Assembly: GCA_039815565.1 (NCBI GenBank)
Contig: JBCBZB010000009.1
Coordinates: forward strand, 21,461 to 85,460
Length of the DNA: 64,000 bases
Direction: 5' to 3'
From: Planctomycetota bacterium
GTDB taxonomy: Bacteria > Planctomycetota > UBA1135 > UBA2386
Under the pieces are notes generated by a model, which saw only the letters and a list, made by a program, of their open reading frames with translations, had not been told where the DNA came from and searched no databases. Every line of letters starts with the position of its first letter. Position 1 is the first letter of the stretch. The position numbers were made by a program, and so were the translations under genes. Below are positions 1-64,000 of this stretch, one piece after another.

Positions 1-704
1 AAAAGCTACGGCGACCGGCCGACCACGACCCGGACGATGTCGATGCTCTCGCCGACGCCGTGTCGCGACCGACCCCTCCCTACGTCGACATGAGCTTCGG
101 CATGGGGCAGGACGGCTTCCCTGCGATCTGCATGACGCAGAAAGCCGCGAACACCTACAGCGAGTGGCTGAGCACACGCACCGAGCGCCGCTACCGACTC
201 CCGACCGAAGCCGAATGGGAATGGGCAGCCCGCGGCGGAACCGACACGGCCTACTGGTTCGGGAACGACGCCTCCGAGCTGGGCGAGCACGAGTGGTTCA
301 AGGGCAACAGCGAAGGGGTCTACCACCGCGTTGGAACCAAGTCCGCAAACCCCTACGGGTTGCACGACATCCTCGGCAACGTCAGCGAATGGACGCTCGA
401 TGCCTACGCGCCCTACGAACCCGCTGACGGAGAACTCGTCGCGCCGTTCGTCGAGCCTGAAACCGAGTACCCGCGAGTGGCCCGTGGCGGCTCCTTCCAA
501 GACAAGTCCAAGCGACTGCGCGTGGCCGCGCGTCGAGCCAGCCACCCGACCTGGAAGCAACGCGACCCACAGATTCCGAAGTCGGTGTGGTACCACACCG
601 ATGCCAAGTTCCTCGGCTTCCGCCTGGTGCGCGCCTGGGATCCCAATGCCTCGGACACGGCGGAACCGGGAGACGGCGACCCGAGCTCCGACGACGGACG
701 CTGA
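1..704 (+). CDS. FGE-sulfatase (SUMF1/EgtB/PvdO family) domain protein, 5' truncated by window
   Basis: Frame 3 is open from the window edge; motifs YRLPTEAEWEWAARGG, NPYGLHDILGNVSEW, RGGSF, GFRLVR. Confidence 0.9.
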   Translation, partial: KLRRPADHDPDDVDALADAVSRPTPPYVDMSFGMGQDGFPAICMTQKAANTYSEWLSTRTERRYRLPTEAEWEWAARGGTDTAYWFGNDASELGEHEWFKGNSEGVYHRVGTKSANPYGLHDILGNVSEWTLDAYAPYEPADGELVAPFVEPETEYPRVARGGSFQDKSKRLRVAARRASHPTWKQRDPQIPKSVWYHTDAKFLGFRLVRAWDPNASDTAEPGDGDPSSDDGR

Positions 705-708
705 GCCT

Positions 709-1722
709 TCAGTCCTTCAAGAAGGCATCCATCCGCTCGGCGATCTGACGAAGTCGCGCCTCGTCCCCACCTTGGACCTCGGCCGTGTACCAGCCGTCGT
801 AGCCGATCGCGTCGAGCGCAGCGACGACCTCTGGCCAGCCGGTATTGCCTTCACCGATTCCGACGCCGAACCCCGACCACGGACCGCTGTTCATCTGCTT
901 GTCGCGGCTGTAGTCCTTCACGTCGACCTTGAGGATGCGGGAGCCGAGCGCCTCGACCCAGTGAAGCGGCCATCCGTAGCGGACGAGGTTGCCGGCGTCG
1001 AAGTAGAAGCCGACCGGCGGGCGACCATCCTCGAGCTCGACTCCATCGTTGAGCGTGTCGACGTAGAGCGCCGCCTCGAGAGGGCTGAGAAGGAAGTTGT
1101 TCCAGACGTTCTCCAGCGCGATCTGGATCCCGCTTTCTCGACACACCGGCAAGATCTTCCGGATCTCTTGGATTGAGCGCTCCCATGCGGACTGGTAGCT
1201 GACCGAGCCGTTGACGACCGCTGGCACGAGGAGGACCGTACTCGCGCCCACCGACGGCGCGAGCCGGATCGCGGACTCGAACGCCTCCCGCCCCTCGCTC
1301 CGCACCTTCTCGTCCGGCGATGACAAGGGCAGCTGCCAGTGCTTCGAACCGACGAGCCCGTGCACCTCAATCCCCGCCGCGGCCGCCGCTTCGTTCAGTT
1401 CCTCCGCATCCCAGCCACCCGGCGCCGCCGGCTCGACGCCGTCGAAGCCCAGGTCGCGGAGCAGCTGCAGCTTGTCGCGCAACGACGCATCGCCCTGGAC
1501 CATGCCGAGCTTCACGGCCTTCTTTCGGACCTTCGGACCACGGTGAGCAACCTCCGAGGCCAAGGAGCATTCCGAGCCGGACCGAGACCCGACCTTCGAG
1601 TCGGCCGAGGATGACGAATCGCCCTCGCCACCGAAAGGACGGAAGGCGAGGCCAGGAACCGCGAGACCAGCCGAGGCTGCGAGGAACGAGCGACGGGACG
1701 ACGTGGAGGAGGAAGCGCGCAT
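709..1722 (-). CDS. Tat-exported sugar phosphate isomerase/epimerase (xylose isomerase-like TIM barrel, AP_endonuc_2)
   Basis: SRRSFL Tat signal; GFDGVE, IALENVWNNFLLSP, FDAGN, DVKDY, YTAEV metal-binding motifs. Confidence 0.88.
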   Translation of the reverse strand: MRASSSTSSRRSFLAASAGLAVPGLAFRPFGGEGDSSSSADSKVGSRSGSECSLASEVAHRGPKVRKKAVKLGMVQGDASLRDKLQLLRDLGFDGVEPAAPGGWDAEELNEAAAAAGIEVHGLVGSKHWQLPLSSPDEKVRSEGREAFESAIRLAPSVGASTVLLVPAVVNGSVSYQSAWERSIQEIRKILPVCRESGIQIALENVWNNFLLSPLEAALYVDTLNDGVELEDGRPPVGFYFDAGNLVRYGWPLHWVEALGSRILKVDVKDYSRDKQMNSGPWSGFGVGIGEGNTGWPEVVAALDAIGYDGWYTAEVQGGDEARLRQIAERMDAFLKD

Positions 1723-1728
1723 TCTGCT

Positions 1729-1734
1729 AGTGTA
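1729..1734 (-). promoter_or_regulatory. Putative -10 box (TACACT) of a leaderless transcript
   Basis: TANNNT hexamer exactly 6 nt upstream of ATG 1722, with no Shine-Dalgarno. Confidence 0.5.
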
Positions 1735-1758
1735 GTGGTGCCCTCGACGCTTCTCGCC

Positions 1759-3030
1759 ATGACTGATTCCTCCCGCCGCACCTTCCTCGGCGCCGCAGCC
1801 GCGGTCAGCACCCTCCCCGTCACCAAGTCGCCGCTCTTCAAGAAGCGTCCCGACGAACTCCGCGTCGGCCTGATCGGTTGCGGAGGCCGAGGCACCGGAG
1901 CAGCGTCACAAGCCCTGCGCGCGGACTCGGAAGCCCGACTCGTGGCCATGGGCGATGCGTTCGGTGACCGACTCGATCGGTCTTTCAATGGTCTCCAATC
2001 GACCGACGTCGCCGAGCAGCTCGACGTCCCTGAGTCGCGTCGCTTCACCGGCTTCAACGCATTCCAACAGGTGATCGATCAAGACCTCGACGTCGTGATC
2101 CTCGCCTCGCCCCCGCACTTCCGCCCGCATCACCTCAAGGCAGCGATCGACAAGGGCCTCCACGTCTTCGCCGAGAAGCCGGTTGCCGTCGACGCTCCTG
2201 GCCTCCACTCGGTCTTGGACTCGTGCCGCCGAGCGAAGGAGAAGAATCTCAACGTGGTCAGCGGTCTCTGCTATCGCTACCACGAAGGTCGCCAGGCGAT
2301 CATGAAGGAGATCCACGAAGGTCGCATCGGAGAGATCCGTTCGCTCAACGCGAACTACATCACCGGCGGCCTGTGGAGCCACGCTCGCACTCCCGAGTGG
2401 TCGGACATGGAATGGCAGGTCCGCAACTGGATCTACTTCACCTGGCTCAGCGGGGACCACATCGCGGAGCAGCACATTCACAGCCTGGATGTGATGGCCT
2501 GGGCGATGCAGGACAAATACCCGGTGTCGGCCCTCTCGATGGGCGGCCGCCAGTCCCGCGTGCAGCCGGAATACGGCCACGTGTTCGACCACTTTTCCAC
2601 CATCTTCGAGTGGGAGAACGGCGTGAAGGGGCACTCGTACTGCCGCCAGCAGGTCGGCTGCGATCGCGACGTGAACGACTACATCTACGGTCAAACCGGC
2701 GATGCCAACGTTTTCCGCCACCGCATCACCGGTGAGAACCCGTGGCAATACGACGGTGACGAAGGCGCGATGTTCGGCGCGATGTACCAGAACGAGCACG
2801 ACGAGCTGTTCAAGGCCATCCGCGGCAAGGGCGACACGATCAACAACGGCGAATACATGTGCAACAGCACGATGATGGCCGTGATGGGGCGTATGTCCGC
2901 CTACACCGGCAAGAAGATCACTTGGGATCAGGCCTGGGAATCCGAGGAAATCCTCGGCCCGGACAGCTACGAGTTCGGCTCGATTGACGTTCCGGAGATC
3001 GCCCGTCCGGGCATCACACCGTTCCGCTGA
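1759..3030 (+). CDS. Tat-exported Gfo/Idh/MocA family oxidoreductase
   Basis: SRRTFL Tat signal; VGLIGCGGRG Rossmann motif, AEKP, GDHIAEQHIHSLD; ATG 1759 preferred over GTG 1735. Confidence 0.92.
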   Translation: MTDSSRRTFLGAAAAVSTLPVTKSPLFKKRPDELRVGLIGCGGRGTGAASQALRADSEARLVAMGDAFGDRLDRSFNGLQSTDVAEQLDVPESRRFTGFNAFQQVIDQDLDVVILASPPHFRPHHLKAAIDKGLHVFAEKPVAVDAPGLHSVLDSCRRAKEKNLNVVSGLCYRYHEGRQAIMKEIHEGRIGEIRSLNANYITGGLWSHARTPEWSDMEWQVRNWIYFTWLSGDHIAEQHIHSLDVMAWAMQDKYPVSALSMGGRQSRVQPEYGHVFDHFSTIFEWENGVKGHSYCRQQVGCDRDVNDYIYGQTGDANVFRHRITGENPWQYDGDEGAMFGAMYQNEHDELFKAIRGKGDTINNGEYMCNSTMMAVMGRMSAYTGKKITWDQAWESEEILGPDSYEFGSIDVPEIARPGITPFR

Positions 3031-3707
3031 GCACCCAAGGGGGCGACGGCCGAATCGGTGGACAGCGCCCGAGATGCTCTGCGCATCAAGCAGGGCACCA
3101 AGGCGACGACGCCGAGAGCCACCACCAGACTCCCCATCGTGTCGCTCGGGTGGTGACCCCACTCGCGCACACGCACCACCGCTGTCCCGAATCCCAGCGC
3201 GAGAAGGAGCGGAGACGCGCCGGGATACAGACGCGCGAGCATCAACGTGGCACCGAACGCGACAGCGACGTGCTCACTCGGAAAGCACAGGTCAGTGCCG
3301 TCGAACGGGCGATCGCCCAGTGGCGCTGTCTCCCACCCCTCGTAGCCGGCGCCGAATCGTAGATCAGGCCGACGAACGACGATCTTCAGGAGTGCGGCTA
3401 CTCCACCACTGATCCCTGCACTCATCAGGACGTAGCCGCCGACGGTCATCGCTCGCACCCGCCGCCGCGAACCGGAAGACGCCAGAACGAACGCGCTGAC
3501 CAACACGAACCAGGTCGGGATGTAGCCTGCGATCCGCAGCAGACGCTGCATGTCCGACAACCGGTTCCCGGGAGCGGGAATCGATCGAAGGATGTAGCCG
3601 TCGAGCAGCAAGGCGATCACGAACACGCTCAGCGACGCGAACCACATCCAGGATCGAATCGGCGCGAGCTTGGGCTCGTGAACGAAGGAGCGTGAGTGAG
3701 CGAGCAT
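2967..3707 (-). CDS. PAP2 family membrane phosphatase
   Basis: PAP2-like motifs KIVVRRP, FPSEH, RVREWGHHPSD; several hydrophobic helices. Confidence 0.8.
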   Translation of the reverse strand: MLAHSRSFVHEPKLAPIRSWMWFASLSVFVIALLLDGYILRSIPAPGNRLSDMQRLLRIAGYIPTWFVLVSAFVLASSGSRRRVRAMTVGGYVLMSAGISGGVAALLKIVVRRPDLRFGAGYEGWETAPLGDRPFDGTDLCFPSEHVAVAFGATLMLARLYPGASPLLLALGFGTAVVRVREWGHHPSDTMGSLVVALGVVALVPCLMRRASRALSTDSAVAPLGAQRNGVMPGRAISGTSIEPNS

Positions 3708-3716
3708 GGCGAACAG

Positions 3717-5354
3717 TCAGTCGAGCATTCCCGAATAGATGGCGGTGTAGACCGGGCGGTCCCGGTCGCGCTGACGAGCAAATCCGAGCAACTCAAACTC
3801 CCTCAGAGCGAAGGTCCCTCGCCACAGACGGGCTTCGCCGCCGACCAGCACGACACGCTGCCCCTCGATCGTCGAATCGGGAAGCGCTCGATGCGGAAAG
3901 TCGTCGTAGCTGGAACTCCGAAGGGAGATCGCGTTGGAAGCACATCGTACCTGGGGCTTTCCAGCTCCGTAGAACGCCAACAGAGCGGTGCGGCTGTAGT
4001 AGTTCGCGACCACGGGAATCGTCGCGGCCTGCTCGCCGAACCGATCGCGGACCAGCATCTCGACCTCCACCGCGAAACTCTGGTTGCTCTCCACTCGACG
4101 CAGCGGCGAGCCCCAGTCCTGGCCGAACAGCCCGCCCACGACCGGAACAGCACGAGCCAGGAGCGGAGCAGACAGGAGGAGAACGGTCGTGACGAGGAAC
4201 CGGAATCGCAGTGCCGGCAGGATCCAACGACGATGCGACGAGCACCCGCGCAGCAGCCACTCGGCGCCCAGAGGAATCAAGGGGACGTAACCCCCGACGA
4301 TCCAGTTGCCTTCGATCTCCGTAGAGAACGAAGCTACGAGGTAGACCACGAACACCGGCGCCGCCGCGCCGAGGCTGATCCAAACGACGGGGTTGGGACT
4401 TCGCCACCAGCGCAGGACCCCTGCGGCCAACGACAGACCCGCGAAGGGCCCGGCCACCCCGATCACGAGCCCGAAGTAGCCGACCGTCCACATCGGACTC
4501 CACGACCTGCGTTCCGAACCCTCTCCGAGATCCAAGTGCCCCAGGACGTGTCGGAACGTTGCCCAGTCATGCTGGGAGTTCCAGATCACAACCGGCACGA
4601 GACCGAGCAGCGAGATTCCGATGGCGGCGGACAACGCAGCTCCTGCACGGAAGCCCGGTCGGTCGGCCCCGTCGCGCTGCGGGTTTCGGCGAGCACGAAC
4701 ACCGGAGAACGCGAGGAGCATCCCCAACGCCGCGAGTCCGATGGTGAACTTCGCCAAGAGGCCGAGCGCGACCAGGACTCCGAAGGCGATCGCTGGCCCG
4801 ATCGGCGAGCGACCTTGCTCGAGCCGGCGCCAAGCCCACAAGGCCATGGCGAACGACCCGGTCCAACAGGTCAGCATCGGCGCATCGATCGTCATCACGA
4901 AGCCCGAGAACTGTGTCCCCAGAATTGCCTCGAAGCCGATCGCAGACCAGATCGCGACCAGGCGATGCCCCCGCGACATCATCGCGCCCGCAACGCCGCT
5001 GAAGAACACCGATCCCCCTGCACACAGGTAGGCCGGAAGCCGCACGCCCAACTCGGTCTCGCCGACCAGGGCCGTCGAAAGATCGATCAACCAGGCGACG
5101 AGTGGACCCTTGGTGTGGTAGCTCCAGTCAGGGTAGCGACTCCAATCCCAGTAACGCGCTTCGTCTTCGACGAGCGGTACCGGCCAGACCATTCCAGAGA
5201 AGACGAGCCGCAGCAGGAAGCTGCCCACTGCGATCGCGACAACGGGCGGCAGCCAGGTGCGCGGAGTAGCCCACTGCCCCGGCCCAAACGCCTCGGTCCT
5301 CGACACGGAACTACACGAGCCCGAGTCGCTCGAGACTGCCGAGACGCGTTCCAC
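3717..5354 (-). CDS. ArnT/PMT-2-like GT-C glycosyltransferase
   Basis: EDEARYWDWSR..DWSYHTKGPLVAW, GVRLP, TIDAP, GLLAKFT, WNSQHDW; many TM helices. Confidence 0.85.
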   Translation of the reverse strand: MERVSAVSSDSGSCSSVSRTEAFGPGQWATPRTWLPPVVAIAVGSFLLRLVFSGMVWPVPLVEDEARYWDWSRYPDWSYHTKGPLVAWLIDLSTALVGETELGVRLPAYLCAGGSVFFSGVAGAMMSRGHRLVAIWSAIGFEAILGTQFSGFVMTIDAPMLTCWTGSFAMALWAWRRLEQGRSPIGPAIAFGVLVALGLLAKFTIGLAALGMLLAFSGVRARRNPQRDGADRPGFRAGAALSAAIGISLLGLVPVVIWNSQHDWATFRHVLGHLDLGEGSERRSWSPMWTVGYFGLVIGVAGPFAGLSLAAGVLRWWRSPNPVVWISLGAAAPVFVVYLVASFSTEIEGNWIVGGYVPLIPLGAEWLLRGCSSHRRWILPALRFRFLVTTVLLLSAPLLARAVPVVGGLFGQDWGSPLRRVESNQSFAVEVEMLVRDRFGEQAATIPVVANYYSRTALLAFYGAGKPQVRCASNAISLRSSSYDDFPHRALPDSTIEGQRVVLVGGEARLWRGTFALREFELLGFARQRDRDRPVYTAIYSGMLD

Positions 5355-5371
5355 GCGAGTCGCCCCCGACC

Positions 5372-5869
5372 TCAGTCTTCCTCGAGCTTGTCGGCCCGAA
5401 CGAGCTCGCGCAACTCTCCGGCCGCGGTGCCGTCGAGCGAGGCCCAGTCCTCGAGATCAATCGAGACACGTGCCAAGGCGGCCGTCGGGAACGGGGTCAA
5501 CGCCTTCGCAAAACTGGTCGCGAGCTGTTCCAGGCCCGGGTTGTGGGCGACGAGTAGCACGGTCTTGGCCTCACCACCGTGCTTGCGAACGTTCGCCAGG
5601 AGTTCGGCCGGAGCGGCCAGGTAGAGGTCTTCGAGGCGTAGGATCGTGGCCTCACAGCCGGCCGCCTGGACGCAGAGTTCGGCGGTCTGGGCCGCACGTT
5701 TCGCCGTCGAGCTCAAGACGAGATCCGGACAAACGTCGTGATCTCGGAGAAAGCGACCGACCGCTGGAGCCGATCTAAGGCCCCGGGCATTGAGCTCGCG
5801 ATCATGGTCGCGAACCTGCTCGTCGTCCCAGGAGGACTTCGCGTGGCGCAGCAACTGGAGTTCGAGCAT
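5372..5869 (-). CDS. sixA: Phosphohistidine phosphatase SixA
   Basis: LLRHAKSSW, DHDRELNARG, SSTAKRA, VAHNPGL. Confidence 0.9.
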   Translation of the reverse strand: MLELQLLRHAKSSWDDEQVRDHDRELNARGLRSAPAVGRFLRDHDVCPDLVLSSTAKRAAQTAELCVQAAGCEATILRLEDLYLAAPAELLANVRKHGGEAKTVLLVAHNPGLEQLATSFAKALTPFPTAALARVSIDLEDWASLDGTAAGELRELVRADKLEED

Positions 5870-5872
5870 GCG

Positions 5873-7120
5873 TCAGACCTCCGACTCTTGGACCGGGAGC
5901 CCACGCTCGCGGAACGTCATCATGAAGAACACGAGCACGATGAGCGCCGCTCCAGCCGGAGCGGCCCAGAACGTCTCCCAATCCGTGATCTTCTGGTCGC
6001 CGTTCACCTCGGTGACCTCCGAGTGGAGCCACACCATCGCACGCGTGCCGAGCCCGATTCCGAGCCCCTGGGTGAGAAGGACCAGGAACCCCTGAGCCTG
6101 GCCACGGATCTCGCTCGACGCGAACCGGTCGACGTAGATCTGCCCGGTGACGAAGAAGAAGTCGTAGCAGATGCCGTGCAGCGCGATGCCCGCGAGGACG
6201 AGCGTTCGGACCTGCTCCTCCGCGGCCAGAGCGAACAGGCCGTAGCGAACACCCCAGGCCGCCATACCGACCGCCAGCATCCACTTCACGCCAAGCCGTC
6301 GGAAGCACCACGGCATGACGAGCATGAACAGCACTTCGGCACCCTGTCCGACGGTCATCGTCGCCCCGGGAGCCTCGTAGCCGACGACTTTGGCGTAGCT
6401 CTGCGCGAACGCGTAGTAGGCCGCGAGCGGCAGACAGACGAGGAACGACGACAGCGCGAAGATCAGGAAGTTCTTGTCGCGCAGGAGACCGACGGCACGG
6501 ATGCCGAGAGACTCCGCCAGCGAGAAGGCCTGACCGCGGCCGGGCGGCTCAGTGTGCGGCAAAGTCCAGGCGAACACGCCCAGTGCGATCGAAGCGGCGC
6601 CGGCGACGACGAACTGCACGCTCTTCTCGTCGGCTTCCAGGACCTGGGACACCACGAGACCGGCGACGATCCAGCCGATCGTGCCGAAGACCCGGACGAT
6701 CGGGAACTGCCGCTCACGATCGGGCAAGTGTCGAAACGCCAATGCACTCGTCAGCCCGAGCGTCGGCATGTAGCAGAGCATGTAGGCGAAGACGATCCAG
6801 CCGAACAGGCCATCATCCCCGGCCTTCGTGTAGCTCGGGAGCAGGAGCATCAGCCCGCCGCCGAGGACGTGAAGAACCGCGAGCACTCTCTGCGTGGCGA
6901 AGAATCGGTCGGCGATCATTCCGAGGAAGACCGGCGACAGAACCGCGGCGATCGCCGGAGCTGTGTAGACCCAACCCCGAACATCCTCCCCGATGATCGG
7001 ACCGAATCCGGTGCCTTCGGCGACGACGAAGTTCCCGATCGTGACGAACCACGCCCCCCAGACGAAGAACTGCAGGAACATCATTCCCGCGAGCCTGGGA
7101 ACGAGAGAGGACTCGAGCAT
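5873..7120 (-). CDS. MFS nucleoside:H+ symporter family permease (NupG/YegT-like)
   Basis: MMFLQFFVWGAW, IADRFF, FPIVRVFGTIGWI, HGICYDFFFVTGQIYVD. Confidence 0.9.
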   Translation of the reverse strand: MLESSLVPRLAGMMFLQFFVWGAWFVTIGNFVVAEGTGFGPIIGEDVRGWVYTAPAIAAVLSPVFLGMIADRFFATQRVLAVLHVLGGGLMLLLPSYTKAGDDGLFGWIVFAYMLCYMPTLGLTSALAFRHLPDRERQFPIVRVFGTIGWIVAGLVVSQVLEADEKSVQFVVAGAASIALGVFAWTLPHTEPPGRGQAFSLAESLGIRAVGLLRDKNFLIFALSSFLVCLPLAAYYAFAQSYAKVVGYEAPGATMTVGQGAEVLFMLVMPWCFRRLGVKWMLAVGMAAWGVRYGLFALAAEEQVRTLVLAGIALHGICYDFFFVTGQIYVDRFASSEIRGQAQGFLVLLTQGLGIGLGTRAMVWLHSEVTEVNGDQKITDWETFWAAPAGAALIVLVFFMMTFRERGLPVQESEV

Positions 7121-7177
7121 CCCCGGATGATGCCCGCCCGCCGTGCTCGGGGAAACACTCGACGTCGGTCGAGCGAC

Positions 7178-8068
7178 TCAGCGGGACTCGGGAGTGGCCA
7201 GAATCGCTTCCAACTCCGGCTGCAGAACGTCCGCGAGCGCTGCGTGGGCAGGTCCGTCAGGGAAACCCGTCAACGGATGCAGCCGGACGCCTCCCTCGAC
7301 GAGCGACACACGACGGACCGCGAACTGCTCGCAGAGGGATTCAGCCTGCGGCTCCGCTCCAGTGTCGACGAACACCGGAACCGCTCCGACCGCGGCCGCC
7401 CGATCACGCAAGGCGGCCAAAGCCGGAACCACCGGACCGAGCTCTTCGTCCCCACGCTCTTCATCCACGGATCCCGACGCCAGAGAAAGGACCTGCGAGA
7501 TCGCAGGCACCAGACCTCCGACGAAACCCCGCTGTTCGAGTCCCCCGCGGATGTTCCGCAGGCGCTTCGACAACCCACCACGCAAGCGGTCGACGAGCAC
7601 CAAGACTCGCGGCCCGGAAGGATCGCCCGCAGCGAAGCTCGCCTGCTCGAGCATCGAACCGAACTCGAAGCGCGTGACGAACGGGTGCGAATGCACACGC
7701 AGTGAGACACCGAGCGGTCGACAGGCTTGGACGACGAAGCTTTGACCGGCACGAACGCCGTAGCCAAAGGCCAGACTCGAACCGACGACCACCACCTCGC
7801 CCTTCCCCGGCTGCCCGTCCAGCGACAGGCCGATCCGCTCGCCGGAGCCGTCGGCGCCGATCCCACCGATTCCGTCTCCGACACGGTTCTCCACTGCATC
7901 GACGAGCACGGGCCTCCGTTCTCTCTCAGCCGTCACCGAAGCGAGAAGACGGAAGTCTGAGAAGCGACTGATCCGAAGCGGGTCGACCGTGGTGATCGTC
8001 CATTCGAGTAGGACGACGCCAAGCGCAATTGCCCCGACGATCACAAGCGCTAGCCGAAGACGACTCAC
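7178..8068 (-). CDS. Membrane-anchored hypothetical protein, possibly degenerate SGNH-like
   Basis: N-terminal TM helix; VVGSSLAFGYGV resembles a GDS block; 4-nt overlap with the ccsBA stop. Confidence 0.55.
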   Translation of the reverse strand: MSRLRLALVIVGAIALGVVLLEWTITTVDPLRISRFSDFRLLASVTAERERRPVLVDAVENRVGDGIGGIGADGSGERIGLSLDGQPGKGEVVVVGSSLAFGYGVRAGQSFVVQACRPLGVSLRVHSHPFVTRFEFGSMLEQASFAAGDPSGPRVLVLVDRLRGGLSKRLRNIRGGLEQRGFVGGLVPAISQVLSLASGSVDEERGDEELGPVVPALAALRDRAAAVGAVPVFVDTGAEPQAESLCEQFAVRRVSLVEGGVRLHPLTGFPDGPAHAALADVLQPELEAILATPESR

Positions 8069-11000
8069 TCGGTTGCGAGCCCCTCTTCACCACCTGCCTG
8101 GTCCGCGGCTCCCTCCTTCGACTCCCCGCGCGTGCGGTTGTCGGCGGCGTTGTGCAGCAGGAAAGCAGCCAGACCCCCTCCGAGCGCGACGAACAGTTCG
8201 AAGTAGTAGCCGGTCTCGATCACCTGTTTGAGGCCAGCCTGGAAGCCGTAGCTGTGGAGCCCGACGCCCATCAGGTTCACTCCGAACCAGGAGTAGAGAA
8301 CGACGATGTTCGACAGCGACGTCAGGACCGCAATCCCGAAGTCCCGAACGAGACCTGCGATCCGCGAGTGCAGGATCACAAGGCCGCAGATCACGATGAG
8401 CAGGGCTCCGTTCTCCTTCGGATCCCAACCCCAGAATCGCCCCCAGGAGTCGGCAGCCCAGACGCCCCCGAGAATCGTGCCGACCGTCGACGTGATGACT
8501 CCGAGCGCGAGAGCGCCGTACATCACACGCCCGATGTCCCGATACCGCGAGTAGCGCACGTCCTCGCCACCCCGCAGACGACGCACGCCGCCGAAGATCT
8601 TCGTGAACAGGTAGGCGTGGCCGAGCACCCCGGCGACCAACATCGCCATGTAGCCGAGGTTGATCGTGGTGACGTGAATCGCGAGCCAGAAATTCGAATC
8701 CAGCACGGCCTGCAGCTGCGGCATCGTGTCCTCGGCGCTGAACACCTCGAACCGACGGGCGGCGAACATTCCGGCCGCTCCGAGCAGAGCTCCGACGGTC
8801 AAGCTCACGCGGTTCCGCTGAATCCACTCGGACACGAGGCAGATCACGACGGCGGTGCCGGTGATGAACAAGATGGTCTCGTAGAGCGTTGAGATCGGCG
8901 GACGCTCACGCAGGAGGCAGCGTTCGGTCACTCCACCGACGACGAGCACCGCTCCGAGGGTGACGATGGCTCCGGCGATCCGACCGATCCACTTCGAACG
9001 TGGCATCGCCCAGCTCAGAAGAACTACGTGGAATCCGATCAGGAAGGTCACCAGCGCGCGGAAGAACCAATCTCGATCGGTGAACGAGACCTCCTGCGAG
9101 ATCTTGCCGAACTCGCCACGCTTCTCCGCACCCTCCTGCGCACCCCGAACGAAGGCCAGCGCGGCCGTCTCGAACTCGACTTGCCCCTGGGGCGCTGCGG
9201 CGACGACAAGGGCGACAGACCGGACGAGCTCGACTTCCTGTAGGCGATCGACTCCTGGTTCACCGACGGCCTTCACGAGGTCGGGCAGGTGATACCAAGC
9301 CTCCTGCTCGGTTCGCGACGGCGGGATCCAGAACCAGGTTGCGTCCTGCCCCGCGCCATCCTTGAGAACCTGTCGGATCGCGCCGCTCGTCTGTTGGTCG
9401 ATCGGTGCACCCGCGGCCTCTTGGATCTCGAGCAGATAGATCAGTCGATCGAAGGACTCCGACGCCGTGAGCTGCCCGGAACCATCGTCTTGGGAGACCA
9501 ACGGAACGGGGTTCCGCAACGGTTCGAAGACCGACCGAAGCGAGTAGAGCGCAACCAGGTCCTGCCACAGCGTCAGTCCCTGCTTCTGGAGGCGACTCCG
9601 AGAATCCTCAGGGATGTCGGCCATCCGCTGAACTTCGGAGAACATCTTCCGGAAGAACGGTTTGAACTCCCTCAGAGAGTGACGGTCCCGCTTCCGGCGC
9701 TCGATCTCCTGGATGCCGAACAGCACGAACACGTCGCGGTCCGTGACTTCGATGCATCGGTAGTCTTCCGCCTGCTCGGGGAAGAACATGAAGTCGAGGA
9801 GCCATTCACTCGCGCTGAGCTTCGTCCCGGCGAGTCGACCGAAGAGCGCTTCGCCCTCCGCGCCTTCCTGCAGTTCGTGCGTCGTGCGGTTGTTGATCCG
9901 CATCAGGAAGGTCCGCGCGAAGGTGTCGAGCGGCATCACCCGCCCGCCGAACTGCAGCGGCCAACGGCGCGCGGTCTCGAGGAACTCCTCGCCGTAGTCC
10001 CAAGTCCGCACGGCGATCGGCAACGGCTCGACCCGCGGCAGGTCCGAGCCCTCCCGCGGAAGCTCTTGACCATTGGCGGGCATCGACAGCCCGAGCCCGA
10101 GGAGCACTGCACCACCAGCGCGCAGGATCGTGCGCAGGAATCCGCGGGAGAACTTCGATCGATCGTCGACGGACATCTTGAGCAGGTAACGGCGCAGCAT
10201 CGCTCCAAAGTGCCAGAGCATGCCGAGCGCGATGACACCACAACTCCACCAGGGCAGGGTGTCGACGGGGTTCCGTGACACGGCGAACTGCGAGTAGTAG
10301 TCGTCGGGCCCCGGATTGGCGTTCAACGCTCCGTAGCTCTCCTGATAGATCACGAACTCGTCCTTGTGGAGCGGCTCGTTCATCCGGATCGGAGCGGACT
10401 CGCGACCGTTCTCGTCGTAGACGTCGACGACCGATTCAAAGAGGCGCGGCCGACCGGAGTTCGGGTGGAACTCGACCGTGAAGTCGTCGAGCCCGAGCTC
10501 GAACGGCAGTTTCCAGACGCGCTTGCGTAGTGCGAGACGGAACTTCCGACCGCTGAGATCCAGAGCGACTCCACTCGGACGATCGCCGAATGGATCGCTC
10601 ACCGCCCAGAGGAAGTTCGTCATCGGCTCCCCAGTGTCGGGAACCATCTCGAAGTAGACCCCCGGCTGATTGCGCGAGTGCTCCTTCGAGTCGTTCGCGA
10701 TCGGGCGCAGCAGGTAGCCGTCGACGACCGGAGCGCTCAGACGACCACCGACCCGACGTCCGTCGAGCAGCTCGGCGTTCTCCGCGAAACGGCTGAGCCG
10801 TAGCTCGAAAGGCCAGTCGGGCGCGCGAAGGGTCAGCTCGTTTTCGACCGTGGCCGAGCCGAGTTCGGTGCTCGGAACGGTCCACTGGCGGAACTGCGAC
10901 TCGCCCTCGACGGACGACAGCTCCTCCTGAACCGTGAGGTCCCAGTAGTGGTAACTCTGGAAGACGTCGCCCCGCTCCTTCTCGACCAGGCGGACGGCGC

Positions 11001-11487
11001 CCTCCTCGGCGACCCACATCTTGATCCCGCTGGCGATGATCAGCAGTGCAACGCCACCGTGAGTCAGCAGGATGCCCGCACGACGCCAATCCTTGCGCAT
11101 GCGAGCGAACCCGCCAACGAACAGGTTGAGAGTCAAGAGCACCATCAGTGACAGCCCTCCCGGAAGAATGATGTGGATCGGCCCGAACAGGTGCTCCTTG
11201 AACCAGAACGACTCGAAGTAGTGCTTCTGCACCTCGAAGAGCGGCATGCCGCGGCCCTGAGCCTCGGTGCCCACAAAGGTCACGATGCCGAGAAGCAGAA
11301 GCGTGACGATCGCGAGCTGCATCGACGACAGGAACTGCCAGGCGCCTTGGAGCACGGAACGAGCAGTCACGGGACCGAAGTTCGACTCGGACTTCTCGCC
11401 CGAACCTCCGGTCGCAGCGCCCAGATCAGCAGCAACCGATCCGGCAGCGAGCTCGGCCTTCGTAAGATCAGGTTTCCGCTCACTCAT
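8065..11487 (-). CDS. ccsBA: Fused cytochrome c synthase CcsB(ResB)-CcsA(ResC), System II, 1140 aa
   Basis: ResB-like N-terminus (FLSSMQLAI, THGG, IRMNEPL); WWD domain WAADSWGRFWGWDPKE; candidate heme ligands WLAIH, ILHSR, GLHSY. Confidence 0.9.
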   Translation of the reverse strand: MSERKPDLTKAELAAGSVAADLGAATGGSGEKSESNFGPVTARSVLQGAWQFLSSMQLAIVTLLLLGIVTFVGTEAQGRGMPLFEVQKHYFESFWFKEHLFGPIHIILPGGLSLMVLLTLNLFVGGFARMRKDWRRAGILLTHGGVALLIIASGIKMWVAEEGAVRLVEKERGDVFQSYHYWDLTVQEELSSVEGESQFRQWTVPSTELGSATVENELTLRAPDWPFELRLSRFAENAELLDGRRVGGRLSAPVVDGYLLRPIANDSKEHSRNQPGVYFEMVPDTGEPMTNFLWAVSDPFGDRPSGVALDLSGRKFRLALRKRVWKLPFELGLDDFTVEFHPNSGRPRLFESVVDVYDENGRESAPIRMNEPLHKDEFVIYQESYGALNANPGPDDYYSQFAVSRNPVDTLPWWSCGVIALGMLWHFGAMLRRYLLKMSVDDRSKFSRGFLRTILRAGGAVLLGLGLSMPANGQELPREGSDLPRVEPLPIAVRTWDYGEEFLETARRWPLQFGGRVMPLDTFARTFLMRINNRTTHELQEGAEGEALFGRLAGTKLSASEWLLDFMFFPEQAEDYRCIEVTDRDVFVLFGIQEIERRKRDRHSLREFKPFFRKMFSEVQRMADIPEDSRSRLQKQGLTLWQDLVALYSLRSVFEPLRNPVPLVSQDDGSGQLTASESFDRLIYLLEIQEAAGAPIDQQTSGAIRQVLKDGAGQDATWFWIPPSRTEQEAWYHLPDLVKAVGEPGVDRLQEVELVRSVALVVAAAPQGQVEFETAALAFVRGAQEGAEKRGEFGKISQEVSFTDRDWFFRALVTFLIGFHVVLLSWAMPRSKWIGRIAGAIVTLGAVLVVGGVTERCLLRERPPISTLYETILFITGTAVVICLVSEWIQRNRVSLTVGALLGAAGMFAARRFEVFSAEDTMPQLQAVLDSNFWLAIHVTTINLGYMAMLVAGVLGHAYLFTKIFGGVRRLRGGEDVRYSRYRDIGRVMYGALALGVITSTVGTILGGVWAADSWGRFWGWDPKENGALLIVICGLVILHSRIAGLVRDFGIAVLTSLSNIVVLYSWFGVNLMGVGLHSYGFQAGLKQVIETGYYFELFVALGGGLAAFLLHNAADNRTRGESKEGAADQAGGEEGLATE

Positions 11488-11490
11488 CGC

Positions 11491-12477
11491 TCAGTTGCCC
11501 TCCCATTCGAAACTCGAGACCCACTGATCGAAGGCGGCCTTTTGCGCCTCTACGTCGGAGATCGAACCAGTCATCTTCAGAGTCGCACAGGTTTCGCCGT
11601 CGAAGCAGTAGATCGCATCCATCGCAGAGCGCGGTCCCCGTGCACGGACCAGCGTCGCCGCGACTCCGTCGAGTTCGATCGGCTCGATCCTGCTACGGCC
11701 GTCGTCACGAGCCGCACCGACCTGGCCAAGCCATCGGTCGATGTTGGCTTCGAGCCCGCCGAGATCCGAGCCCTCGATCAACACCCAGGCGTCGCAGCCA
11801 CCGACTCGGTACTTCGCGAGCAATCGCTGGCCAGGTCGCTGTAGCTCGAAGGCCTCTGGCGGCAGCCAGGACGTGCCGAGTCCGCCATGGGCAAGAACAA
11901 TCGAATCGACCCACTCGTCGAAGTCACCGAGGATCGGATCGAGCTCGTCACTGGTGCCCATCACGCGCACGAAGACCGCCAGCCCCGACAGGAAGACCAT
12001 GCGCCCTTCCAGCCGGCGTCCCTCGTGCTCGAGGCGGACGAGGTAGGCGTTCCCTCCGAGCCAGGGCACCCGCGGTAGCGAGTCCAGCGCCGGCATCTCG
12101 GGCATACCCAGCTGCGTGATCGACCAACGACGAAGGTTCGGGACCGGGCCTCCGCCGGTGCCCTCGATCTGCGTGATCCAGGCCCGAACTCCGTTGGGCG
12201 CCTCGATCTGGTCATCGCGCAGACGCTCGGCCGGCAACCGCGTCCAACCGTCGGGAAGGCTGCTGCGGAACGCTCCGAACGGGATGGTCGGCTTCGCAAG
12301 ACCGAACCGGTCTTCCATCGTCTCCGCAGTCCGGATCTCGAGAGTGGCTGCGACAACTTCGGATTCGCTCACCTCGATTGAGTCTCGGCCGCAACTGACG
12401 AGAAGCGACGGCAGGACGAGAAGTGGGCACAGGGACCGGGCGAGTCCTGAGACTCGGTCGTGGAAACGCGTTCGCAT
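11491..12477 (-). CDS. Hypothetical lipoprotein with duplicated domain, co-oriented with ccsBA
   Basis: Lipobox-like LLVSC; repeated motif GGGPVPNLRRW..QLG / GGLEANIDRWLGQVG; 3 nt upstream of ccsBA. Confidence 0.75.
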   Translation of the reverse strand: MRTRFHDRVSGLARSLCPLLVLPSLLVSCGRDSIEVSESEVVAATLEIRTAETMEDRFGLAKPTIPFGAFRSSLPDGWTRLPAERLRDDQIEAPNGVRAWITQIEGTGGGPVPNLRRWSITQLGMPEMPALDSLPRVPWLGGNAYLVRLEHEGRRLEGRMVFLSGLAVFVRVMGTSDELDPILGDFDEWVDSIVLAHGGLGTSWLPPEAFELQRPGQRLLAKYRVGGCDAWVLIEGSDLGGLEANIDRWLGQVGAARDDGRSRIEPIELDGVAATLVRARGPRSAMDAIYCFDGETCATLKMTGSISDVEAQKAAFDQWVSSFEWEGN

Positions 12478-12591
12478 CGGCTCGGTTGGGAACCCACCCT
12501 TCTAGGCCGAATTCCGTCGTGGGTTCGGGTGGATCCAACCCGGAGGATACCCTCCACGAACCCCCTGGACAGGAACTCCAGGCCCGCTCCC

Positions 12592-13224
12592 TTGAACTGG
12601 CTCGCACACCTCCGACTGGCTCGACAGACGCCCCTGGACCGCCTCGGTCAGCTCTCAGGGGACTTCGTCCGGGGTCCACTGACCGACGACCTACACCCGC
12701 TCATCCGACGCGGCGTGAGGGAACATCGGTCTCTCGACGTGTGGGTTGATGACCACCCGCTGATGCGGGAGCTGCGACAGGAGATCCCCCGGGAATTCCG
12801 CCGCTTCGCCGGCATCCTGCTCGACCTGACCACCGACCACGTGCTCGCGAGAGACTGGCAGTCCCTGGCCCCTGGCCCTGGACTGGAACCCTTCGCTCGC
12901 CAGGTCGCGGAGGACGTGCAGGAGCACCTCGACCTTTGCCCCGAGCGACTGGCTGCGATCGGGCGACGCCGAGACATCGGCTCACTGCTGCTGTCCTACG
13001 AAGCGATCGAGGGGCTCGAACTCGCGATCGATCGGATCGGCCGAAGGTTCCGACGACCGATCGACCTCACACCTTCGATGGCGTGGATCGTCGATCACGA
13101 AGCCCGCCTCACCGAGGTGACTCGAGTCCTTGTGCGCGACGCGGAACGGTTCCTAGCCAACCGCCGAAGTCAGGAAGACGAGGAAGGTCGCGTCGAATCC
13201 GCCGCGATCGAAACCGGGGACTGA
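12592..13224 (+). CDS. acpH: Acyl carrier protein phosphodiesterase (AcpH/DUF479)
   Basis: TTG start gives MNWLAHLRLA; GDFVRG, GVREHRSLD, GILLD..DHVLARDW. Confidence 0.85.
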   Translation: MNWLAHLRLARQTPLDRLGQLSGDFVRGPLTDDLHPLIRRGVREHRSLDVWVDDHPLMRELRQEIPREFRRFAGILLDLTTDHVLARDWQSLAPGPGLEPFARQVAEDVQEHLDLCPERLAAIGRRRDIGSLLLSYEAIEGLELAIDRIGRRFRRPIDLTPSMAWIVDHEARLTEVTRVLVRDAERFLANRRSQEDEEGRVESAAIETGD

Positions 13225-13271
13225 GGAGCGGCGCCGGGGGCCGGCTCGAGAACATCCGGTCGGAGCAGACA

Positions 13272-13312
13272 TAAAAAAAGCGAGGCCGCCAGCTGATGCC
13301 AGCGACCTCGCG
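13272..13312 (-). terminator. Rho-independent terminator downstream of tRNA-Glu
   Basis: Minus strand GCGAGGTCGCTGGC-ATCA-GCTGGCGGCCTCGC-TTTTTTT (stem with G-U pairs plus U tract). Confidence 0.85.
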
Positions 13313-13316
13313 TCTG

Positions 13317-13391
13317 TATCCCGTAGGGGATTCGAACCCCTGTTGCCAGGATGAAAACCTGGAGTCCTAGGCCTGACTAGACGAACGGGAC
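13317..13391 (-). tRNA. tRNA-Glu(TTC), CCA not encoded
   Basis: Acceptor stem GTCCCGT/ACGGGAT; anticodon arm CCAGG-TTTTCAT-CCTGG; T-arm AGGGG-TTCGAAT-CCCCT. Confidence 0.97.
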
Positions 13392-13408
13392 GTTCGTGTG
13401 GGCCGAAG

Positions 13409-13436
13409 AGATTAGCGACCGTCACACCCGCGTCAA
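13409..13436 (-). promoter_or_regulatory. Sigma70-type promoter of tRNA-Glu
   Basis: TTGACG-N16-TAATCT on the minus strand, 17 nt upstream of the tRNA. Confidence 0.7.
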
Positions 13437-13494
13437 GGCTTCTGCGACGGCTGAGCGCAAAAACTCAGCCCTGAGCAGACCCCTTCTCGGGCGG

Positions 13495-14514
13495 TCAGTT
13501 GGCAGCCCGGAACTCATCCAGGCTCGGCAGCTCTTTGAGCGACTGCAGTCCGAACCGCTCCAGGAAGAGCTCCGTGGTTCCGTACTGCAGCGGCCGGCCC
13601 GGCACGTCCGCACGCCCAACGACCTTGCAGAGGCGATGATCCAGCAAGGACTTGAGCATCGGCCCGACCTTCACACCTCGGATCGCTTCGATCTCGGCAC
13701 GGATGACAGGCTGCTTGTAGGCAACGACCGCGAGGGTCTCCAACGCCGCCGGCGAGAGCCGTTCGACACGCTTCTGCCGCTTCAGACGACGCACGTAGGG
13801 GTGCAACGCCGAGGTGGTCATCACACGCACGCGATCACCCGCACGGACGACCTCGAGGGGGATTCCGGCCTCACGGAGCTGCGACTCGAGAGCCTCGAGG
13901 GCCTGATCCACGAGCTTGGTTGTGCTGTTCGCGACTTCGGCCAGGCGCATGCGCGTGACCGGCTCACGGGATACCAACAAGACGCCCATGAGGACGCGGC
14001 CGAGCTCGACCGGATCCTTGAGCTTCGGAACTTCGAGCTCTTCGTCGTCCGGGTCGGCCGGTTCTGGTTCGGACGACGAGGCGTCAGCCTCGGGAACCAG
14101 CTCGTCAGCGTCGATGGACTCGTCCGGTTGGAGTTCGGTGGGGAGATCTGGGGTCCCATCCTCTTCACTCTCGAGCCCGGTCGCAGCCTCGAGCTCGGGT
14201 TCCCCGGCAGAATCCGTCCGACGACGCTCGGCCTTCTCGACCAGGTCGTCGACGACGCCAGACTCGTCTGAGAGCTCCGCCTCGTCGGTCTCGGACTCTG
14301 GGAGCCGGGAATCCGGAATCTGGGAATCCGGATCCTCCCCGAGCCCACGGTCGTCGTCGGTTGCGGCTCGCAACTCGTCACGAGTAGCCGGATCGTCGTT
14401 GGGGGTTTCGTCCACCGAGAGTGCTTCGAGGTGGACCACTTCAACAGGTCCACGCATCCCGGGCTGACCGGACCGTCGCCCCCCCGGCAACGGCTCCCGC
14501 GAGATGTCATCCAT
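13495..14514 (-). CDS. scpB: SMC-Scp complex subunit ScpB with long acidic N-terminal extension
   Basis: LSPAALETLAVVAYKQPVIRAEIEAIRGV, GRPLQYGTT..FLERFGLQSLKELP. Confidence 0.93.
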   Translation of the reverse strand: MDDISREPLPGGRRSGQPGMRGPVEVVHLEALSVDETPNDDPATRDELRAATDDDRGLGEDPDSQIPDSRLPESETDEAELSDESGVVDDLVEKAERRRTDSAGEPELEAATGLESEEDGTPDLPTELQPDESIDADELVPEADASSSEPEPADPDDEELEVPKLKDPVELGRVLMGVLLVSREPVTRMRLAEVANSTTKLVDQALEALESQLREAGIPLEVVRAGDRVRVMTTSALHPYVRRLKRQKRVERLSPAALETLAVVAYKQPVIRAEIEAIRGVKVGPMLKSLLDHRLCKVVGRADVPGRPLQYGTTELFLERFGLQSLKELPSLDEFRAAN

Positions 14515-14525
14515 GGCCTGGCAGT

Positions 14526-15548
14526 CTAGCGGCCGTCGGAGGCGCCGGGAAGCGAGGTTTCATATCCACCGTAACGGAGGGCGAACGCCCGCTGCTCGAA
14601 CTCCTCGATCGGGCGGCGCTCCAGGTCTTCCCACAGCTCTTCGGCCAGCTCGCCGAACTCCTCGGAACGGGCTTCTCCACGCTCCAGGCAAAGAAGGAGG
14701 CCGAATCGCCCACCGCTCAGTTCGAGTACCTCACTGAGATCACCTGGCTGCATGCGGATCCCCCGTTCGGCGACCGGATGCCTGAATTCGGGACCGAAGG
14801 GGCCAAGCCGTGGCGCCTCGATACCGCCGTGCTCCCGACGCAGTCGATCCGCGATGGCCTGGAGCGAGGCGCCTTTCGAGACGCTCTCGCGCGCTTCCTC
14901 GATCAAGGTCCGGTCCGAGGAAAACAGACAGCGGAGCGTGACCCGCGGTGACCTCCAGCTGATCAGACGCACCGTCCCATCACGGAGTTGTTGCCGCGCG
15001 ACATCGCGCCGAACCGCCGCCCGGTAACCCTCGACCGACAAGCCGAATCGACTGGCGAGTGACTGCTCGAACTCGTCGTCGGCGATCGTGAACTGCTCGG
15101 TCTCGATCGCGAGCTGGGTGCGGAGGCGCTCTTCGATCTCCGAGACCGAACGATCGACTCGCCCTCGGTCCAGCCGAACCCCCTGATCTTGAGCCAGAGC
15201 GGCGATCGCTTGATCGAGGAGCACCGAGTCGACCCAGGACGCGGCCTGCAACAGATCGGACTCGAGCATCCGATCGAAGACCTGCGATCGGTAGATCGTC
15301 TGCCCTTCGACCTCGCCAACCGGCAAGTCCTCGCGCGGACCAACTCGGAGAAGCTCGGGACCCAACGGTTCCTGCTCGTCACCCAGAGGGCGACGGAGGA
15401 CCAGGCGATCGATCGCCACCGGCTCGGGCCGCAGATCGACGATCGGCCTGGGCTCCAACGAATCGCCGGAGCCCGAGTGGCCACCGCCGACCGAACAACC
15501 GGTCAAGGTCGCCGCCAAGACGCACAGCGCGAGCGCGCGACGCGTCAT
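14526..15548 (-). CDS. SurA/PrsA-like parvulin-type chaperone lipoprotein
   Basis: Lipobox LTGC after ATG 15548; helical SurA-N-like region; degenerate parvulin GASLQAIA...LG...MQPGDLSEVL..GRFGLL. Confidence 0.65.
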   Translation of the reverse strand: MTRRALALCVLAATLTGCSVGGGHSGSGDSLEPRPIVDLRPEPVAIDRLVLRRPLGDEQEPLGPELLRVGPREDLPVGEVEGQTIYRSQVFDRMLESDLLQAASWVDSVLLDQAIAALAQDQGVRLDRGRVDRSVSEIEERLRTQLAIETEQFTIADDEFEQSLASRFGLSVEGYRAAVRRDVARQQLRDGTVRLISWRSPRVTLRCLFSSDRTLIEEARESVSKGASLQAIADRLRREHGGIEAPRLGPFGPEFRHPVAERGIRMQPGDLSEVLELSGGRFGLLLCLERGEARSEEFGELAEELWEDLERRPIEEFEQRAFALRYGGYETSLPGASDGR

Positions 15549-15552
15549 CGGT

Positions 15553-17109
15553 TCACCGGACGCGAATCGCACGCAGGAACTTCGTGCCATGACAGGTCGG
15601 ACACGGCAGCTGCTGCAAGCCACCATCGCCCGATGAGGAAACGCTCGTGATGAAACCACGGGCCGCACAGGTCGGACACGGGACCGCGACCGCGCGGCGG
15701 ATCTCGAGCTGCCCGCTGAACTCCGCGAAGTAGGCCTGAAGCCAAGACTGACGCTCGTTGCGATCCGAGGACTTCCACCAGTCCTCCGGAGACTCGTCTT
15801 CGTCTTCGGTGCTCCGAGCGCTCGCGCGACGCCCGCGCCGCTCGATCTCACGCAGCTGACGAACGAATCGTTCGAGCTCAGGGTCGGCCTCCTCATCGTT
15901 GGTCGCTCCACCACCGGCTCGATCGGTCCCGGCAATCACGGCATCCTCGCCGAGCACCCAAGATCCGAAGTCGTAGCCGAAGAACTTCGAGAACGGACGA
16001 CGGCCGAACTCCGAACGCCGGGACCAGAGCTCCGCGACGGCGTCTGCGTCGAGTTCCACCCCCTTGTTGCGGCGCATCAGTCGCTCGGAGATCCGCGTGA
16101 AGACGTCGGTCGCCATTTGCTCCGACGCGTAGTCACGAGCACGCTCGAGCGTGATCTCGTCATCGCCGGCGACCGCGTAAGCAACTTCGCTGAGCGTCGT
16201 CGAGAACAGCGAGCGAACGTCGCCGCCGAGCTCGATCGTCTGAGCCTCTTCGAGCCGCAGCTTCTCCTTCTCGAACTCCGCGCGAAGGTCACTCGTCGGG
16301 AACTGCTCCTCGAACTGAGCGACCAGCTCGAAGGCCTGCGAGAAGCGCTTCCGGAACCGCTGACGACGGATGTCGGCCAGCAGATCACGCTCCTCTTTCG
16401 ACTCGATCAGCGTGTCGATGCGGGCCAGGTAGGTCGAAAGCTGTGCAGAGAACGCACCACCACCGAGTTCCTCGGCCTTCTCGTAGTGGGTCTTCGCCTG
16501 CTCGTAGAGACCGGCCCGACGGAGATTTTCCGCAAGCCGAACGTTCGCGTCGGCGTCTTCGCCCGGAGCGAAGCTCGCGAGCTCGAGCGCGTACCACTCG
16601 TCCTCGGTATAGATCTCATCCCAGCGAACTTGGATCGTCTCGTCGCTCTCGAAGCGCGCGCGCGGGACATCGGTGATCGCTCCCTTGCGCTGCACCCGGA
16701 GCGCGGTGTCCGTGCGCTCCACGATGATGCCGATGACCTCGTCGACCGAGCCTCCGGCCGCACGGAATCGGACGGCACTCGCCGCGACCGTCACTTCCGA
16801 CTCGTCACCGGTATCGATCCCGAACCGGCGACGGATGTTTTCCGCGTGCAGCTTCGAGAGATCGGTCCAGGTCAGCTCGAGCACACCGCCGTCGTCGAGT
16901 CGGCGGAGCGTCAGCCCTTCCGAGTCGGCATCGACGACCTCCGCAAGGACGACTCGTCCACTCGCCATCTGCACGACCTGCGAAGTCGCGGTCGAGACGA
17001 AGAGCATCGCCGAAGCGACTAGGACCAAGAACCCGCGGACCGCGAGAGATGTTCGGGCGCTCGCGCCACCAGGGCGGACGTTCATCGCTTGTTCGTGCAT
17101 CGTGTTCAT
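15553..17109 (-). CDS. Exported hypothetical protein with TPR-like helices and C-terminal CxxC..CxxC zinc finger
   Basis: Signal peptide; LAENLRRAGLYEQAKTHYEKA TPR-like segment; CPTCAARG...CPTCHGTK; start uncertain. Confidence 0.7.
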   Translation of the reverse strand: MNTMHEQAMNVRPGGASARTSLAVRGFLVLVASAMLFVSTATSQVVQMASGRVVLAEVVDADSEGLTLRRLDDGGVLELTWTDLSKLHAENIRRRFGIDTGDESEVTVAASAVRFRAAGGSVDEVIGIIVERTDTALRVQRKGAITDVPRARFESDETIQVRWDEIYTEDEWYALELASFAPGEDADANVRLAENLRRAGLYEQAKTHYEKAEELGGGAFSAQLSTYLARIDTLIESKEERDLLADIRRQRFRKRFSQAFELVAQFEEQFPTSDLRAEFEKEKLRLEEAQTIELGGDVRSLFSTTLSEVAYAVAGDDEITLERARDYASEQMATDVFTRISERLMRRNKGVELDADAVAELWSRRSEFGRRPFSKFFGYDFGSWVLGEDAVIAGTDRAGGGATNDEEADPELERFVRQLREIERRGRRASARSTEDEDESPEDWWKSSDRNERQSWLQAYFAEFSGQLEIRRAVAVPCPTCAARGFITSVSSSGDGGLQQLPCPTCHGTKFLRAIRVR

Positions 17110-17131
17110 GTCACTCGTTGGCTCTGGGTCC

Positions 17132-17611
17132 TCAGAAGTTCTCGGTGCGACGTCGGACCCGCTCGCGGAGCGGAACATCGCGGGCGAGCAGACGACGGAT
17201 TCGAATCCCGCTCTCCTCGCCATCGGCAAGCCAGCCGATTCTCAGAGTCGCGGCGACCAGGGTCGGCAGCTCCTCAGACACCTCGAATCGAACGGAATAA
17301 CTCAGGTCGAGGTCATCGTCGACCGGGGTCACCGGAATGGCCGGGATCGCGAGGTCTTCCTCGACCTCCCAGTCAAACGGCAATGGGTGCTCCGAAAGGT
17401 GCTCCTCCGCGACTCGGCGGAACAACTCCTCGTGCAGGAACGTGCTCCGAGCGCGCAGTTCGGTTTCTCGCCGGGTATTCGAGCCCACACCGAGGACGCC
17501 AATCAACGTCGTGGCCCCTACGACGAAGATCCCCATGGCGACCAGGATCTCGAGCAGGGTGAAGCCGGCCTCCTGCGAAGCGCCGGTCTCGAGGCGTCGG
17601 ATCTCAGACAT
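17132..17611 (-). CDS. Prepilin-type protein (GspI/PilV-like minor pilin)
   Basis: Class III signal AG|FTLLEILVAMGIF. Confidence 0.85.
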   Translation of the reverse strand: MSEIRRLETGASQEAGFTLLEILVAMGIFVVGATTLIGVLGVGSNTRRETELRARSTFLHEELFRRVAEEHLSEHPLPFDWEVEEDLAIPAIPVTPVDDDLDLSYSVRFEVSEELPTLVAATLRIGWLADGEESGIRIRRLLARDVPLRERVRRRTENF

Positions 17612-18785
17612 CGCCTTCCCTCCCGTGCAGCAGGGGAATCGTCAACTGGACCTCGCGACCGATCCGAACGTCCGTGCCGGAGGAATGCTCCGCAGCCCGA
17701 GTCCCACGGCCGGCGCGACGCACGCGCAGGTTCGAGCCGAGGATCGAATCGATCTGCATCCACTCGGAACCGACCTTGATCCACTCGACCTCCTCGAGTT
17801 CTTCCGGAGCCACAACCCGGATCTCGAGACTGGTCCGATCGACGCCGCCCGAAAGGAAGGTCTTGGCTGCGATCTCCGGACCACGCGAGACCACGATCGT
17901 CAGCCGCAGATAGTGCGGGTAGAGGTCGTCCCGAGGATCGAGCAGACTCTCGTCCGATCGGTCGTAGCCGAAGGCCTGGGACTGATCCTCGGGAAGAGTC
18001 AGCGCGCGTGCGGAATCCCAGACTCGTCGTGGGCCGGACTCACCCGGCGAAGACCAACGACGCGTGTTCTGCGACCAGCACTCGATCCCGAAGTAGAGCA
18101 GCGACTGAGAGATCTTGCGCGCGCCCTGCGTCTCGACACGCTGGTTGAACTCCAGGTCCTCGGGCAGCGCGAGTTCGACGAGGAACAGCTCATCATCGAG
18201 ACGACTCTCCTCGATCGTCAATCGGCGCTTCAGGTAGAGGTCGAGGAACACTCCGTCCTTGTCGCTCGGCCACGAGAACAGCATGAGCTCCCCCCGTCCG
18301 GTCGCTGCGAGAGGCACCTCGAACTCCTCCGCGTCGTCGGTCGTCAGGCCTTCGTCGTCTTCGTACCCAAGTGCTCGACGCAGCTCCTGCAGCAGTCGCG
18401 CTTCGAGCCCGCGCTCCAGGCGGGCGGTCGAACGGAGAACCTGAACGGTGACCGGAACCGAATCATCGATTCCGAGAGCCCCCTGCTCCGGGACTGCCCC
18501 GCCGGTGACCTCGTAGAGAAGGAAGCGAGCGTCCGGGTAGGCCTCTCCGGCATCGGAGGACGCCCGTGGACCCTCGAGCTGCTGGACGAGGTCCCGCGCC
18601 AGACTCGCAGCGGCGAGCGAGCGGTCAGACAGATCCCGCCCCTCTTCGCCGCGCTGGTAGATCGAGCCACCAGACGCCAGGAGCTGAACCAGCAAGCCGA
18701 GAAGGCCCGCGAGAAGCCCCATCACGACGACGAGTTCGAGCAGCGTGAAGCCGCCGTCCGAATGTTCACTCGGCCGGCTCTTCAT
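17604..18785 (-). CDS. Prepilin-type protein (GspJ/PilW-like minor pilin)
   Basis: GG|FTLLELVVVMGLL; C-terminal module WIKVGSEWMQI...RGTRAAEHSSGTDV. Confidence 0.85.
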   Translation of the reverse strand: MKSRPSEHSDGGFTLLELVVVMGLLAGLLGLLVQLLASGGSIYQRGEEGRDLSDRSLAAASLARDLVQQLEGPRASSDAGEAYPDARFLLYEVTGGAVPEQGALGIDDSVPVTVQVLRSTARLERGLEARLLQELRRALGYEDDEGLTTDDAEEFEVPLAATGRGELMLFSWPSDKDGVFLDLYLKRRLTIEESRLDDELFLVELALPEDLEFNQRVETQGARKISQSLLYFGIECWSQNTRRWSSPGESGPRRVWDSARALTLPEDQSQAFGYDRSDESLLDPRDDLYPHYLRLTIVVSRGPEIAAKTFLSGGVDRTSLEIRVVAPEELEEVEWIKVGSEWMQIDSILGSNLRVRRAGRGTRAAEHSSGTDVRIGREVQLTIPLLHGREGDV

Positions 18786-21700
18786 CGCGTGCGGACCTCC
18801 TCGGTCAGAACTCGCGGTTCGCCTTCGTAGCGAAGCAGCCACCACTTGAGGCGCGGTGCCCGCTTCCAGCCTTGCGCCAGGAACGTGACAGGGTCGAACG
18901 CGCCGGGACGGAACACGTGCATCAGTCGAGCTTGGAACTTCTGCCCGTACTGCTCGATCGGGTTGGGCTCATCGTCTGGAGCCCCGTCCTCGAAGAACCA
19001 GAGATTCGGGTCGTCCTCAGGATCCGCATCCCATCCGGCGGTGTCGTCGATTCGCACCAGAGCCCGGATGTCGACGAGTTCGTCGTCGTTCTGCTCGTTC
19101 CACAAGAACCCGTCGAACCAGGCCGGGCCGTGATCGAGGGTGATCTGCAACTTCGCGAGCTCCGGGTCATCCGCACGCTCGTGGTAGCGATCCCAATAGC
19201 GCTGCGGGAACCAGAGGACCGGCGCCCCCGCCGAATGCGCGTTGGGCGCGGTGCCGTACCGCCCGCGGAAGAGCCCTTCACTGGCAGCATCTTCGTTGGC
19301 GGGATCGTACCAGCGCGGCATGCAGAGAAGGTTGCCGGCACGGATCCAGGTGTAGTGGACCAGCTCCTGATCGATCAGAAGCGTTCCACCGCTCCGTGGC
19401 AGGGTGCCGAGGTTCAGGATCTGAAGCTCGTCCTCGTTCCGGGATGCGCCACTCGTCAGCTGCGTGGCCGGATGATGCTCGAGGAAGTGCGCGATCGCGC
19501 CCTCGGAGTGCCCTCGGGGCTCGGTGCCGAGAACGCCACGACCACCCTGTGGAACAACGACCCGCCCGGTGTTCGCATCGAACGACTCGTAGACGATCAG
19601 TTCTCCATCGACCTGCAGCATTCCGCCGTTCTGCGGGAATCGCCGATCGGCGAGCTCATCCCACTGACGCGGCCGACGTTCGACCATGTTGCCGTCCACG
19701 GTCCGGACAGAACCCAGATCACCGGCTGCGGTGATCGTGACCAGCGGGCGAACGAAAAACTCGAGCGCGTCTTCCTGGACGTTCTGATCGAGTGGACGTG
19801 GGTCGACGTGACGCACGGTCAGCGCCAACTCATCGACCGTCGCGTTGGTCGGATTGCCGAGCCCGCCGTCCGATGGTCCAAGAGTCGCCTCATCGACATC
19901 GGCGACTGGCATCTCCCCACTCGGATACTTCACCATCCGGTCGAGCAGGCGCGGATCGTTCAGGTTCTCGTCGAACGGGAACGGATCCGTGAGCCCGAGG
20001 TAGCGGGCCCGCACCGGCGCTTCGAACGCGACCAAGGTCGACTGGAACGGCCCCCATCGCGGTTGCGCGGAGAGCTCGCCCGTCTGACCGTCGACCACGT
20101 CGGTCGCGATCGTCCGGGCCGCCCAACGCACCGTATGCCACTCGGCGGTCGGTGGGTTGCCGCTGGTTCGAGCGGTCCCCTGGATCAGAGCCACCCGGTC
20201 CCCATGCCCAGCGCGCGGAGCGCTCAGGCCGAGCTGACCACTCGAGTACTCCATCCGGTGCACCGGCAGCACACGCGTCCCGGCATTCTGCGGGTGACTC
20301 GAGGTCCCGACGATCCGGCTGTCCGACTCGGTGATATCGCTCAGATCGTCACCGCGGAACTTCAAGGCCCGACGAGCGGCACCGCAGGCTGGGAAGTCGA
20401 ATTCGAGTTGGTCGATGTAGCCGACCCCGATCGAGACGTCGCCGAGAGACTGATCGAACACCGGCCACGGCGTGTCCGGGTAGAGCGAATCGATCACCAT
20501 CTGGTCGGTGACGAACTGCACCTGGGTGATGTCCAGGGCGCCCGGACCGAACAAAGCCGTCATGACGTTCTGGAACGCCTGCGTATCCGCCCGGACCACG
20601 TCGTTGCTAAGGACCGTGTCGTAGCGCACCCACTCGGTCTGCGAGCGATCGTCCGGCGTGATCTGCAACCAGTTCACCAACTCGATGTCCTGACTGACCG
20701 ATCCCGAGACCGGGATCGAGATCGGCAGAACCATCAAGTAGGAGGTCGGGATCAGGTCCCGAGGTTGGTCGCGGATGTTGAGAAACTGCGCCTCGTCCCA
20801 ATCGACGACGAAGGTGCGTGGCTCCGCGCCGTTCGGGAACCGCAGGTCCCCGGCCCGAACCTGTCCGCGCAATCCGTTGAGGGTCACCGAACGCTGAATA
20901 CCATTCAGACGGTTGCCGGCGCGGGAGCCGTAGCTGATGACCTCCATGCCTCCGATTGGAAGCGGCGGGCGAGCCGCACCAAAGTCACCCGGTTGGCCGG
21001 GACGAGGCTGCGCTGTGTAGGCGGCCGGCAGCTGGACCAAGAGCGCGAAACCACCCGAACTCGGGAACGCACTCGAGATTCGCTCGGACGCCGCTGGGGC
21101 GGGCATGTCGGCCGAGACCGGATCTGACAACTCGATCGACGCGATGTTGGTCTCGGGTCGGAAGCCCTGACCGATCAGGTCGAACTGGTTGCCGCGCTGG
21201 ACGAAGATGTCGTCGAGACCCTGCTGATTCGCGACCCGGGCGACCGCGAAGGCTCCGAGCCCGTCCTGCAGTCGAAGCTCTCCGGGCTGCAGGAATCGGT
21301 TCGGGTAGACCGGCATCGAGTAGCCGTAGAGCTCGACCGCGGCTCCGACCGGGTGCTCGGGAGAACTCGCCTCGATGTCCACCTCGCCAGCCAACTCACG
21401 AGCGGTCTGCGGATCCGCGATGTTGCTCAGGTCGAGCTGACTGAAGAACCCGATGTTCGCGCGGCAGGCCCGACCGCCCATGCCGTCGCGGTAGTCGAGG
21501 TAGAAGTTGCTCCCGTCCCTGCTGCTGTATTCGATCAGCTCACGTCCGATGCGCAACACGCCGCGCTCCGGGAAGCCATCGGTGTTCTCGACCTGGATCT
21601 GTCCAAAGCGGCTCGAATCGGTCCGGAAGTCGATCCGTCCAAAGTCGGGGGCCCAGGACGCCAAGGCCTGCGTGAGGTAGGTGCGACCCGCCGCGTTGCC

Positions 21701-24220
21701 GCGCGGAACTCCATCGACGAGCAGCGAGAGTTGACCCGGTCGGTCACCGACACCCGAGAGACTCGCGTGATACCAGCGGTCGGCTTCGATCGGCAGATCG
21801 GTCAGCGGAACCTGGATGAGACCAGCGCTGCGGAGCGGCGCCGTCTGAGCCGCGTCCGGCTGCGGGTCGATGCCCCCCTCACCGACCACTTCGAACACGA
21901 GGTTCTGGTCGCGAAGGGACAAGTGGACGCGCGAGCGCTCGGCGGGACCGACGCTGGGGTCGATCACTTCGAACAAGGTCTGGTTGCCGGTGTCGTCGAG
22001 GCGGAACCAGAACTGGCACGCGAAGTTCCGAGTCAAACCCTGTGCCATCGTGAACGGGAACGCCGTCTGTCCACGAGCGACATCGGCGACATCCCCCTGT
22101 CCACGCGGGCCGATGTTGATGATCGAGTGCGTCCCCTCCGCGCCGAGATCCTTGCCCTCGGGATCGAGTGCGGTCCAGAAAGCCTCGTTGGTCTGAATCT
22201 GGTTCGGGTGCTGCTGAGGTGTCGTCGCGGTCAGCGGTTGGACCCAGGCGTCGTCCCCGCCGGTGCCCGGGAAGCGGGGCTGCCCCAGCTGGAGTCCTGG
22301 GAACAGCGTGGAAGCGAGGTGGCCGTTGACCGGTGAAGCCGGCAACAGGGTCTCACGAGTCTGCGCGTGCGTGTTGTTCGGCCCGAAGACCCACCACGGG
22401 TATTGGCGATCCAGTCGCGCGAACTCTTCGAGGCCTCGCTGGTCCGCCGCACCGTAGGTCAGTGGTTGACCGGGAACCGTCAGCGCCGTGCCCGTACGCT
22501 CGGACCGCGCCGCCTCTTCTCCGCTTGGAAGCAGCAACGAAGCCGCAGACCGGAACCGCACACTCGGCGCGGACTGGAAGACGATTGGAGCCGTGCCCAT
22601 CTCCACGGAGCCCGGGCAACCGAAGTGCATGGTCTCCCAGAGCGCGAAGACGAGGCCGCGATCCGCCTGCGAGATCCGATCGGATGAGCTGGGGAGGAAG
22701 ATCGGAAGCGCGCGCTGGAACAGATCTTCGAACCCCGTGAAGGGACGGAATTCCGCCACCGACTCGAGCTCCGAGAACAGATCCTCGGGCATCGTCTCTC
22801 GCAGGACTTCGAGCAACTCCTCCGACTGGAACCCGCCGTCTTCGCCTGAATCACCACCGAGCCCCCCGCCTCTCAGCAGCGTGATCGACGAAGCCATGCT
22901 GGACGCCTCCCGCTCACTTACGAAGGGCGTGCCCTCGGAGTTGCGATCGCCCTGCTGCACGACCAGTCCGGCGGGAGCCCGACGAATGTGCTGGAAGAGG
23001 GCCGCGAGCACTTCCGGACTCGCCGTGTTCAGATTCACCGGCACCGGGCTGATCGGTTCGACGAACGTCTCGGCATCCTGGAACGGCTGCAGCAACGGCA
23101 TCAGAAGCGTCAGGGAACCGGTTGTCGGAAGCTGGTAGTCGTTGCCACCACCTCCGTTCACCGCCCGGGCGACCAGCGCGTACTCCTGAAGCTCGCCATC
23201 TTGACTCCGCAGGCGAACGACACGGCCGCTGCCCAACGAAAGCGTTCCACGCACGAGCAGGCTCTTCTGCGGCTCGGTCTCCGACCGAGCGAAGATCCCG
23301 AAGACGCGCGACTCACGACCGAACCGGTCGGACGACTCACGCAGCCCGGCCGTCGTGACGAATCGCTCGAGGTGGTCGAGTTCTTCTTCGGAGAAGGTGT
23401 CGACTCCGAGCTCCGAGATCCGACTCAGCTCGCGAACCGACCCGTACGGCTGGCGCGTCGACCGATCACCGTCTCGAAGGTGCGGATAGAGGATCGCAGC
23501 GACGCATCGATAGTCTAGGACCAAGGCTCCGACCGGCACCGCGGTCTCCTCCTCGGCGTTCGGCCCGGGAGAGAACCCGAGTTCGGCGAACAACCCACGC
23601 TCGATGCCCTGGAAGCGCCCTTCGTCGATCTGGTCGTAGTGGATGACTTCGGCGCCAAGCAGGAGAAACCCTGAATCCGAAAAGGCATCGAGCGAGCCGT
23701 CGACCGCAAGCTCGCTCGCGTCGGGCGTGAACTCCTCGGCCACCCGGACCGACAATCCGAGCAGGTTCGCGAGAACCAGAGGCGTCGCCGAATCGAGGTG
23801 GAAGAACCGCTGGGTGTCCTCGACCGATCCCGAGATCAGCAAGGTCTCGCCTTCGTCCGGGTCACCGATCGCGAGGCGATCCGGAACCGAAAAGCTCTGC
23901 GGGAACTCGTCGACCCCGTCGACAACTGGCGTCGAGTCGACCCCATAGGTCGTGTCCTGCGCCTGCGTCAGCATCGCATCGCGCGCCGACACCGAAGCCG
24001 ACTCGGCCTGCAGCTCTCGAACGGCGAACGCCGCCGCGGTCCGACCGCGCCCCATGCTGAGGACGAACGGTGTAGCGATCGCGAGGAGGACACTGATCGT
24101 GACGAGCACCGCGATCAGAGCGAAACCGTCGGTCTTGATGCCGCGGGCCACACCGGATCGGGGCGTCATCTCCACCGCCGCCCCGTTCACGGGCGACTGC
24201 ATCACTGGCGATCGGTTCAT
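18782..24220 (-). CDS. Giant GspK/PilX-like pilin (1812 aa) with LamG-like domain and repeated beta modules
   Basis: G|FALIAVLV (no Glu5, K/X-type); GspK-like VNLNTASPEVLAAL; LamG-like QFWFR..RWYH..LLVDG; repeated FP..G.L.I..E.I.Y modules. Confidence 0.75.
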   Translation of the reverse strand: MNRSPVMQSPVNGAAVEMTPRSGVARGIKTDGFALIAVLVTISVLLAIATPFVLSMGRGRTAAAFAVRELQAESASVSARDAMLTQAQDTTYGVDSTPVVDGVDEFPQSFSVPDRLAIGDPDEGETLLISGSVEDTQRFFHLDSATPLVLANLLGLSVRVAEEFTPDASELAVDGSLDAFSDSGFLLLGAEVIHYDQIDEGRFQGIERGLFAELGFSPGPNAEEETAVPVGALVLDYRCVAAILYPHLRDGDRSTRQPYGSVRELSRISELGVDTFSEEELDHLERFVTTAGLRESSDRFGRESRVFGIFARSETEPQKSLLVRGTLSLGSGRVVRLRSQDGELQEYALVARAVNGGGGNDYQLPTTGSLTLLMPLLQPFQDAETFVEPISPVPVNLNTASPEVLAALFQHIRRAPAGLVVQQGDRNSEGTPFVSEREASSMASSITLLRGGGLGGDSGEDGGFQSEELLEVLRETMPEDLFSELESVAEFRPFTGFEDLFQRALPIFLPSSSDRISQADRGLVFALWETMHFGCPGSVEMGTAPIVFQSAPSVRFRSAASLLLPSGEEAARSERTGTALTVPGQPLTYGAADQRGLEEFARLDRQYPWWVFGPNNTHAQTRETLLPASPVNGHLASTLFPGLQLGQPRFPGTGGDDAWVQPLTATTPQQHPNQIQTNEAFWTALDPEGKDLGAEGTHSIINIGPRGQGDVADVARGQTAFPFTMAQGLTRNFACQFWFRLDDTGNQTLFEVIDPSVGPAERSRVHLSLRDQNLVFEVVGEGGIDPQPDAAQTAPLRSAGLIQVPLTDLPIEADRWYHASLSGVGDRPGQLSLLVDGVPRGNAAGRTYLTQALASWAPDFGRIDFRTDSSRFGQIQVENTDGFPERGVLRIGRELIEYSSRDGSNFYLDYRDGMGGRACRANIGFFSQLDLSNIADPQTARELAGEVDIEASSPEHPVGAAVELYGYSMPVYPNRFLQPGELRLQDGLGAFAVARVANQQGLDDIFVQRGNQFDLIGQGFRPETNIASIELSDPVSADMPAPAASERISSAFPSSGGFALLVQLPAAYTAQPRPGQPGDFGAARPPLPIGGMEVISYGSRAGNRLNGIQRSVTLNGLRGQVRAGDLRFPNGAEPRTFVVDWDEAQFLNIRDQPRDLIPTSYLMVLPISIPVSGSVSQDIELVNWLQITPDDRSQTEWVRYDTVLSNDVVRADTQAFQNVMTALFGPGALDITQVQFVTDQMVIDSLYPDTPWPVFDQSLGDVSIGVGYIDQLEFDFPACGAARRALKFRGDDLSDITESDSRIVGTSSHPQNAGTRVLPVHRMEYSSGQLGLSAPRAGHGDRVALIQGTARTSGNPPTAEWHTVRWAARTIATDVVDGQTGELSAQPRWGPFQSTLVAFEAPVRARYLGLTDPFPFDENLNDPRLLDRMVKYPSGEMPVADVDEATLGPSDGGLGNPTNATVDELALTVRHVDPRPLDQNVQEDALEFFVRPLVTITAAGDLGSVRTVDGNMVERRPRQWDELADRRFPQNGGMLQVDGELIVYESFDANTGRVVVPQGGRGVLGTEPRGHSEGAIAHFLEHHPATQLTSGASRNEDELQILNLGTLPRSGGTLLIDQELVHYTWIRAGNLLCMPRWYDPANEDAASEGLFRGRYGTAPNAHSAGAPVLWFPQRYWDRYHERADDPELAKLQITLDHGPAWFDGFLWNEQNDDELVDIRALVRIDDTAGWDADPEDDPNLWFFEDGAPDDEPNPIEQYGQKFQARLMHVFRPGAFDPVTFLAQGWKRAPRLKWWLLRYEGEPRVLTEEVRTR

Positions 24221-25254
24221 TGGATGGCTCCCGTCGGAGTGACACTCAGGGTCTCGGTCAGATCCCCGAACTCGAGTTCGATCAGATCACCGACCTCCAA
24301 CAGTCCGCGATCGTCGAAACGGATGCGCGGCGGCCCACCGACGAACCTCACGGTCGCAGGAATCGCTTGCTCGTCCCCCTCGGCATAGGCCCAGAGCTGC
24401 ACGGAGTCGATCAAACCGAAGACCGGCTGGTCCCCCGCGGAGACGACGAGAACGTCCTGCGCGGTCTGCAACAGTGGGAGACTGGAAGGCTCGGCGGCGA
24501 CCTCCCGGTCGTCGATCCGCATCGAAACACGCCGTCCATCCTGGATCAGGTCGAGGGCATGCCATTGGTTCTGGCGGAGCGGGATGTCCGACTGCAGAAG
24601 GATCGGAGCGCCGGGCGTTCCACCACCCGTGGTCGGGGTCACCCGCGCACGGAGAAACATGTCGGGATCGACGGTCCACTCGACACTCGTCCCGAACCGA
24701 AGCAGGGTCATCTCCTCCCGCTCGTCCAACCGAACGTCCATGCGGAAGACGAAGCCTTCAGAAAGGTCGAACGAGTTTCGGCGACCGACCGAGATCCGAA
24801 GCCCGGACTTCGGGTCGTCGACCAGGGGACGCAACGCCTCGCCGAATCGGCCGGCTTGGAAGCTCCCGACCCGTTCGGTTCCGGAAGGCGCGAAGTCGAA
24901 GGACTGATCAGACTCCATGTGCCAGTGCGCGACCGCCTCCAGGCGACGCGCCTTGACCCGGATCGCCTGACCGGGCTCCTGGCCCTCGAAGACAACCTCG
25001 CACGGAACATGCCGCGCCGCCGCCGTCTCCCGCGCGAGCCGGACCTGATCACGAAGGATGGTCCGGGCGACGTCGAGGTCACTTCCACGACGACGCAACA
25101 TGCCGACACCGAGCCCCATGAGGATGCTGAGCAGAGACAGCACGACCAGGAGCTCGATGAGGGTGAACCCGCCGACACCAACGCCGTGGACGCGCCGCCC
25201 ATAGAAGGCGGGCGATTGATTGCCTTCGCTCAGTCGCTCCATCAATTGATTCAT
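24217..25254 (-). CDS. Prepilin-type protein (GspH/FimT-like) with LamG-like domain
   Basis: G|FTLIELLVVL; LARETAAARH; AHWHME, GRFGEAL, NQWHAL..MRIDD. Confidence 0.82.
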   Translation of the reverse strand: MNQLMERLSEGNQSPAFYGRRVHGVGVGGFTLIELLVVLSLLSILMGLGVGMLRRRGSDLDVARTILRDQVRLARETAAARHVPCEVVFEGQEPGQAIRVKARRLEAVAHWHMESDQSFDFAPSGTERVGSFQAGRFGEALRPLVDDPKSGLRISVGRRNSFDLSEGFVFRMDVRLDEREEMTLLRFGTSVEWTVDPDMFLRARVTPTTGGGTPGAPILLQSDIPLRQNQWHALDLIQDGRRVSMRIDDREVAAEPSSLPLLQTAQDVLVVSAGDQPVFGLIDSVQLWAYAEGDEQAIPATVRFVGGPPRIRFDDRGLLEVGDLIELEFGDLTETLSVTPTGAIQ

Positions 25255-25297
25255 GGACCTCGGCTGCGATCGCGGGACACGACCGCAGAAGCCTCAC

Positions 25298-25996
25298 TCA
25301 CTGACGCGGGTAGAAGAGATCGTCCTCGGTGTCGAACTCCTGATCCGGTCCAGCCGAGATCAGCTGGAAGCCACGCGGGTTCCGATACTCACCACTGTCG
25401 TCCTTCCACGGGCGAACCGTCATCTCCAGGCCGGGCTCATCCGCGATCTCCCGACCGACGACGGTGTCCTTGCCGGAGTAGTCGCTGCCGACCCGGCCGC
25501 TGAAGTAGGCAAACGGCGTTCCCCAGGCGTCGACGATCTCGACCCGTTCGCTGCGGCCGAGGCCGGGGATGTCTTTCGCCAGCTTGTCGCCGTCGGTGTT
25601 GGCGAACCAATCGACATTCTGCGACAGGTCACCGCTCTTCGGCGTGTTCGCGAGGTGAAGGATCAGGGACTCGATGCCGCCGTTCTTGCCGTTGCCCTTG
25701 CCGAGATCCCAGTTCTTCTGTCGGTTGCCGAAGGTCGAACCATCGTCCGGGGGGTGCTGCCCGTGGATGTCCTTGTAGGCCAGGATCATCGTCTGCAACT
25801 TGGTCGCGCGACCGGTGGTCTCAGCCTCCTGACCGCCGAGAATCGCGTTCCGCAGACTCGGTGTCAGAGCGACGATCAGCATCGAGATGATGCCGATAAC
25901 CACCAGGATCTCGACCAGGGTGAAGCCGTCCTCGACTTCGTGAGTCGTCTTCGGCTGCGTTCGCGGCTCCGAGTTCGGAAGTTCCATCGCTGTCAT
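25298..25996 (-). CDS. GspG-like major pseudopilin
   Basis: G|FTLVEILVVIGII; DAWGTPFAY and FQLISAGPDQEFDTEDD T2SS-G C-terminal motif. Confidence 0.85.
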   Translation of the reverse strand: MTAMELPNSEPRTQPKTTHEVEDGFTLVEILVVIGIISMLIVALTPSLRNAILGGQEAETTGRATKLQTMILAYKDIHGQHPPDDGSTFGNRQKNWDLGKGNGKNGGIESLILHLANTPKSGDLSQNVDWFANTDGDKLAKDIPGLGRSERVEIVDAWGTPFAYFSGRVGSDYSGKDTVVGREIADEPGLEMTVRPWKDDSGEYRNPRGFQLISAGPDQEFDTEDDLFYPRQ

Positions 25997-26030
25997 GCTC
26001 CGTTGAGATAGGGGCGGCTCGGTCCGCCGG

Positions 26031-28667
26031 TCACTCCGACCGGCGACGAACCAGGCGGAAGTCGTCGAACCGCAGATCGACGCCCGAGCCCAGGGCCCGC
26101 ATCGAGATGCGCATCGGCTTGCTGTTGCCACGAGTCCGCAGAGAACGGGTCTTCTCGATCCGATGGATCTCCCTCCCGTTCCAGCGAAGGACGAGGCCGA
26201 GCTGGGTCTGCACCTGCCCGGTTTCCGCGTCGATGACCGGAATCGCCTCGATCTCCAAGCGATGTTCACCGATCGCGGAGACTCCGCTGAGAACCTCACT
26301 CAGATCGATCGCCTGGGGACCGTCCTCATTCCGACCATCCTCGATCACGAGACGAGGGGCGAGACCGCCGACTCGACTCGTGCTGGTGTAGCCGATGTCG
26401 ATCGAGAACGGCTTGCCCTCGAGCTCGAGATGGAGACCAGCGAAGCCGGTCCCGGCCGTGGCTTTCATCTCGAGCGTGGCGGCCACGGACAGGAAGTCAC
26501 TCCCCGGCACATCCCGGGTCAACGAGCCCTCTTCTCGACGAGAGTCGTTGTTCTGGAACGCGACCCGGCCGTCGGCGATCGTCGGACGCAAGGAGCCGTC
26601 GCGCTGCCAGAACTCGCCGATCGAGTCTCGATCGAAGTCGTCGAGCACCTGCTCCTTCGCTGCGTGGTCGTCGATCCGCTGAATCGTCTCCAGCGCGAAC
26701 TGCTTGGTTTCGACCAACCGCGACGGGTCGCTGGTGATCGGCACGAGCCGCTCGCGAGCGAGACGCGCCCGTCCGCTGCGGTAGTCGAGGATCGCGAGGC
26801 CGAGGTCACCGAAGTCCGACCCGCGCTCCGCGGCACTCCGCCAAGCGCGACGTGACGGCCCCAGATTGCCGGCCTGGCTGTGCGCGAGGCCCTGCATCTC
26901 GAGGAACAAGACCGCGTCCGACTGCGAGCCGTCCAGCTCCACGAGACTGTCCGCATAGCGAGCCGCATCGGCCAGTGCCTGACCACCCTCGGCGCCGAGC
27001 TCAATCGCCCGATCGAAGAGAGCCCGCACTGACTCAGCCAGAGCCATTCCGAAGTCGTCCCGCTCGGAGAGCAGGCGACGCAAGGACTCGAGTGAGCCCA
27101 CCGGGTCTCCGTCGAGTCGAAGCCGGCGGCCAGCGAGGTAGAGCACGTAGAAGTCGTCCGGCGAAGCGGTCACCGCCCGCTGCATCGCATCGGTCGCTTC
27201 GGCGTCGTGACCGGTCAGCTCGTAGAGCACGGACATCGCGGCGAACGCACGACCACGCAGAAGCGGAGCCTCGTTGGCCGCCCGTTGCAGCCCGTACCGC
27301 GCCTGGTCGAAGTTACCGGCTCGCAGCGCAGCAGCCCCAAGAGCGAAGGCTGACGGGCCGTCCCCCTGAAGGGTCAACTCCTCGAACACCGTGATCGCCT
27401 CACTGAGTTCTCCCTTCGCATAGGCGAGCGCACCACGCAGTTGCTGAAGGCGAAGCCCATCCAGCCCTGCACCGACGCGGTCGAAGGCGGACGAGGCCGC
27501 CTCCAGCTCACCGACCGCCAAGTAGGCCTCGACGGCGATGGCGTAGACCCTGGACCGGGCCTCGGCCCCGGACAGCGTGCCGACGACCGACAGAGCGAGA
27601 TCCATCGTGGAGCGAGCTTCGACCAGACGACCACGCGCAAGGAGGAAGTCCCCGAGGGCCGACAGGTTCGCCGCGTCCCGTGGACGCAGCTCCACGGCTC
27701 GACGGAGAGACTTCTCCGCCAGCTCATCGAGCGTCAATCGAGCCGCGAGTCTTCCCCGCTCTCGATGGATGTAGTCGACGTCGGAGAGGTTCTGTTCGTC
27801 GAGCTTGCGGTAGAACTCGAACTCCCGGACCGCGTCACCCTGGGCACGCAGGACCCGCAGGGTCCATAGATGCCCGAGCTCGCTGCTGGCGAGCTCATTC
27901 AGCAAGCGTTCGGCCTGGGTCTCCGCGATCGTGTAGACGCGGGGCTCGGTTCGGGCCTGCTCGAGCAACCACTCGAGGAAGGGCTCGCGCTCCTCCACAC
28001 CACCGATGCGCTCGACGGATCGCCGACGACGCTCGATCCGGTTGTCGAGCGAATCCGCGAGGCGGACCCTCGTCGCATCCTCGATATCGATCGGTTGACC
28101 TTGGGGCACCCGCCGATCGCGGTCGTAGAACTGGAACTTGATCTTCCGGTTCGGGACCGCGTTCTCGAGCGAGAACGGATCCTGATCCACGACTCGACCG
28201 ATCAACGGCTCGCGACGCCCCTCCTGCCAGATCTTGTCGAAGAACGGATCGCTCTCGGGATCCGTGTCGACCGGCCCGGAGAGGACGACCCCCGATTCGG
28301 GCTCATAGTCGCTGAAGCTGTGCGCCGTCGGCGTGACCCCGCTGGCGACCAGTTGGTGCATCGCCCCGCTGCGCTGCCCGATGGGGAGCGGCGGGTAGAC
28401 GACCGGAAGGTCTTCGAGTCTCGGAGTCGGCAGGTCCCGCGGAGGAAGCGGAATCGCCTCGGTCGGCTCGCGGAACAGCAGACCACGAAGCCCCACCTCG
28501 CCGAGTCCCGGCATTTCCGGCAGAGGAGCCGGCGGCGGAGTGAACTCGAGCCAGTCCTTGGGGTTCGCACTGCTGCGGACCGTCTGGTCCTCGCGGCCGG
28601 TGTAGATCACCGCACCGACCACGAGGGCGAGGATGAAGAGGATCTGTTCTTTGCGCAGTTCCATCAC
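26031..28667 (-). CDS. Membrane-anchored multi-TPR protein with C-terminal beta-sandwich region
   Basis: N-terminal TM helix; many TPR-like helical pairs (e.g. LRRAVELRPRDAANLSALGDFL); C-terminal DDFRLV. Confidence 0.75.
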   Translation of the reverse strand: MMELRKEQILFILALVVGAVIYTGREDQTVRSSANPKDWLEFTPPPAPLPEMPGLGEVGLRGLLFREPTEAIPLPPRDLPTPRLEDLPVVYPPLPIGQRSGAMHQLVASGVTPTAHSFSDYEPESGVVLSGPVDTDPESDPFFDKIWQEGRREPLIGRVVDQDPFSLENAVPNRKIKFQFYDRDRRVPQGQPIDIEDATRVRLADSLDNRIERRRRSVERIGGVEEREPFLEWLLEQARTEPRVYTIAETQAERLLNELASSELGHLWTLRVLRAQGDAVREFEFYRKLDEQNLSDVDYIHRERGRLAARLTLDELAEKSLRRAVELRPRDAANLSALGDFLLARGRLVEARSTMDLALSVVGTLSGAEARSRVYAIAVEAYLAVGELEAASSAFDRVGAGLDGLRLQQLRGALAYAKGELSEAITVFEELTLQGDGPSAFALGAAALRAGNFDQARYGLQRAANEAPLLRGRAFAAMSVLYELTGHDAEATDAMQRAVTASPDDFYVLYLAGRRLRLDGDPVGSLESLRRLLSERDDFGMALAESVRALFDRAIELGAEGGQALADAARYADSLVELDGSQSDAVLFLEMQGLAHSQAGNLGPSRRAWRSAAERGSDFGDLGLAILDYRSGRARLARERLVPITSDPSRLVETKQFALETIQRIDDHAAKEQVLDDFDRDSIGEFWQRDGSLRPTIADGRVAFQNNDSRREEGSLTRDVPGSDFLSVAATLEMKATAGTGFAGLHLELEGKPFSIDIGYTSTSRVGGLAPRLVIEDGRNEDGPQAIDLSEVLSGVSAIGEHRLEIEAIPVIDAETGQVQTQLGLVLRWNGREIHRIEKTRSLRTRGNSKPMRISMRALGSGVDLRFDDFRLVRRRSE

Positions 28668-28686
28668 TTCGACCAGCTCGCGCTGG

Positions 28687-29508
28687 TCAGGACCTCCCCT
28701 CGGAAGTCGTTTCCCGGAGGAGAACGCCGCGAACGGTCACGTTCACCGTGACCGGATCGTTCAGCTGATCGCCACGATCGACCTTCAGGTCCGGCGCGAT
28801 CGTCAACACCGGCGACGCCGACTCCAGCCGGCGCAACCACTCGACGAGCGTGCGATCTCCACATCGGAAACGCATCTGCACGTCGAACACATCGATCGGT
28901 CCTTCGTCGCGACGGCGACGGTTCCGACGCCCCCGCGAAGTCGAAGTCGACTTCTTCGCGGTCACTTTCTCGATCTGCAGGAGACCGAGCGCCTCCGGAT
29001 GCTCTTGCCGCACCAAGCGCGAGGCGTCGAACAAACGCGCGACCGCGTGATCGAGAACGCAGAGAGTCGTCACCGCGCGCTCGATCTCGTCTCGACCGAC
29101 CGGAGGATCCCAGGACAGGTCTTCCTCCTCGAACTCGATGCCGTCTTCGAGTGCTTGCTCGCGCACCGCGCGACGAACTCGAGCGGCGAGCTCGGGGTAG
29201 AAGATTTCCGGGTCGCCTTTGCCGTCGAGGGTGAAGTCCTCTCCGGGAACGAGAACGGTCGAACCGCGAAGCCTCGAGGTCTCGGTCTCGAACGTCTCCC
29301 GGGTCTGAATCGCCGAATCCCGCGAGTCGCGGTCGTAGACCTCGGCACGGATGATCTGACGCCGACGAGACGAAGCCGTCTGCAGGGCATCGCCGCCGCC
29401 GAAGGCCTCATCGACGATGTAATCGGCGACGAAGAAGACTCCGAGCCCGATCAGGGCGCCCATCAAGAAGCGCTTGTTCTGTTGTAGGAAGTCCTGAGCG
29501 TCCATCAC
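28687..29508 (-). CDS. PilO/GspM-like membrane protein
   Basis: N-terminal TM, coiled coil, ferredoxin-like C-terminus; directly follows pilMN with 4-nt overlap. Confidence 0.55.
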   Translation of the reverse strand: MMDAQDFLQQNKRFLMGALIGLGVFFVADYIVDEAFGGGDALQTASSRRRQIIRAEVYDRDSRDSAIQTRETFETETSRLRGSTVLVPGEDFTLDGKGDPEIFYPELAARVRRAVREQALEDGIEFEEEDLSWDPPVGRDEIERAVTTLCVLDHAVARLFDASRLVRQEHPEALGLLQIEKVTAKKSTSTSRGRRNRRRRDEGPIDVFDVQMRFRCGDRTLVEWLRRLESASPVLTIAPDLKVDRGDQLNDPVTVNVTVRGVLLRETTSEGRS

Positions 29509-31109
29509 TCTTCCTCCTCGATCGGAGCGGCAGTCTCGGGCGGGAAGCGAACGGTCCAGGTGAAGCGTCGCTCACCGCCGGACTCACTCGTCTTGGCCAC
29601 GACCTCGAAGCCCTCGGCCTTGAAGTCGCGGAGAAAGCGCGAATACGGCGGCCCCGTACCGCTCAGATCTTTGCCACGCCCCTCGAGCACGACGACCGTC
29701 TCTTCCTCGGATCGACGCCCCTCCATCGCCTTCTGCTGGACGCGCATCGACTCGATCCAGAACTCCGGCGGCTTGACCTTCCACAGCCCCTCGAGCACCG
29801 CGATCGCGGCGTCGCGAGGCAGCGACTGAGAAGCCAAAGAGACCAACTGGTCGCCGAGCGTCGAGACCTGCTCGATCTCCTCCTCAGCCTCACGGCTGAC
29901 GCGATCGATGGAGTTCTTGCGGCTGCGCAGACGGCGGGAAGCCGACTCGGCCTTCTCCGAGAGCGCCTGCCCGTCGATCGCAGCGAGCACCAAGAGCACG
30001 ACCCCGATGAGGCCCGCAGCGAGGTTGAACACCGTCCGCTGCATGAAGCGCTGCTTCTTGCGCTGCGCCTCGGGCAGGATCGACAACTGGTAGGCATCGT
30101 CGTCGATCGCCGTGATCGCCAATCCGAGCGCAACGACGGCCTCGTTGCGGAACACCTCGAGCTGGTTGTGCGCCTCTCCGTCCAGAGCGGACGTGTCCAC
30201 GGCCTCGAAGGGATCGAACACCTCCACCGGCACCCGAAGCGCCTCGCGGAGCATCCCCTTGAGTCCGCGCAGCCGGGACGAACCACCGCTGATCAGCACC
30301 TTGTCGAATTGGAGCGTCGCATCGCCAGTCTGCTTGCGTGAGAACGCCAGCGACGACTGGATCGCCGAGACGATCAAGGATCCGGCACCGCCGGCCGCGA
30401 CGGTCACCTTCTCGCTCTGACCCGACGCGTACCGACCCCGGCTCGCCGGGTCGAGATCGAGGAGCTCGCGCTTGAGCTGCTCGGCCTTTCGATCCTTGAC
30501 CGAGAACGCTTGCGCGATCGCGTCGTCGAACACCTTGCCGCCCTGCGACAGGTTCCGCACGCAGAGCAGGTCCGTCCCGCGAGCAATCGCGAGATCGATC
30601 GTCTCGTGACCGATATCGACCAGCGCGACCACCCCATCCTCTTCCGCAGAGCCGCAGCGGAGGAAGGCGTTGAACAGCGCGACACAGCGCGGCACGTGGT
30701 GACGGGTCTTGACGCCAAGTCCGAGTGCACTCTGTGAGCCTTCGTCGAGCGCGTCGTCCCGAGCGAAAGCGAGCAGGATCGTGTCCATGCCCCCTTGCTC
30801 GTCCTCGATCGGCAGCAGGTTGTAGTCCGCCGAGAGCGCCCCACCGGTCTGCCCTGACAGGTCTTCGATCTCGAGCTCCATCAGGTTCTGGAGCTGCCAG
30901 TCCGGAGACGGCGGCACCTGGCTGTAGCGGAGCGTCATCGATCGGCCGGACAGACCGAGAACGGCCGGCCCAGACGCGCGGCCGAGATCCGCTGAGTCCT
31001 TCGGACCCGCGGCGAAGCCGGTCAGCTGAAGACCGCGTTTGCCATCCTTGAGTTCGAGCCACCGGGCCGTCTTCGACCCGAGGTCCAGCGCTTGTGCAGT
31101 CCCACTCAT
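29505..31109 (-). CDS. pilM: Pilus assembly protein PilM fused to a PilN-like domain
   Basis: Actin-like motifs ALDLGS, VDIGHE, GGKVFD, ISGGSSRLRGL, ALGLA; then LSILP (PilN INLLP-like), TM helix and periplasmic domain. Confidence 0.85.
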   Translation of the reverse strand: MSGTAQALDLGSKTARWLELKDGKRGLQLTGFAAGPKDSADLGRASGPAVLGLSGRSMTLRYSQVPPSPDWQLQNLMELEIEDLSGQTGGALSADYNLLPIEDEQGGMDTILLAFARDDALDEGSQSALGLGVKTRHHVPRCVALFNAFLRCGSAEEDGVVALVDIGHETIDLAIARGTDLLCVRNLSQGGKVFDDAIAQAFSVKDRKAEQLKRELLDLDPASRGRYASGQSEKVTVAAGGAGSLIVSAIQSSLAFSRKQTGDATLQFDKVLISGGSSRLRGLKGMLREALRVPVEVFDPFEAVDTSALDGEAHNQLEVFRNEAVVALGLAITAIDDDAYQLSILPEAQRKKQRFMQRTVFNLAAGLIGVVLLVLAAIDGQALSEKAESASRRLRSRKNSIDRVSREAEEEIEQVSTLGDQLVSLASQSLPRDAAIAVLEGLWKVKPPEFWIESMRVQQKAMEGRRSEEETVVVLEGRGKDLSGTGPPYSRFLRDFKAEGFEVVAKTSESGGERRFTWTVRFPPETAAPIEEEE

Positions 31110-33163
31110 CGGCCGTCACCTCCGTTCGAATCTTCGCTCCCCGACCCACCAGCCAACTCGTTGGCGTAGTCCGACACCCAGGACGAGATCCCAGTCCCGT
31201 TCGGAAGTTCGGCGAACGCCTCAGCGAGGATCCGGAGGCGCGCGGCATGTGCCGTGTCTCCGAGCCCTTCGCGGCGCGCGAGTGCGCCTTCGAGAGCACC
31301 GCGTAGGGCGGTCAAACTCTCGCGCGTCCCGAACCGCTCGGCTCCCAACTCGGTCTCGAGCTCGGTGAGTCCATCGAGAACCCGGCGGTATCCGACGGGT
31401 GCGTCGAACAGCGTTGCCTCGTTGGCCTTCTCCCGCAGTGAAACCGCCCGCTGCTCGATCGTGGCCAGGAGTTCCGCGTTGCGTTGTCCTGCCTCTCGGA
31501 GCGCAGCATCGTCGTGCGGATAGCGCCGGGCGACGCGGTCCAGAAGGTCGAGCTTTTCACCCGCAGTCTCGACGCTCGCGGTCTGACGCAGCAGTTCGCG
31601 CGCGCGATTCGGCGATTCGCCGAACGAACTGCGAAGTTCGATCGAAGCCGGAGCCTCAAAGCTGAGTCCGTAGCTGTCGGGAAGACGCCGACCACGGACC
31701 GTGCAAGCACCGTCGGGCACCAGCATCAAGCGCGTCCGGCCGGAACCGACCAGGACCTCGACGACGTTGACCGCCTCAAAGTCCGGCGCTGGTGCTTCGA
31801 ACTCTTCCACACCCTCGGCCCGCGTGCGGAGACTGTCCGAGCCCGGGAGCCGCAGCTCGAAGGCCCCACCGTGGACGGCGAGCTGAAAGCCGTTCTGTTC
31901 TTCGTCGAGCACACTCGGCTCGAAGGTCAGCCCGGCATCGGAGGCGACGAGGAGCGACGTATCCGCGAGCGACTGCAAGAACGGATCGTCGCCGACGATC
32001 GGCAGGACCTCGAAGACCAACGGGTCTTCGAGCATGCGGAGACCGAAGTCGGTCCCCGCGCCTTCGAGGACCGAGCCCTTGCCCGACGGCATCTCGAGAG
32101 TCTCGACCGAACCACCGGTCGTCACGAAGACATCGTCGAACGCCGCCTCGGACTCGAGCCGCGGCAGGTAGGCGAGAAGTTCCACGTGTGCCGAGCGAGC
32201 CCCCTTCGGCACACCGACCTCAAATGCGACTTCCTCGAACCCGTCTTCGGCTCGCATCGGGCCCGTACCGGTCGTCCGAGGCTCGAAGTCCTCGTCATCC
32301 TCGGCCCCCTCGAAACGGACGCGGACGATCGCCCGCGCGTCGGCGTCCGTCGACAGGTGCGCCCCGACGCGAAGCTTCGCTTCTCGCTCGACGCGAACCG
32401 GACTGTTGGTGCGCGCGATCGCGAAACCGGACTCGATCGGTGCTTCACCGTCCTCGACCTCGGGGAGCCTCGCGACGAGACCGGTCCGTCCGGTGTTGGC
32501 CGATGCTCCGAACCCGAAGTCGAAGTCGACCGCAGCGGTGACGACGGCGAGGTTCCAATGCTCCGACTCGTCGTCCTCGAAGGTCGCGACGCCCTGCCCC
32601 AGCAGGTTGCCAGAGACCTTCAACGGCTGGACCCGACGCGAGCGACCTCCGCCGCCAGGTCCGCCACCGTCGGCAAACGGATCGACGACGACGACCACAG
32701 CGACCGCAGCGACGACCAGCAGCAACACCGCCGGCAGCAGGATCGACCGCTTCTTCTTGCCGGTCAGCCGCGAGGTGTCGACCGCAGAGATCGAGACATC
32801 CTCGACTCCGTCGTGGGACGCTCCGGCGACCGGCGCGGCAGCCGCACCACCACCCGCCGGGCTGGCGGCCGACGCGCGATGGAACCGCATCCGGGTCTTG
32901 CCGACGCGGAACTCGTCGCCGTGGCCGAGCGCGATCTCCTCGATCCGCTGGCCGTCGAGGAAGGTACCGTTCGTCGAACCGACATCACGGAGGACCGGTT
33001 GCCCGTCCTCCACGACGATCTCGGCATGACGCCCGGAACACTTGTCATCATCGAGGACGAGGTCGTTCGACGGCCTGCGACCGATCGAGAACTGCTCGGA
33101 CTGCAGTTCGACGATCTGCCCGGCCCGATCCCCGTCCAGGATCTCGAGCGTGTATTCGGTCAT
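31106..33163 (-). CDS. FHA domain membrane protein with periplasmic CBM-like domain
   Basis: FHA motifs IGR, SGRHA, DVGSTNGT; one TM helix; GNLL..FE...AAFDDV beta-sandwich. Confidence 0.85.
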   Translation of the reverse strand: MTEYTLEILDGDRAGQIVELQSEQFSIGRRPSNDLVLDDDKCSGRHAEIVVEDGQPVLRDVGSTNGTFLDGQRIEEIALGHGDEFRVGKTRMRFHRASAASPAGGGAAAAPVAGASHDGVEDVSISAVDTSRLTGKKKRSILLPAVLLLVVAAVAVVVVVDPFADGGGPGGGGRSRRVQPLKVSGNLLGQGVATFEDDESEHWNLAVVTAAVDFDFGFGASANTGRTGLVARLPEVEDGEAPIESGFAIARTNSPVRVEREAKLRVGAHLSTDADARAIVRVRFEGAEDDEDFEPRTTGTGPMRAEDGFEEVAFEVGVPKGARSAHVELLAYLPRLESEAAFDDVFVTTGGSVETLEMPSGKGSVLEGAGTDFGLRMLEDPLVFEVLPIVGDDPFLQSLADTSLLVASDAGLTFEPSVLDEEQNGFQLAVHGGAFELRLPGSDSLRTRAEGVEEFEAPAPDFEAVNVVEVLVGSGRTRLMLVPDGACTVRGRRLPDSYGLSFEAPASIELRSSFGESPNRARELLRQTASVETAGEKLDLLDRVARRYPHDDAALREAGQRNAELLATIEQRAVSLREKANEATLFDAPVGYRRVLDGLTELETELGAERFGTRESLTALRGALEGALARREGLGDTAHAARLRILAEAFAELPNGTGISSWVSDYANELAGGSGSEDSNGGDGR

Positions 33164-33513
33164 GGAGTCTCGAGGGGTCGGTGGATCCGCTCGACCGCGA
33201 ACGATCCACTGAAGCTGACGTCATCCTCGAATCCGGCCTTGGCGCGGACCCGGCCGACGCGGATGGAGGGAACACCACACGCCGACCTCGGAGAACTCGC
33301 GAGCGCCGAACCGGATCTCCGATCGTTTGGCCGGCGATGCCTGCCACCACGGGGACCCGGAGTCGAACGCGTGCGGAATCGCTCGCTCACCGGAGGACAG
33401 GGTGACGCTAGATGGCCGAGCCGGGTTTGTCCATCGTCTCCACAGCTGTTCCGCCGCCGAATCCGAGGCATCGAAGCCTTGCTTCCGAAGTCGGTTGCGG
33501 CAGCTTCTGGATC

Positions 33514-34251
33514 GTGGCCCGTCGCTACTACGTCGACCCCCTGCCTGCCCCCGGTCGGACTTCGCTCGAAGGCGACGTTCCGCACCACCTCCGCGTCGTA
33601 CGATCCCGGCCGGGAGACCCGATCGTTCTCTTCGATGGCCGAGGGTCCGAGGCGCTTGGATCGTTGGTCGAGCTGGGACGGAAATCAGCCACAATCGACG
33701 TCGAGAGCGTGAGAGAAGCCCGATTCGAGCCCGTAACCAGGGTCGAACTGGCGTTCCCGACCCCGAAGGGCAACCGCGCGGACTGGCTGTTCGAACACGG
33801 GACCGAGCTCGGTATCTCCCGCTTCCGCCCCCTGCGCACCCGTCGCAGTCGAACCGGTCGGGACAACACGGCGCAGACCCGCAGATCGGAGCGCCAGGAA
33901 CGTATCCTCCGGGCCGCCGCGGAGCAGTGCGACCGCGGCGTCCTTCCGACCCTCGACGCGGAGTGCGATCTCGAACACCTGGTCGCCGATCGCGACCTCC
34001 CCGCGGAGCGATACATCGCGGATCTCGTTGCCACACAAGCACTTGGGACGGCAAGCTCAAGGCGCGTGCTGCTCGTGGTCGGACCGGAAGGCGGGTTCGA
34101 GCGCGAGGAGGTGGAACTGCTCGATGCTCACGGCTTCTCTCCCGTTCAGCTCGGGAGCCTGACGCTGCGAGTCGAGACAGCCGCGCTCGTTGGATGCGCC
34201 CGGCTGCTCGCCGGGGAGAACGGCCGCTCAGCTTCCTCGGCGAACGAGTAG
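33514..34251 (+). CDS. rsmE: 16S rRNA m3U1498 methyltransferase RsmE
   Basis: HHLRVVR, TELGI, AAEQCDR, VGPEGGF, LGSLTLRVETA; GTG start inferred. Confidence 0.92.
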   Translation: MARRYYVDPLPAPGRTSLEGDVPHHLRVVRSRPGDPIVLFDGRGSEALGSLVELGRKSATIDVESVREARFEPVTRVELAFPTPKGNRADWLFEHGTELGISRFRPLRTRRSRTGRDNTAQTRRSERQERILRAAAEQCDRGVLPTLDAECDLEHLVADRDLPAERYIADLVATQALGTASSRRVLLVVGPEGGFEREEVELLDAHGFSPVQLGSLTLRVETAALVGCARLLAGENGRSASSANE

Positions 34252-34889
34252 AAGCTCGACCGGCCGAGAACCAGGTGGTCGAGCACCTCGACGCCGAGAA
34301 GCTCCCCGACTTCCCGGAGTCGATCCGTCACTCGCCGATCCTCGAGACTCGGAGTCGGATCACCGCTGGGGTGGTTGTGCGCCACCACGACCGCGTGCGC
34401 CCGTCGCTCGATCGCCTCCAGGAAGACCTCCCGCGGATGGACCGGCGCTCCGCTCAAGTGTCCGATCGAAACCGTATGGACCCCGCGCACCCGGTGCCGA
34501 GCATCGAGCGCAACCACCTGGAAGCTCTCTCGACGCAGCCGCCGCGTCCGCGCCCGAAGGAGTTGCGCGACCTCAGCTGGCCCCGAGACGAGCCGACCAT
34601 CCAACCACTTCGAGTGCAGCGTTCGTCGCGAGAGATCGAAGGCAGAAAGCAATCGCATCGCCCGCGCGGCACCGAGACCGGGCACGGTTCGAAGCTCGGA
34701 GTAGGACGCCGCCTCGAGCCCACCGAGACCGCCCAGACGCTCGATGAGCCGCTCGCAGAGCCGCGAGACCGACGCCCCGGGACGGCGTGTCGACAACAAC
34801 AGGCTGAGACACTCCAGGTCGGAAAGATGCTCGACTCCGAAGCACTGAAGTCGGTGTTCGGTGTCGGAACCGGGCTCGCGAGAGGACAT
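34146..34889 (-). CDS. radC: RadC/JAB domain protein
   Basis: LSDLECLSLLL, HhH VPGLG, VHPREVF, HNHPSGDPTPSLED, LDHLVLG. Confidence 0.93.
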   Translation of the reverse strand: MSSREPGSDTEHRLQCFGVEHLSDLECLSLLLSTRRPGASVSRLCERLIERLGGLGGLEAASYSELRTVPGLGAARAMRLLSAFDLSRRTLHSKWLDGRLVSGPAEVAQLLRARTRRLRRESFQVVALDARHRVRGVHTVSIGHLSGAPVHPREVFLEAIERRAHAVVVAHNHPSGDPTPSLEDRRVTDRLREVGELLGVEVLDHLVLGRSSFYSFAEEAERPFSPASSRAHPTSAAVSTRSVRLPS

Positions 34890-34974
34890 CCAACCCCCAG
34901 TGCGCGGAGCCCCCATTCAGTGACTCGGATTTTCAGGCTCTCGACCAGGCCGACCGATCCGCCAAGATGCACGC

Positions 34975-36387
34975 ATGCGAGTCTTCGCCCACGCCCCGAA
35001 CGCCGCACGGCGGATCCTCGAATCGACCGCTGTCCTCGCCCTGGTCGCTTGTGCCGGTAGCCCGGACACCACGTCGAGCAAAGCGTCCGCGAACGACCAA
35101 GCAGAAGAAGTGTTGGCCGACTCGTCGGTCGGGACGGAAGTCGTCCGCCGCAACCTCGACGAACTCGTCGTCTTGGTGGAGTTCGTCGCCGACCCGGAAC
35201 CTCAGAATCCAGAGCTTCCATCCTGGAAGGTCGGCGTGACGATCCGAACGCCGAACGGCGGAGTCGACACTCTGCGCACCAGTCAACCGATCGATCTTTC
35301 CGGGCCGCCATCCGACAAGGATGACCCGATCGAGCCCGGCGAGAACGCGGCCCCGGAAGGCGCTCCGCCCCTCGAGATCACTCGACGCGAGTTCCACGGG
35401 GTCGCGCCATTCGAGGTGTTCGAGGTCCCCCCCAGCCTTCCGGAGGACGTCGCCTACGCGGCGGTCTTCGGTTCCGACTGGAACCGCTCGATCGTGATCT
35501 CGCCGCCCTGGCTGGCAAAACCACTCGCCGGCTATCGCCGACTGGCCGGGAACGAGGACGAGCCGGTCGTCTGGGCCCGCGGCTTCGAGGGCGGGTTCGT
35601 CGAACGCTCGGAAGACGAGGAGTACCGAACCCTCCGGCTGAGCACGAAGATTCTCGACCCGTCCGTCGAAGTCGTTTGCGAGGGCCTCTACCCGACTCCC
35701 CTGACGGCGATGTGCGCGAACGGCGGCACGTTCTACTGGGCCCACGACCAGGTCCTGGTGATCACCGACCAGAACGGTACGCCGCGAAGCGCCGGACTCG
35801 CGCCCGGCAAGGTCCTGTCCATGGCGGCCGGCAGGAACCACCTGTTTGCGCTGTGCCGGCAAAGTGACACCAACCAGATCTACCGATGGCCGCTCGACGT
35901 TCTAGACGCGGCCGAGCGAGTGACCGAGGAGGAGCTTCCTGGCGCGACGAGCGCCATCGGCCTCTACACGACGCCAGCGCTCCCTCCGATTCCCGGCATC
36001 GAGCCGGACCTCAGCGGCCCGGGAGTCGTCGCTCTCCAGGCCGAGACCCTGGTCGGCGCGGCCCGCGCAGGCGAACTCGGCTCGTCCCCACTCGCCGCGC
36101 TGTTCGCTCACGGCCGACTCTGGGCCACCTTCACCGTCGGGGAACGGCGCACGGTCTGGATTGGCGAGATCGACACCGACTCGACCGTCGTCGCACGAGT
36201 GCAGAGGACCTCATCGGACGACCTCGCTCCCCCCGCAGTCGGTCTCGTGGCGCGTCCGGACGGCCGATTCTTCTGGACCCACTCCGAGCCGTTCGAGCAG
36301 GGCTTCCGTGGACGAATGATCGAGGCGATCTACGACTTCTCGATGGGTCTGAAGCCTCGACCACAAGTCGTCGAGGAGAGTCGTTGA
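34975..36387 (+). CDS. Hypothetical lipoprotein, possibly beta-propeller
   Basis: Lipobox LVAC; long ORF overlapping the recQ start by 4 nt. Confidence 0.65.
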   Translation: MRVFAHAPNAARRILESTAVLALVACAGSPDTTSSKASANDQAEEVLADSSVGTEVVRRNLDELVVLVEFVADPEPQNPELPSWKVGVTIRTPNGGVDTLRTSQPIDLSGPPSDKDDPIEPGENAAPEGAPPLEITRREFHGVAPFEVFEVPPSLPEDVAYAAVFGSDWNRSIVISPPWLAKPLAGYRRLAGNEDEPVVWARGFEGGFVERSEDEEYRTLRLSTKILDPSVEVVCEGLYPTPLTAMCANGGTFYWAHDQVLVITDQNGTPRSAGLAPGKVLSMAAGRNHLFALCRQSDTNQIYRWPLDVLDAAERVTEEELPGATSAIGLYTTPALPPIPGIEPDLSGPGVVALQAETLVGAARAGELGSSPLAALFAHGRLWATFTVGERRTVWIGEIDTDSTVVARVQRTSSDDLAPPAVGLVARPDGRFFWTHSEPFEQGFRGRMIEAIYDFSMGLKPRPQVVEESR

Positions 36388-38147
36388 GCTCCAGGTCGGT
36401 CGGCGACCTTCGGCAACCGCTGCACGAGCACTTCGGCTTCGACTCGTTTCGCGGTCCGCAGGAGGAGATCTGCAACCACGTCCTCGATGGCGACGATGCC
36501 GTCGTGATCATGGCGACCGGGGACGGCAAGTCGCTGTGCTACCAGCTGCCAGCCATGGTCAACGAGGGTTTGACCCTCGTCGTCTCCCCCCTGATCGCAC
36601 TGATGGACGACCAGGTGCACGCCCTGCAGCAGAAGGGACTGCCGGCAGCCCGCATCCACTCGAACCTGAGCGCAGAAGAACGTCGCACGACACTTGCCCG
36701 AGCACGCGACGGCGAGTTCCAGCTTCTCTACGTGACGCCGGAGCGCTTCCGCGTCGATGGGTTCCTTCGATCGATCTCGGACCTCGAAATCGATCTCTTC
36801 GCTGTCGACGAAGCACACTGCCTCAGCCACTGGGGGCATGACTTCCGACCCGGCTACCAGCAGCTCGGGCGAGTTCGAGCATCGCTCGGATCGCCACCGA
36901 CAATCGCACTGACCGCAACCGCAACGGAGGCGGTTCAGAAGGATATCCGCGAGTCGCTCGGCATCCCGGAAGCACGCCTTTGGCATACCGGTATCGACCG
37001 GCCAAACCTCTTCCTCGCGGGCGCGGAACGGAACGGCTTCGACCAGAAGCTTCAGCGTGCCTGCGAACTCGTCGAACGCATCTCCGGTCCGAAGATCGTC
37101 TACACGGCCCTGATCAAGGAGCTCCGTGCGATCGAAGAAGCCCTCCTCCGCAAGGGTCACAAGCCGCTCGTCTACCACGGCGCTCTATCGCCCGAAGAAC
37201 GCCGCCAGCAACAGGCGCGCTTCCTTTCAGACGAAGCCGAACTGGTTCTCGCCACCCCGGCCTTCGGCATGGGCGTCGACAAGAAAGACATCCGTCTGGT
37301 GTTCCACTGGCAGATGCCGAAGACGCTCGAGGCCTACTACCAGGAGATCGGCCGCGCGGGACGCGACGGACAGCCTTCGCTCTGCGAAATCTGCTTCGAC
37401 CCCGACGACCTCGCCGTGCAGCGGAACTTCGTCGAGTGGGCCAATCCGTCTCGCGACTTTTTGACCCGCGTGGTCACGACCCTCGCGGCTCTCGGTGATC
37501 GCGCAAGCGGCATCGACGAGGAGGGACTGAGAATCGAGCTCGGCCTCGAGAAGCGCAAACAAGACGGGCGCGTTGGCACGGCACTACGTCTTCTGCGCAC
37601 CGCCGGCATCACCGAGGGCGAACTCGGCCGCGGTCTACGGCTCCTGCGGGTGCCGGACACCGAAGAGCTCGACGAGTGGGTCCGCGAGGACAAACACGAC
37701 CAGGACCTGCGGGCGCTGTTGACGATGCTGCGCTACGCCCAGATGAACGGGGACGCGAGCGGGACCGTGGACGGAACCGAGTGCCGGCAGCAGGTACTGA
37801 ATCGCCACTTCGGCCTACCCGACGGTGACCCGTGCGGAGTCTGCGATGCGGAGCAGGCCACCGATGAGTGGCTCGAGGAGCACTTCCCGCCTGCGTCCCG
37901 AGCGACTCCCCGACCCATTCCGGAGAAGTCGACTCCGAAGGTCGATTCCACCGAGGAGACGATCCTGACCGGAGAGGACTTCCCGGTCGAGCGCGGCCAG
38001 TGGATCAAGGTCCGCGGCCAGGGACTCTGCGCGGTCACGCGCGTCTTCAAGACGCACCGCGGTTGGCGAGCGGAGGTGGAACGCGCTCGCGACCTCAAGT
38101 CGACGACGATCGACCTCTGGCGAGGCGGCTGGCAGATCGTCGAGTAG
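36384..38147 (+). CDS. recQ: RecQ family ATP-dependent DNA helicase
   Basis: FGFDSFRGPQ, TGDGKSLCYQLP, VDEAHCLSHWGHDFRP, TATA, AFGMGVDK, QEIGRAGRDG; TTG start inferred. Confidence 0.93.
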   Translation: MSSRSVGDLRQPLHEHFGFDSFRGPQEEICNHVLDGDDAVVIMATGDGKSLCYQLPAMVNEGLTLVVSPLIALMDDQVHALQQKGLPAARIHSNLSAEERRTTLARARDGEFQLLYVTPERFRVDGFLRSISDLEIDLFAVDEAHCLSHWGHDFRPGYQQLGRVRASLGSPPTIALTATATEAVQKDIRESLGIPEARLWHTGIDRPNLFLAGAERNGFDQKLQRACELVERISGPKIVYTALIKELRAIEEALLRKGHKPLVYHGALSPEERRQQQARFLSDEAELVLATPAFGMGVDKKDIRLVFHWQMPKTLEAYYQEIGRAGRDGQPSLCEICFDPDDLAVQRNFVEWANPSRDFLTRVVTTLAALGDRASGIDEEGLRIELGLEKRKQDGRVGTALRLLRTAGITEGELGRGLRLLRVPDTEELDEWVREDKHDQDLRALLTMLRYAQMNGDASGTVDGTECRQQVLNRHFGLPDGDPCGVCDAEQATDEWLEEHFPPASRATPRPIPEKSTPKVDSTEETILTGEDFPVERGQWIKVRGQGLCAVTRVFKTHRGWRAEVERARDLKSTTIDLWRGGWQIVE

Positions 38148-39038
38148 TCAACGCAACCTGCGTGGTTCACCGGCGTCGAGCCACTCGACGCGAAGTGTCT
38201 GCCCCGCGCGCTCCGCGGAGTCGCGAGCACGTCTCGTCACGAGCGCCACTCGACCCTCGCCGAGAACCTCGACCTGGTCGCCTCGAACCACGACCGCGGT
38301 CCGCTCGTCGACTCCCACGCCGACGGCCTCACCGATGCCCTCACCGATGCCCTCACCGATCGAATCTGCGCTAGCGTTCACCGCCAGCCGGAGTCGATGG
38401 AAGCGCCCACGCTGGGAGAAGTGCTGATCGACGATCACGCCCGGCCATAGCCCGAGCCCACCGACGATGCGGGGCGCGTCGCGGCCTCCCCCAATCATCG
38501 GGTCACTGACGATCGCGGCACCGGCGCTCGAACCACCGATGACACCACCGTCGTCCAAGAACTTCTGCAGGCGACTCTGGGTCTGCGTGTCTCGATAGGC
38601 ATCCGCCAGACGATTCTGATCGCCGCCGCCGATCCAGACCGCGTCCGCGGAATCGAGCAGGGCGACGAAGCCCTCCGAGTCCGACACTGCCCGATCACGC
38701 GTGTGGAGGAGCCGCACATCCGGAAAGCCCCGCCCGTTCCAGGTCTCGACGATCGAGGCCCTTCCGTCCTCCTCATCGGCTCGACGGCTGGCGGTCGGGA
38801 TCACCACCAGGGTCCCGCCTCGCGCGCCCGACGCCTCGGCGAAGGCATCGAACACCTCGTCCGGCAATCGACCGCCGCCACCGACGAACAGCGTACCTCC
38901 GCTCGCGGGCGCCGAATCGGCTCCGGGCGCGATCGAGCAAGCCCCGCTGATCAGCACGACCAACAGCAGGGCGGCCACAACGAACGGAGTCAGTACGCTC
39001 CGCACGCCGATTCGAATCGGCTGCGACGACGTGTTCAT
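38148..39038 (-). CDS. Cyanophycinase-like peptidase S51, lipoprotein
   Basis: Lipobox SGAC; IPTAS, GGGDQNRL, GSSAGA (Ser), DQHF (His), GVDE (Glu). Confidence 0.88.
   Translation of the reverse strand: MNTSSQPIRIGVRSVLTPFVVAALLLVVLISGACSIAPGADSAPASGGTLFVGGGGRLPDEVFDAFAEASGARGGTLVVIPTASRRADEEDGRASIVETWNGRGFPDVRLLHTRDRAVSDSEGFVALLDSADAVWIGGGDQNRLADAYRDTQTQSRLQKFLDDGGVIGGSSAGAAIVSDPMIGGGRDAPRIVGGLGLWPGVIVDQHFSQRGRFHRLRLAVNASADSIGEGIGEGIGEAVGVGVDERTAVVVRGDQVEVLGEGRVALVTRRARDSAERAGQTLRVEWLDAGEPRRLR
38327..38360. repeat. In-frame 12-bp tandem repeat (CCTCACCGATGC x2.8)
   Basis: Seen directly; encodes IGEGIGEGIGEA on the minus strand. Confidence 0.9.
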
Positions 39039-39039
39039 G

Positions 39040-40044
39040 TCAGAGAATGAACCGATCCCCGGCCTGCACCACGTCGAATCCACGCGCGCGAACTTCGGCG
39101 CGCAGCTCCTCGTCGTGCAGAACCTGATTGGTGTGATTGAGGTGTAGGAACTGCACCGAGCCGGGCCGCTCCGCGACGCGCTCCTGCAACAGGTCCATCG
39201 TGCGCAGCATCAACGGATGCGGCACCTCGCTCGGATCACGATGCGGCAACTCACTGCCGTCGTAGAAGGTCCCGTCGACCAGAGCGATGTCCACGCCGTC
39301 GAGCAGCCGATCGAGGAGGCCCGGAGACTTCTCCCAGGCGTCGATATCCGGCACGAAGAGCAAGGATCTGATCGGGCCTTCGATCACGAAGGCCATCGTG
39401 TCCGAGAACTCATCGCGATGCGGCACCGGGATCGATCGGACGCTCAGGCCGCCCCAGGGCTCGAACGACTCTCCGGGTTCGAAACTCGTGATGTCGATCT
39501 GCCCCAACTCGACGAGCTGACTCCAGGGGCCACCCGATCGCAGGAACTCGGCGAATCGCGTCGAGCAGTGAACCGGGAGATCGCGTGCACCGAGCACTTC
39601 GCGTCCGAAGAGAGCGAGCCCGAGATAGTGCCCGATGTGGGCATGGGTGAGCACCACCGCATCGACCGGTGCACGGCCGGTTCGATCGAGGCCACTCCAC
39701 TCGTCGAGAAGCCCGATCTGCTCTTCGATCTTTGGCGTCGCTTCGACGAGCAGCACCTGATCGTTGCGCCGGTCGACGACCCCGAGAGACACCGGATACT
39801 CAACTCGGCCGCTTGCGCGCGCCTCGCGGCAGCAGGCGCGACGACAACCGAGATGCGGGAGTCCCCCGTCCTGAGCGATCCCGAGGACGAAGACTTCGAC
39901 GGACGCCGATGCCCGCGGCGTGACGCCGGACTCGGAACCGGCGGCGGCGTCGACGGACGGCTGCTGGCAACCGAAGATCGTCAGGAGCCAGACGAAGACG
40001 AGAACGTGAGCACTCCTCCGAGCGCCCAATTCAGCGCCGCTCAC
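39040..40044 (-). CDS. PqqB-like metallo-beta-lactamase fold hydrolase, lipoprotein
   Basis: LGIAQDGGLPHLGC..CC, THAHIGHY, VPHRDEFSDT, DGTFY, HLNHTN; lipobox IFGC. Confidence 0.85.
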   Translation of the reverse strand: MSGAELGARRSAHVLVFVWLLTIFGCQQPSVDAAAGSESGVTPRASASVEVFVLGIAQDGGLPHLGCRRACCREARASGRVEYPVSLGVVDRRNDQVLLVEATPKIEEQIGLLDEWSGLDRTGRAPVDAVVLTHAHIGHYLGLALFGREVLGARDLPVHCSTRFAEFLRSGGPWSQLVELGQIDITSFEPGESFEPWGGLSVRSIPVPHRDEFSDTMAFVIEGPIRSLLFVPDIDAWEKSPGLLDRLLDGVDIALVDGTFYDGSELPHRDPSEVPHPLMLRTMDLLQERVAERPGSVQFLHLNHTNQVLHDEELRAEVRARGFDVVQAGDRFIL

Positions 40045-41188
40045 GATCTGCGGCGTCTCCTTGATCGCCCTCGCCCTCGGCGGCTTGCTGCTTCAGCGCC
40101 GCCATCCCGCGCGCCATCTCTTGCAGCGCAGCGCGGAACGGCTGATCCGCGACGTCTGGCCAATCGTGCTTCTCGTTGGCGGTCACCGTCGAGAGAACTT
40201 CGAGCTGACGCGGCGAGAGGAGCGCGCGAACATTCTCCCGCCGTGCGAGTCCACGGTTCACCCGCGCCGCCTGCAGAGGCGCCATCGGCACGTGGCGGAG
40301 CTGCGTCCGCCGAATGTGGTGTTTCGGATCGCGGTCCGCTCGCGGATCACCCGAAAACTCCCGCGCTCGCCCCTCGACCTTGGCCTCCGCGATCTCGCGC
40401 TCGGACGCATCCATCCAGTAGACCGTACTCGCACACTCGCGCGACTGCGCCTGGTCGACCAGCTGCGCGTAGCTCACCTGCTCCGGATCGTAGTAGACCT
40501 CGACGACCTCCTTTCCGTCGTGCCAGGCGGCGTGCGTCTCGTAGACGCCGGGCACCCCAGCGAACTCGACTTCGCCGACCCAGAAGCAGTGCATCGCGAA
40601 CACCGCGCGCTTGAGTCCGCGGTCGCGCGCGGCTTCTTCCTCGGCGAGGAGGCGAAGGTAGCTCGGCACCGTCTGCTCGGCTTCTTCGAGCGCACGCACC
40701 ATCCCGGTGGCGATTCCACCGACGGTCCAGGTGCGATCGAGTCGAGGCAGCAGGTCCTCGCCTTCGGCGTTCACGAGACGAAGCACCGGGTTGTTCCAAG
40801 CCGGCTCCTCCATCTGCTTGCGCACCTCGTCATCGCGGTCCCCGCTCGAGTTGTTGCGGAGCGCGACCGGCACGAACAGCGTCTCGGCCGCCTCGACCAG
40901 GAGCGGGTGCGACAACACATTCTGCGCGTAGTTCGTGCAGGTCATGCAGCCCGGGATCTCCTGAAACTGCAGGAAGACCGGCTTGCCCTCGGCCTTCGCC
41001 CGGGCGAGGCCTTCGTCGTAGTCGCGCACGAAGCGCACGAGGCCGAGCTCTTCGGGGTTGCCGACGTCCTCATGGCTCCGGGGGTATACGGGACCGTCGG
41101 CCGACTCACTCTGTTGAGCACAAGACGAGGAAGCGAGAGCGAGACCAAGCGCCACAGCTCGGATCACGGTGGTTCGAATCTGCATCAT
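40031..41188 (-). CDS. VPGUxxT-type thioredoxin-like protein with MsrA-like C-terminal domain (Cys form)
   Basis: Lipoprotein-like signal SSSC; FQEIPGCMTC, LSHPLLVEA, EPAWNNP; MHCFWVGE, EVVEVYYDP. Confidence 0.8.
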   Translation of the reverse strand: MMQIRTTVIRAVALGLALASSSCAQQSESADGPVYPRSHEDVGNPEELGLVRFVRDYDEGLARAKAEGKPVFLQFQEIPGCMTCTNYAQNVLSHPLLVEAAETLFVPVALRNNSSGDRDDEVRKQMEEPAWNNPVLRLVNAEGEDLLPRLDRTWTVGGIATGMVRALEEAEQTVPSYLRLLAEEEAARDRGLKRAVFAMHCFWVGEVEFAGVPGVYETHAAWHDGKEVVEVYYDPEQVSYAQLVDQAQSRECASTVYWMDASEREIAEAKVEGRAREFSGDPRADRDPKHHIRRTQLRHVPMAPLQAARVNRGLARRENVRALLSPRQLEVLSTVTANEKHDWPDVADQPFRAALQEMARGMAALKQQAAEGEGDQGDAADRERR

Positions 41189-41259
41189 GGTTCCACGACC
41201 CCGAGGGTCGACTTCGATCGGCATGCTACTCGGATCGGCCCCGGAGGTTTCGCAAGACC

Positions 41260-42972
41260 TCACCCGCCCCCGAGCTTCTTCTCGATCTTCGCCCAGGAGT
41301 CCCGAAGACGCACGGTCAGGTTGAACACTGGCGCGCCCACATTCGAGTGGACGGAATCGGCACAGTAGTAGCCCTTCCGCTCGAACTGGAACGCCGCACC
41401 GACCGGCATGTCGAGGACGCTCGGCTCCGCGAAGACCTCGCCTTTCACCAGCGAGTCCGGGTTCAGGTTGTCGAGCCAGGTGGGCTCGCACCCGTCGGCG
41501 GACGGCTCCGGAACTTCGTTCGGATTCTCGACGCTGAACAAGCGGTCGTAGTTGAGGGCCTCGCAGCGAACCGCGTGCTCCTTGCTGACCCAGTGGATCG
41601 TGCCGCGGACCTTGCGCTCGTCGGGAGTGTTGCCGCCGCGAGACTCGGGATCGTGAGTCGCGAGCAGACGAGTGACCCGGCCCTCCGCGTCCTTCTCGAC
41701 TTCGTTGACGGTGACGTAATAGCCGTAGCGGAAGCGAACCTCCTTGCCGATTGCGAGGCGGTGCCACTTGCGCGGCGCGTCCTCGCGGAAGTCCTCGCGC
41801 TCGACGAGCAGGGTGCCGGTGAACGGGACCGTGCGTTTCCCGGCGGACTCGTCCTGTGGGTTGTTGGTCGCGTCGACCATGTCGACCTTGCCCTCTGGCC
41901 AGTCGGTGATGACCAGCTCGACCGGGTCGAACACGCCCATCCGACGCTGTGCGGATTCGTTCAGCTCGTCGCGAATGAAGTTCTCGAAGAGGCCGAGGTC
42001 ATGCACCGCGTTGAAGCGCGCCACGCCGATGTGTTCGCAGAACTTGCGGATCGACGCAGCGGGCACGCCACGACGACGCATACCCGAGACAGTCGGCATG
42101 CGCGGATCGCTCCAGCCCTCGACGTGTTCGCCCTCGACCAGCTGCAGTAGCTTGCGCTTGCTGAGCACGGTGTAGTTGACGTTGAGTCGCGCAAACTCGA
42201 TCTGCTGCGGGTGATGTCTACCGAGGTTCTCGAGGAACCAGTCGTAGAGCGGTCGATGGTGCTCGAACTCGAGCGTGCAGAGCGAGTGCGTGATCCCTTC
42301 ATAGCTGTCGCACTGACCGTGCGCCCAGTCGTACATCGGGTAGATCGACCAGGTGTCCCCGGTGCGATGGTGGTGCACCTTGCGGACCCGGTACATCGCC
42401 GGGTCGCGCATGTTGAGGTTCGGGTGCGCCATGTCGATCTTGGCGCGCAGGACGGCGGAGCCCTCGTCCATCTCACCCCGCTTCATCTTCTCGAGGAGTT
42501 CGAGGTTCTCCTCGACGGGACGATCGCGGAACGGCGAGTCCTTCCCCGGACTGTGGATGGTGCCCCGATACTCCGCCATCTGCTCCGCGTCGAGCTCATC
42601 GACGTAGGCGAGCCCTTTCTTCACGAGCGCCACCGCGTCTTCGTAGAGCGTGTCGAAGTTGTCCGACGCGAAGTAGAGATGCTCCCCCCAGTCGAATCCG
42701 AGCCAGCGGATGTCCGCCTGAATCGAATCGACGAACTCCTGATTCTCCTTCTCCGGGTTCGTGTCGTCGAACCGCAGGTGCACGGGCGTGCCGTACTCCT
42801 GCCCGAGGCCGAAGTTCAGGCAGATCGACTTGGCGTGGCCGATGTGCAAGTAGCCGTTCGGCTCGGGCGGGAAGCGCGTGCGCAGTTCGCCGCCGAACCG
42901 GCCGTTCTTGCGGTCCTCGTCGATGCGCTGACGGATGAAGTCCCGGTGCTCTCGGGACGGGGTGTCGGTCAT
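41260..42972 (-). CDS. glnS: Glutaminyl-tRNA synthetase
   Basis: TRFPPEPNGYLHIGHAK, LRFDDTNP, LSKR, GTIHWVS, FQFERKGY. Confidence 0.97.
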   Translation of the reverse strand: MTDTPSREHRDFIRQRIDEDRKNGRFGGELRTRFPPEPNGYLHIGHAKSICLNFGLGQEYGTPVHLRFDDTNPEKENQEFVDSIQADIRWLGFDWGEHLYFASDNFDTLYEDAVALVKKGLAYVDELDAEQMAEYRGTIHSPGKDSPFRDRPVEENLELLEKMKRGEMDEGSAVLRAKIDMAHPNLNMRDPAMYRVRKVHHHRTGDTWSIYPMYDWAHGQCDSYEGITHSLCTLEFEHHRPLYDWFLENLGRHHPQQIEFARLNVNYTVLSKRKLLQLVEGEHVEGWSDPRMPTVSGMRRRGVPAASIRKFCEHIGVARFNAVHDLGLFENFIRDELNESAQRRMGVFDPVELVITDWPEGKVDMVDATNNPQDESAGKRTVPFTGTLLVEREDFREDAPRKWHRLAIGKEVRFRYGYYVTVNEVEKDAEGRVTRLLATHDPESRGGNTPDERKVRGTIHWVSKEHAVRCEALNYDRLFSVENPNEVPEPSADGCEPTWLDNLNPDSLVKGEVFAEPSVLDMPVGAAFQFERKGYYCADSVHSNVGAPVFNLTVRLRDSWAKIEKKLGGG

Positions 42973-43186
42973 GTCGGGGTCTCACGCACTCGCAGAGCGG
43001 CGACGGATGCCGCCCGGCGGGCGTGGCTAGACGATACGCCGCAGGGGCCGATGACGTCGAGCAAGACACCGCGGTACTGCCTGAGGAACTCGTGCTCGAC
43101 TCGGCCCGGCCCCCAGGGAGCGTCGCCGGGGATGCTCGATCGACTTCAACTAGCGGTCGCGACCACCTCGCCACCAGATACCGATC

Positions 43187-43738
43187 TCAGTGAGACCCAC
43201 GTGAATTGACGTTCCGCTGCGCAACCTCGACCAACTCGCCACGACGCACTTCGTAGCTGACCACACGCTCCACGGCATGCTGCCCCTGTCGCATCTTCTG
43301 CCGGACCACGTCGAGCTCCATGCCTTCGATGATCGGCAGTAGCGCCACGGCCCGGAACCCATCCTCAGCCCCTGGTGTCGAGCGCTTCTCTTCGTGGATC
43401 AGATCGGAGCTCTCCCAGATCCAGGTATCGTCGACCGAGACGAACTGACATCGGTGATTCTTACGGCTCTTGGCGACCAGCCCACCGGGACAGACGACGA
43501 ACGCGCCCTCGATCCAGGGCAACACGGCGAGACCATCTCGCCCGAACCCCGATTCGAAGGCAGCCGCGAGAACGGCGTCACGGTCCCCGGCAGCGAGCGC
43601 CCGCTCCTGGACCTCCTCCCGAATCGCCGCGCCGAGGTGGATGAGCAGGTCGTCGGAGAGCTTCCCGACCAACTCGCGGGCAGTCTCCGGATCGTCGCGC
43701 AGGTGCTTGACGATCGTGCCGTAGCGTCGAGTGGCCAA
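43187..43738 (-). CDS. Hypothetical protein
   Basis: C-terminal ~180 aa of the track ORF 43187..44044 looks protein-like and fills a gap; start (TTG 43738) uncertain. Confidence 0.6.
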   Translation of the reverse strand: MATRRYGTIVKHLRDDPETARELVGKLSDDLLIHLGAAIREEVQERALAAGDRDAVLAAAFESGFGRDGLAVLPWIEGAFVVCPGGLVAKSRKNHRCQFVSVDDTWIWESSDLIHEEKRSTPGAEDGFRAVALLPIIEGMELDVVRQKMRQGQHAVERVVSYEVRRGELVEVAQRNVNSRGSH

Positions 43739-43772
43739 GCCCGGATCATCGCGATCGATCTCACCAACACAA

Positions 43773-43805
43773 GATTTGTGCAATCGAGGAGTCTGCCCCG
43801 GACAT
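43773..43805 (+). promoter_or_regulatory. Putative autoregulatory ECF promoter GATT-N3-GCAA-N15-CGGACAT
   Basis: 18 nt upstream of the sigma ATG; same motif and spacing at 45219-45251. Confidence 0.7.
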
Positions 43806-43823
43806 CTACGTCCCGCCTCGCGG

Positions 43824-44393
43824 ATGTCCGACAAGCCGCCGCAACCCCTGACCCTGGAACAATTCGCCGAGCGCTTTGAGCGTGCGGCTCCCGTTCTGTG
43901 GTGTGTCGCGGCAGCAGTCGTCCGATCGCGGGACACCGCCGAGGATGTGGTGCAGGACGCCGCGGTCCATGCGATGGCACGACTCACGACCTTCGAACCC
44001 GGGACCAACTTCACCGCCTGGATGACCAGGATCGTGAGATTCACCGCCCTGAATCAGGTCCGCCGAACGCAGAAAGGGCCTCGACTGCTCGATCCCGAAG
44101 GAACGGACCCCGAAGCCCCCAGCCAGAGCAGTGAGTTCGTGTCCGAGTGCGGTGCACTCCTCCCCGACCAGGCAGGCCTGGATGACCGGGTCGTGGCGGG
44201 GCTCAACTCCCTCAACGAGACCGAACGGGCCTGCTTGCTCCTGCGCACGGTGCTCGAGCTGTCGTATCGTGAGATCGGCTCGTCGCTCGACATCCCGCAG
44301 GGCACGGCGATGAGCCATGTACACAGAGCGCGTCAGCACCTCGCCGCCCAACTCCGTCGAACGCCCAGCGTGGGCGTAGAGAACACTCGATGA
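43824..44393 (+). CDS. ECF family RNA polymerase sigma factor
   Basis: AEDVVQDA, FTAWMTRI (region 2); LSYREIG..LDIPQGTAMSHVHRAR (region 4). Confidence 0.93.
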   Translation: MSDKPPQPLTLEQFAERFERAAPVLWCVAAAVVRSRDTAEDVVQDAAVHAMARLTTFEPGTNFTAWMTRIVRFTALNQVRRTQKGPRLLDPEGTDPEAPSQSSEFVSECGALLPDQAGLDDRVVAGLNSLNETERACLLLRTVLELSYREIGSSLDIPQGTAMSHVHRARQHLAAQLRRTPSVGVENTR

Positions 44394-45163
44394 ACGCTCA
44401 GGACCGAGACGACCTTCAGCGATGGCTCGATGGCTCCCTCGAGGGGGCCGCGCTCACGGACTTCGAGCGACGTTGCGAGACCGACCCGGAACTGCGGGAT
44501 GAAATCCGGCTCCACCAGTCGATCGACCAGTCACTGCGCCGGAGCTTCAGTGTTCCGGAGCTGAATCTCGAACGAGCAGGGCCTCCCCGTCGCGTCGCGC
44601 CGTGGATTCCGTTCGTCCTGGGCGCGCTCGGAGCGGCCGCGATGATGCTCGTCTGGCTGCAGCCCTGGAACACGCCCGAGGAGCCAAGCCCAGAGCCGGA
44701 AGTCGCTCAGATGCTGCGCAGCGCTGTCGGTCGGAGCTGGCTCCTGTGTTGTGAGCAACCAGAGGAACTACCGACGGCGATCGATTGGTCCGCCACGTCC
44801 AACCTTCCGGGCCCGCCCATTGCGCCCACCGGTTGCTCGATGCCGGATCAACTTCCTCTCTACATTCAGCCCCTGGCGCCTGACCTGCCATCTCCCCTCG
44901 TCTGGAGGGCTCAGCCGGGGGTTCAGTTCCAACGCGGACTTGAGGAACGACCGGAAGAAGGCCTTCGCGTGATCGAACTCCTGGTCGAGCCCAGCACGAA
45001 GACGTTTCTGTTCGTCGTGTCTTCCACCAACGATCCGCGACCGACGCTCCCGGAGGCATCCGAGTGGCGCTTGTTCCGCGACGTGCGTGGACCGCTGGTT
45101 CTGTACGAACTCACGCCGCTCGATCGACCGCGCGGCCTCGAGTGCGTCGGCGACGTGAACTGA
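44390..45163 (+). CDS. Transmembrane anti-sigma factor
   Basis: ATGA overlap with sigma; ASD-like WLDGSL..FERRCETDPE; single TM; periplasmic part with 4 Cys. Confidence 0.8.
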   Translation: MNAQDRDDLQRWLDGSLEGAALTDFERRCETDPELRDEIRLHQSIDQSLRRSFSVPELNLERAGPPRRVAPWIPFVLGALGAAAMMLVWLQPWNTPEEPSPEPEVAQMLRSAVGRSWLLCCEQPEELPTAIDWSATSNLPGPPIAPTGCSMPDQLPLYIQPLAPDLPSPLVWRAQPGVQFQRGLEERPEEGLRVIELLVEPSTKTFLFVVSSTNDPRPTLPEASEWRLFRDVRGPLVLYELTPLDRPRGLECVGDVN

Positions 45164-45218
45164 ACGGTCCCGACGGGGTCTGCGCCAGCCCGCCACCGCT
45201 CCGACCGGACGATTCCGG

Positions 45219-45251
45219 GATTGTCGCAAGAGTCTCGCTGACTTCGGACAT
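45219..45251 (+). promoter_or_regulatory. Putative ECF-dependent promoter of the radical SAM operon
   Basis: GATTgtcGCAA-N15-CGGACAT, 8 nt upstream of ATG 45260; matches 43773-43805. Confidence 0.7.
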
Positions 45252-45259
45252 GTGCGGGC

Positions 45260-46726
45260 ATGACCGCCGTCCCCATCCCCGAGAGCACTGCTTCGCCGGG
45301 ACTGTTCCACACCCGCTACACGTCTGTTGCGAGGAACACGATCGACTACTGGATGCTCCCAGACGATCCGTCGATGACCGTCGAACGGGTGGAGCGTGCG
45401 ATCGAGAACACACCAGCGCTGGACGATGCGTCGCTTCAGCTCTACGTGCACGTGCCCTTCTGCGCCCAGCGCTGTCGTTTCTGCGCCTTTTCGGGAGGCA
45501 ACAGCCTCGAGTTCGATGTCGCCGAACGCTACTCGAGACTGCTCGTCGAACAGATGCGCCACTACGTCGGCCGCATCGCGATCTCAGGCCGCGCCGTCCG
45601 ATCGGTCCATCTCGGCGGCGGAAGTCCGGACCTACTCGGGCCGCACGCGAGGACCGTGCTGCGGGGCATCCGCGACCTGCCCGGAGTGACCGACGAGACC
45701 GAGATCGCCGTCGAGTTCACGGCGAGCACCGTGACCGAAGAGTTCCTGGACACGCTCGTCGAGCACGAGGTCACGAAGGCATCTTTCGGAGTGCAATCCG
45801 TCGATCCGCGCGTCCGGCGAGCGATGCGACAGCCACCGACGATGCGGCACGTGGAGCAGGCCCTTCGATGGATCGACGGACGAATCCCGATCGTGAACGC
45901 CGACTTGATTACCGGCATGCCCGGACAGGACCTCTCAACCGTCAACCGCGATCTCCGCGCGATGCTCGAGGAACCCCGCATCCACGGCATCAGCTCCTAC
46001 TTGCTCACTTCGAGTGCCGCCCCCTCGCTGGTCGCCGCAGTCGACAGTGGAGAAGTCCCCGAACCACCGTCGCCAGCGATTCAGGCCGCGATGCGGCTCC
46101 ACACCTACAGCACCCTGCAGCGAGAGGGGTGGATCCGGCGAGGCACGAACACCTACCTCGACCCGTCCCGGATCGCTCCCGAAGTCTTCACGCGCGTGTC
46201 GGGCAACGAGTGCATCGGCGGCGGCGACTACGAGTCGTTCCTCCTGGGCATCGGGGCCCAGGCCGTCGGCAACCTCCCGGGAGTACGCGTCGAGAACCTC
46301 GTCGACGTGAATGCTTGGTGCGACGCCGTCGAATCAGGTGCTCCTCCCTGGCACGCGGCCAAGTGCGCGACTGAGCACCAACGCGACACGGCCCTCTGGG
46401 TGATGCCTCTTCGTTGGGAGGGGCTGCCCCGCCGACGGTTCGAGCGAATGCTGCACGCGGGCGTGTTGTCGCAGCGTCAACTTCGAACCCTGGAGGACCT
46501 CACGCGTGAGGGCTTGCTGGTCGAGACCGCCGAGGGCTACGAACTTTCGATCCTCGGTGAAGTGTTCATGGGCCACCTGGTGCGGGATCTGAAGTCACCC
46601 GACGCCCGGCGTGCGGTCGACCACTACGCCGATGAAGGCGATGCACTCGGTAGCGCGATCGCGAGCGGGGCACTTCCTGACGCCAACATCGCCAACGACC
46701 GCCAACGAGCACCACGCCAGCTGTGA
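45260..46726 (+). CDS. HemN-like radical SAM enzyme (HemN/class C methyltransferase clade), substrate unknown
   Basis: LYVHVPFCAQRCRFC, HLGGGSP, SFGVQS, NADLITGMPGQ, LGIGAQA. Confidence 0.88.
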   Translation: MTAVPIPESTASPGLFHTRYTSVARNTIDYWMLPDDPSMTVERVERAIENTPALDDASLQLYVHVPFCAQRCRFCAFSGGNSLEFDVAERYSRLLVEQMRHYVGRIAISGRAVRSVHLGGGSPDLLGPHARTVLRGIRDLPGVTDETEIAVEFTASTVTEEFLDTLVEHEVTKASFGVQSVDPRVRRAMRQPPTMRHVEQALRWIDGRIPIVNADLITGMPGQDLSTVNRDLRAMLEEPRIHGISSYLLTSSAAPSLVAAVDSGEVPEPPSPAIQAAMRLHTYSTLQREGWIRRGTNTYLDPSRIAPEVFTRVSGNECIGGGDYESFLLGIGAQAVGNLPGVRVENLVDVNAWCDAVESGAPPWHAAKCATEHQRDTALWVMPLRWEGLPRRRFERMLHAGVLSQRQLRTLEDLTREGLLVETAEGYELSILGEVFMGHLVRDLKSPDARRAVDHYADEGDALGSAIASGALPDANIANDRQRAPRQL

Positions 46727-46736
46727 GGCGGATCGG

Positions 46737-47945
46737 ATGCTTCGTGAACTCCTCGGATTGCCAGGCCCCTTGCGGGCGCTCTTCGCTTCGACCGCGGTCT
46801 TGCGGCTCGGCGCTTTCGTCTATCCCTACCTGGCGATCTACCTGACTCGTGAGCGGGGCTTCTCGACCCTCGACGCCGGCTGGATCCTCGCCGCTGGAGG
46901 ATTGGGCCTCATGCTCGGGAACCTCGTCGGGGGCCAGATGGCAGACAGCGTCGGCCGTAAGACGACGCTTCTCTGCGCTCTTGCGATCAACGCAGCCGGA
47001 TACCTCGCCCTGCTCTCGCCACACGAGACCGGAACGGGCTACGCCCTCTCGCTCGGCTTCGCCTACCTGGGCATGGGGATGTTCACTCCGGCTGCCCAGG
47101 CGGCCGTCTCGGATCTCGCTCCAGACAGTCAACGAACCCTCGCCTACACCGGCTTCTACCTCAGTAGCAATCTCGGGATCGCGCTCGGCCCATTGGTCGG
47201 CGGAATCCTCGCCAGCCAATCGTTCACCCTCGTGTTCGTCGGCGACGTCGTCTCGACTCTGATTTGCGCCGCCCTACTGCTCCTCGGTCTTCCAGGACTC
47301 TCCGCGAAACCCGGTCGAAGCACGACCTCTCCCCCGCCCAGAGCTCTTCGAGCCTACGGACGCCACCCGAGAGTGGTTCTGGTCTGCGCCGCAGGCTTCT
47401 TCCTGACCGCCCCGTTGATGGGCCTCGAGTACGCCGTACCGCTACTGGTCGAGCGTGAGTTCGCAGCTCCGCTGCATTGGGTCGGCGTCGTGTACACGAT
47501 CAACGCGGTCACGATCCTCATCTGCAGCTTCTGGCTCGAGCGCACCGTGCGAGGCAAGCCCGAACTTCCGTTCCTGATGATCGCAGCCGTTCTGTGGACG
47601 ACCGGGCTGCTCGTCCTCGGAGTTGGCTGGTCGGTCGCAGCGATCCTCGGATCGACCCTGATCTGGACGCTCGGTGAGATCCTGACCTCGATCTTGATCC
47701 CAAGTTACGTCGCCGGGCGTGTCGCGCCGGAAGTGAAGGGCAGATTCCTCGCTCTGGTCGACCTCGGCCGAAGCACGGCGACTCTCGTCGCACCCGTGGG
47801 ACTCGGCTACCTGTGGAACTCGCACGGGTCGAGATCCGCAGTCGGCGCGATTCTCGGCGTCTCCGTCCTTGGAATCGCAGCGTTCGTGACGCTGAACATC
47901 ACGCGGTCGAAGAGGGCCGAACTTCTGTCGGGGGGCGCGTCATGA
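46737..47945 (+). CDS. MFS efflux transporter (MdtH/YdeE-like)
   Basis: PYLAIYLT, GGQMADSVGRK (motif A), NLGIALGPLVGG; ~12 TM helices. Confidence 0.9.
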   Translation: MLRELLGLPGPLRALFASTAVLRLGAFVYPYLAIYLTRERGFSTLDAGWILAAGGLGLMLGNLVGGQMADSVGRKTTLLCALAINAAGYLALLSPHETGTGYALSLGFAYLGMGMFTPAAQAAVSDLAPDSQRTLAYTGFYLSSNLGIALGPLVGGILASQSFTLVFVGDVVSTLICAALLLLGLPGLSAKPGRSTTSPPPRALRAYGRHPRVVLVCAAGFFLTAPLMGLEYAVPLLVEREFAAPLHWVGVVYTINAVTILICSFWLERTVRGKPELPFLMIAAVLWTTGLLVLGVGWSVAAILGSTLIWTLGEILTSILIPSYVAGRVAPEVKGRFLALVDLGRSTATLVAPVGLGYLWNSHGSRSAVGAILGVSVLGIAAFVTLNITRSKRAELLSGGAS

Positions 47946-49150
47946 CTCGCTTCGAACACATCGATGCACTTCGCGGGTTCGCCCTGTTCGGCATCCTGTT
48001 CGGCAACGCGACCTGGTTTTCAGGCACGGCGGTCATGCCCCCGGACGATCGAGCGGCCCTCGGCACGATCGAAGTCGACAACTGGACGCGCTGGCTCGTT
48101 CACACGTTCGTGGACGGGAAGTTCTACTCCCTGTTCTCGCTCCTGTTCGGCGTTGGGTTCGCCCTCGTCATGCAGAGAGACAGCAGCGCCGGCGGGCGCT
48201 TCCGACGTCGGATGATCGTTCTGTTGGCGATCGGCGCCCTCCACGCGTCGCTTCTCTGGTTTGGCGACATCGTCAGCCTCTACGCGGTCACAGGTCTCCT
48301 TCTGCCCCGGTGTTGGCGCATGTCCGATCGCGCGATGCTTCGTTGTTCGATCGCACTGATGCTGGCTCCGGTCCCGATCAGCCTCGCGGTCCTCGCTCTC
48401 CGCGACCCCACCACGACCTACGGAGCTGAGCACGGACCGCAGTCCTTGATTCCTGCCTTCGCAACTGGCACCTACCCGGAACTCGTGCGAGCGAACTGGG
48501 CCTTCCTCGTCGAGCGCTGGGTCCTCGCGCTCGAATCCGGCCGCTTCTGCAAGTTGCTCGGACTCTTCCTCTTGGGAGCGTGGCTCGTCCGTCGTGGCGT
48601 CGCGACCGATCCGGGGGCACACCGCGACTTCCTGGCACGAATGTGCCGAGTCAGCCTCGTCGTCGCGATCCCATCCAACCTCGCGCTGGCCTGGTTCCTG
48701 ACTAACGTCCCAGCCCACCCACCGTCGCTCCTGGGCTGCGCTCGGACCGCCACCTACGCCCTCGCAGCCCCATCGATGTGCTTCGTCTACGCGAGCACCC
48801 TATCGCTGTGCTGGCGAAAGGACTCAGCCCTGCGTCGGGCGTTCGCAGCCGCGGGCCGAATGTCTCTGACCCACTACGTCACCCAATCGATCGTCGGCGC
48901 GACGGTGTTCTACGGGGTTGGACTCGGCCTATGGGGTCGCTGGGGTGACGCCTCGGTCGCCGTGATCCTTCCGGCGTTGTTCGCGATCCAAACCGGGATC
49001 GGAGTGGTATGGCTGCACGCGGCTCGATCCGGCCCGCTCGAGAGGATGGTTCGGAGGATGAGTCCGTTGACGACGAACGGCTGCCGGCTGAAGAACGCTT
49101 CGGAAGCTCTCGAGCGCGACGACGCAACCTACAGCTCAGAGCTTTCCTGA
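47942..49150 (+). CDS. DUF418 (YeiB-like) membrane protein
   Basis: IDALRGFALFGIL, GKFYSLFSLLFGVGF, GRMSLTHYVTQS, GPLE; ATGA overlap with MFS. Confidence 0.9.
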   Translation: MTRFEHIDALRGFALFGILFGNATWFSGTAVMPPDDRAALGTIEVDNWTRWLVHTFVDGKFYSLFSLLFGVGFALVMQRDSSAGGRFRRRMIVLLAIGALHASLLWFGDIVSLYAVTGLLLPRCWRMSDRAMLRCSIALMLAPVPISLAVLALRDPTTTYGAEHGPQSLIPAFATGTYPELVRANWAFLVERWVLALESGRFCKLLGLFLLGAWLVRRGVATDPGAHRDFLARMCRVSLVVAIPSNLALAWFLTNVPAHPPSLLGCARTATYALAAPSMCFVYASTLSLCWRKDSALRRAFAAAGRMSLTHYVTQSIVGATVFYGVGLGLWGRWGDASVAVILPALFAIQTGIGVVWLHAARSGPLERMVRRMSPLTTNGCRLKNASEALERDDATYSSELS

Positions 49151-49180
49151 CCGCAGGCGCCGATCCTCGACAACTCGAGG

Positions 49181-49531
49181 TCAGAGATACTTGAGGTCGT
49201 CCTGGAGCTCGAGCCCCTGGCGCTTGGGAAGCCGGAAGTACCACCACTCGCGTTCGCTAGTCCAACCGTGTTTCGCTGCGTTCGGTTCGCCCCAAACGCA
49301 CTCGGAGACCTCCTCGGTCCGCTGTCGCACACCATCGTCGAGACGGGCCAGCTCTCGCTGCTGCGATTCGCCGAGCTCGTCGCCGCGACGCTCCAGCAAG
49401 GCGCGCAGGTCCAGATCGTCGAGGTAGCTATCGAGGCCGAACGGATACTCCCCGATCAGGGAGATCGCGAAGCGCTCCCACTGGTAGAGCAGCTCGTCGA
49501 TCGACTTCTGCTCCCCCGGTGCCGTACTCAT
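49181..49531 (-). CDS. Small acidic hypothetical protein, putative immunity protein
   Basis: 116 aa, acidic, C-terminal WWYFRLP; ATGA overlap with upstream toxin-like gene. Confidence 0.6.
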   Translation of the reverse strand: MSTAPGEQKSIDELLYQWERFAISLIGEYPFGLDSYLDDLDLRALLERRGDELGESQQRELARLDDGVRQRTEEVSECVWGEPNAAKHGWTSEREWWYFRLPKRQGLELQDDLKYL

Positions 49532-49986
49532 CGATCCGCCTGCCTGCGGAAGTAGTTCTCGCCATCATTCGGCCGGAAGAAGGTCCGGATCGACTTGTCG
49601 GCGTGGAACGCGACAAAGGCTCCCGTTCGCCGATCGAATCGGGTCACGACTCCATCTCGTCGTCGAATCTCCAACACGTCGTCCGACAGTGGCGCATCTC
49701 GAAGTGCCTTGGCGCGCTCGAGATACTCGTCGGCGTCGATCGAACCGAACTCGGTTCCGTGCTTCTCGAAGTGCGAGCGCCACGACCGCTCGGACGTGAA
49801 CCCGACCGGGCTCGTGGACGAGGGAGCCTGTGCTCCATCGCCGGATGACTCCCGGTCCTCGAGCTGAGTCCCCAATCCGCCGCCACCATTCGAATCGTCT
49901 TGGCTTCCCGGCAAATCCGAGAAGAAGAACGCCGCAATGGCCGCGAGGATCAGCCCGCCGAAAGAGAGCCCGGTCTTCTGCTTCAT
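49528..49986 (-). CDS. Membrane-anchored protein with RNase-toxin-like domain
   Basis: N-terminal hydrophobic anchor, G/S linker, then HFEKHGTEF..Y...IRTFFRP..YF. Confidence 0.65.
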   Translation of the reverse strand: MKQKTGLSFGGLILAAIAAFFFSDLPGSQDDSNGGGGLGTQLEDRESSGDGAQAPSSTSPVGFTSERSWRSHFEKHGTEFGSIDADEYLERAKALRDAPLSDDVLEIRRRDGVVTRFDRRTGAFVAFHADKSIRTFFRPNDGENYFRRQADR

Positions 49987-49992
49987 GACCGG

Positions 49993-49998
49993 AGCCTA
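49993..49998 (-). promoter_or_regulatory. Putative -10 box (TAGGCT), leaderless
   Basis: Exactly 6 nt upstream of ATG 49986. Confidence 0.5.
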
Positions 49999-50162
49999 GT
50001 GTCCGGAGGCTCCGGCGACGAGCGGCCAGATCAAGCGCCCCGAGAAGCGCTCAACGACCGATTTCGTCCGAAACCACTCGCCCGAGGGACAGCTGCCGCG
50101 AGGACCCAACCGCTGGACGACCGGCGAGCCATGAGCCGTGAGCCGTGAGGCTGCCGGTCCGA

Positions 50163-51704
50163 TCAAGGCACGAGCTCCGTCCGGACTGTGGCTCCGAGGA
50201 AGATGTCGACGTCACCGCGACCGTCGAGACGGGCGAAGGCGCCCTGTGCCAGTAGATGAACTCCGACCAACGCCGGATCGTTCGGAATCGCGAACGCAAA
50301 CGCCTCCAACTCCGCGAACTCGTCAAACGCGAACGCCTCCACTGTCAGCGGCGTCTGAAGGCTCGAGACGCCGAGCGGAGTCACGATCGGGTCGAGATCC
50401 GTCGAAACCAAGAGCGCACCGAAGCCTGAGCCGTTCGTCGACGGATCGTCGAGGAGGGTCATGGTGACTAGGTACTGGTCGCCGATCGGGAGGAACTGCG
50501 AAGCGACGACATCGGAGTTCTGGTTGATCGTCGGGATGCGACCGGTGAGCACGTCCTGGTCCCCATCCGAGTCTAGGTCGAGAATCGAGACCGCACGCAG
50601 ACGAACGTCGGATCGCAGAACGACCCCGTTTGGATCGAAGACTCCGCCACCGAGGTTCTCGTGATACTTCAGCTGATTCGCGGACACCAGTAGATCGAGA
50701 TCGCCATCCTGGTCGAAGTCGACGAACTCCGGACCGAGAAGGAATTGATTGTTCGACGGAATCAGCGGCGCCGGCAAGGGAGTGAACACACCGTCGCCTC
50801 GGTTCTCGAACACTTCCAGTCGGAACGGCAACGAGCCGATGTTTCGTCCGACGCGATCGAGGTCACCGTCTCCATCGACATCAACGAACCGTGAGATCTC
50901 CTCGACCGATCCGTCGCCCGAGTTCACCCCCTGACGGGGCACCATCAAGGTCTGACGGCGGAGGAAGGACCCCGTCCCATCGTTGACTCCGACAGCGATG
51001 CGAGTGATCGCGTTTCGGCCCGGCTGAAAGAACGCTGGTTCCTTCACCCGATCCAAGTCGCCATCTCCGTCGACGTCGACGAGCCCGATGTATCCTGGAA
51101 CATCCGAACGGTACTCGAACGCACCGACGATCTCGGACAACGAGCCCGAACCGTCGTTCCTGAGCGCAATGTCAGGAATCTGCGGCAGCGGCCCTCCGTA
51201 TTGGAACGAGATGACAAAGTCAGGATCGCCATCTGCATCGAGATCCCCCGCAGCCAAGCCGAAAGGAATCCCGGGAAGCGCGATCGATCCTTGTGTACCG
51301 AGCAGAGGAGACACCCAGTAGAGGTTCGGAGACGATTCCGGACCCGGCAACAGATCGAAGAAGACGATCTCGTCCAAGCCGTCCGAGTCCAAATCCGCAG
51401 CAACCGCGGGCTCGAGCCTCGGCAGCACCGCAAGGGTCGGACCAGCGACGTTCGTGAACTCTCGAGAAACGCCCTGGAGCGCGACGCTCCATCCCGACCC
51501 ATCGAAGTAGCCAAGATCCGTGCGGGAGTCGCCGTCATAGTCACCCGCAACCACACCAGGTGCAAAGCCGGTCGTGTTCGCTCCACCTCGGAAGTAGTTG
51601 ACGAACTCATTGCGGAACTGATCCGGGCCTTGGGCGGCGAGGCCCGCGTGTAGACCGGCTGCAAAAAGAGATGCTAGAACGAGCGACGAAGCCTTCGGGG
51701 TCAT
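50163..51704 (-). CDS. Secreted FG-GAP/VCBS repeat protein
   Basis: Signal peptide; seven DxDxDGxxD-type repeats; C-terminal IPNDPALVG..LAQ domain. Confidence 0.85.
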   Translation of the reverse strand: MTPKASSLVLASLFAAGLHAGLAAQGPDQFRNEFVNYFRGGANTTGFAPGVVAGDYDGDSRTDLGYFDGSGWSVALQGVSREFTNVAGPTLAVLPRLEPAVAADLDSDGLDEIVFFDLLPGPESSPNLYWVSPLLGTQGSIALPGIPFGLAAGDLDADGDPDFVISFQYGGPLPQIPDIALRNDGSGSLSEIVGAFEYRSDVPGYIGLVDVDGDGDLDRVKEPAFFQPGRNAITRIAVGVNDGTGSFLRRQTLMVPRQGVNSGDGSVEEISRFVDVDGDGDLDRVGRNIGSLPFRLEVFENRGDGVFTPLPAPLIPSNNQFLLGPEFVDFDQDGDLDLLVSANQLKYHENLGGGVFDPNGVVLRSDVRLRAVSILDLDSDGDQDVLTGRIPTINQNSDVVASQFLPIGDQYLVTMTLLDDPSTNGSGFGALLVSTDLDPIVTPLGVSSLQTPLTVEAFAFDEFAELEAFAFAIPNDPALVGVHLLAQGAFARLDGRGDVDIFLGATVRTELVP

Positions 51705-51892
51705 GAGCAGCTTTCCTCCTTGACTCGTTCAAGAACGAACCCGCCGCACATCACCGCGGCGAACGAACGACACCGAACGCGAAGCGGGCCCTCCAGCGAA
51801 ACGACTGTCGTCGCCGACTCTCTCGGCCCGACACCGTCAACCTACCCCCCGATTGGGAGCGAGCAACCCCCTCCACCTCGGCCGAGTGCTGC

Positions 51893-53206
51893 TCACAAGC
51901 CCGGCATCGGAATCGGATCGACTGGCAAGGCCTGATCGAACTCGTAAGTCTCCGGCCCGAGGCGCGCGCTCTGCAGCGCCTGATCGCGGCTAATCACTTT
52001 CCCGGAGTAGGTCGCCATGCGCCCCATGATCGCGGTCAGTGTGCTCTCGGCCCCGTATTCGGCCTCGTTGTATTCCGTGCCGTTGCGGATCGCGGCGAAC
52101 AGGTCATCGTGCTCGACCTGGTAGGGGTTGTTGTCCCCCTCGTTGAACGACCAGTTCCAGCCGTCGTAACGCTCGAAGCGGAACGGGCCGCCAAGGTCGG
52201 CTCGACCCTCGGACCCGATCAAGTGCTCCGAGACCTTCGACGGGCAACCAGCTTGCTGGCGGCACATCGAGAAGAGGGTCGTGCCGTCCGCGTAGCGGTA
52301 GTGCACCGAGTGGTGGTCAAAGATGTGACCAAAGACCGGGTCGGTCCGAACCTGACGCCCACCGGCGCCGAAGCACTCGACCGGCATCTCACCCTTCGCC
52401 CAGTTCGCGACGTCCAGGTTGTGGATGTGCTGCTCGACGATGTGGTCACCGCTGAGCCAGGCGAAGTAGAGCCAGTTGCGAAGCTGCCATTCGATGTCGG
52501 TGTGCTCCGGCTTGCGAGCGACCGACCAGAGCGCACCCATGTTCCAGTAGACGTGCATCGCGACGATACGACCGATGCCGCCCGCGGCGATCTGTTCCAT
52601 GCAGGCGCGATAGCTCTTCTGGTGGTGACGCTGGAGACCGACACCGACCTTCAAGGACTTGGCCTTCGCCTCGCCCGCAGCCTTCAAGACCTGGCGGATA
52701 CCGAACCCGTCGACGGCGACCGGCTTCTCCATGAACACGTGCTTGCCAGCCTTCACCGCGGCTTCGAAGTGCGCCGGACGGAAGTGCGGCGGCGTCGCTA
52801 GCAAGACGACATCGACGTCGGCCTTCTCGATCAGTTCGAGATAGGCGTTCGCACCGACATAGCGTCGCTCGACCGGGACATCGACCCGCTCCTTCAAGCG
52901 GTCCTCGTTGGAGATCGAGTTCAGCGAACCGTTCAGCCGGTCCTCGAACATGTCGGCCATCGCGACGAGGCGAATCGGCCCCTTGGTCGAGAGGGCCTGG
53001 TAGGCCGCCCCGGTGCCGCGACCGCCGCAGCCGACGAGACCGATCCGGAGTTCATCGAGACGTGGGCCAGATCGCCCGCTCGTGGCCGCGGGCAAGGCCG
53101 CCGCAGCACCGAGCGCCGCCGTCGAACCGAGGAATCCGCGACGAGAGAGGTCGCGCGAGCCGCCGGTGGAGATCCCACCGGAAGAGCTGGAGGAAGAGCG
53201 AGCCAT
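51893..53206 (-). CDS. Tat-exported Gfo/Idh/MocA family oxidoreductase (paralogue of 1759-3030)
   Basis: SRRGFL; IGLVGCGGRG, MEKP, GDHIVEQHIHNLD. Confidence 0.92.
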   Translation of the reverse strand: MARSSSSSSGGISTGGSRDLSRRGFLGSTAALGAAAALPAATSGRSGPRLDELRIGLVGCGGRGTGAAYQALSTKGPIRLVAMADMFEDRLNGSLNSISNEDRLKERVDVPVERRYVGANAYLELIEKADVDVVLLATPPHFRPAHFEAAVKAGKHVFMEKPVAVDGFGIRQVLKAAGEAKAKSLKVGVGLQRHHQKSYRACMEQIAAGGIGRIVAMHVYWNMGALWSVARKPEHTDIEWQLRNWLYFAWLSGDHIVEQHIHNLDVANWAKGEMPVECFGAGGRQVRTDPVFGHIFDHHSVHYRYADGTTLFSMCRQQAGCPSKVSEHLIGSEGRADLGGPFRFERYDGWNWSFNEGDNNPYQVEHDDLFAAIRNGTEYNEAEYGAESTLTAIMGRMATYSGKVISRDQALQSARLGPETYEFDQALPVDPIPMPGL

Positions 53207-53212
53207 GGCGCA

Positions 53213-53218
53213 ATCCTA
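53213..53218 (-). promoter_or_regulatory. Putative -10 box (TAGGAT), leaderless
   Basis: Exactly 6 nt upstream of ATG 53206. Confidence 0.5.
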
Positions 53219-53260
53219 GCGTGACGACGCAGGCGATCGACGCCCGGCTCTCAGACCGTC

Positions 53261-55879
53261 TCAGCCTTCGACGGATTGCCCGCCGCTGCGCGTCGAAAGC
53301 TCGTCGAGGAACCACCGAGCGCGCTTGGAGCCATCGATCACGATCGTGTGAATCCGCACGAACAGAGAGGCGTTGACTCGATCGGTGATCCGGAGGATGC
53401 GATCGAGATCGACGAGGCGACCGACCGAGGGCCCGCCATCGGACAGCAGGTAGACGGCCTCCACACCCTCGAGAAGCAAAGCAGACTCGAGTCCGTCGAA
53501 CAGATTCGTCCATCCCCGGGTCGTCAGCCCTTCGATCCAGCGTACCGCCTCTTCGACCTTGGCGGGACTGGCTTCGACGAGCATCTCCGAGAACCGATCG
53601 ACCTCCGTACCGAAGCCGACCAACGAGAATTGCTGGTCCTCACGGAGCGAGCGCAGCACGTCGATCAACTCGGCCTTCGCCCGCTCGAGCCTGGTCACCT
53701 CCCCGGCCTTGGTCCGCATGCTGCCGGAGAGGTCGATCACGAACGCGAACTTGTTCGCGGTGATGGGGATCCCGTGGTAGGCGGTGACGGTTCGGTCCTC
53801 AGTCGACCCGCTATCATCCGAACCTGCAGGACCTTGGAAGTCGAAATTCGCCCCAACGAGGTCCCACCAGCGACTCCAGCTCTCCGCATCGGCACCGCGA
53901 TCGTTGCCCGTCATCGCGACCAGTACGTTTCGCAAGTCGTCACGAGCCGTTCCGGTCTCGTCCTTCATCCGAGCGATCAAGATGGAGACGTTCTCTCGAG
54001 TCTTCTCCCGGCCAAGAGCCCGATACGCGGCCACCCGCACGGGCCGAGAGGGGTTTCGAATCCCCTCGACGAGTCTCTCGCGAAAATTCGCGTCACCGTT
54101 CGCTCCAACATCCAGAGACGCGAGACCGGCGACCAGCACTGCTGGTTTCGGGTGTTCGGCGAGAGCCAAGTAATTCACGCCCGGGTAATCGGCTCGAGCG
54201 GAGACCACGTAGGCCGCAGAGCCGGCGGCAAAGTTCTCCCCATCGGCGATCACGGCCCAAAGCGCTGCATCCAACTGCTCGGAGCTGAGACCAGTCAGAG
54301 ATTCATCCACCCTGTAGTAGGGCCGGTTCCAGTAGTAGTAGCGACACCCGAGCAAGGCGGAGATCGCGCACAGGATGTCCTCGTCATCCGCGGCCGCGAC
54401 CAGGACGTCTAGTCGACCAGAACCCGCGAACGCCTCGATACTCGACAACCTCACGACTGGCAGCTCGCTCCCGAGCCCGCGCTTGTGAAGGACCGAAAGC
54501 GCCGAGTCGGAACGGAACCCGTGGGCCGTATCGCCGAACGCCGTGCGGACGAACGCCTGTGCGTTGAGACCGGACGCATCCTCCAGTAGGTCGAACATCG
54601 CTTCCGCGGCATCTTCCGACTGCAGCTCGACGGCCCTCCTGAACACGCGCTGCATCGGGCTTGGTGACTCGAACTCCGTGAGACGCTTCCGCAGGGCTTT
54701 CAGGAACTGCGTCTCGGACACCGCTCCGAGCGCATCGATTCCTAGCGCTGCCTCGCCTTCGCGACTCTCGCTTCCAGGATCGGTGAAGCTCGTCACCATC
54801 GAGGCCAGGTTCTTCGATCCCGCGACCTCGTGGGGCTGCATGTCCGCCAGAGCCTCGAGAACGGCACGTCGGCTGGGATCGTTCTTCAGCAGTCGTCGCA
54901 GGGCCTTCTCAGCCGCTCGCTGCTGCTTTCCGCCTGCCGCCACAACTCGACACAGAGCACCGGTGAAGACCTTCTTCTCCGCGGGCTTAGAGGCGTTCTC
55001 GACGCGCTTCTCCAGCGCGAGGACATCGAGGGAATCGAGCGGTCTCAGCCCGACCAACCTCGAACCACGACGCGCGCGGGCGCTCCCTCCGTCAAGTTCC
55101 TGTTCGACGAAGCCACTCGCCACCTCGGACTCCGCCATGGCGACCAGGTAGCTGAGCAACCGGTCACGCTCAGGTCCGGCCCGCATGTCGGCAACATGTT
55201 GCGCGAGGAGGCCTCGATCTTGGTCGCTTCCGTTCGCCAGAGCCCGTGCGCCGAGAGATCGAGCCGCCACATCGCTCCCCGAGCGCAGGAGCTCGGTCGC
55301 CTCCGCCACGTCGGCAGCGGCCGGCCAGTCGGACCCGAGCGGCTCGAGCCGGATCCGGTCAAAGAACGCGTCACAAAACTCTCCCCTTCGGCGCTCGGCA
55401 CTCACGACGACCCAGACCGAGGTCGCTTTCTTGGGCACCGCGACCGGCAGAGACAGCTCCGTCCACGACTTCTCGGTCGAGCGGACGGCACTCTGACGAA
55501 GGAGATTTCCCGAGCGGTCCACGAACCGAAGTCGAAGTTCGGCCGTGTCCTGGCCGTCCGGAACTGCGACCAAGGCGGACAGGATCAGATAGGGCGGGGC
55601 ATCCCGATCCAGATCCTCGAAGTCCACGCGCTGCCGCAGTTCCCCCGCCGCGGCCTCGTCGTCCAGGCGCAAAAACCAGTCACCGTCTCTCGCCTCCCGG
55701 CCGCCGAAGCGGCCGGATTCAGCGACGAAGGCTGCGTTGCCGCGCTTCCAGCCGTCGAACGCGTTCTTCACAGGGGTTTCGCTGCCTCCGTCTCGGAGCA
55801 GGGAACGATCCGGGCCGGTGACCGGAGGCTCGGCGGGAGCCCCACCGATCACAGCCAGGAGTGCGAGAGTCTGGATCAT
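53261..55879 (-). CDS. Secreted CBM-like + HEAT repeat + VWA domain protein
   Basis: Signal peptide; beta-sandwich ending AFFDRIRL; HEAT-like helices; MIDAS DLSGSM, TNL, LLSDG. Confidence 0.85.
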   Translation of the reverse strand: MIQTLALLAVIGGAPAEPPVTGPDRSLLRDGGSETPVKNAFDGWKRGNAAFVAESGRFGGREARDGDWFLRLDDEAAAGELRQRVDFEDLDRDAPPYLILSALVAVPDGQDTAELRLRFVDRSGNLLRQSAVRSTEKSWTELSLPVAVPKKATSVWVVVSAERRRGEFCDAFFDRIRLEPLGSDWPAAADVAEATELLRSGSDVAARSLGARALANGSDQDRGLLAQHVADMRAGPERDRLLSYLVAMAESEVASGFVEQELDGGSARARRGSRLVGLRPLDSLDVLALEKRVENASKPAEKKVFTGALCRVVAAGGKQQRAAEKALRRLLKNDPSRRAVLEALADMQPHEVAGSKNLASMVTSFTDPGSESREGEAALGIDALGAVSETQFLKALRKRLTEFESPSPMQRVFRRAVELQSEDAAEAMFDLLEDASGLNAQAFVRTAFGDTAHGFRSDSALSVLHKRGLGSELPVVRLSSIEAFAGSGRLDVLVAAADDEDILCAISALLGCRYYYWNRPYYRVDESLTGLSSEQLDAALWAVIADGENFAAGSAAYVVSARADYPGVNYLALAEHPKPAVLVAGLASLDVGANGDANFRERLVEGIRNPSRPVRVAAYRALGREKTRENVSILIARMKDETGTARDDLRNVLVAMTGNDRGADAESWSRWWDLVGANFDFQGPAGSDDSGSTEDRTVTAYHGIPITANKFAFVIDLSGSMRTKAGEVTRLERAKAELIDVLRSLREDQQFSLVGFGTEVDRFSEMLVEASPAKVEEAVRWIEGLTTRGWTNLFDGLESALLLEGVEAVYLLSDGGPSVGRLVDLDRILRITDRVNASLFVRIHTIVIDGSKRARWFLDELSTRSGGQSVEG

Positions 55880-56301
55880 GGTTCGTTCCTGGGTTGGTCC
55901 GAGTGCTCGGACGAGTCAGAGTCCTGGGCGTTCGCAGCATCGATTCCCGGGCAGAAGCGCATCGCTTCAGCGAGAACGGACGGATCGTCGCGAAGCTCCG
56001 GCCAGAACGGCCAGGTCCGACAACGCTCGGGTCGGACCGGATGAATGCGGCAGGTCGTGCGCAAAGAGCTTCCGTCGAGAGTCGACTCGAGGAACGTGCA
56101 GGCGCCGCCCGGTTGCGAGGTCAGCCGGGTGCCGGTCGGATCGAAGTGCCGCGCCCAGACCTCAACCTCGGTGATCCCCAGGAACTCGGCGATCTGCAGC
56201 CGTTTCTCCGGCCCGACGCGCACGACACCGCCAGGCCGAGAACAGCAGTTCCCGCTGCGCCGACACCGAAACCGGAACGGGTAGTCGTCTCTCGACTCCA
56301 T
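55876..56301 (-). CDS. YkgJ family cysteine cluster protein
   Basis: CRRSGNCC, CTFL, CRIHPVRPERCRTWPFW, CPG. Confidence 0.9.
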   Translation of the reverse strand: MESRDDYPFRFRCRRSGNCCSRPGGVVRVGPEKRLQIAEFLGITEVEVWARHFDPTGTRLTSQPGGACTFLESTLDGSSLRTTCRIHPVRPERCRTWPFWPELRDDPSVLAEAMRFCPGIDAANAQDSDSSEHSDQPRNEP

Positions 56302-56310
56302 CGATTGCCC

Positions 56311-57444
56311 TCAGCGCCGGCGCCGACGACGGTTGCCCATCGTACGCGACGCGCGACGCTCACCGAGTCGGGACAGCCCGGTCGAACCCTGCTCGTCCTC
56401 TCGTTCCCGCTCCCGCTGACTGAGGAACTTGTCGATCGCTGTCGCGAGCTCCGCGGGGTCCTGGAACCGAATCTCCCGCTCCTTCGCCATCATCTTCTCG
56501 ATGAAGTAGTGAAGCTGCGGAGACAGATCGAGTTCGCGGATTCGCTCGCCACTCAAGGATTCGAGCACTTGCTTGCGAAGTACGTCGTCGCTGGTGGACC
56601 CGGAGAACGGCAGCGAACCCGTCACGAGGTGGTAGAGCGTCGCACCCAACGAGTAGATGTCGGCCCGAACATCGAGCTCGCCGTCCGCTCGAGCCTGCTC
56701 CGGCGAGATGTAGTGCACGGTCCCCGCCGTCGTCTCGGAGTCGTCGCCGACCCCCGAACTCATCGCAAACCCGAGATCGATCAGTACCGCCCGCCCAGGC
56801 CCGTCCTCGTCCGGGGCGACCCACATCACGTTCGCCGGCTTCACGTCGCGGTGAACGAGCCCACTCGCTCGGAGGTGCTCGAGAGCGAGGGCCATCTCCC
56901 GCACGATCCGGAGAGCCTGCTCTTCGTCGAGACGACCCTCACGCTCGATCGTCTCCTGGAGGCACTCGCCGTCGATCCGCTCCATCGCGCAGAAGTAGAC
57001 TGGCCCCGCCGGTGTCTGCTCCTTCGCGACACGGAAGCCACGAACCACGTTCGGGTGGCCTTCCCCGTTCGACAGTTCGATCAGCTGCTTGGCCTCGTGC
57101 ACGAAGGCCTTCAGCGAGCGCGGGTTCTTCGCCAGTTCCGGCTTCAGGATCTTGAGGGCAACGTCCTCGGGATCTCCGTCCGCACGCATTCGGTCCGTCG
57201 CGTGATAGACGAACGCCTGCCCGCCCTCTCCGAGTCGCTCACGGAGCTCGTAGCGCGTGAGGATCGGGCGGGTGTTGCCCTCGGTCGCGATCCAAGCCTC
57301 CAGAGCCGCACGATCGATTCCACAGACGCTGACCAGGTGCTCGAAGGGATCCTCGGCCCTGATTGCCGACTTGGCCGCCTCGGCGGAGACGAGGCCACGA
57401 TGTACGAGCATCGCGAGCGTTTGAGCCGGAACTTTCTGGGTCAT
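56311..57444 (-). CDS. Cytoplasmic Hanks-type Ser/Thr protein kinase
   Basis: GEGGQAFV, VALK, HRDVKPAN, DLG, GTVHYISPEQ, DIYSLG; no TM helix. Confidence 0.93.
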   Translation of the reverse strand: MTQKVPAQTLAMLVHRGLVSAEAAKSAIRAEDPFEHLVSVCGIDRAALEAWIATEGNTRPILTRYELRERLGEGGQAFVYHATDRMRADGDPEDVALKILKPELAKNPRSLKAFVHEAKQLIELSNGEGHPNVVRGFRVAKEQTPAGPVYFCAMERIDGECLQETIEREGRLDEEQALRIVREMALALEHLRASGLVHRDVKPANVMWVAPDEDGPGRAVLIDLGFAMSSGVGDDSETTAGTVHYISPEQARADGELDVRADIYSLGATLYHLVTGSLPFSGSTSDDVLRKQVLESLSGERIRELDLSPQLHYFIEKMMAKEREIRFQDPAELATAIDKFLSQREREREDEQGSTGLSRLGERRASRTMGNRRRRRR

Positions 57445-57557
57445 GGGACTACGGGCGGGCCCCGGATCGTAGCGCTCCTGGGCCCGTTGTCGCGCCTGCC
57501 GCGAGAAGCTCCGAGAGAGCTCGCTGCTGCCCTCAAGAATCCGGCGGCCTCAGGACG

Positions 57558-58934
57558 ATGCAGGGGAAGGCACGAACCGATGGGAGCGACCACTTGACAC
57601 CAGGGGACGACAACTTCGTCATCAAGTACTTCGACCTCATCGACGCGTTCTTGCGCGTCCGGTGCTGCAACGAAGAACAGCTCTCGAAACTGCTCGAAGA
57701 GCCGGTCACGGACAAGTCCAGCTACCGCAAGGGCATCGTCCAGACCTGCCTCAGCGAGTCGCATGAGGAGATCTCCCGAGCCGTGGCAGATCTCGGTGAG
57801 CACTACGATGCCTCGGTCATCGAGGAGCTGCTCTACCAGATCTGCATCGACGTGAATCCCGGCCTCGAGATTCATCAGGTCAGCCTGCCGACAGGGACCG
57901 AGCAGGAGCAGGGCGGCGAGAACCCGGCCGAGTCCGGAGTCCCCGAGGGACTCGATCTCGAACGCGCGGAGCGGATCGAGCAACAGCTTCTGCGCCAGGT
58001 CGTCGGACAAGACGATGCCGTGTGCACGCTGGCCAAGGCCGTCAAGAAGGCCGCAGTCGGTTTGAAACGACCGCACTCCCCGATCGGCACGTTCCTCTTG
58101 GTCGGGCGCACGGGCACCGGCAAGACCGAGCTCGCAAAGGCACTCGCCAACGCGATGTACGACGAACCCGGGCACCTGGTCCGCGTCGACTGCTCGGAAT
58201 ACGCCCTGCCTCACGAGTACGCCAAGCTGATCGGCTCGCCCCCGGGCTACATCGGTCACAACGAGGGCGGCTACCTGACCGAATCGGTGCGCAAGCAACC
58301 GAACTCCGTGGTCCTCTTCGACGAGATCGAGAAGGCCCACGAGAAGGTCCACAACCTCCTGCTGCAGGTCCTCGACGAGGGCGTGCTCAGCGACAGCAAA
58401 GGGCAGCGTGTCTCGTTCGCCGATTCTGTCGTGATCCTGACCAGCAACCTCGGCGTCGACAAGCTCGACGCGTTGCGCTCGCGGGTCGGCTTCACTCCGC
58501 AGGGCGGCCCGTCGATCGAAGATCGCGACCTCCGCGAGACCACGATCGAGGCGCTGAAGGAGAAGTTTCGCCCCGAGTTCGTCAACCGCATCGACGAAGT
58601 CGTGATGTTCAAGAACCTGGACGTCAGCGTCTGCGCGCGTATCGCGCACAAGATGCTGCGCGAAGTCCAGGATCTGCTCGCGCGCCGCGGCCTCGGCGTG
58701 ACGTTCTCTCCGAGCCTGAAACACCGCCTCGCCAAGGACGGCTTCAATGAGGACTATGGCGCTCGCGAACTCCGCCGCTTGATCAAGCGCGAGATCGAAG
58801 ACCCGCTCACCGACTTGATCCTGCACGAGCGCCTCGGCGCCGGCGACAAGATCAAGGTCCGCCAGCGCGGCGGTATTCCGAGCTTCACCGTCGAAGAGCG
58901 CGCCGGCGCGCCGAAGACCGTTTCGGTCGTCTGA
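57558..58934 (+). CDS. Clp/Hsp100 ATPase with only the second AAA+ (D2) module and an unrecognised N-terminal domain
   Basis: VVGQD, GRTGTGKT, GSPPGYIG, FDEIEKAH, TSN, VGF, RPEFVNRID, GARELRR; start may be TTG 57594. Confidence 0.88.
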   Translation: MQGKARTDGSDHLTPGDDNFVIKYFDLIDAFLRVRCCNEEQLSKLLEEPVTDKSSYRKGIVQTCLSESHEEISRAVADLGEHYDASVIEELLYQICIDVNPGLEIHQVSLPTGTEQEQGGENPAESGVPEGLDLERAERIEQQLLRQVVGQDDAVCTLAKAVKKAAVGLKRPHSPIGTFLLVGRTGTGKTELAKALANAMYDEPGHLVRVDCSEYALPHEYAKLIGSPPGYIGHNEGGYLTESVRKQPNSVVLFDEIEKAHEKVHNLLLQVLDEGVLSDSKGQRVSFADSVVILTSNLGVDKLDALRSRVGFTPQGGPSIEDRDLRETTIEALKEKFRPEFVNRIDEVVMFKNLDVSVCARIAHKMLREVQDLLARRGLGVTFSPSLKHRLAKDGFNEDYGARELRRLIKREIEDPLTDLILHERLGAGDKIKVRQRGGIPSFTVEERAGAPKTVSVV

Positions 58935-59069
58935 CTAACGCCCGCGAGGACGCGCCCGCTTGCCGCAGGGACATCTGCGACGGGCGGCGAGCAGGACCGG
59001 GACCTAGGCCGGAACACAGACTGAGTTCTGTCGGTTACCGCCAGCTTGCCGGAGAGTAGGGCCCCACGG

Positions 59070-59612
59070 ATGACGCGCTCTCTCCGAGTCGGAACGATCT
59101 TAGCCCCCTGGCTCCTCTGGGGGTGCTGCGCGTGTCCTGATGAAGGCGAACAAGCCTCCGCGGGGACGACCGAGCCGGCGTGGACCGGGGCTGTCGAGGT
59201 CCGTGAGTTCGAGGCTGCAGCGGGTTTCACGACGGTCTACCAGTTCTCCGACAACCGGATCCGCGTGCTGGTGGAGAACGACTTCAGCCTGCCCACCAAG
59301 CAGCTTCTCGACAGTGCGCTCGACCCAACACTCCTAGCCCTGCTTCACCGGCGACTGCTGGACCTGCCGCGCGACCGCCTCCACGCCACTTACGAGGAAC
59401 CTGGAGTTCTGGACGGCTCACGACTGATCGTCACGATCTCCGAGCCAGGAGAGGAGCCCTGGACCGTGAGCACCTGGAACAAGTTCGTCCCCGAGCTTCT
59501 CCCACTGCTCGACGCACTCGACCTCACCGTCCCCCACGCGCTCCGAACCGACTTCGGGAGCTGGGACCCGGAGGACTGGAGCAACGACTGGAACGACGAT
59601 TGGGACGGCTGA
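59070..59612 (+). CDS. Hypothetical lipoprotein
   Basis: LWGC lipobox-like; Y...VLDG motif; W/D-rich tail. Confidence 0.65.
   Translation: MTRSLRVGTILAPWLLWGCCACPDEGEQASAGTTEPAWTGAVEVREFEAAAGFTTVYQFSDNRIRVLVENDFSLPTKQLLDSALDPTLLALLHRRLLDLPRDRLHATYEEPGVLDGSRLIVTISEPGEEPWTVSTWNKFVPELLPLLDALDLTVPHALRTDFGSWDPEDWSNDWNDDWDG
59574..59609 (+). repeat. Degenerate 12-bp repeat encoding (DWxx)3
   Basis: GACTGGAGCAAC/GACTGGAACGAC/GATTGGGACGGC. Confidence 0.6.
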
Positions 59613-59640
59613 GGGTCCGCGTCGCGTGAGGAAACCCACT

Positions 59641-60465
59641 TCAGCGCGCGAGAAGTCGGAACGCCGCAGCCTCGGCTTTCAGCGCCTCAAGGTGACACGC
59701 GCAGATCTTCGGCGCGGCACCTGACTCAAGCTGGGCCGTAGCAACACGTCGATCGAACTCGTCGAGCAAGGCATCGATCGTGCCTTGCTCCGCGCCGCGC
59801 TCGATCTCGCACTCCGCGAGGTAGAGCGGGTTCTCGGCACGTTCGGGGAACTCCTCGTAGGCCTTCCGCAAGTGGAACTCCGCTCGCCGAATCGATCCGA
59901 CTCCCGTCGGCGCGCCCGGCGAGCGCAGGTACAACAGGCCGAGGACACGATCGGGACCGCCCTCGTCGAAGCTCGGATCGAGCTTCCGGGCCGTTCGTGC
60001 GTCCTCGCGAATCTTGTCCATCGCGTCCAAGCCGTAGCTCTGGTTCTCCTGCGCGAAGAGCCCGGTCGCGATCGCCCGGTAGTAGAAGCCCTCGACCCGA
60101 TCGGCATCGAGCTGCACGGCCGTGTTCGCCAGAACGATGACGCGCTCCGCGCTCGAGCTTCGCAACTCCTCCTCCTCGGTGAACTGCGCGAGCCAAAGGC
60201 CGCAGACCGAAGCGAACACCAGCCCGTCGTAGCGATCCGGATGTTCGAGTCGCGCGACCGAACTCGACATCTCGAAGGCCTCACTCACCGAACCGACCGT
60301 TCGCGGAAGCTCCGCGAACCGCTCACGAGCCGCACTCAGTAGCTGCGCTCGATCTGTTTCGAGACCTGGGCCGACCGGTGCATCGGGCAAGACTTCTTCG
60401 GTAACCGTTCGACATCCGCCGGGCAGAGCGACCGCGCAAAGGACCAGCTGTTCAACGACGCGCAT
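59641..60465 (-). CDS. TPR lipoprotein, BstC/TatT-like
   Basis: Lipobox-like PGGC; EGFYYRAIATG, LDPSFDEGGPDRVLGLLYLRSPG.P.GVG, ENPLYLAE. Confidence 0.7.
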   Translation of the reverse strand: MRVVEQLVLCAVALPGGCRTVTEEVLPDAPVGPGLETDRAQLLSAARERFAELPRTVGSVSEAFEMSSSVARLEHPDRYDGLVFASVCGLWLAQFTEEEELRSSSAERVIVLANTAVQLDADRVEGFYYRAIATGLFAQENQSYGLDAMDKIREDARTARKLDPSFDEGGPDRVLGLLYLRSPGAPTGVGSIRRAEFHLRKAYEEFPERAENPLYLAECEIERGAEQGTIDALLDEFDRRVATAQLESGAAPKICACHLEALKAEAAAFRLLAR

Positions 60466-61462
60466 CGCCGCCTTCCCCGTTGCGCTCCCGAGCATCCGCC
60501 GCCTTGGACCGATCATGGCGGTCGATGGTCGCTTCCAGTCGTTCGCGATCGAGCTCGACCAGACCGTCGGCCTTCATCTGCGCGGTCAGCTCTTGGCCGT
60601 CCTCGCAATCCAGCAACGCTTGGAGTTGGAGACGCAGGTTCTCACCGACATCGTCTCGAAAGCCTTCGCCAACCGTCAGGAGCAATCCCTGCGGTACGGG
60701 CTCGGACTCCCACACGACGCGGAGCTCGGGCCACACGAAGTCATCGTCCTCGAGCAGCTTCCTGGTCTCGAGGTCGAAGAGCAGGCCATCGGGAACCTCA
60801 TCGCCCCCGCCTTCGACCAGCTCGAACACCTCGTCTGAGAGGTTCTCGCAGGTGCGCACACGCAAGAACTCCGGCGCGCGCTTGCCGAGTGGCAGAACGA
60901 CGTGGCGAAGCCAGTCCTGCGAGATCGTCTTCGGTGTGGCGAGCTCCAACCCCTCGAGGTCGTCGAGCGACTGCGACTCCGAGTCCTTAGCAACCGCAAC
61001 GAAGTAGCGCTCGCCGCTCGCGCCGAACCGTTGCACCTCGCCGATTGGACGGGCATGCAGTCGAGCCTCCGACGGCTCGCCAGGCTCGTCGCCCTCGATC
61101 GGAGGATCCCGAAGATCAGACACAAACACCGAGGCCGGAGTGAAGACGAGGTCCGCGCCGGAAGCCCGAATGAATTCACGCAGGCCCTCGGTACGGTTCA
61201 CGAGGCGGACACGAACGTCCTTCCCACGAGCCATCGGTAACTCCTCGCCCAGGAGTTTCTCGAAGGCCGCGAGAAACTCCGCCGCCCGCTCTTCGGTCGC
61301 CGCGGCATCCCCTGGACGCACCAGAAGCACCACGAGCTCGTCTCCTATCGGGTCCTTCACCCCTTCGCCGTCCTGGGCCGCAGCCTTGGGCCCGAGTCCC
61401 AGCAGGCAGAGTCCGAGGACGGCCGCAGCCTTGGGAGAGAGCAGAGTTGGTCGATTCGTCAT
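60452..61462 (-). CDS. Periplasmic solute-binding protein, PhnD/BstB-like
   Basis: Signal peptide; YFVAVAKDS..SLDDLEG, LRVVWESEPVP type II SBP pattern. Confidence 0.7.
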   Translation of the reverse strand: MTNRPTLLSPKAAAVLGLCLLGLGPKAAAQDGEGVKDPIGDELVVLLVRPGDAAATEERAAEFLAAFEKLLGEELPMARGKDVRVRLVNRTEGLREFIRASGADLVFTPASVFVSDLRDPPIEGDEPGEPSEARLHARPIGEVQRFGASGERYFVAVAKDSESQSLDDLEGLELATPKTISQDWLRHVVLPLGKRAPEFLRVRTCENLSDEVFELVEGGGDEVPDGLLFDLETRKLLEDDDFVWPELRVVWESEPVPQGLLLTVGEGFRDDVGENLRLQLQALLDCEDGQELTAQMKADGLVELDRERLEATIDRHDRSKAADARERNGEGGDARR

Positions 61463-61485
61463 CTCGGTGTTCGCCTTCTCGGAAA

Positions 61486-64000
61486 TCAGGCTTCGACCCC
61501 ACCACTACACACGTCGTGCCGCGGATGCGCCAGACGAAGCGCGGCCGGGAGGATCAGCAAGCTCGTCACCAGCAGCCACCCGATACCGATGCTCAGGACG
61601 ACCCCGAGGCTCCGAACTCCCAGGTGATCGCTGAGTGTCAACACGAAGAAGCCGATCCAAGTCGTCAGCCCACTCAGCAGCACCGCACGACGTGCACACC
61701 GATACACCGCCGGGCTGCGCACCCAGGCTTCGGTCAAGTGGATGCCGGCATCGACCCCGACACCGATCAGCACCGACAGCGCGAAGAAGTTGCCGAAGTT
61801 CCATTCGATCGGCCAGAGCTCCATCGTCAGCAGTAGGAACCCGAACGCACTGAGCAGCGGCACGATGCTGAGCAACGCACGTTTCACGGATCGACAGCCG
61901 ACCATCGTCACCAGTGCCACGGTGATCAGTGCGTAGAGGGCGCCTCGACGAGACGCATCGATCATCTGAAGCGAGTTGTGATGCAGGTTGACGATCCCGT
62001 CGAAGACCTGCGGTTCGATCTCACGAACGCCCTCGACGAAACGCTCCCGGCCCTCTCGCCCCCAGGTATCGAACGCCGGCACGATCTGCATCGAGAACCG
62101 GCCATCGTCGCTGAGGAATCGGTCCCGCAGCGCTCGTGGAATCCGGCCAGGATCGAACTCCGGAGGGTCCACCAAGACTTGCAGATTGGCGACGAGATCG
62201 GTCAACCGCGCCTCGACGGCTCGTTGCAGGGACTCCAACCGGGCGGCGACATCCACCGGTTTCGAGTCGCGCAGGCCGTTCAAGACCTCGAACAATCGAT
62301 CGACCGCGTCCAGCAACGGCTGCAGCTCCTCGCGGGCCTGTCCGTTCCGTTCGGCCGTCCGACGAAGGAGCGAACGCAGCCGAAAGACCGACCGCCGGAC
62401 CGAACGAAGTTCAGGCACCTCCGCGGTCGAGACGGACACTCCCCGCAGCTGTGAGGCCACTGGCTGCAATCGCCGGCGCCGCGTGGCCTCGTCCCTTGGA
62501 ATCGCGGAGTAGGTCGATCGAACGAGATCGGGGCGCGACTCGAGTGACCCGCGGGCGCTCTCGAGGCTCTCGCGATCCTCGAAGACAGCACGTGCAAACT
62601 GCGTGCGATCATCGAAGCGAGCGATCGTCTTCAACCACTGAGCCGCCTCGCCGTTCGACGGCTGCATCGCCAAGAGATTCGTATCGAAGGTGGTCTGCCC
62701 CGAGGTGAACCCGAGCACCGTCATCACGACTGCGACCACGCAGACCGCGAGCGAAGTGAGAGACTTCCTCACCCGCACCGACTCAGACTCGGCTCGGACC
62801 GGTGCGGTCGACCCGGACTCTGACGCGGGCCGCCCGACGAGAGGCCGCCCGACCTTCACCCGTCGCCGATCGATCAGCAGCAGCATCGCCGGGTAGACGT
62901 AGAGCATCACCGGCAAACAGGTGAAGAGTCCGATGCCGGCGATGAGCCCGAGTTCCGAAAGCCCCGGAGCCTTGGTCATCGCCACCGCGAAGAACGCGAA
63001 GGCGGTCGTCAGGCCTCCGAGCCACAGCGCCGGACCGACCTGCCGCAGAGTCCCCTGGACGGCTTGATCCGGGCTGCGCTCCTCCTCGAGCTCGCGCTCG
63101 TAGTGAGTCGTGACATGGATCGCGAAATCGATCCCGAGCGCAACGAGGACGACCGCGAAAACTGTCGCGATCAGGTTCAGGTAGCCGATGACCAGGTAGG
63201 CGAGGAGGAAGGTGATCCCGATCGAGAGGCCGAGGCAGAGCGCCGCGAGTATCGGACGTCGTAGCGACCGGAACGCCTGAATGAACAGCAGCGAGACGAG
63301 GACCAGTGCGATCACGGCCCCACGGCCAAAGTCACGCTGCGAGATCTCGATCTCTTCGGCCTCGAGCGCAGGCAGTCCCACCAACCCGGCCTGGAACCCC
63401 CCGCCGTTCTCCGCGACGACCTCGGCGAGGACTTTGCGAGCTCTCGCGACGGCCCGCCCGTGGAGGTTCTGCGCTCCGGCATCACCGACGACCGAGATCG
63501 GCAAGACCGCGATTCGACCGGAGTCGAGGAACGTGAATCCCTCCGCGTCAGTCTCGCCGACACGGATCGCAGGCGTCAGATCCGGCAACCACTCCTCGTG
63601 CCGGGAGTCCGCCGCCGCGATGTCCTGTAGTCGCTCCGAGACGCCCTGAAGTGTTCGGGACACCAGTCGCACGCCGAGCGTGACCGCGGACTCGTAGGCG
63701 TCCTCGAGACTCGAACCGCCCCCTTCGATCTGCTCCTCGAGCGCCGCAGTGACCCGCGCGAGCACTGCATCGAGCGCCGGGTCGGCGGCGTGCTCCACCA
63801 ACGACGGGACCAGTCGATCCAAGAGATCGGCGACTTGCTCAAAGTCCTCGGGCTCGGTGAAGAAGACCGCGAGCTCCCCGGACTCGACGGGCTCGGCTTC
63901 GGTCGCCGCCCGTGGGAACCACTGCTCGTTCTCCGCGAGCCGGCGAGCGACCTCGCGCAGGATCCACTTCATCTCGAGCCGCTGATCGAGCGACGGCTCC
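61486..64000 (-). CDS. MMPL/RND family lipid transporter (HpnN/BstA-like), 5' truncated by window
   Basis: Two TM blocks with LGIDFAIH and GVGVDAGIH; GGLTTAFAF, SGLTTWIGF, H.GVRSLG; frame open to the window edge. Confidence 0.9.
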   Translation of the reverse strand, partial: EPSLDQRLEMKWILREVARRLAENEQWFPRAATEAEPVESGELAVFFTEPEDFEQVADLLDRLVPSLVEHAADPALDAVLARVTAALEEQIEGGGSSLEDAYESAVTLGVRLVSRTLQGVSERLQDIAAADSRHEEWLPDLTPAIRVGETDAEGFTFLDSGRIAVLPISVVGDAGAQNLHGRAVARARKVLAEVVAENGGGFQAGLVGLPALEAEEIEISQRDFGRGAVIALVLVSLLFIQAFRSLRRPILAALCLGLSIGITFLLAYLVIGYLNLIATVFAVVLVALGIDFAIHVTTHYERELEEERSPDQAVQGTLRQVGPALWLGGLTTAFAFFAVAMTKAPGLSELGLIAGIGLFTCLPVMLYVYPAMLLLIDRRRVKVGRPLVGRPASESGSTAPVRAESESVRVRKSLTSLAVCVVAVVMTVLGFTSGQTTFDTNLLAMQPSNGEAAQWLKTIARFDDRTQFARAVFEDRESLESARGSLESRPDLVRSTYSAIPRDEATRRRRLQPVASQLRGVSVSTAEVPELRSVRRSVFRLRSLLRRTAERNGQAREELQPLLDAVDRLFEVLNGLRDSKPVDVAARLESLQRAVEARLTDLVANLQVLVDPPEFDPGRIPRALRDRFLSDDGRFSMQIVPAFDTWGREGRERFVEGVREIEPQVFDGIVNLHHNSLQMIDASRRGALYALITVALVTMVGCRSVKRALLSIVPLLSAFGFLLLTMELWPIEWNFGNFFALSVLIGVGVDAGIHLTEAWVRSPAVYRCARRAVLLSGLTTWIGFFVLTLSDHLGVRSLGVVLSIGIGWLLVTSLLILPAALRLAHPRHDVCSGGVEA

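What the first reader, a model, noticed from the sequence alone, without database searches (positions are those of the whole stretch)
14526..33163. Large non-canonical type IV filament/T2SS-like operon headed by an FHA protein
Seen: eleven co-oriented, closely spaced genes: FHA-TM-CBM, PilM-N fusion, PilO-like, 878-aa TPR, five prepilins in G-H-K-J-I-like order, Zn-finger TPR protein and PPIase, followed by scpB. No assembly ATPase, platform protein, secretin or prepilin peptidase is in the window. Known: T2SS/T4P need these missing parts, and tip complexes are normally small. Inference: an undescribed lineage-specific filament with a massive adhesive or lectin tip, sharing a motor encoded elsewhere (adhesion, polysaccharide capture or contact-dependent attack).
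Basis: partly seen in the sequence, partly recalled or inferred. Interest (0 to 1): 0.75.

Follow-up and report, generated by a model that had tools for sequence, protein, structure and literature searches.

The report
Planctomycete pilus operon with giant tip
This is a real, tightly packed eleven-gene operon, conserved across much of the phylum Planctomycetota, that encodes the membrane scaffold and five pilin-like subunits of a type II secretion / type IV pilus-class filament whose cap subunit is six times the usual size and carries sugar-binding-type domains, while its motor, channel and processing enzyme lie elsewhere in the genome.

Summary
Window 14526-33163 (minus strand) carries eleven coupled genes:
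- an FHA-TM protein,
- a PilM-PilN fusion,
- a PilO/GspM-like protein,
- an 878-aa TPR protein,
- a GspG-type major pseudopilin,
- a pilin-LamG protein,
- a 1,812-aa GspK-fold pilin lacking Glu+5,
- two further prepilins,
- a Zn-finger/TPR protein,
- a PrsA/SurA-like lipoprotein.

No ATPase, platform protein, secretin or prepilin peptidase lies on the 105.8-kb contig; all are encoded elsewhere.

Gene order is collinear in 10 of 10 relatives fetched and in 61 loci from uncultured Planctomycetota. The giant's C-terminal part matches 215 of 401 sampled genomes of the phylum.

AlphaFold models (pLDDT 82-83) show a complete GspK fold (Z 12.2 to GspK and XcpX). It is extended by concanavalin-like jelly rolls and by beta-barrels like a phage tail-tip protein.

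Best reading: a motor-less type IV filament module with a giant, probably glycan-binding tip, driven by a motor encoded in trans. Which motor and secretin it uses is unresolved, and its function is inferred.

All public names seen are "hypothetical protein", and my literature searches found no description. This scan flagged the same operon three times before on other genomes. It is a new variant of a known kind.

The parts
31106..33163 (-). g01: FHA domain (cytoplasmic), one TM helix (aa 139-168), periplasmic beta-sandwich plus helical tail; 685 aa
   Evidence: Pfam FHA 72.4 bits and Yop-YscD_cpl 71.3 bits, both over cut-off. TM helix. A profile of 18 homologues hits the CBM22 region of xylanase 2wys_A at E 6.5e-5 and phage fibre 8zdo_v at E 1.7e-5. 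Distant families carry two FHA domains.
29505..31109 (-). g02: PilM actin-like domain fused to a TM helix (aa 358-384) and a PilN-like periplasmic part. The architecture is GspL-like; 534 aa
   Evidence: PilM_2 65.1 bits. Best PDB matches are PilM 2ych_A at E 1.2e-17 and 3jc8 at E 2.3e-10, with no GspL hit. Best NCBIfam match is the Amuc_1101 family at 98.7 bits, far under its 650 cut-off.
28687..29508 (-). g03: bitopic PilO/GspM-like protein, 273 aa
   Evidence: Only weak matches: T2SSM_b 16.3 bits, GspM 17.7 bits, T2SSM in 1 of 4 homologues. N-terminal TM helix at aa 13-33. Its position after PilM-N is conserved.
26031..28667 (-). g04: membrane-anchored 878-aa TPR protein with a conserved C-terminal domain of about 200 aa and unknown fold
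   Evidence: TPR_2 39 bits. Profile hits to TPR proteins. The C-terminal part has no PDB or Pfam match.
25298..25996 (-). g05: GspG-type major pseudopilin with an insertion of about 70 aa, 232 aa
   Evidence: A profile of 34 homologues best hits pseudopilin GspG 5wda_A at E 5.6e-15. The match includes the C-terminal S-x-G-P-D-G...D-D-I loop. N_methyl 22.7 bits. Start codon.
24217..25254 (-). g06: prepilin (GspH-like N-terminus) with a LamG/concanavalin-like module, 345 aa
   Evidence: N_methyl 23.7 bits. Laminin_G_2 and Laminin_G_3 at 19.1 and 18.1 bits, both under cut-off. gspH 24.6 bits, under 80.
18782..24220 (-). g07: giant modular GspK-type pilin, 1,812 aa, with no Glu at +5. It has a GspK fold (aa 61-587) with two inserted beta-barrels, followed by LamG/ConA-like jelly rolls and repeated phage-tail-J-like barrels
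   Evidence: Models with pLDDT 82.4 and 83.1. VIA: GspK 3ci0_K Z 12.2 and XcpX 5vtm_X Z 12.2, next best 9.5. ConA-like matches at Z 12-14.3, and 8rk3_o at Z 10.3. T2SSK motif in 9 of 13 homologues.
17604..18785 (-). g08: prepilin of about 393 aa (GspJ position) with a C-terminal barrel motif shared with the giant
   Evidence: G|FTLLE motif. N_methyl 17.4 bits, under cut-off. A profile of 53 homologues hits the phage tip attachment protein J domain 8rk3_o at E 8.5e-4. RBS and ATG at 18785.
17132..17611 (-). g09: small GspI-like prepilin, 159 aa
   Evidence: N_methyl 23.8 bits. gspI TIGR01707 23.8 bits, under 44.35.
15553..17109 (-). g10: exported or anchored protein with TPR-like repeats and a C-terminal CPTC...CPTCHG zinc-finger motif, 518 aa
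   Evidence: DnaJ_CXXCXGXG 17.5 bits, under cut-off. Sequence. Its nearest clusters are Planctomycetota 'hypothetical protein' only.
14526..15548 (-). g11: lipoprotein (LTGC lipobox), a PrsA/SurA-like chaperone or PPIase, 340 aa
   Evidence: SurA_N_3 19.4 bits, under cut-off. Of 5 homologues, 4 have a PPIC rotamase model over its cut-off.
13495..14514 (-). scpB, 11 nt downstream on the same strand. It is a conserved neighbour and not a functional part of the filament
   Evidence: SMC_ScpB 151.8 bits. The adjacency is kept in 45 of 61 loci and in several distant families.
33412..34251 (+). rsmE-type RNA methyltransferase, divergent. It marks the upstream boundary of the operon
   Evidence: Methyltrans_RNA 124.6 bits. 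It is a conserved neighbour in 32 of 61 loci.

Best explanation
The operon encodes the subunit and scaffold half of a type IV filament machine of T2SS-like make-up.

Shown:
- g05 is a GspG-type major pseudopilin.
- g07 has a complete GspK fold and lacks Glu+5, which marks the apical subunit.
- Four further genes carry prepilin leaders.
- g02 is a PilM domain fused to a PilN-like part.
- The whole set is collinear across many Planctomycetota families and never includes a motor.

Inferred:
- The single prepilin peptidase (on contig C47) processes the five prepilins.
- g07, g08, g09 and g06 form a K-J-I-H initiation complex on which g05 polymerises.
- g01-g04 form the inner-membrane platform. The FHA domain of g01 acts as a phospho-threonine-dependent switch, and the TPR protein g04 bridges towards a secretin.
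- g10 and g11 are periplasmic folding helpers for the 197-kDa cap.
- An ATPase, platform protein and secretin encoded in trans drive the machine. By elimination the candidate motor is the pilin-less cluster of two GspE/PilB-like ATPases flanking a PilT on C35, with PilC on C110. The candidate secretins are the orphan Amuc_1098-like secretins on C62.
- The concanavalin-like modules on the cap bind glycans, which would make the filament an adhesion or polysaccharide-capture device.
For: Anatomy and coupling.

Subunit identities:
- GspG identity of g05: E 5.6e-15 to 5wda_A, including the Ca-loop motif.
- GspK fold of g07: Z 12.2 to both 3ci0_K (236 of 280 residues aligned) and 5vtm_X, next hit 9.5. 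Foldseek probability 0.99 to the XcpGHIJK model. G|FALIAVL without Glu+5 is conserved in 44 homologues.
- ConA-like/CBM folds: Z 12-14.3, and 10 Foldseek hits at E<=0.001, which are LamG-type domains or the jelly-roll binding domains of clostridial neurotoxins.
- PilM.

Conservation:
- The giant is found in 40 of 41 relatives.
- The order is collinear in 10 of 10 relatives; 5 of the 10 have all 12 genes hit.
- The 61 loci are collinear wherever the flank allows.
- 11 of 20 distant loci have 6 or more operon genes in the same order.
- 215 of 401 phylum genomes match.
- 626 representative clusters match at E<=1e-10.

Motor in trans:
- No D/E/F/peptidase hit on C141.
- 0 of 61 loci have D/E/F.

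Partition of the other loci:
- C28 holds PilT, PilB (679.2 bits against a cut-off of 675.65), PilC and a PilA-like pilin. With the PilM-N-O-secretin cluster on C125 this makes a T4aP.
- C129 holds GspD-E-F-G-H-I-J.
- C68 is Tad-like.
- That leaves the pilin-less two-ATPase/PilT cluster. In genome G429 a PilC gene follows it directly.

The two smallest genomes of the order keep the same four full-length ATPases and the same pilin clusters.
Against: - No motor or secretin could be tied to the operon. The tandem ATPase pair is also seen in 8 of 17 giant-less genomes, against 16 of 18 giant-bearing ones. It stands with its PilC in a complete giant-less genome, so it is not specific.
- C129 lacks K, L and M, which this operon has. 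In one distant family the giant sits beside a secretin that is most like the C129 GspD. Both points favour the composite-T2SS rival.
- The H, I and J labels rest on sub-threshold HMM matches or on position.
- g02 matches PilM, not GspL, so the machine is a T2SS/T4aP mosaic.
- Glycan binding is inferred from fold only.
- In 7 of 20 distant loci the giant stands in other contexts, such as ECF sigma/anti-sigma or a secretin. The giant can therefore work without the neighbouring platform genes.
Confidence: 0.6

Rival explanations
1. Composite T2SS. The operon supplies the GspK, GspL (PilM-N) and GspM (PilO-like) functions, plus accessory pseudopilins, to the GspD-E-F-G-H-I-J cluster on contig C129. 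Together they would make one type II secretion system whose periplasmic pseudopilus carries a giant cap that recognises or gates cargo.
For: - C129 encodes D, E (gspE 623.5 bits), F, G, H-, I- and J-like genes but no K, L or M.
- g05 is GspG-type and g07 has a GspK fold.
- In locus L131 a giant homologue is followed by a secretin whose best match in this genome is the C129 GspD: 121 bits, against 70.9 for the next.
Against: - Both loci carry their own G, H, I and J-type genes. That duplication is unnecessary for one machine.
- A third PilM-type gene (C30, 684 aa) could serve as the L of C129.
- Long PilM forms occur in giant-less genomes too.
- D, E and F are never adjacent to the operon: 0 of 61 loci.
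Confidence: 0.2
2. Minor-pilin and priming module of the ordinary type IVa pilus. g06-g09 would act as FimU-PilVWX equivalents, and the giant K would replace PilY1 as tip adhesin, for the pilus built by PilB/PilT/PilC/PilA (C28) and PilM-N-O-secretin (C125).
For: - Apart from C129, no other H/I/J/K-type minor pilin set was found in the 88.75%-complete genome.
- T4aP systems studied need minor pilins plus a large tip adhesin (passages of PMC13533445; listing of PMC7541494).
- K-family pilins with large adhesin inserts, such as CpaL, are known.
Against: - The operon has its own PilM-N and PilO paralogues, while the T4aP has PilM-N-O on C125.
- Its major subunit is GspG-type, not PilA-type.
- PilA-like pilins lie elsewhere, on C28, C38 and C112.
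Confidence: 0.12

Closest known systems
T2SS pseudopilus with GspK-GspI-GspJ tip complex (ETEC 3CI0; P. aeruginosa XcpVWX 5VTM) and GspG/PulG fibre (5WDA)
   Same: - The major subunit is GspG-type, including the C-terminal Ca-loop motif.
- The cap has the full GspK fold at Z 12.2 and lacks Glu+5.
- Five pseudopilins are encoded together.
- The PilM-N fusion has the domain layout of GspL.
   Different: - The K subunit is 1,812 aa. The solved GspK and XcpX chains it matched have about 260-280 residues. It carries ConA-like and phage-J-like modules.
- Gene order is G-H-K-J-I.
- There is no GspC, D, E, F or O in the locus.
- The L-equivalent matches PilM, not GspL.
- FHA, TPR, Zn-finger and PPIase genes are added.
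T4aP alignment subcomplex PilM-N-O-P with the minor-pilin/PilY1 priming complex (M. xanthus, P. aeruginosa, Neisseria)
   Same: - A PilM actin-like protein is followed by PilN- and PilO-type bitopic proteins.
- There is an I-J-K-type core with a very large tip component.
- A TPR protein is encoded in the machine.
   Different: - PilM and PilN are fused.
- There is no PilP, PilQ or PilY1 gene.
- The large tip mass is part of the K pilin itself rather than a separate PilY1.
- The major subunit is GspG-like.
- The genome has a separate canonical T4aP set.
Modular pilins (S. sanguinis PilB/PilC, CofB, ComZ, CpaL)
   Same: - A pilin module carries grafted functional modules. A concanavalin-like lectin module occurs in S. 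sanguinis PilC (passages of PMC8179133).
- CpaL is a K-family pilin with an adhesin domain (passages of PMC13533445).
   Different: - Size. The most extreme case in the 2021 survey was 860 residues, whereas this family is typically about 1,600-1,850 among the listed representatives.
- The host module is a full GspK fold with two further internal barrels.
Akkermansia Amuc_1098-Amuc_1102 pili-like cluster (Amuc_1101 PilM-like family; Amuc_1098 secretin family)
   Same: - It is a long PilM-N-type protein of the PVC superphylum. Amuc_1101 is the best NCBIfam match of g02.
- One orphan secretin on C62 best matches the Amuc_1098 family.
   Different: - Scores are far below the family cut-offs: 98.7 against 650, and 106.6 against 750.
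- Nothing seen here on that cluster mentions a giant K pilin. I saw only the search listing of PMC5332112; the rest is recalled.
FHA-TM ring or scaffold proteins of other envelope machines (T3SS SctD/YscD, T6SS TagH/Fha, gliding GltG)
   Same: A cytoplasmic FHA domain of the YscD type (71.3 bits against a cut-off of 33.2), one TM helix and a periplasmic domain, encoded at the head of a machine operon.
   Different: The full-length models score far below their cut-offs: SctD 21.7 against 86, GltG 58.7 against 650, TagH 46.4 against 120. I recall no described T2SS or T4aP with an FHA-TM component, and one search found none.

Membership tests
Type II secretion system (Gsp) | GspG-type major pseudopilin | tested here: met
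   Profile match to 5wda_A at E 5.6e-15, including the C-terminal GPDG...DDI loop. The single sequence is below the NCBIfam equivalog cut-off, 26.4 against 88.85.
Type II secretion system (Gsp) | GspK: pilin fold with alpha-domain, no Glu+5 | tested here: met
   VIA Z 12.2 to 3ci0_K and 5vtm_X, covering aa 61-587. G|FALIAVL. Pfam T2SSK is below cut-off at 22 against 24.2.
Type II secretion system (Gsp) | GspH, GspI and GspJ minor pseudopilins | tested here: inconclusive
   Only N-terminal, sub-threshold matches (gspH 24.6 against 80; gspI 23.8 against 44.35). g08 matches no J model. No fold model was made for them.
Type II secretion system (Gsp) | GspE ATPase, GspF platform, GspD secretin and GspO peptidase encoded with the pseudopilins | tested here: not met
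   None on contig C141. 0 of 61 related loci have D/E/F.
Type II secretion system (Gsp) | GspL and GspM | tested here: inconclusive
   g02 has the GspL layout but matches PilM. g03 matches GspM/T2SSM_b only weakly, at 17.7 and 16.3 bits.
Type IVa pilus (PilMNOPQ, minor pilins, PilY1) | PilM actin-like protein | tested here: met
   PilM_2 65.1 bits against 27. 2ych_A at E 1.2e-17. TIGR01175 is below cut-off at 72.5 against 133.
Type IVa pilus (PilMNOPQ, minor pilins, PilY1) | PilA-type major pilin, and PilP, PilQ and PilY1 | tested here: not met
   The major subunit is GspG-type. There is no secretin on the contig. The Pfam and NCBIfam scans of the operon proteins returned no PilP or PilY1 family. 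PilA-like pilins and PilM-N-O-secretin lie on other contigs.
Amuc_1101 family PilM-like pilus complex protein (NF045709) | Score over the equivalog cut-off | tested here: not met
   98.7 bits against a cut-off of 650.
Verru_Chthon cassette (TIGR02596-TIGR02600) | Scores over the cut-offs for proteins A-D | tested here: not met
   D 27.3 against 70, C 16.3 against 256.5, B 18.3 against 51.4. Protein A is not matched by the giant.
Modular type IV pilins (sense of PMC8179133) | N-terminal class III signal and pilin module plus extra functional module(s) | tested here: met
   g06 is a pilin with a LamG-like part (sub-threshold). g07 is a GspK fold plus ConA-like and barrel modules. The definition was read in passages.
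T3SS SctD/YscD | Full-length SctD model: FHA, TM and periplasmic ring-building motifs | tested here: not met
   Only the cytoplasmic FHA domain matches (Yop-YscD_cpl 71.3 bits). TIGR02500 scores 21.7 against 86.

The most novel reading that the evidence does not exclude
The operon defines a separate, phylum-wide class of type IV filament. A retractile GspG-type fibre, capped by a lectin-bearing cap of about 200 kDa, would be fired and retracted by the shared two-ATPase/PilT motor through one of the unusually large orphan secretins. It would fish polysaccharides from the surroundings and pull them to or through the outer membrane. That would be a molecular basis for the macromolecule capture long proposed for planctomycetes. 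The FHA protein would gate firing through Ser/Thr-kinase signalling.
Probability: 0.1. Interest if true: 0.9.

Novelty: new variant of a known kind. Interest (0 to 1): 0.62.

Why it matters
Type IV filaments are among the most widespread bacterial nanomachines. Their versatility is thought to come from what sits at the tip.

This family puts an apical pilin of about 1,800 residues on a T2SS-type fibre. That is more than twice the largest modular pilin noted in a 2021 survey (passages). The protein combines a GspK fold, lectin-type folds and phage-tail-type barrels.

The family is kept in over half of the sampled Planctomycetota genomes, a phylum important in marine polysaccharide turnover, yet every public name seen is 'hypothetical protein'.

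The operon is also a clean natural case of a filament module that is always separated from its motor. That raises the question of how one motor is matched to several pilin and platform sets, and what a phospho-threonine reader (FHA) does in such a machine.

Tried and rejected
- **Complex prediction.** I submitted g07 aa 65-588, g09 and g08, with g08 as the partner. The verdict was 'no answer' (score 0.16, mark 0.32). It counts neither way.
- **Expression.** No RNA holder is listed for window 18782-28667. No reads were laid.
- **Motor by co-occurrence.** A tandem pair of full-length ATPase genes is seen in 16 of 18 giant-bearing and 8 of 17 giant-less genomes (one more at 5.2 kb spacing; 41 matches were not listed). 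The pair and its PilC are present in a complete giant-less genome. This does not discriminate.
- **PilM_2 in five giant-less genomes.** Long PilM forms are common, so they are no marker.
- **Foldseek on the N-terminal model.** No hit at E<=0.001. The GspK match came from VIA-align.
- **Profile of the whole giant against PDB sequences.** Only GspK at E 0.095.
- **g04 C-terminal domain.** No PDB or Pfam match.
- **Atlas searches.** The giant gave unnamed clusters, one with Laminin_G_3 in 19% of its members. g10 gave Planctomycetota 'hypothetical' clusters.
- **Literature.** Searches found no paper on this operon.
- **Supplements.** Those of PMC8179133 held as text have no Planctomycetes entry. 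Its Dataset S1 was therefore not seen and may list relatives of g06.
- **Verru_Chthon and Amuc_1101 membership.** Rejected on scores.
- **Pseudogene or relic reading.** Rejected. The frames are open and conserved in 40 of 41 relatives.
- **Failed scripts.** ended in a division error and timed out. Both were redone.


Full report
**Where the window lies.** The window is G000:C141:21461-85460 of a 147-contig genome that is 88.75% complete. Titles of related records name uncultured Planctomycetota in nearly all of 61 loci. A few short contigs carry other or generic labels.

**The observation.** On the minus strand between 33163 and 14526 lie eleven genes.
- Junctions are 4-nt ATGA/GTGA overlaps (g01/g02, g02/g03, g06/g07, g07/g08 with the ATG at 18785), an 8-nt overlap (g08/g09), or gaps of 4-43 nt.
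- Several starts have GGAGG-like sites upstream.
- scpB follows 11 nt after g11. A divergent rsmE-type gene bounds the upstream end.
- Family scans give FHA/YscD-type FHA (g01), PilM_2 (g02), weak GspM/T2SSM_b (g03), TPR (g04) and the prepilin N-methyl motif (g05, g06, g09 over cut-off; g08 under).
- They also give sub-threshold LamG (g06), T2SSK/GspK (g07), DnaJ-type zinc finger (g10) and SurA_N (g11).
- Of 5 g11 homologues, 4 have a PPIC rotamase model over its cut-off.

**The missing parts.** Genome-wide scans place the following:
- T2SSE-family ATPases on C28, C35, C129, C68, C67, C47 and C114;
- secretins on C129, C47, C68 and C62;
- T2SSF on C28, C110, C129 and C68;
- the single Peptidase_A24 on C47.

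None is on C141. The other 29 window ORFs scanned are housekeeping or unrelated.

**Conservation.**
- The giant g07 is found in 40 of 41 genomes of the same family and order. The one miss is 80% complete.
- In 10 of 10 relatives fetched, the tblastn hits are collinear with the window. Five have all twelve genes (g01-g11 plus scpB). The other five lack hits for one to three of the small, fast-evolving genes.
- In 61 loci from public genomes the hits are again collinear. Counts are g07 61, g08 56, g10 53, g09 52, g06 45, scpB 45, g11 44, g05 42, g04 41, g02 39, g03 39 and g01 38. Most missing hits fall in loci cut short by contig ends. None of the 61 has a GspD/E/F homologue within 10 kb.
- A profile of the giant's C-terminal 1,152 residues matches 215 of 401 genomes drawn from the phylum (129 of 243 high-quality). 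Some large families score 0 of 20 and 0 of 23.
- Of 20 distant loci, 11 keep six or more operon genes in order, often with a two-FHA form of g01. In 7 the giant stands with at most three detectable operon genes. Contexts there include ECF sigma plus FecR-type anti-sigma, a following secretin, or TPR-peptidase and kinases.
- Against 1.84 billion representatives the profile finds 842 clusters at E<=0.001, 626 at <=1e-10 and 396 at <=1e-30. Most listed proteins are about 1,600-1,850 aa.
- Every name given among the 120 best of 239 relatives is 'hypothetical protein'.

**What the parts are.**
- *g05.* A profile of 34 homologues best matches the GspG pseudopilus subunit (5wda_A, E 5.6e-15). The match covers both the N-terminal helix and the C-terminal S-x-G-P-D-G...D-D-I loop.
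- *g07, N-terminal model.* Two AlphaFold models were built from 45-row alignments. Residues 1-700 give pLDDT 82.4 and pTM 0.83. The all-against-representatives structural search puts XcpX (5vtm_X, Z 12.2, rmsd 3.2, 217 aligned) and GspK (3ci0_K, Z 12.2, 236 of 280 aligned) first. They span model residues 61-587, and the next hit is at Z 9.5. Two inserted barrels (about aa 140-240 and 297-394) resemble small barrels of phage tail proteins and translation factors.
- *g07, C-terminal model.* Residues 661-1812 give pLDDT 83.1 and pTM 0.81. The list is filled by concanavalin-like jelly rolls at Z 12-14.3: arabinan-binding domain 4 of AbnA, CBM40, and LamG domains of agrin, neurexin and laminin. A phage JBD30 baseplate protein also matches (8rk3_o, Z 10.3, 81 aligned).
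- *g08.* A sequence profile hits the same phage 'tip attachment protein J' region (E 8.5e-4). Its consensus carries the motif EW.RY...G..L.GL.RG.RGT.A..H..G. By eye, that motif recurs about five times in the giant.
- *g02.* It matches PilM structures (2ych_A, E 1.2e-17) and no GspL.
- *Whole operon.* The content is T2SS-like in its pilins and T4aP-like in its PilM.

**The other filament loci of the genome.**
- C129: GspD, GspE (623.5 bits to the gspE model), GspF, GspG and H-, I- and J-like prepilins, but no K, L or M.
- C28: PilT, PilB (679.2 bits, over the 675.65 cut-off), PilC, an unknown 314-aa protein and a PilA-like pilin.
- C125: PilM, a PilN-position gene with no family match, PilO and the start of a secretin.
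- C35: two GspE/PilB-like ATPases flanking a PilT. One carries a c-di-GMP MshEN motif (39.2 against 38). There are no pilins. PilC is on C110, and in genome G429 it follows the ATPase cluster directly.
- C30: a third, long PilM-like gene after an ECF sigma/anti-sigma pair.
- C68: a Tad-like locus.
- C62: two large orphan secretins. One best matches the Amuc_1098 family at 106.6 bits, far under its cut-off.
- A motif scan finds 14 plausible prepilins. The only H/I/J/K-type sets are those of C129 and of this operon.
- The two smallest genomes of the order keep four full-length ATPases and the same pilin clusters.

**Which motor.** By elimination, the pilin-less two-ATPase/PilT(-PilC) cluster and an orphan secretin are the candidates. 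This is inference only.
- The tandem ATPase pair is seen in 16 of 18 giant-bearing genomes but also in 8 of 17 giant-less ones.
- It stands with its PilC in a complete giant-less genome.
- The rival that this operon supplies K/L/M to the C129 T2SS is kept at 0.2. C129 lacks exactly these parts, and in one distant family the giant is followed by a secretin most like the C129 GspD. However, both loci have their own G, H, I and J.
- The rival that it is the minor-pilin module of the T4aP is kept at 0.12.

**Comparison with what is known.**
[quoted passage not shown] They include a concanavalin-like lectin module in S. sanguinis PilC. The most extreme case noted has 860 residues.
- Passages of PMC13533445 describe K-family pilins as the apical subunit lacking Glu+5. 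They describe a C-terminal beta-strand supplied in cis (GspK, CpaL) or in trans (PilY1).
- In the giant, the GspK fold appears complete by residue ~587.
- The last ten residues of the protein are nearly invariant (R1803, L1805, E1807, R1812), yet they are disordered in the isolated C-terminal model. Whether they dock on the pilin core was not testable here.

**Earlier notes of this scan.** Three notes on other genomes read the same operon the same way. They are not independent evidence. I re-tested their claims on this genome. I add:
- the GspG identity of g05;
- the fold evidence for g07;
- the phage-J-like repeat shared with g08;
- the phylum-level count;
- the inventory of candidate partners.

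**Verdict.** The operon is real and widely conserved. No description turned up in the literature I searched. It is a T2SS/T4aP-mosaic filament module with a giant modular GspK cap and no motor of its own. Its function and its partners remain open.

Noticed in passing
G000:C62:93648-94775 (L140:17648-18775, minus): A MamK-family actin-like protein scores over the NCBIfam cut-off (414 against 400). It lies next to two large orphan secretins (898 and 855 aa), a TolQ/ExbB-like gene and a YbgF-like TPR gene. The secretin pair recurs in five relatives.
   Followed up: partly
G000:C115:95073-98600: A second very large prepilin. It has a canonical G|FTLVE leader with Glu+5, followed by about 1,175 residues. 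Its neighbours were not annotated.
   Followed up: no
G000:C48:49386-50811: Two tandem 212-residue prepilins whose N-termini closely resemble g05. They look like extra GspG-type paralogues away from any machine genes.
   Followed up: no
window 13495-14514: ScpB carries an acidic N-terminal extension of about 170 residues. It sits 11 nt downstream of the operon on the same strand. The adjacency is kept in 45 of 61 loci and in several distant families. No scpA was noticed beside it.
   Followed up: partly
window 8065-11487: A single 1,140-aa ORF combines ResB-like and CcsA-type cytochrome c assembly domains, apparently a fusion of the two system II components.
   Followed up: no
L121:4679-15528 and L129:7195-15132: In two other families the giant GspK-like gene (about 1,860 aa) stands alone. 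It lies directly downstream of an ECF sigma factor, and in L129 a FecR-type anti-sigma gene sits between the two.
   Followed up: partly
L131:10919-18176: In a 2.6-Mb genome a 1,373-aa giant homologue is followed by a 380-aa protein and a 689-aa secretin with three Secretin_N domains. That secretin's best match in this genome is the C129 GspD.
   Followed up: partly
L137 (G338:C10:65900-85899): Two separate stretches match the C-terminal part of the giant (around 4987-6147 and 9337-10125, with further hits up to 13140). This suggests two tandem giant-type genes in that genome.
   Followed up: no
window 17604-24220; L051-L134: A small barrel motif (EW.RY...G..L.GL.RG.RGT.A..H..G) is seen in the g08 consensus and, by eye, recurs in the giant. 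It matches the tip attachment protein J domain of a phage baseplate by profile (E 8.5e-4) and by structure (Z 8.5-10.3). Some homologues hit Pfam Rcc01698_C.
   Followed up: partly
G000:C35:633-6312 (L118): A pilin-less motor cluster: a DUF1573 protein, a GspE/PilB-like ATPase, PilT, and a second ATPase with a c-di-GMP-binding MshEN motif over cut-off. A Ser/Thr kinase lies 3 kb away.
   Followed up: partly

Follow-up and report, generated by a model that had tools for sequence, protein, structure and literature searches.

A conserved, apparently undescribed ECF sigma/anti-sigma regulon with a HemN-like radical SAM operon as its probable target in a member of the Planctomycetota

The window, a stretch of 64,000 nucleotides from a Planctomycetota bacterium, carries a gene cluster that is best read, with a probability of about three in four, as an autoregulated ECF sigma/anti-sigma module with one dedicated target operon. 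The regulon is conserved, has a textbook architecture and is apparently undescribed. Its wiring is ordinary; the HemN-like operon that it appears to control is an orphan. The earlier note had proposed that the sigma/anti-sigma pair drives a radical SAM-MFS-DUF418 operon through a shared promoter, and this proposal is supported by a conserved bipartite motif, the protein families, their folds and synteny. The features are listed below.

43773..43805, + strand: putative promoter motif 1, 5' of the sigma gene (-35-like TGCAAT at 43779-43784, -10-like GGACAT at 43800-43805)
43824..44393, + strand: ECF (group 4) sigma-70 family sigma factor, 189 aa (Pfam, NCBIfam)
44390..45163, + strand: predicted single-pass anti-sigma factor, 257 aa (AlphaFold2 model, VIA-align, ATGA overlap with the preceding gene)
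45219..45251, + strand: putative promoter motif 2, 5' of the radical SAM operon (-35-like CGCAAG at 45225-45230, -10-like GGACAT at 45246-45251)
45260..46726, + strand: radical SAM enzyme with a HemN fold, from an uncharacterised clade, 488 aa (Pfam, PDB search, Foldseek; cluster motif CAQRCRFC)
46737..47945, + strand: MFS transporter, 402 aa (Pfam MFS_1, 125.3 bits)
47942..49150, + strand: DUF418/YeiB-family membrane protein, 402 aa (Pfam DUF418, 120.8 bits, cut-off 23.6)

The sigma factor consists of regions 2 and 4 only (Pfam Sigma70_r2, 48.1 bits; Sigma70_r4_2, 49.8 bits) and matches the NCBIfam sigma70-ECF model TIGR02937 with 72.6 bits (cut-off 42.9). It is 41-51% identical to the sigma genes located 5' of orthologous radical SAM genes. 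As a rule, ECF sigma factors control their own expression, and their genes lie together with those of their regulators and targets (PMC7826278). The following gene overlaps the sigma gene by ATGA (44390-44393), a coupling also present in 11 of 13 related loci examined, and its orthologues are found at the corresponding place in related loci. Its product matched no family of Pfam or NCBIfam. In the AlphaFold2 model (mean pLDDT 82.9) the protein folds as a class-I-type anti-sigma domain of three helices (residues ~1-52), followed by a transmembrane helix (~72-90) and a predicted periplasmic alpha/beta domain (~103-257). VIA-align matched the N-terminus to RsiW (Z 7.0), the cytoplasmic domain of MucA (5.4), RslA (4.8) and RseA (4.7), as well as to RsdA-type and PupR anti-sigma domains, and the C-terminus to MucB (Z 6.1) and RseB (Z 5.7).

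Motif 1 reads GATT (43773-43776), TGT, GCAA (43780-43783), N15 and CGGACAT (43799-43805), and motif 2 reads GATT (45219-45222), GTC, GCAA (45226-45229), N15 and CGGACAT (45245-45251). Both copies of GATT-N3-GCAA-N15-CGGACAT are exact, with the identical spacing that had been reported for them. The sigma ATG is located 18 nt past motif 1 and the radical SAM ATG 8 nt past motif 2. A pattern scan with up to two mismatches found three matches in the window, these two and one with two mismatches at 3550-3582 on the minus strand; 0.08 were expected by chance, and none of 100 shuffles contained three. A scan of the organism's own genome, as the earlier note had suggested, returned motifs 1 and 2 as the only exact copies in 5,137,662 bases on 147 contigs, an assembly that is 88.75% complete. 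Up to two mismatches gave seven matches (one for the backwards control), and the single one-mismatch match (C62) lies under long open frames, the covering frame being 1035 aa long. The promoter form in this genome can be written as (T/C)GCAA(T/G)-N14-CGGACAT. Beyond the core, the two copies also have GATT and GAGTCT in common, neither of which is conserved in related loci.

Related loci with a sigma/anti-sigma-type arrangement are mostly from Myxococcota and partly non-independent (L017 is nearly identical to L031 and L032 close to L033, and the sigma promoter of L016 is the same as that of L017). The core GCAA-N18-ACAT, with the consensus TGCAAG-N15-CGACAT, is conserved in them 5' of both the sigma and the radical SAM genes. 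The window and 13 loci contain 26 instances with an invariant span of 26 nt; three further sites have an N19 spacer. Flanking positions left free by the search pattern are conserved as well, with T before GCAA in 22/26, G after GCAA in 20/26, and C and G before ACAT in 20/26 and 23/26, respectively. At the GATT positions, T occurs in 12 of 26 instances at best. Of the motif as originally described, related loci retain only the GCAA...GACAT part; the GATT part is confined to the organism's own genome. In 259,584 strand-bases from 15 related loci, GCAA-N18-ACAT has 25 matches, of which 24 fall at the two promoter positions. Among the 12 related loci with sequence available 5' of the sigma orthologue, 11 have the N18 span there (N19 in L037), and the motif precedes the radical SAM gene in all 15 (N18 in 12, N19 in 3). 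Both genes are preceded by the motif in the window and 12 further loci; in three more only the radical SAM gene is, with the sigma upstream region missing or the spacer one base longer. Spacer sequences differ between the window and related loci of another phylum, and the core is kept at both positions. Synteny and motif are thus both conserved, a check that had been proposed. The distance from the motif to the first in-frame start of the radical SAM gene is 8-9 nt for the window and 12 of the loci, and 12 nt for three others (for L042 it was taken from the printed sequence); in most loci no in-frame start was present upstream. As the start codon follows the -10 element by 8-12 nt in 16/16 operons examined, the radical SAM mRNA is probably leaderless or nearly so.

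The radical SAM protein matches Pfam Radical_SAM (76.5 bits). The PDB sequence search identified HemN (1olt, E 2e-14), which was also the best Foldseek match (E 3e-20, TM 0.66/0.74) of the structure model (pLDDT 89.6). With HemN, HemW and ChuW/HutW it shares a full-length HemN fold, the C-x3-C-x2-C cluster motif and a glycine-rich loop (GGGSP, where HemN has GGGTP), but its scores are below the NCBIfam cut-offs for ChuW/HutW (149.3 bits; 400), HemN (97.1; 324.95) and HemW (83.7; 205.4). It differs from these enzymes by its own invariant signature (NTIDYWM, GTNTY, GNECIG, GEVFMG, NNRQ), by a Phe at the residue after the third cluster cysteine-plus-one, which aligns with the fourth Cys of E. coli HemN, and by its partner genes, which encode MFS and DUF418 proteins instead of heme-uptake or chuX/chuY-type functions. 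At other loci the genome encodes a true HemN as well as a true HemW. Judged by sequence, the enzyme is a member of an orphan clade, neither HemN, HemW nor ChuW/HutW. The family spans Planctomycetota, Myxococcota, Streptomyces, Pandoraea, Vibrio and Sorangium with identities of 47-79%, and its members are often found alone.

The three genes of the operon are tightly coupled, as had been noted: a gap of 10 nt separates the radical SAM stop (46726) from the MFS ATG (46737), and the MFS and DUF418 genes overlap by ATGA (47942-47945). The MFS start is confirmed by orthologue alignments beginning at residues 1-8; NCBIfam matches of this protein are weak and below cut-off (best TIGR00900, 47.3 bits; 319.6). 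The DUF418 protein aligns over its full length with the NCBIfam YeiB model (107.5 bits, cut-off 325) and has a D-x-x-R motif at residues 8-11. It had been regarded as a transport-type protein; a better fit is the transmembrane acyltransferase superfamily, which, according to a part of PMC12423673, contains DUF418 and includes envelope O-acetyltransferases.

In the resting state, the three-helix N-terminal domain of the single-pass anti-sigma would hold the sigma factor. A periplasmic or envelope signal may act on its 155-residue periplasmic domain and release the sigma factor, which would then direct RNA polymerase to start transcription at the two TGCAAG-N15-CGACAT-type promoters. The promoter before the sigma/anti-sigma genes would provide positive feedback, and the second, 8 nt before the start codon, would produce the leaderless (or nearly leaderless) radical SAM-MFS-DUF418 mRNA. 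The cytoplasmic radical SAM enzyme would modify a common cytoplasmic small molecule; because of the HemN fold, the best guess for the likeliest substrate is a tetrapyrrole or a similar planar cofactor. The membrane proteins, MFS and YeiB-type acyltransferase, could export and/or acylate the product, or a related envelope acceptor.

This arrangement resembles SigW-RsiW, RpoE-RseA and AlgU-MucA in the region 2 plus 4 sigma factor, in the coupled anti-sigma with helical N-terminus, one transmembrane helix and extracytoplasmic domain, and in the bipartite promoter that precedes both sigma gene and target. In contrast to these pairs, the promoter words are TGCAAG and CGACAT, the anti-sigma has neither a Pfam family nor the zinc-binding H-x3-C-x2-C motif, the regulon apparently comprises one operon, and the target mRNA is probably leaderless. 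The MucB/RseB-like C-terminal domain (Z ~6, a lead only) is part of the anti-sigma here and a separate protein in the classical systems. SigV-RsiV-OatA is an ECF pair controlling a membrane acyltransferase, and there, too, the pair is co-transcribed with or located beside a transmembrane acyltransferase-superfamily gene. Here, however, that gene belongs to the YeiB/DUF418 branch, not to AT3, and comes third after the radical SAM and MFS genes; family searches detected no lysozyme-binding RsiV-type domain.

Within the phylum the distribution is patchy and looks accessory, with three genomes out of 401, the organism's own among them, and none of five in the same family. In seven Planctomycetota loci the cassette adjoins a heme-c Ser/Thr kinase, with an extracytoplasmic Tll0287-like domain and one CxxCH motif, and a different ECF sigma. 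The element TGTAAC-N7-CGTTA is common to both operons of these loci. They resemble the Ser/Thr-kinase-associated ECF groups (ECF43 and others), for which this pairing is described in a part of PMC7826278; the system in the window uses an anti-sigma instead. An H-NOX domain adjoins the cassette elsewhere, and seven Streptomyces loci have the radical SAM gene alone, with no sigma/anti-sigma pair. These occurrences away from the pair, in the kinase-type and the Streptomyces loci, count against the preferred reading.

The two motif copies could owe their similarity, including the shared GATT and GAGTCT, to chance or to a functionless local duplication. The probability of this is negligible, the idea being effectively refuted by the shuffles, by the genome scan, in which 5.14 Mb yielded two exact copies and no more, and by the core at both positions in another phylum, where spacers differ. 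It is also very unlikely that the motif is an operator of another DNA-binding regulator or a sigma-70-type element, with the adjacent sigma factor acting on other targets. The words AAC and CGT are typical of ECF promoters, from which the -35 GCAAG and -10 GACAT differ, and the element of the kinase-type loci is partly palindromic (GTAACG...CGTTAC) and operator-like. The motif itself, however, has two parts and no palindrome, and it keeps a span of 26 nt throughout and a fixed short distance to start codons; it travels with the sigma/anti-sigma pair, another element being present where the pair is replaced, and a search of 43000-49800 turned up no sigma-70-like promoter. That it precedes the sigma gene itself is an ECF hallmark (PMC7826278).

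As to the function of the operon, an inducible defence against xenobiotics or antibiotics, the detoxification/resistance reading of the earlier note, is conceivable, though rather unlikely; the anti-sigma would sense an envelope-active compound and the MFS protein export it, the radical SAM enzyme would alter the drug or its target, and the acyltransferase would modify the drug itself or an envelope polymer. Envelope stress is a common trigger of ECF sigmas (part of PMC7826278), the DUF418 superfamily has its envelope O-acetyltransferases (part of PMC12423673), the MFS protein has weak matches to drug and siderophore exporters, and the distribution is accessory-looking. Against this, every MFS subfamily match is far below cut-off, and the conservation of the enzyme across phyla, often as a lone gene, is more in keeping with an endogenous substrate found universally than with one particular drug. 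HemN-like enzymes are not known to have a role in resistance. Still less probable is a ChuW/HutW-type anaerobic heme-degrading methyltransferase in an operon for iron acquisition from heme. ChuW/HutW is the top NCBIfam match and covers nearly the full length (model positions 39-413 of 419), the fold is HemN-like, and heme-based sensors (CxxCH kinase, H-NOX domain) adjoin the cassette in other loci. This top match is, however, non-specific, because the same model ranks the organism's own HemW (179.9) and HemN (155.6) above the radical SAM protein (149.2), whose score is far under the cut-off. The lone gene in Streptomyces also argues against a role in heme iron. In a part of PMC10114669, ChuW/HutW is described in a three-gene operon with X and Y/Z partners, a link to heme-uptake operons and Fur control, a layout not matched at this locus, with its MFS and DUF418 partners.

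In the organism's own genome, GCAA-N17-GACAT has 16 matches, with no excess over neighbouring spacings (16-35), and 12 of the 14 non-promoter matches lie under long coding-like frames in a crude open-frame test. The pattern TGCAA-N17-GACAT has five matches (two of them the promoters) in the 12.3-Mb genome with L012 and two in the 11.3-Mb genome with L016; three of the four extra sites in these genomes are intragenic. Simple pattern scans of the own genome and the two Myxococcota genomes gave no convincing further target, so the description of the regulon as self-contained fits as far as simple pattern scans and an assembly of 88.75% completeness can show; additional targets may be present. Three GCAA-N17-GACAT candidates were inspected: C38 is located inside a helicase-like gene, and C146 and C28 remain candidates. 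The C28 site precedes a prepilin-like gene.

The locus consists of an ECF sigma/anti-sigma gene pair followed by three putative target genes, with one copy of the motif GATT-N3-GCAA-N15-CGGACAT before each group. The features are as follows.

43773-43805, plus strand: motif before the sigma gene
43824-44393, plus strand: ECF sigma factor, 189 aa
44390-45163, plus strand: anti-sigma factor, 257 aa
45219-45251, plus strand: motif before the radical SAM gene
45260-46726, plus strand: radical SAM enzyme, 488 aa
46737-47945, plus strand: MFS protein
47942-49150, plus strand: DUF418 protein

The sigma and anti-sigma genes overlap by ATGA. The radical SAM and MFS genes are separated by 10 nt and the MFS and DUF418 genes again overlap by ATGA, so that the tight coupling of the three target genes described in the earlier note was seen at both junctions. 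Both exact motif copies, which the same note had reported with identical spacing, were recovered when the sequence from 43500 to 45500 was read, and again in a scan of the window. With up to two mismatches the scan returned three matches, the two exact sites and one at 3550-3582 on the minus strand (two mismatches), where 0.08 were expected by chance; none of 100 shuffles reached three. The genome of origin (5,137,662 bases in 147 contigs, 88.75% complete) contains no exact copy in this assembly other than the two in the window. At up to two mismatches it yielded seven matches against one for the backwards control, and the sole one-mismatch match is covered by long open frames. Sigma-70-type promoters and intrinsic terminators were not found within 43000-49800. 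A look for RNA runs over 43600-47000 found DNA runs only, one of them possibly from the source sample. The position of the bipartite motif before both the sigma gene and the target genes makes it a putative autoregulatory promoter. The upstream side is bounded by a divergent open frame at 43187-43738 (minus strand; coding-like GC by codon position, 0.74/0.43/0.78; no Pfam family). A TTG at either 43738 or 43783 would be its start, and the short intergenic region could be common to this frame and the sigma promoter.

A set of related loci, each with a gene for a relative of the radical SAM enzyme, was drawn from species genomes (17) and metagenomes (18). Ten of the 17 genome loci have the whole trio of radical SAM, MFS and DUF418 genes; in seven Streptomyces loci the enzyme gene stands alone, with neighbors that vary from locus to locus. 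Orthologues of the sigma factor (41-51% identity) and of the anti-sigma factor are encoded directly upstream in L012, L016, L017, L030, L031, L032, L034, L035, L037, L039, L040, L042 and L045. The pair lies 3.3 kb upstream in L033, and a partial anti-sigma gene is found at the contig end in L036 and L014. A core of the motif, GCAA-N18-ACAT, occurs upstream of sigma and radical SAM genes in 26 instances, the window counted, all with a span of 26 nt. Three more sites have a spacer longer by one base (the sigma site of L037 and the radical SAM sites of L036 and L014). At positions not forced by the search pattern, T precedes GCAA in 22 of 26 and G follows it in 20 of 26, while C (20/26) and G (23/26) are preferred before ACAT. 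In 15 loci, comprising 259,584 strand-bases, the core was matched 25 times, and 24 of these matches lie at the two promoter positions. Of the motif looked for in related genomes, the GCAA...ACAT core is thus retained along with the gene order, and the GATT element is not. The spacer sequences differ, so the shared motif does not simply reflect common ancestry of one block of DNA. Some loci are close relatives (L017/L031, L016/L017, L032/L033), and independent lineages are therefore fewer than loci.

The Streptomyces neighborhoods, inconsistent between loci, were dropped as a clue to function. Despite differing neighbors, a stretch some 60-160 nt before the radical SAM gene is conserved among six of the lone Streptomyces copies (L018-L023). 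It reads GTGGTC...GCAAAG...GTGGACTGG, then CCTGCCTAACGTCAGCC, and is a possible regulator site. Two of these loci, L019 and L023, have an ECF sigma gene immediately upstream.

The two promoter positions differ in their distance to the gene. Measured from the end of the motif, the radical SAM gene has its first in-frame start at 8-9 nt in the window and 12 loci and at 12 nt in three loci (the distance in L042 was taken from the printed sequence), and most loci have no start further upstream in the open frame. Sigma genes begin 18-38 nt past their motif. Transcription from ECF promoters usually starts 6-8 nt after the -10 element. If this distance applies here, the radical SAM mRNA would have no leader or almost none.

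How far the regulon extends was addressed by pattern scans at genome scale. The loose pattern GCAA-N17-GACAT matched 16 times in the genome of origin, no more often than neighboring spacings (16-35), and in a crude open-frame test 12 of the 14 other matches lie under long, coding-like frames. Three candidates were inspected in this genome; the site on contig C38 lies within a helicase-like gene, and the remaining candidate on C146 extends into the end of the frame before it. A site on the minus strand of contig C28 (G000:C28:47209, locus L048) reads GCAACC...TGACAT with the right spacing. A gene for a prepilin-like protein (N-terminus GFTLIELMIVV) follows it after 26 nt, and the site may be a weak extra target or a chance match. 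TGCAA-N17-GACAT occurs five times in the 12.3-Mb genome with L012, two of these being the two promoters, and twice in the 11.3-Mb genome with L016; three of the four extra sites in these genomes are intragenic. Within the reach of pattern matching and of an 88.75%-complete assembly, these scans fit a regulon restricted to the two operons, and thereby the term self-contained used in the earlier note.

The sigma product contains only sigma-70 regions 2 (48.1 bits) and 4 (r4_2, 49.8 bits), with regions 1 and 3 unmatched in Pfam, and passes the TIGR02937 model of the ECF superfamily (72.6 bits, cut-off 42.9). It is an ECF (group 4) sigma factor. The ATGA-coupled gene downstream, whose product has an anti-sigma-like N-terminal fold in the model, would encode its cognate anti-sigma factor. 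This product belongs to no Pfam or NCBIfam family; the Pfam search returned nothing at E up to 0.01, nor when relaxed to E up to 1. A profile built from 14 orthologues and searched against 1.84 billion proteins matched 775 representative clusters at E ≤ 0.001 and 23 at E ≤ 1e-30; what the broader family shares lies chiefly in the last 60 residues and in a stretch at the N-terminal end. The genome of origin encodes only one full-length member.

An AlphaFold2 model of the anti-sigma factor made from 66 sequences (mean pLDDT 82.9) begins with helices at 3-13, 19-31 and 33-52 (pLDDT >93), crosses the membrane with a helix at 72-90 and ends in an alpha/beta domain at 103-257. When compared with 48,161 PDB chains in VIA-align, the N-terminus gave matches to RsiW (Z 7.0), the cytoplasmic domain of MucA (Z 5.4; rmsd 2.5 over 53 residues), RslA (4.8) and RseA (4.7), values that are middling for helical domains. 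The predicted order, a helical domain of sigma-binding type and then a transmembrane helix, is that of a class I anti-sigma factor. ZAS (zf-HC2) anti-sigma factors carry an H-x3-C-x2-C zinc motif, whereas none was seen in residues 1-60 of this protein and zf-HC2 gave no Pfam match at E ≤ 1. Residues 154-257 align with the C-terminal domains of MucB (6jau, Z 6.1) and RseB (2v42, Z 5.7). Of MucB/RseB only this domain is matched structurally (Foldseek E 0.14), and Pfam MucB_RseB was not found. An Atlas search again gave the likeness to RseB as a lead, and it is treated here as no more than that, because the Z scores are middling and Foldseek returned nothing from the PDB at E up to 0.001. Most Myxococcota orthologues retain four periplasmic cysteines, including an ECGG...C block, which are largely gone from the window protein. 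Most also have a far shorter cytoplasmic N-terminus, beginning near a conserved I-x-x-S-L-R-R-x-F motif.

The radical SAM enzyme scores 76.5 bits with Pfam Radical_SAM (cut-off 29.5). Its cluster motif CAQRCRFC (C-x3-C-x2-C) is invariant in all 16 aligned sequences, which also have a private signature made of invariant blocks. A PDB sequence search returned 1olt at E 2e-14 and, for the class C radical SAM methyltransferases (two SAM sites, C1 transfer), only NocN (9p2u), at E 4.5e-10 over the N-terminal half. With the structure model (pLDDT 89.6), Foldseek gave 1olt at E 3e-20 (TM 0.66/0.74, 458 columns), the next match being far behind. The enzyme is thus predicted to have the HemN fold over its full length. 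It falls short of the HemN/CgdH model (TIGR00538, 97.1 bits, cut-off 324.95) and of HemW (TIGR00539, 83.7 bits, cut-off 205.4); a true HemN (contig C46, 540.7 bits) and a true HemW (contig C136, 306.6 bits) are encoded elsewhere in the same genome. HemW is not known to carry the fourth cysteine of HemN. The portions available of PMC10114771 and PMC13495026 do not contain this statement. Homologues with 47-79% identity occur across Planctomycetota, Myxococcota, Streptomyces, Pandoraea, a Vibrio and Sorangium; Paraliomyxa miuraensis is among the carriers. In their sources the homologues bear no other name than radical SAM protein or coproporphyrinogen oxidase. Within its phylum the gene is uncommon: it was found in three of 401 genomes searched (its own included) and in none of five genomes of the same family. 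One homologue, P0110 (639 aa), is fused to an N-terminal DUF6506 domain.

The earlier note had taken both membrane proteins to be of transport type. This holds for the MFS protein, which belongs unambiguously to the superfamily (MFS_1, 125.3 bits, cut-off 33.4), with every match to NCBIfam subfamily models far under its cut-off. It is less apt for the DUF418 protein (Pfam DUF418, 120.8 bits, cut-off 23.6), since DUF418 is grouped with the HGSNAT and AT3 O-acetyltransferases in the transmembrane acyltransferase superfamily in the available part of PMC12423673, where a D-x-x-R motif in the first transmembrane helix defines the DUF418/YeiB branch. The N-terminus, MTRFEHIDALRG, contains this motif in the first transmembrane helix, and the YeiB equivalog model is not reached (107.5 bits, cut-off 325). 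The protein is accordingly placed in the DUF418/YeiB branch, with a putative acyltransferase activity.

In seven Planctomycetota loci (L008-L011, L013, L024 and L028) the cassette of radical SAM, MFS and DUF418 genes adjoins a Ser/Thr kinase and a different ECF sigma factor. The following kinases are of about 630-660 aa, each followed by the ECF sigma gene.

L009:3099-5063: Ser/Thr kinase
L010:3222-5201: Ser/Thr kinase
L013:3076-5052: Ser/Thr kinase
L011:3855-5744, minus strand: Ser/Thr kinase
L008:545-2461, minus strand: Ser/Thr kinase

All five kinases examined have an extracytoplasmic Tll0287-like domain with one CxxCH (heme-c) motif, between two hydrophobic stretches. Kinase-associated ECF groups are already known from the part of PMC7826278 available. 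In L009, L010, L013 and L024 a second conserved element, TGTAAC-N7-CGTTA, occurs once ahead of the kinase-sigma operon and once ahead of the radical SAM gene, a two-site layout that parallels that of the window with a different motif.

L009:2968 and 5904: TGTAAC-N7-CGTTA
L010:3196 and 5880: TGTAAC-N7-CGTTA
L013:3053 and 5863: TGTAAC-N7-CGTTA
L024:3201 and 5865: TGTAAC-N7-CGTTA
L011:5892: TGTAAC-N7-CGTTA

It is partly palindromic (GTAACG...CGTTAC) and so may be an operator, not a promoter. A further gene, conserved in kinase-type loci and absent from the window, follows the DUF418 gene and encodes a protein of roughly 770 aa in which a PQQ_2 beta-propeller is combined with a 'putative esterase' domain.

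L009:10009-12354: propeller/esterase protein
L010:9471-11786: propeller/esterase protein
L011:9966-12281: propeller/esterase protein
L013:9979-12303: propeller/esterase protein

Standing beside either the anti-sigma pair or a kinase with another sigma factor, the cassette has the appearance of an effector unit that was connected to two distinct kinds of ECF input.

Characterized members of the HemN fold act on or bind tetrapyrroles, or move C1 units to small molecules (PMC10114718 and the accessible part of PMC10114669). The fold, the conservation across phyla, the lone gene in Streptomyces and the pairing with an MFS protein and a member of an acyltransferase family point towards a ubiquitous endogenous small molecule as substrate, which is made or modified and then exported; a tetrapyrrole is a first guess. 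Heme degradation of the ChuW type is a possible role that is less well supported. It is suggested by the top NCBIfam match of the enzyme, ChuW/HutW (TIGR04107), but the score of 149.3 bits fails the cut-off of 400, and the same model scores the HemW (179.9) and HemN (155.6) of this genome higher. The label 'ChuW-like' is therefore unwarranted and was rejected as non-specific. The ChuW/HutW operon, as far as described in the part of PMC10114669 available, combines chuX/hutX with chuY/hutZ, is linked to heme uptake and is under Fur control; here the partners are MFS and DUF418 proteins, and no heme-uptake families were found among the neighbor genes of cassette loci. Xenobiotic defence, too, is possible and less well supported than the processing and export of an endogenous molecule, to which the features of the enzyme and its partners point.

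Read together, and tentatively (probability about 0.3), the trio would be a horizontally mobile effector cassette, in which a HemN-fold enzyme performs a new reaction on a tetrapyrrole, a quinone or another ubiquitous cofactor of that kind, after which the product would be exported and/or acylated outside the cytoplasm. It would have been plugged at least twice into different ECF inputs: an anti-sigma factor with a built-in RseB-like periplasmic domain in the window and in Myxococcota, where the target mRNA would always be leaderless, and a Ser/Thr kinase with periplasmic heme c in other Planctomycetota.

The architecture is textbook for ECF modules as presented in the accessible part of PMC7826278, and the regulatory logic is standard, so that the general picture of ECF sigma factors is unchanged. 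DUF418, Radical_SAM, HemN and coproporphyrinogen are absent from the main text and one supplement of that paper, whose further supplements might list the group. The literature searched on ChuW/anaerobilin, DUF418/YeiB, ECF with HemN/radical SAM, class C radical SAM with sigma/efflux, and MenK/MqnK contains no description of this sigma factor, enzyme clade or operon. What is new is this sigma/promoter pair, an anti-sigma family that has no name, the putatively leaderless target, and an orphan clade of HemN-like enzymes partnered by a YeiB-type protein. The sigma/promoter pair (TGCAAG-N15-CGACAT) is cleanly delimited across phyla and could be used as an orthogonal switch; it would also be a conserved example of a leaderless mRNA made from an ECF promoter. 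The operon offers a handle on the orphan clade and a first physiological context for YeiB/DUF418, a family without known function. Loss of the anti-sigma factor in a cultivable carrier should turn the operon on and expose its product to metabolomics.

Two arrangements depart from the common ones. In one planctomycete (L049, G069:C1, 6036-10995, minus strand) genes for an ATP-grasp protein resembling L-amino-acid ligases, an MFS protein and an AhpC/TSA peroxiredoxin come after the radical SAM gene; this variant lacks DUF418, and its upstream region showed neither of the two promoter motifs. In the Phycisphaerae genome with L024, an H-NOX (heme-NO-binding) protein and a PAS histidine kinase are encoded directly downstream of the cassette (L024:10309-12286).
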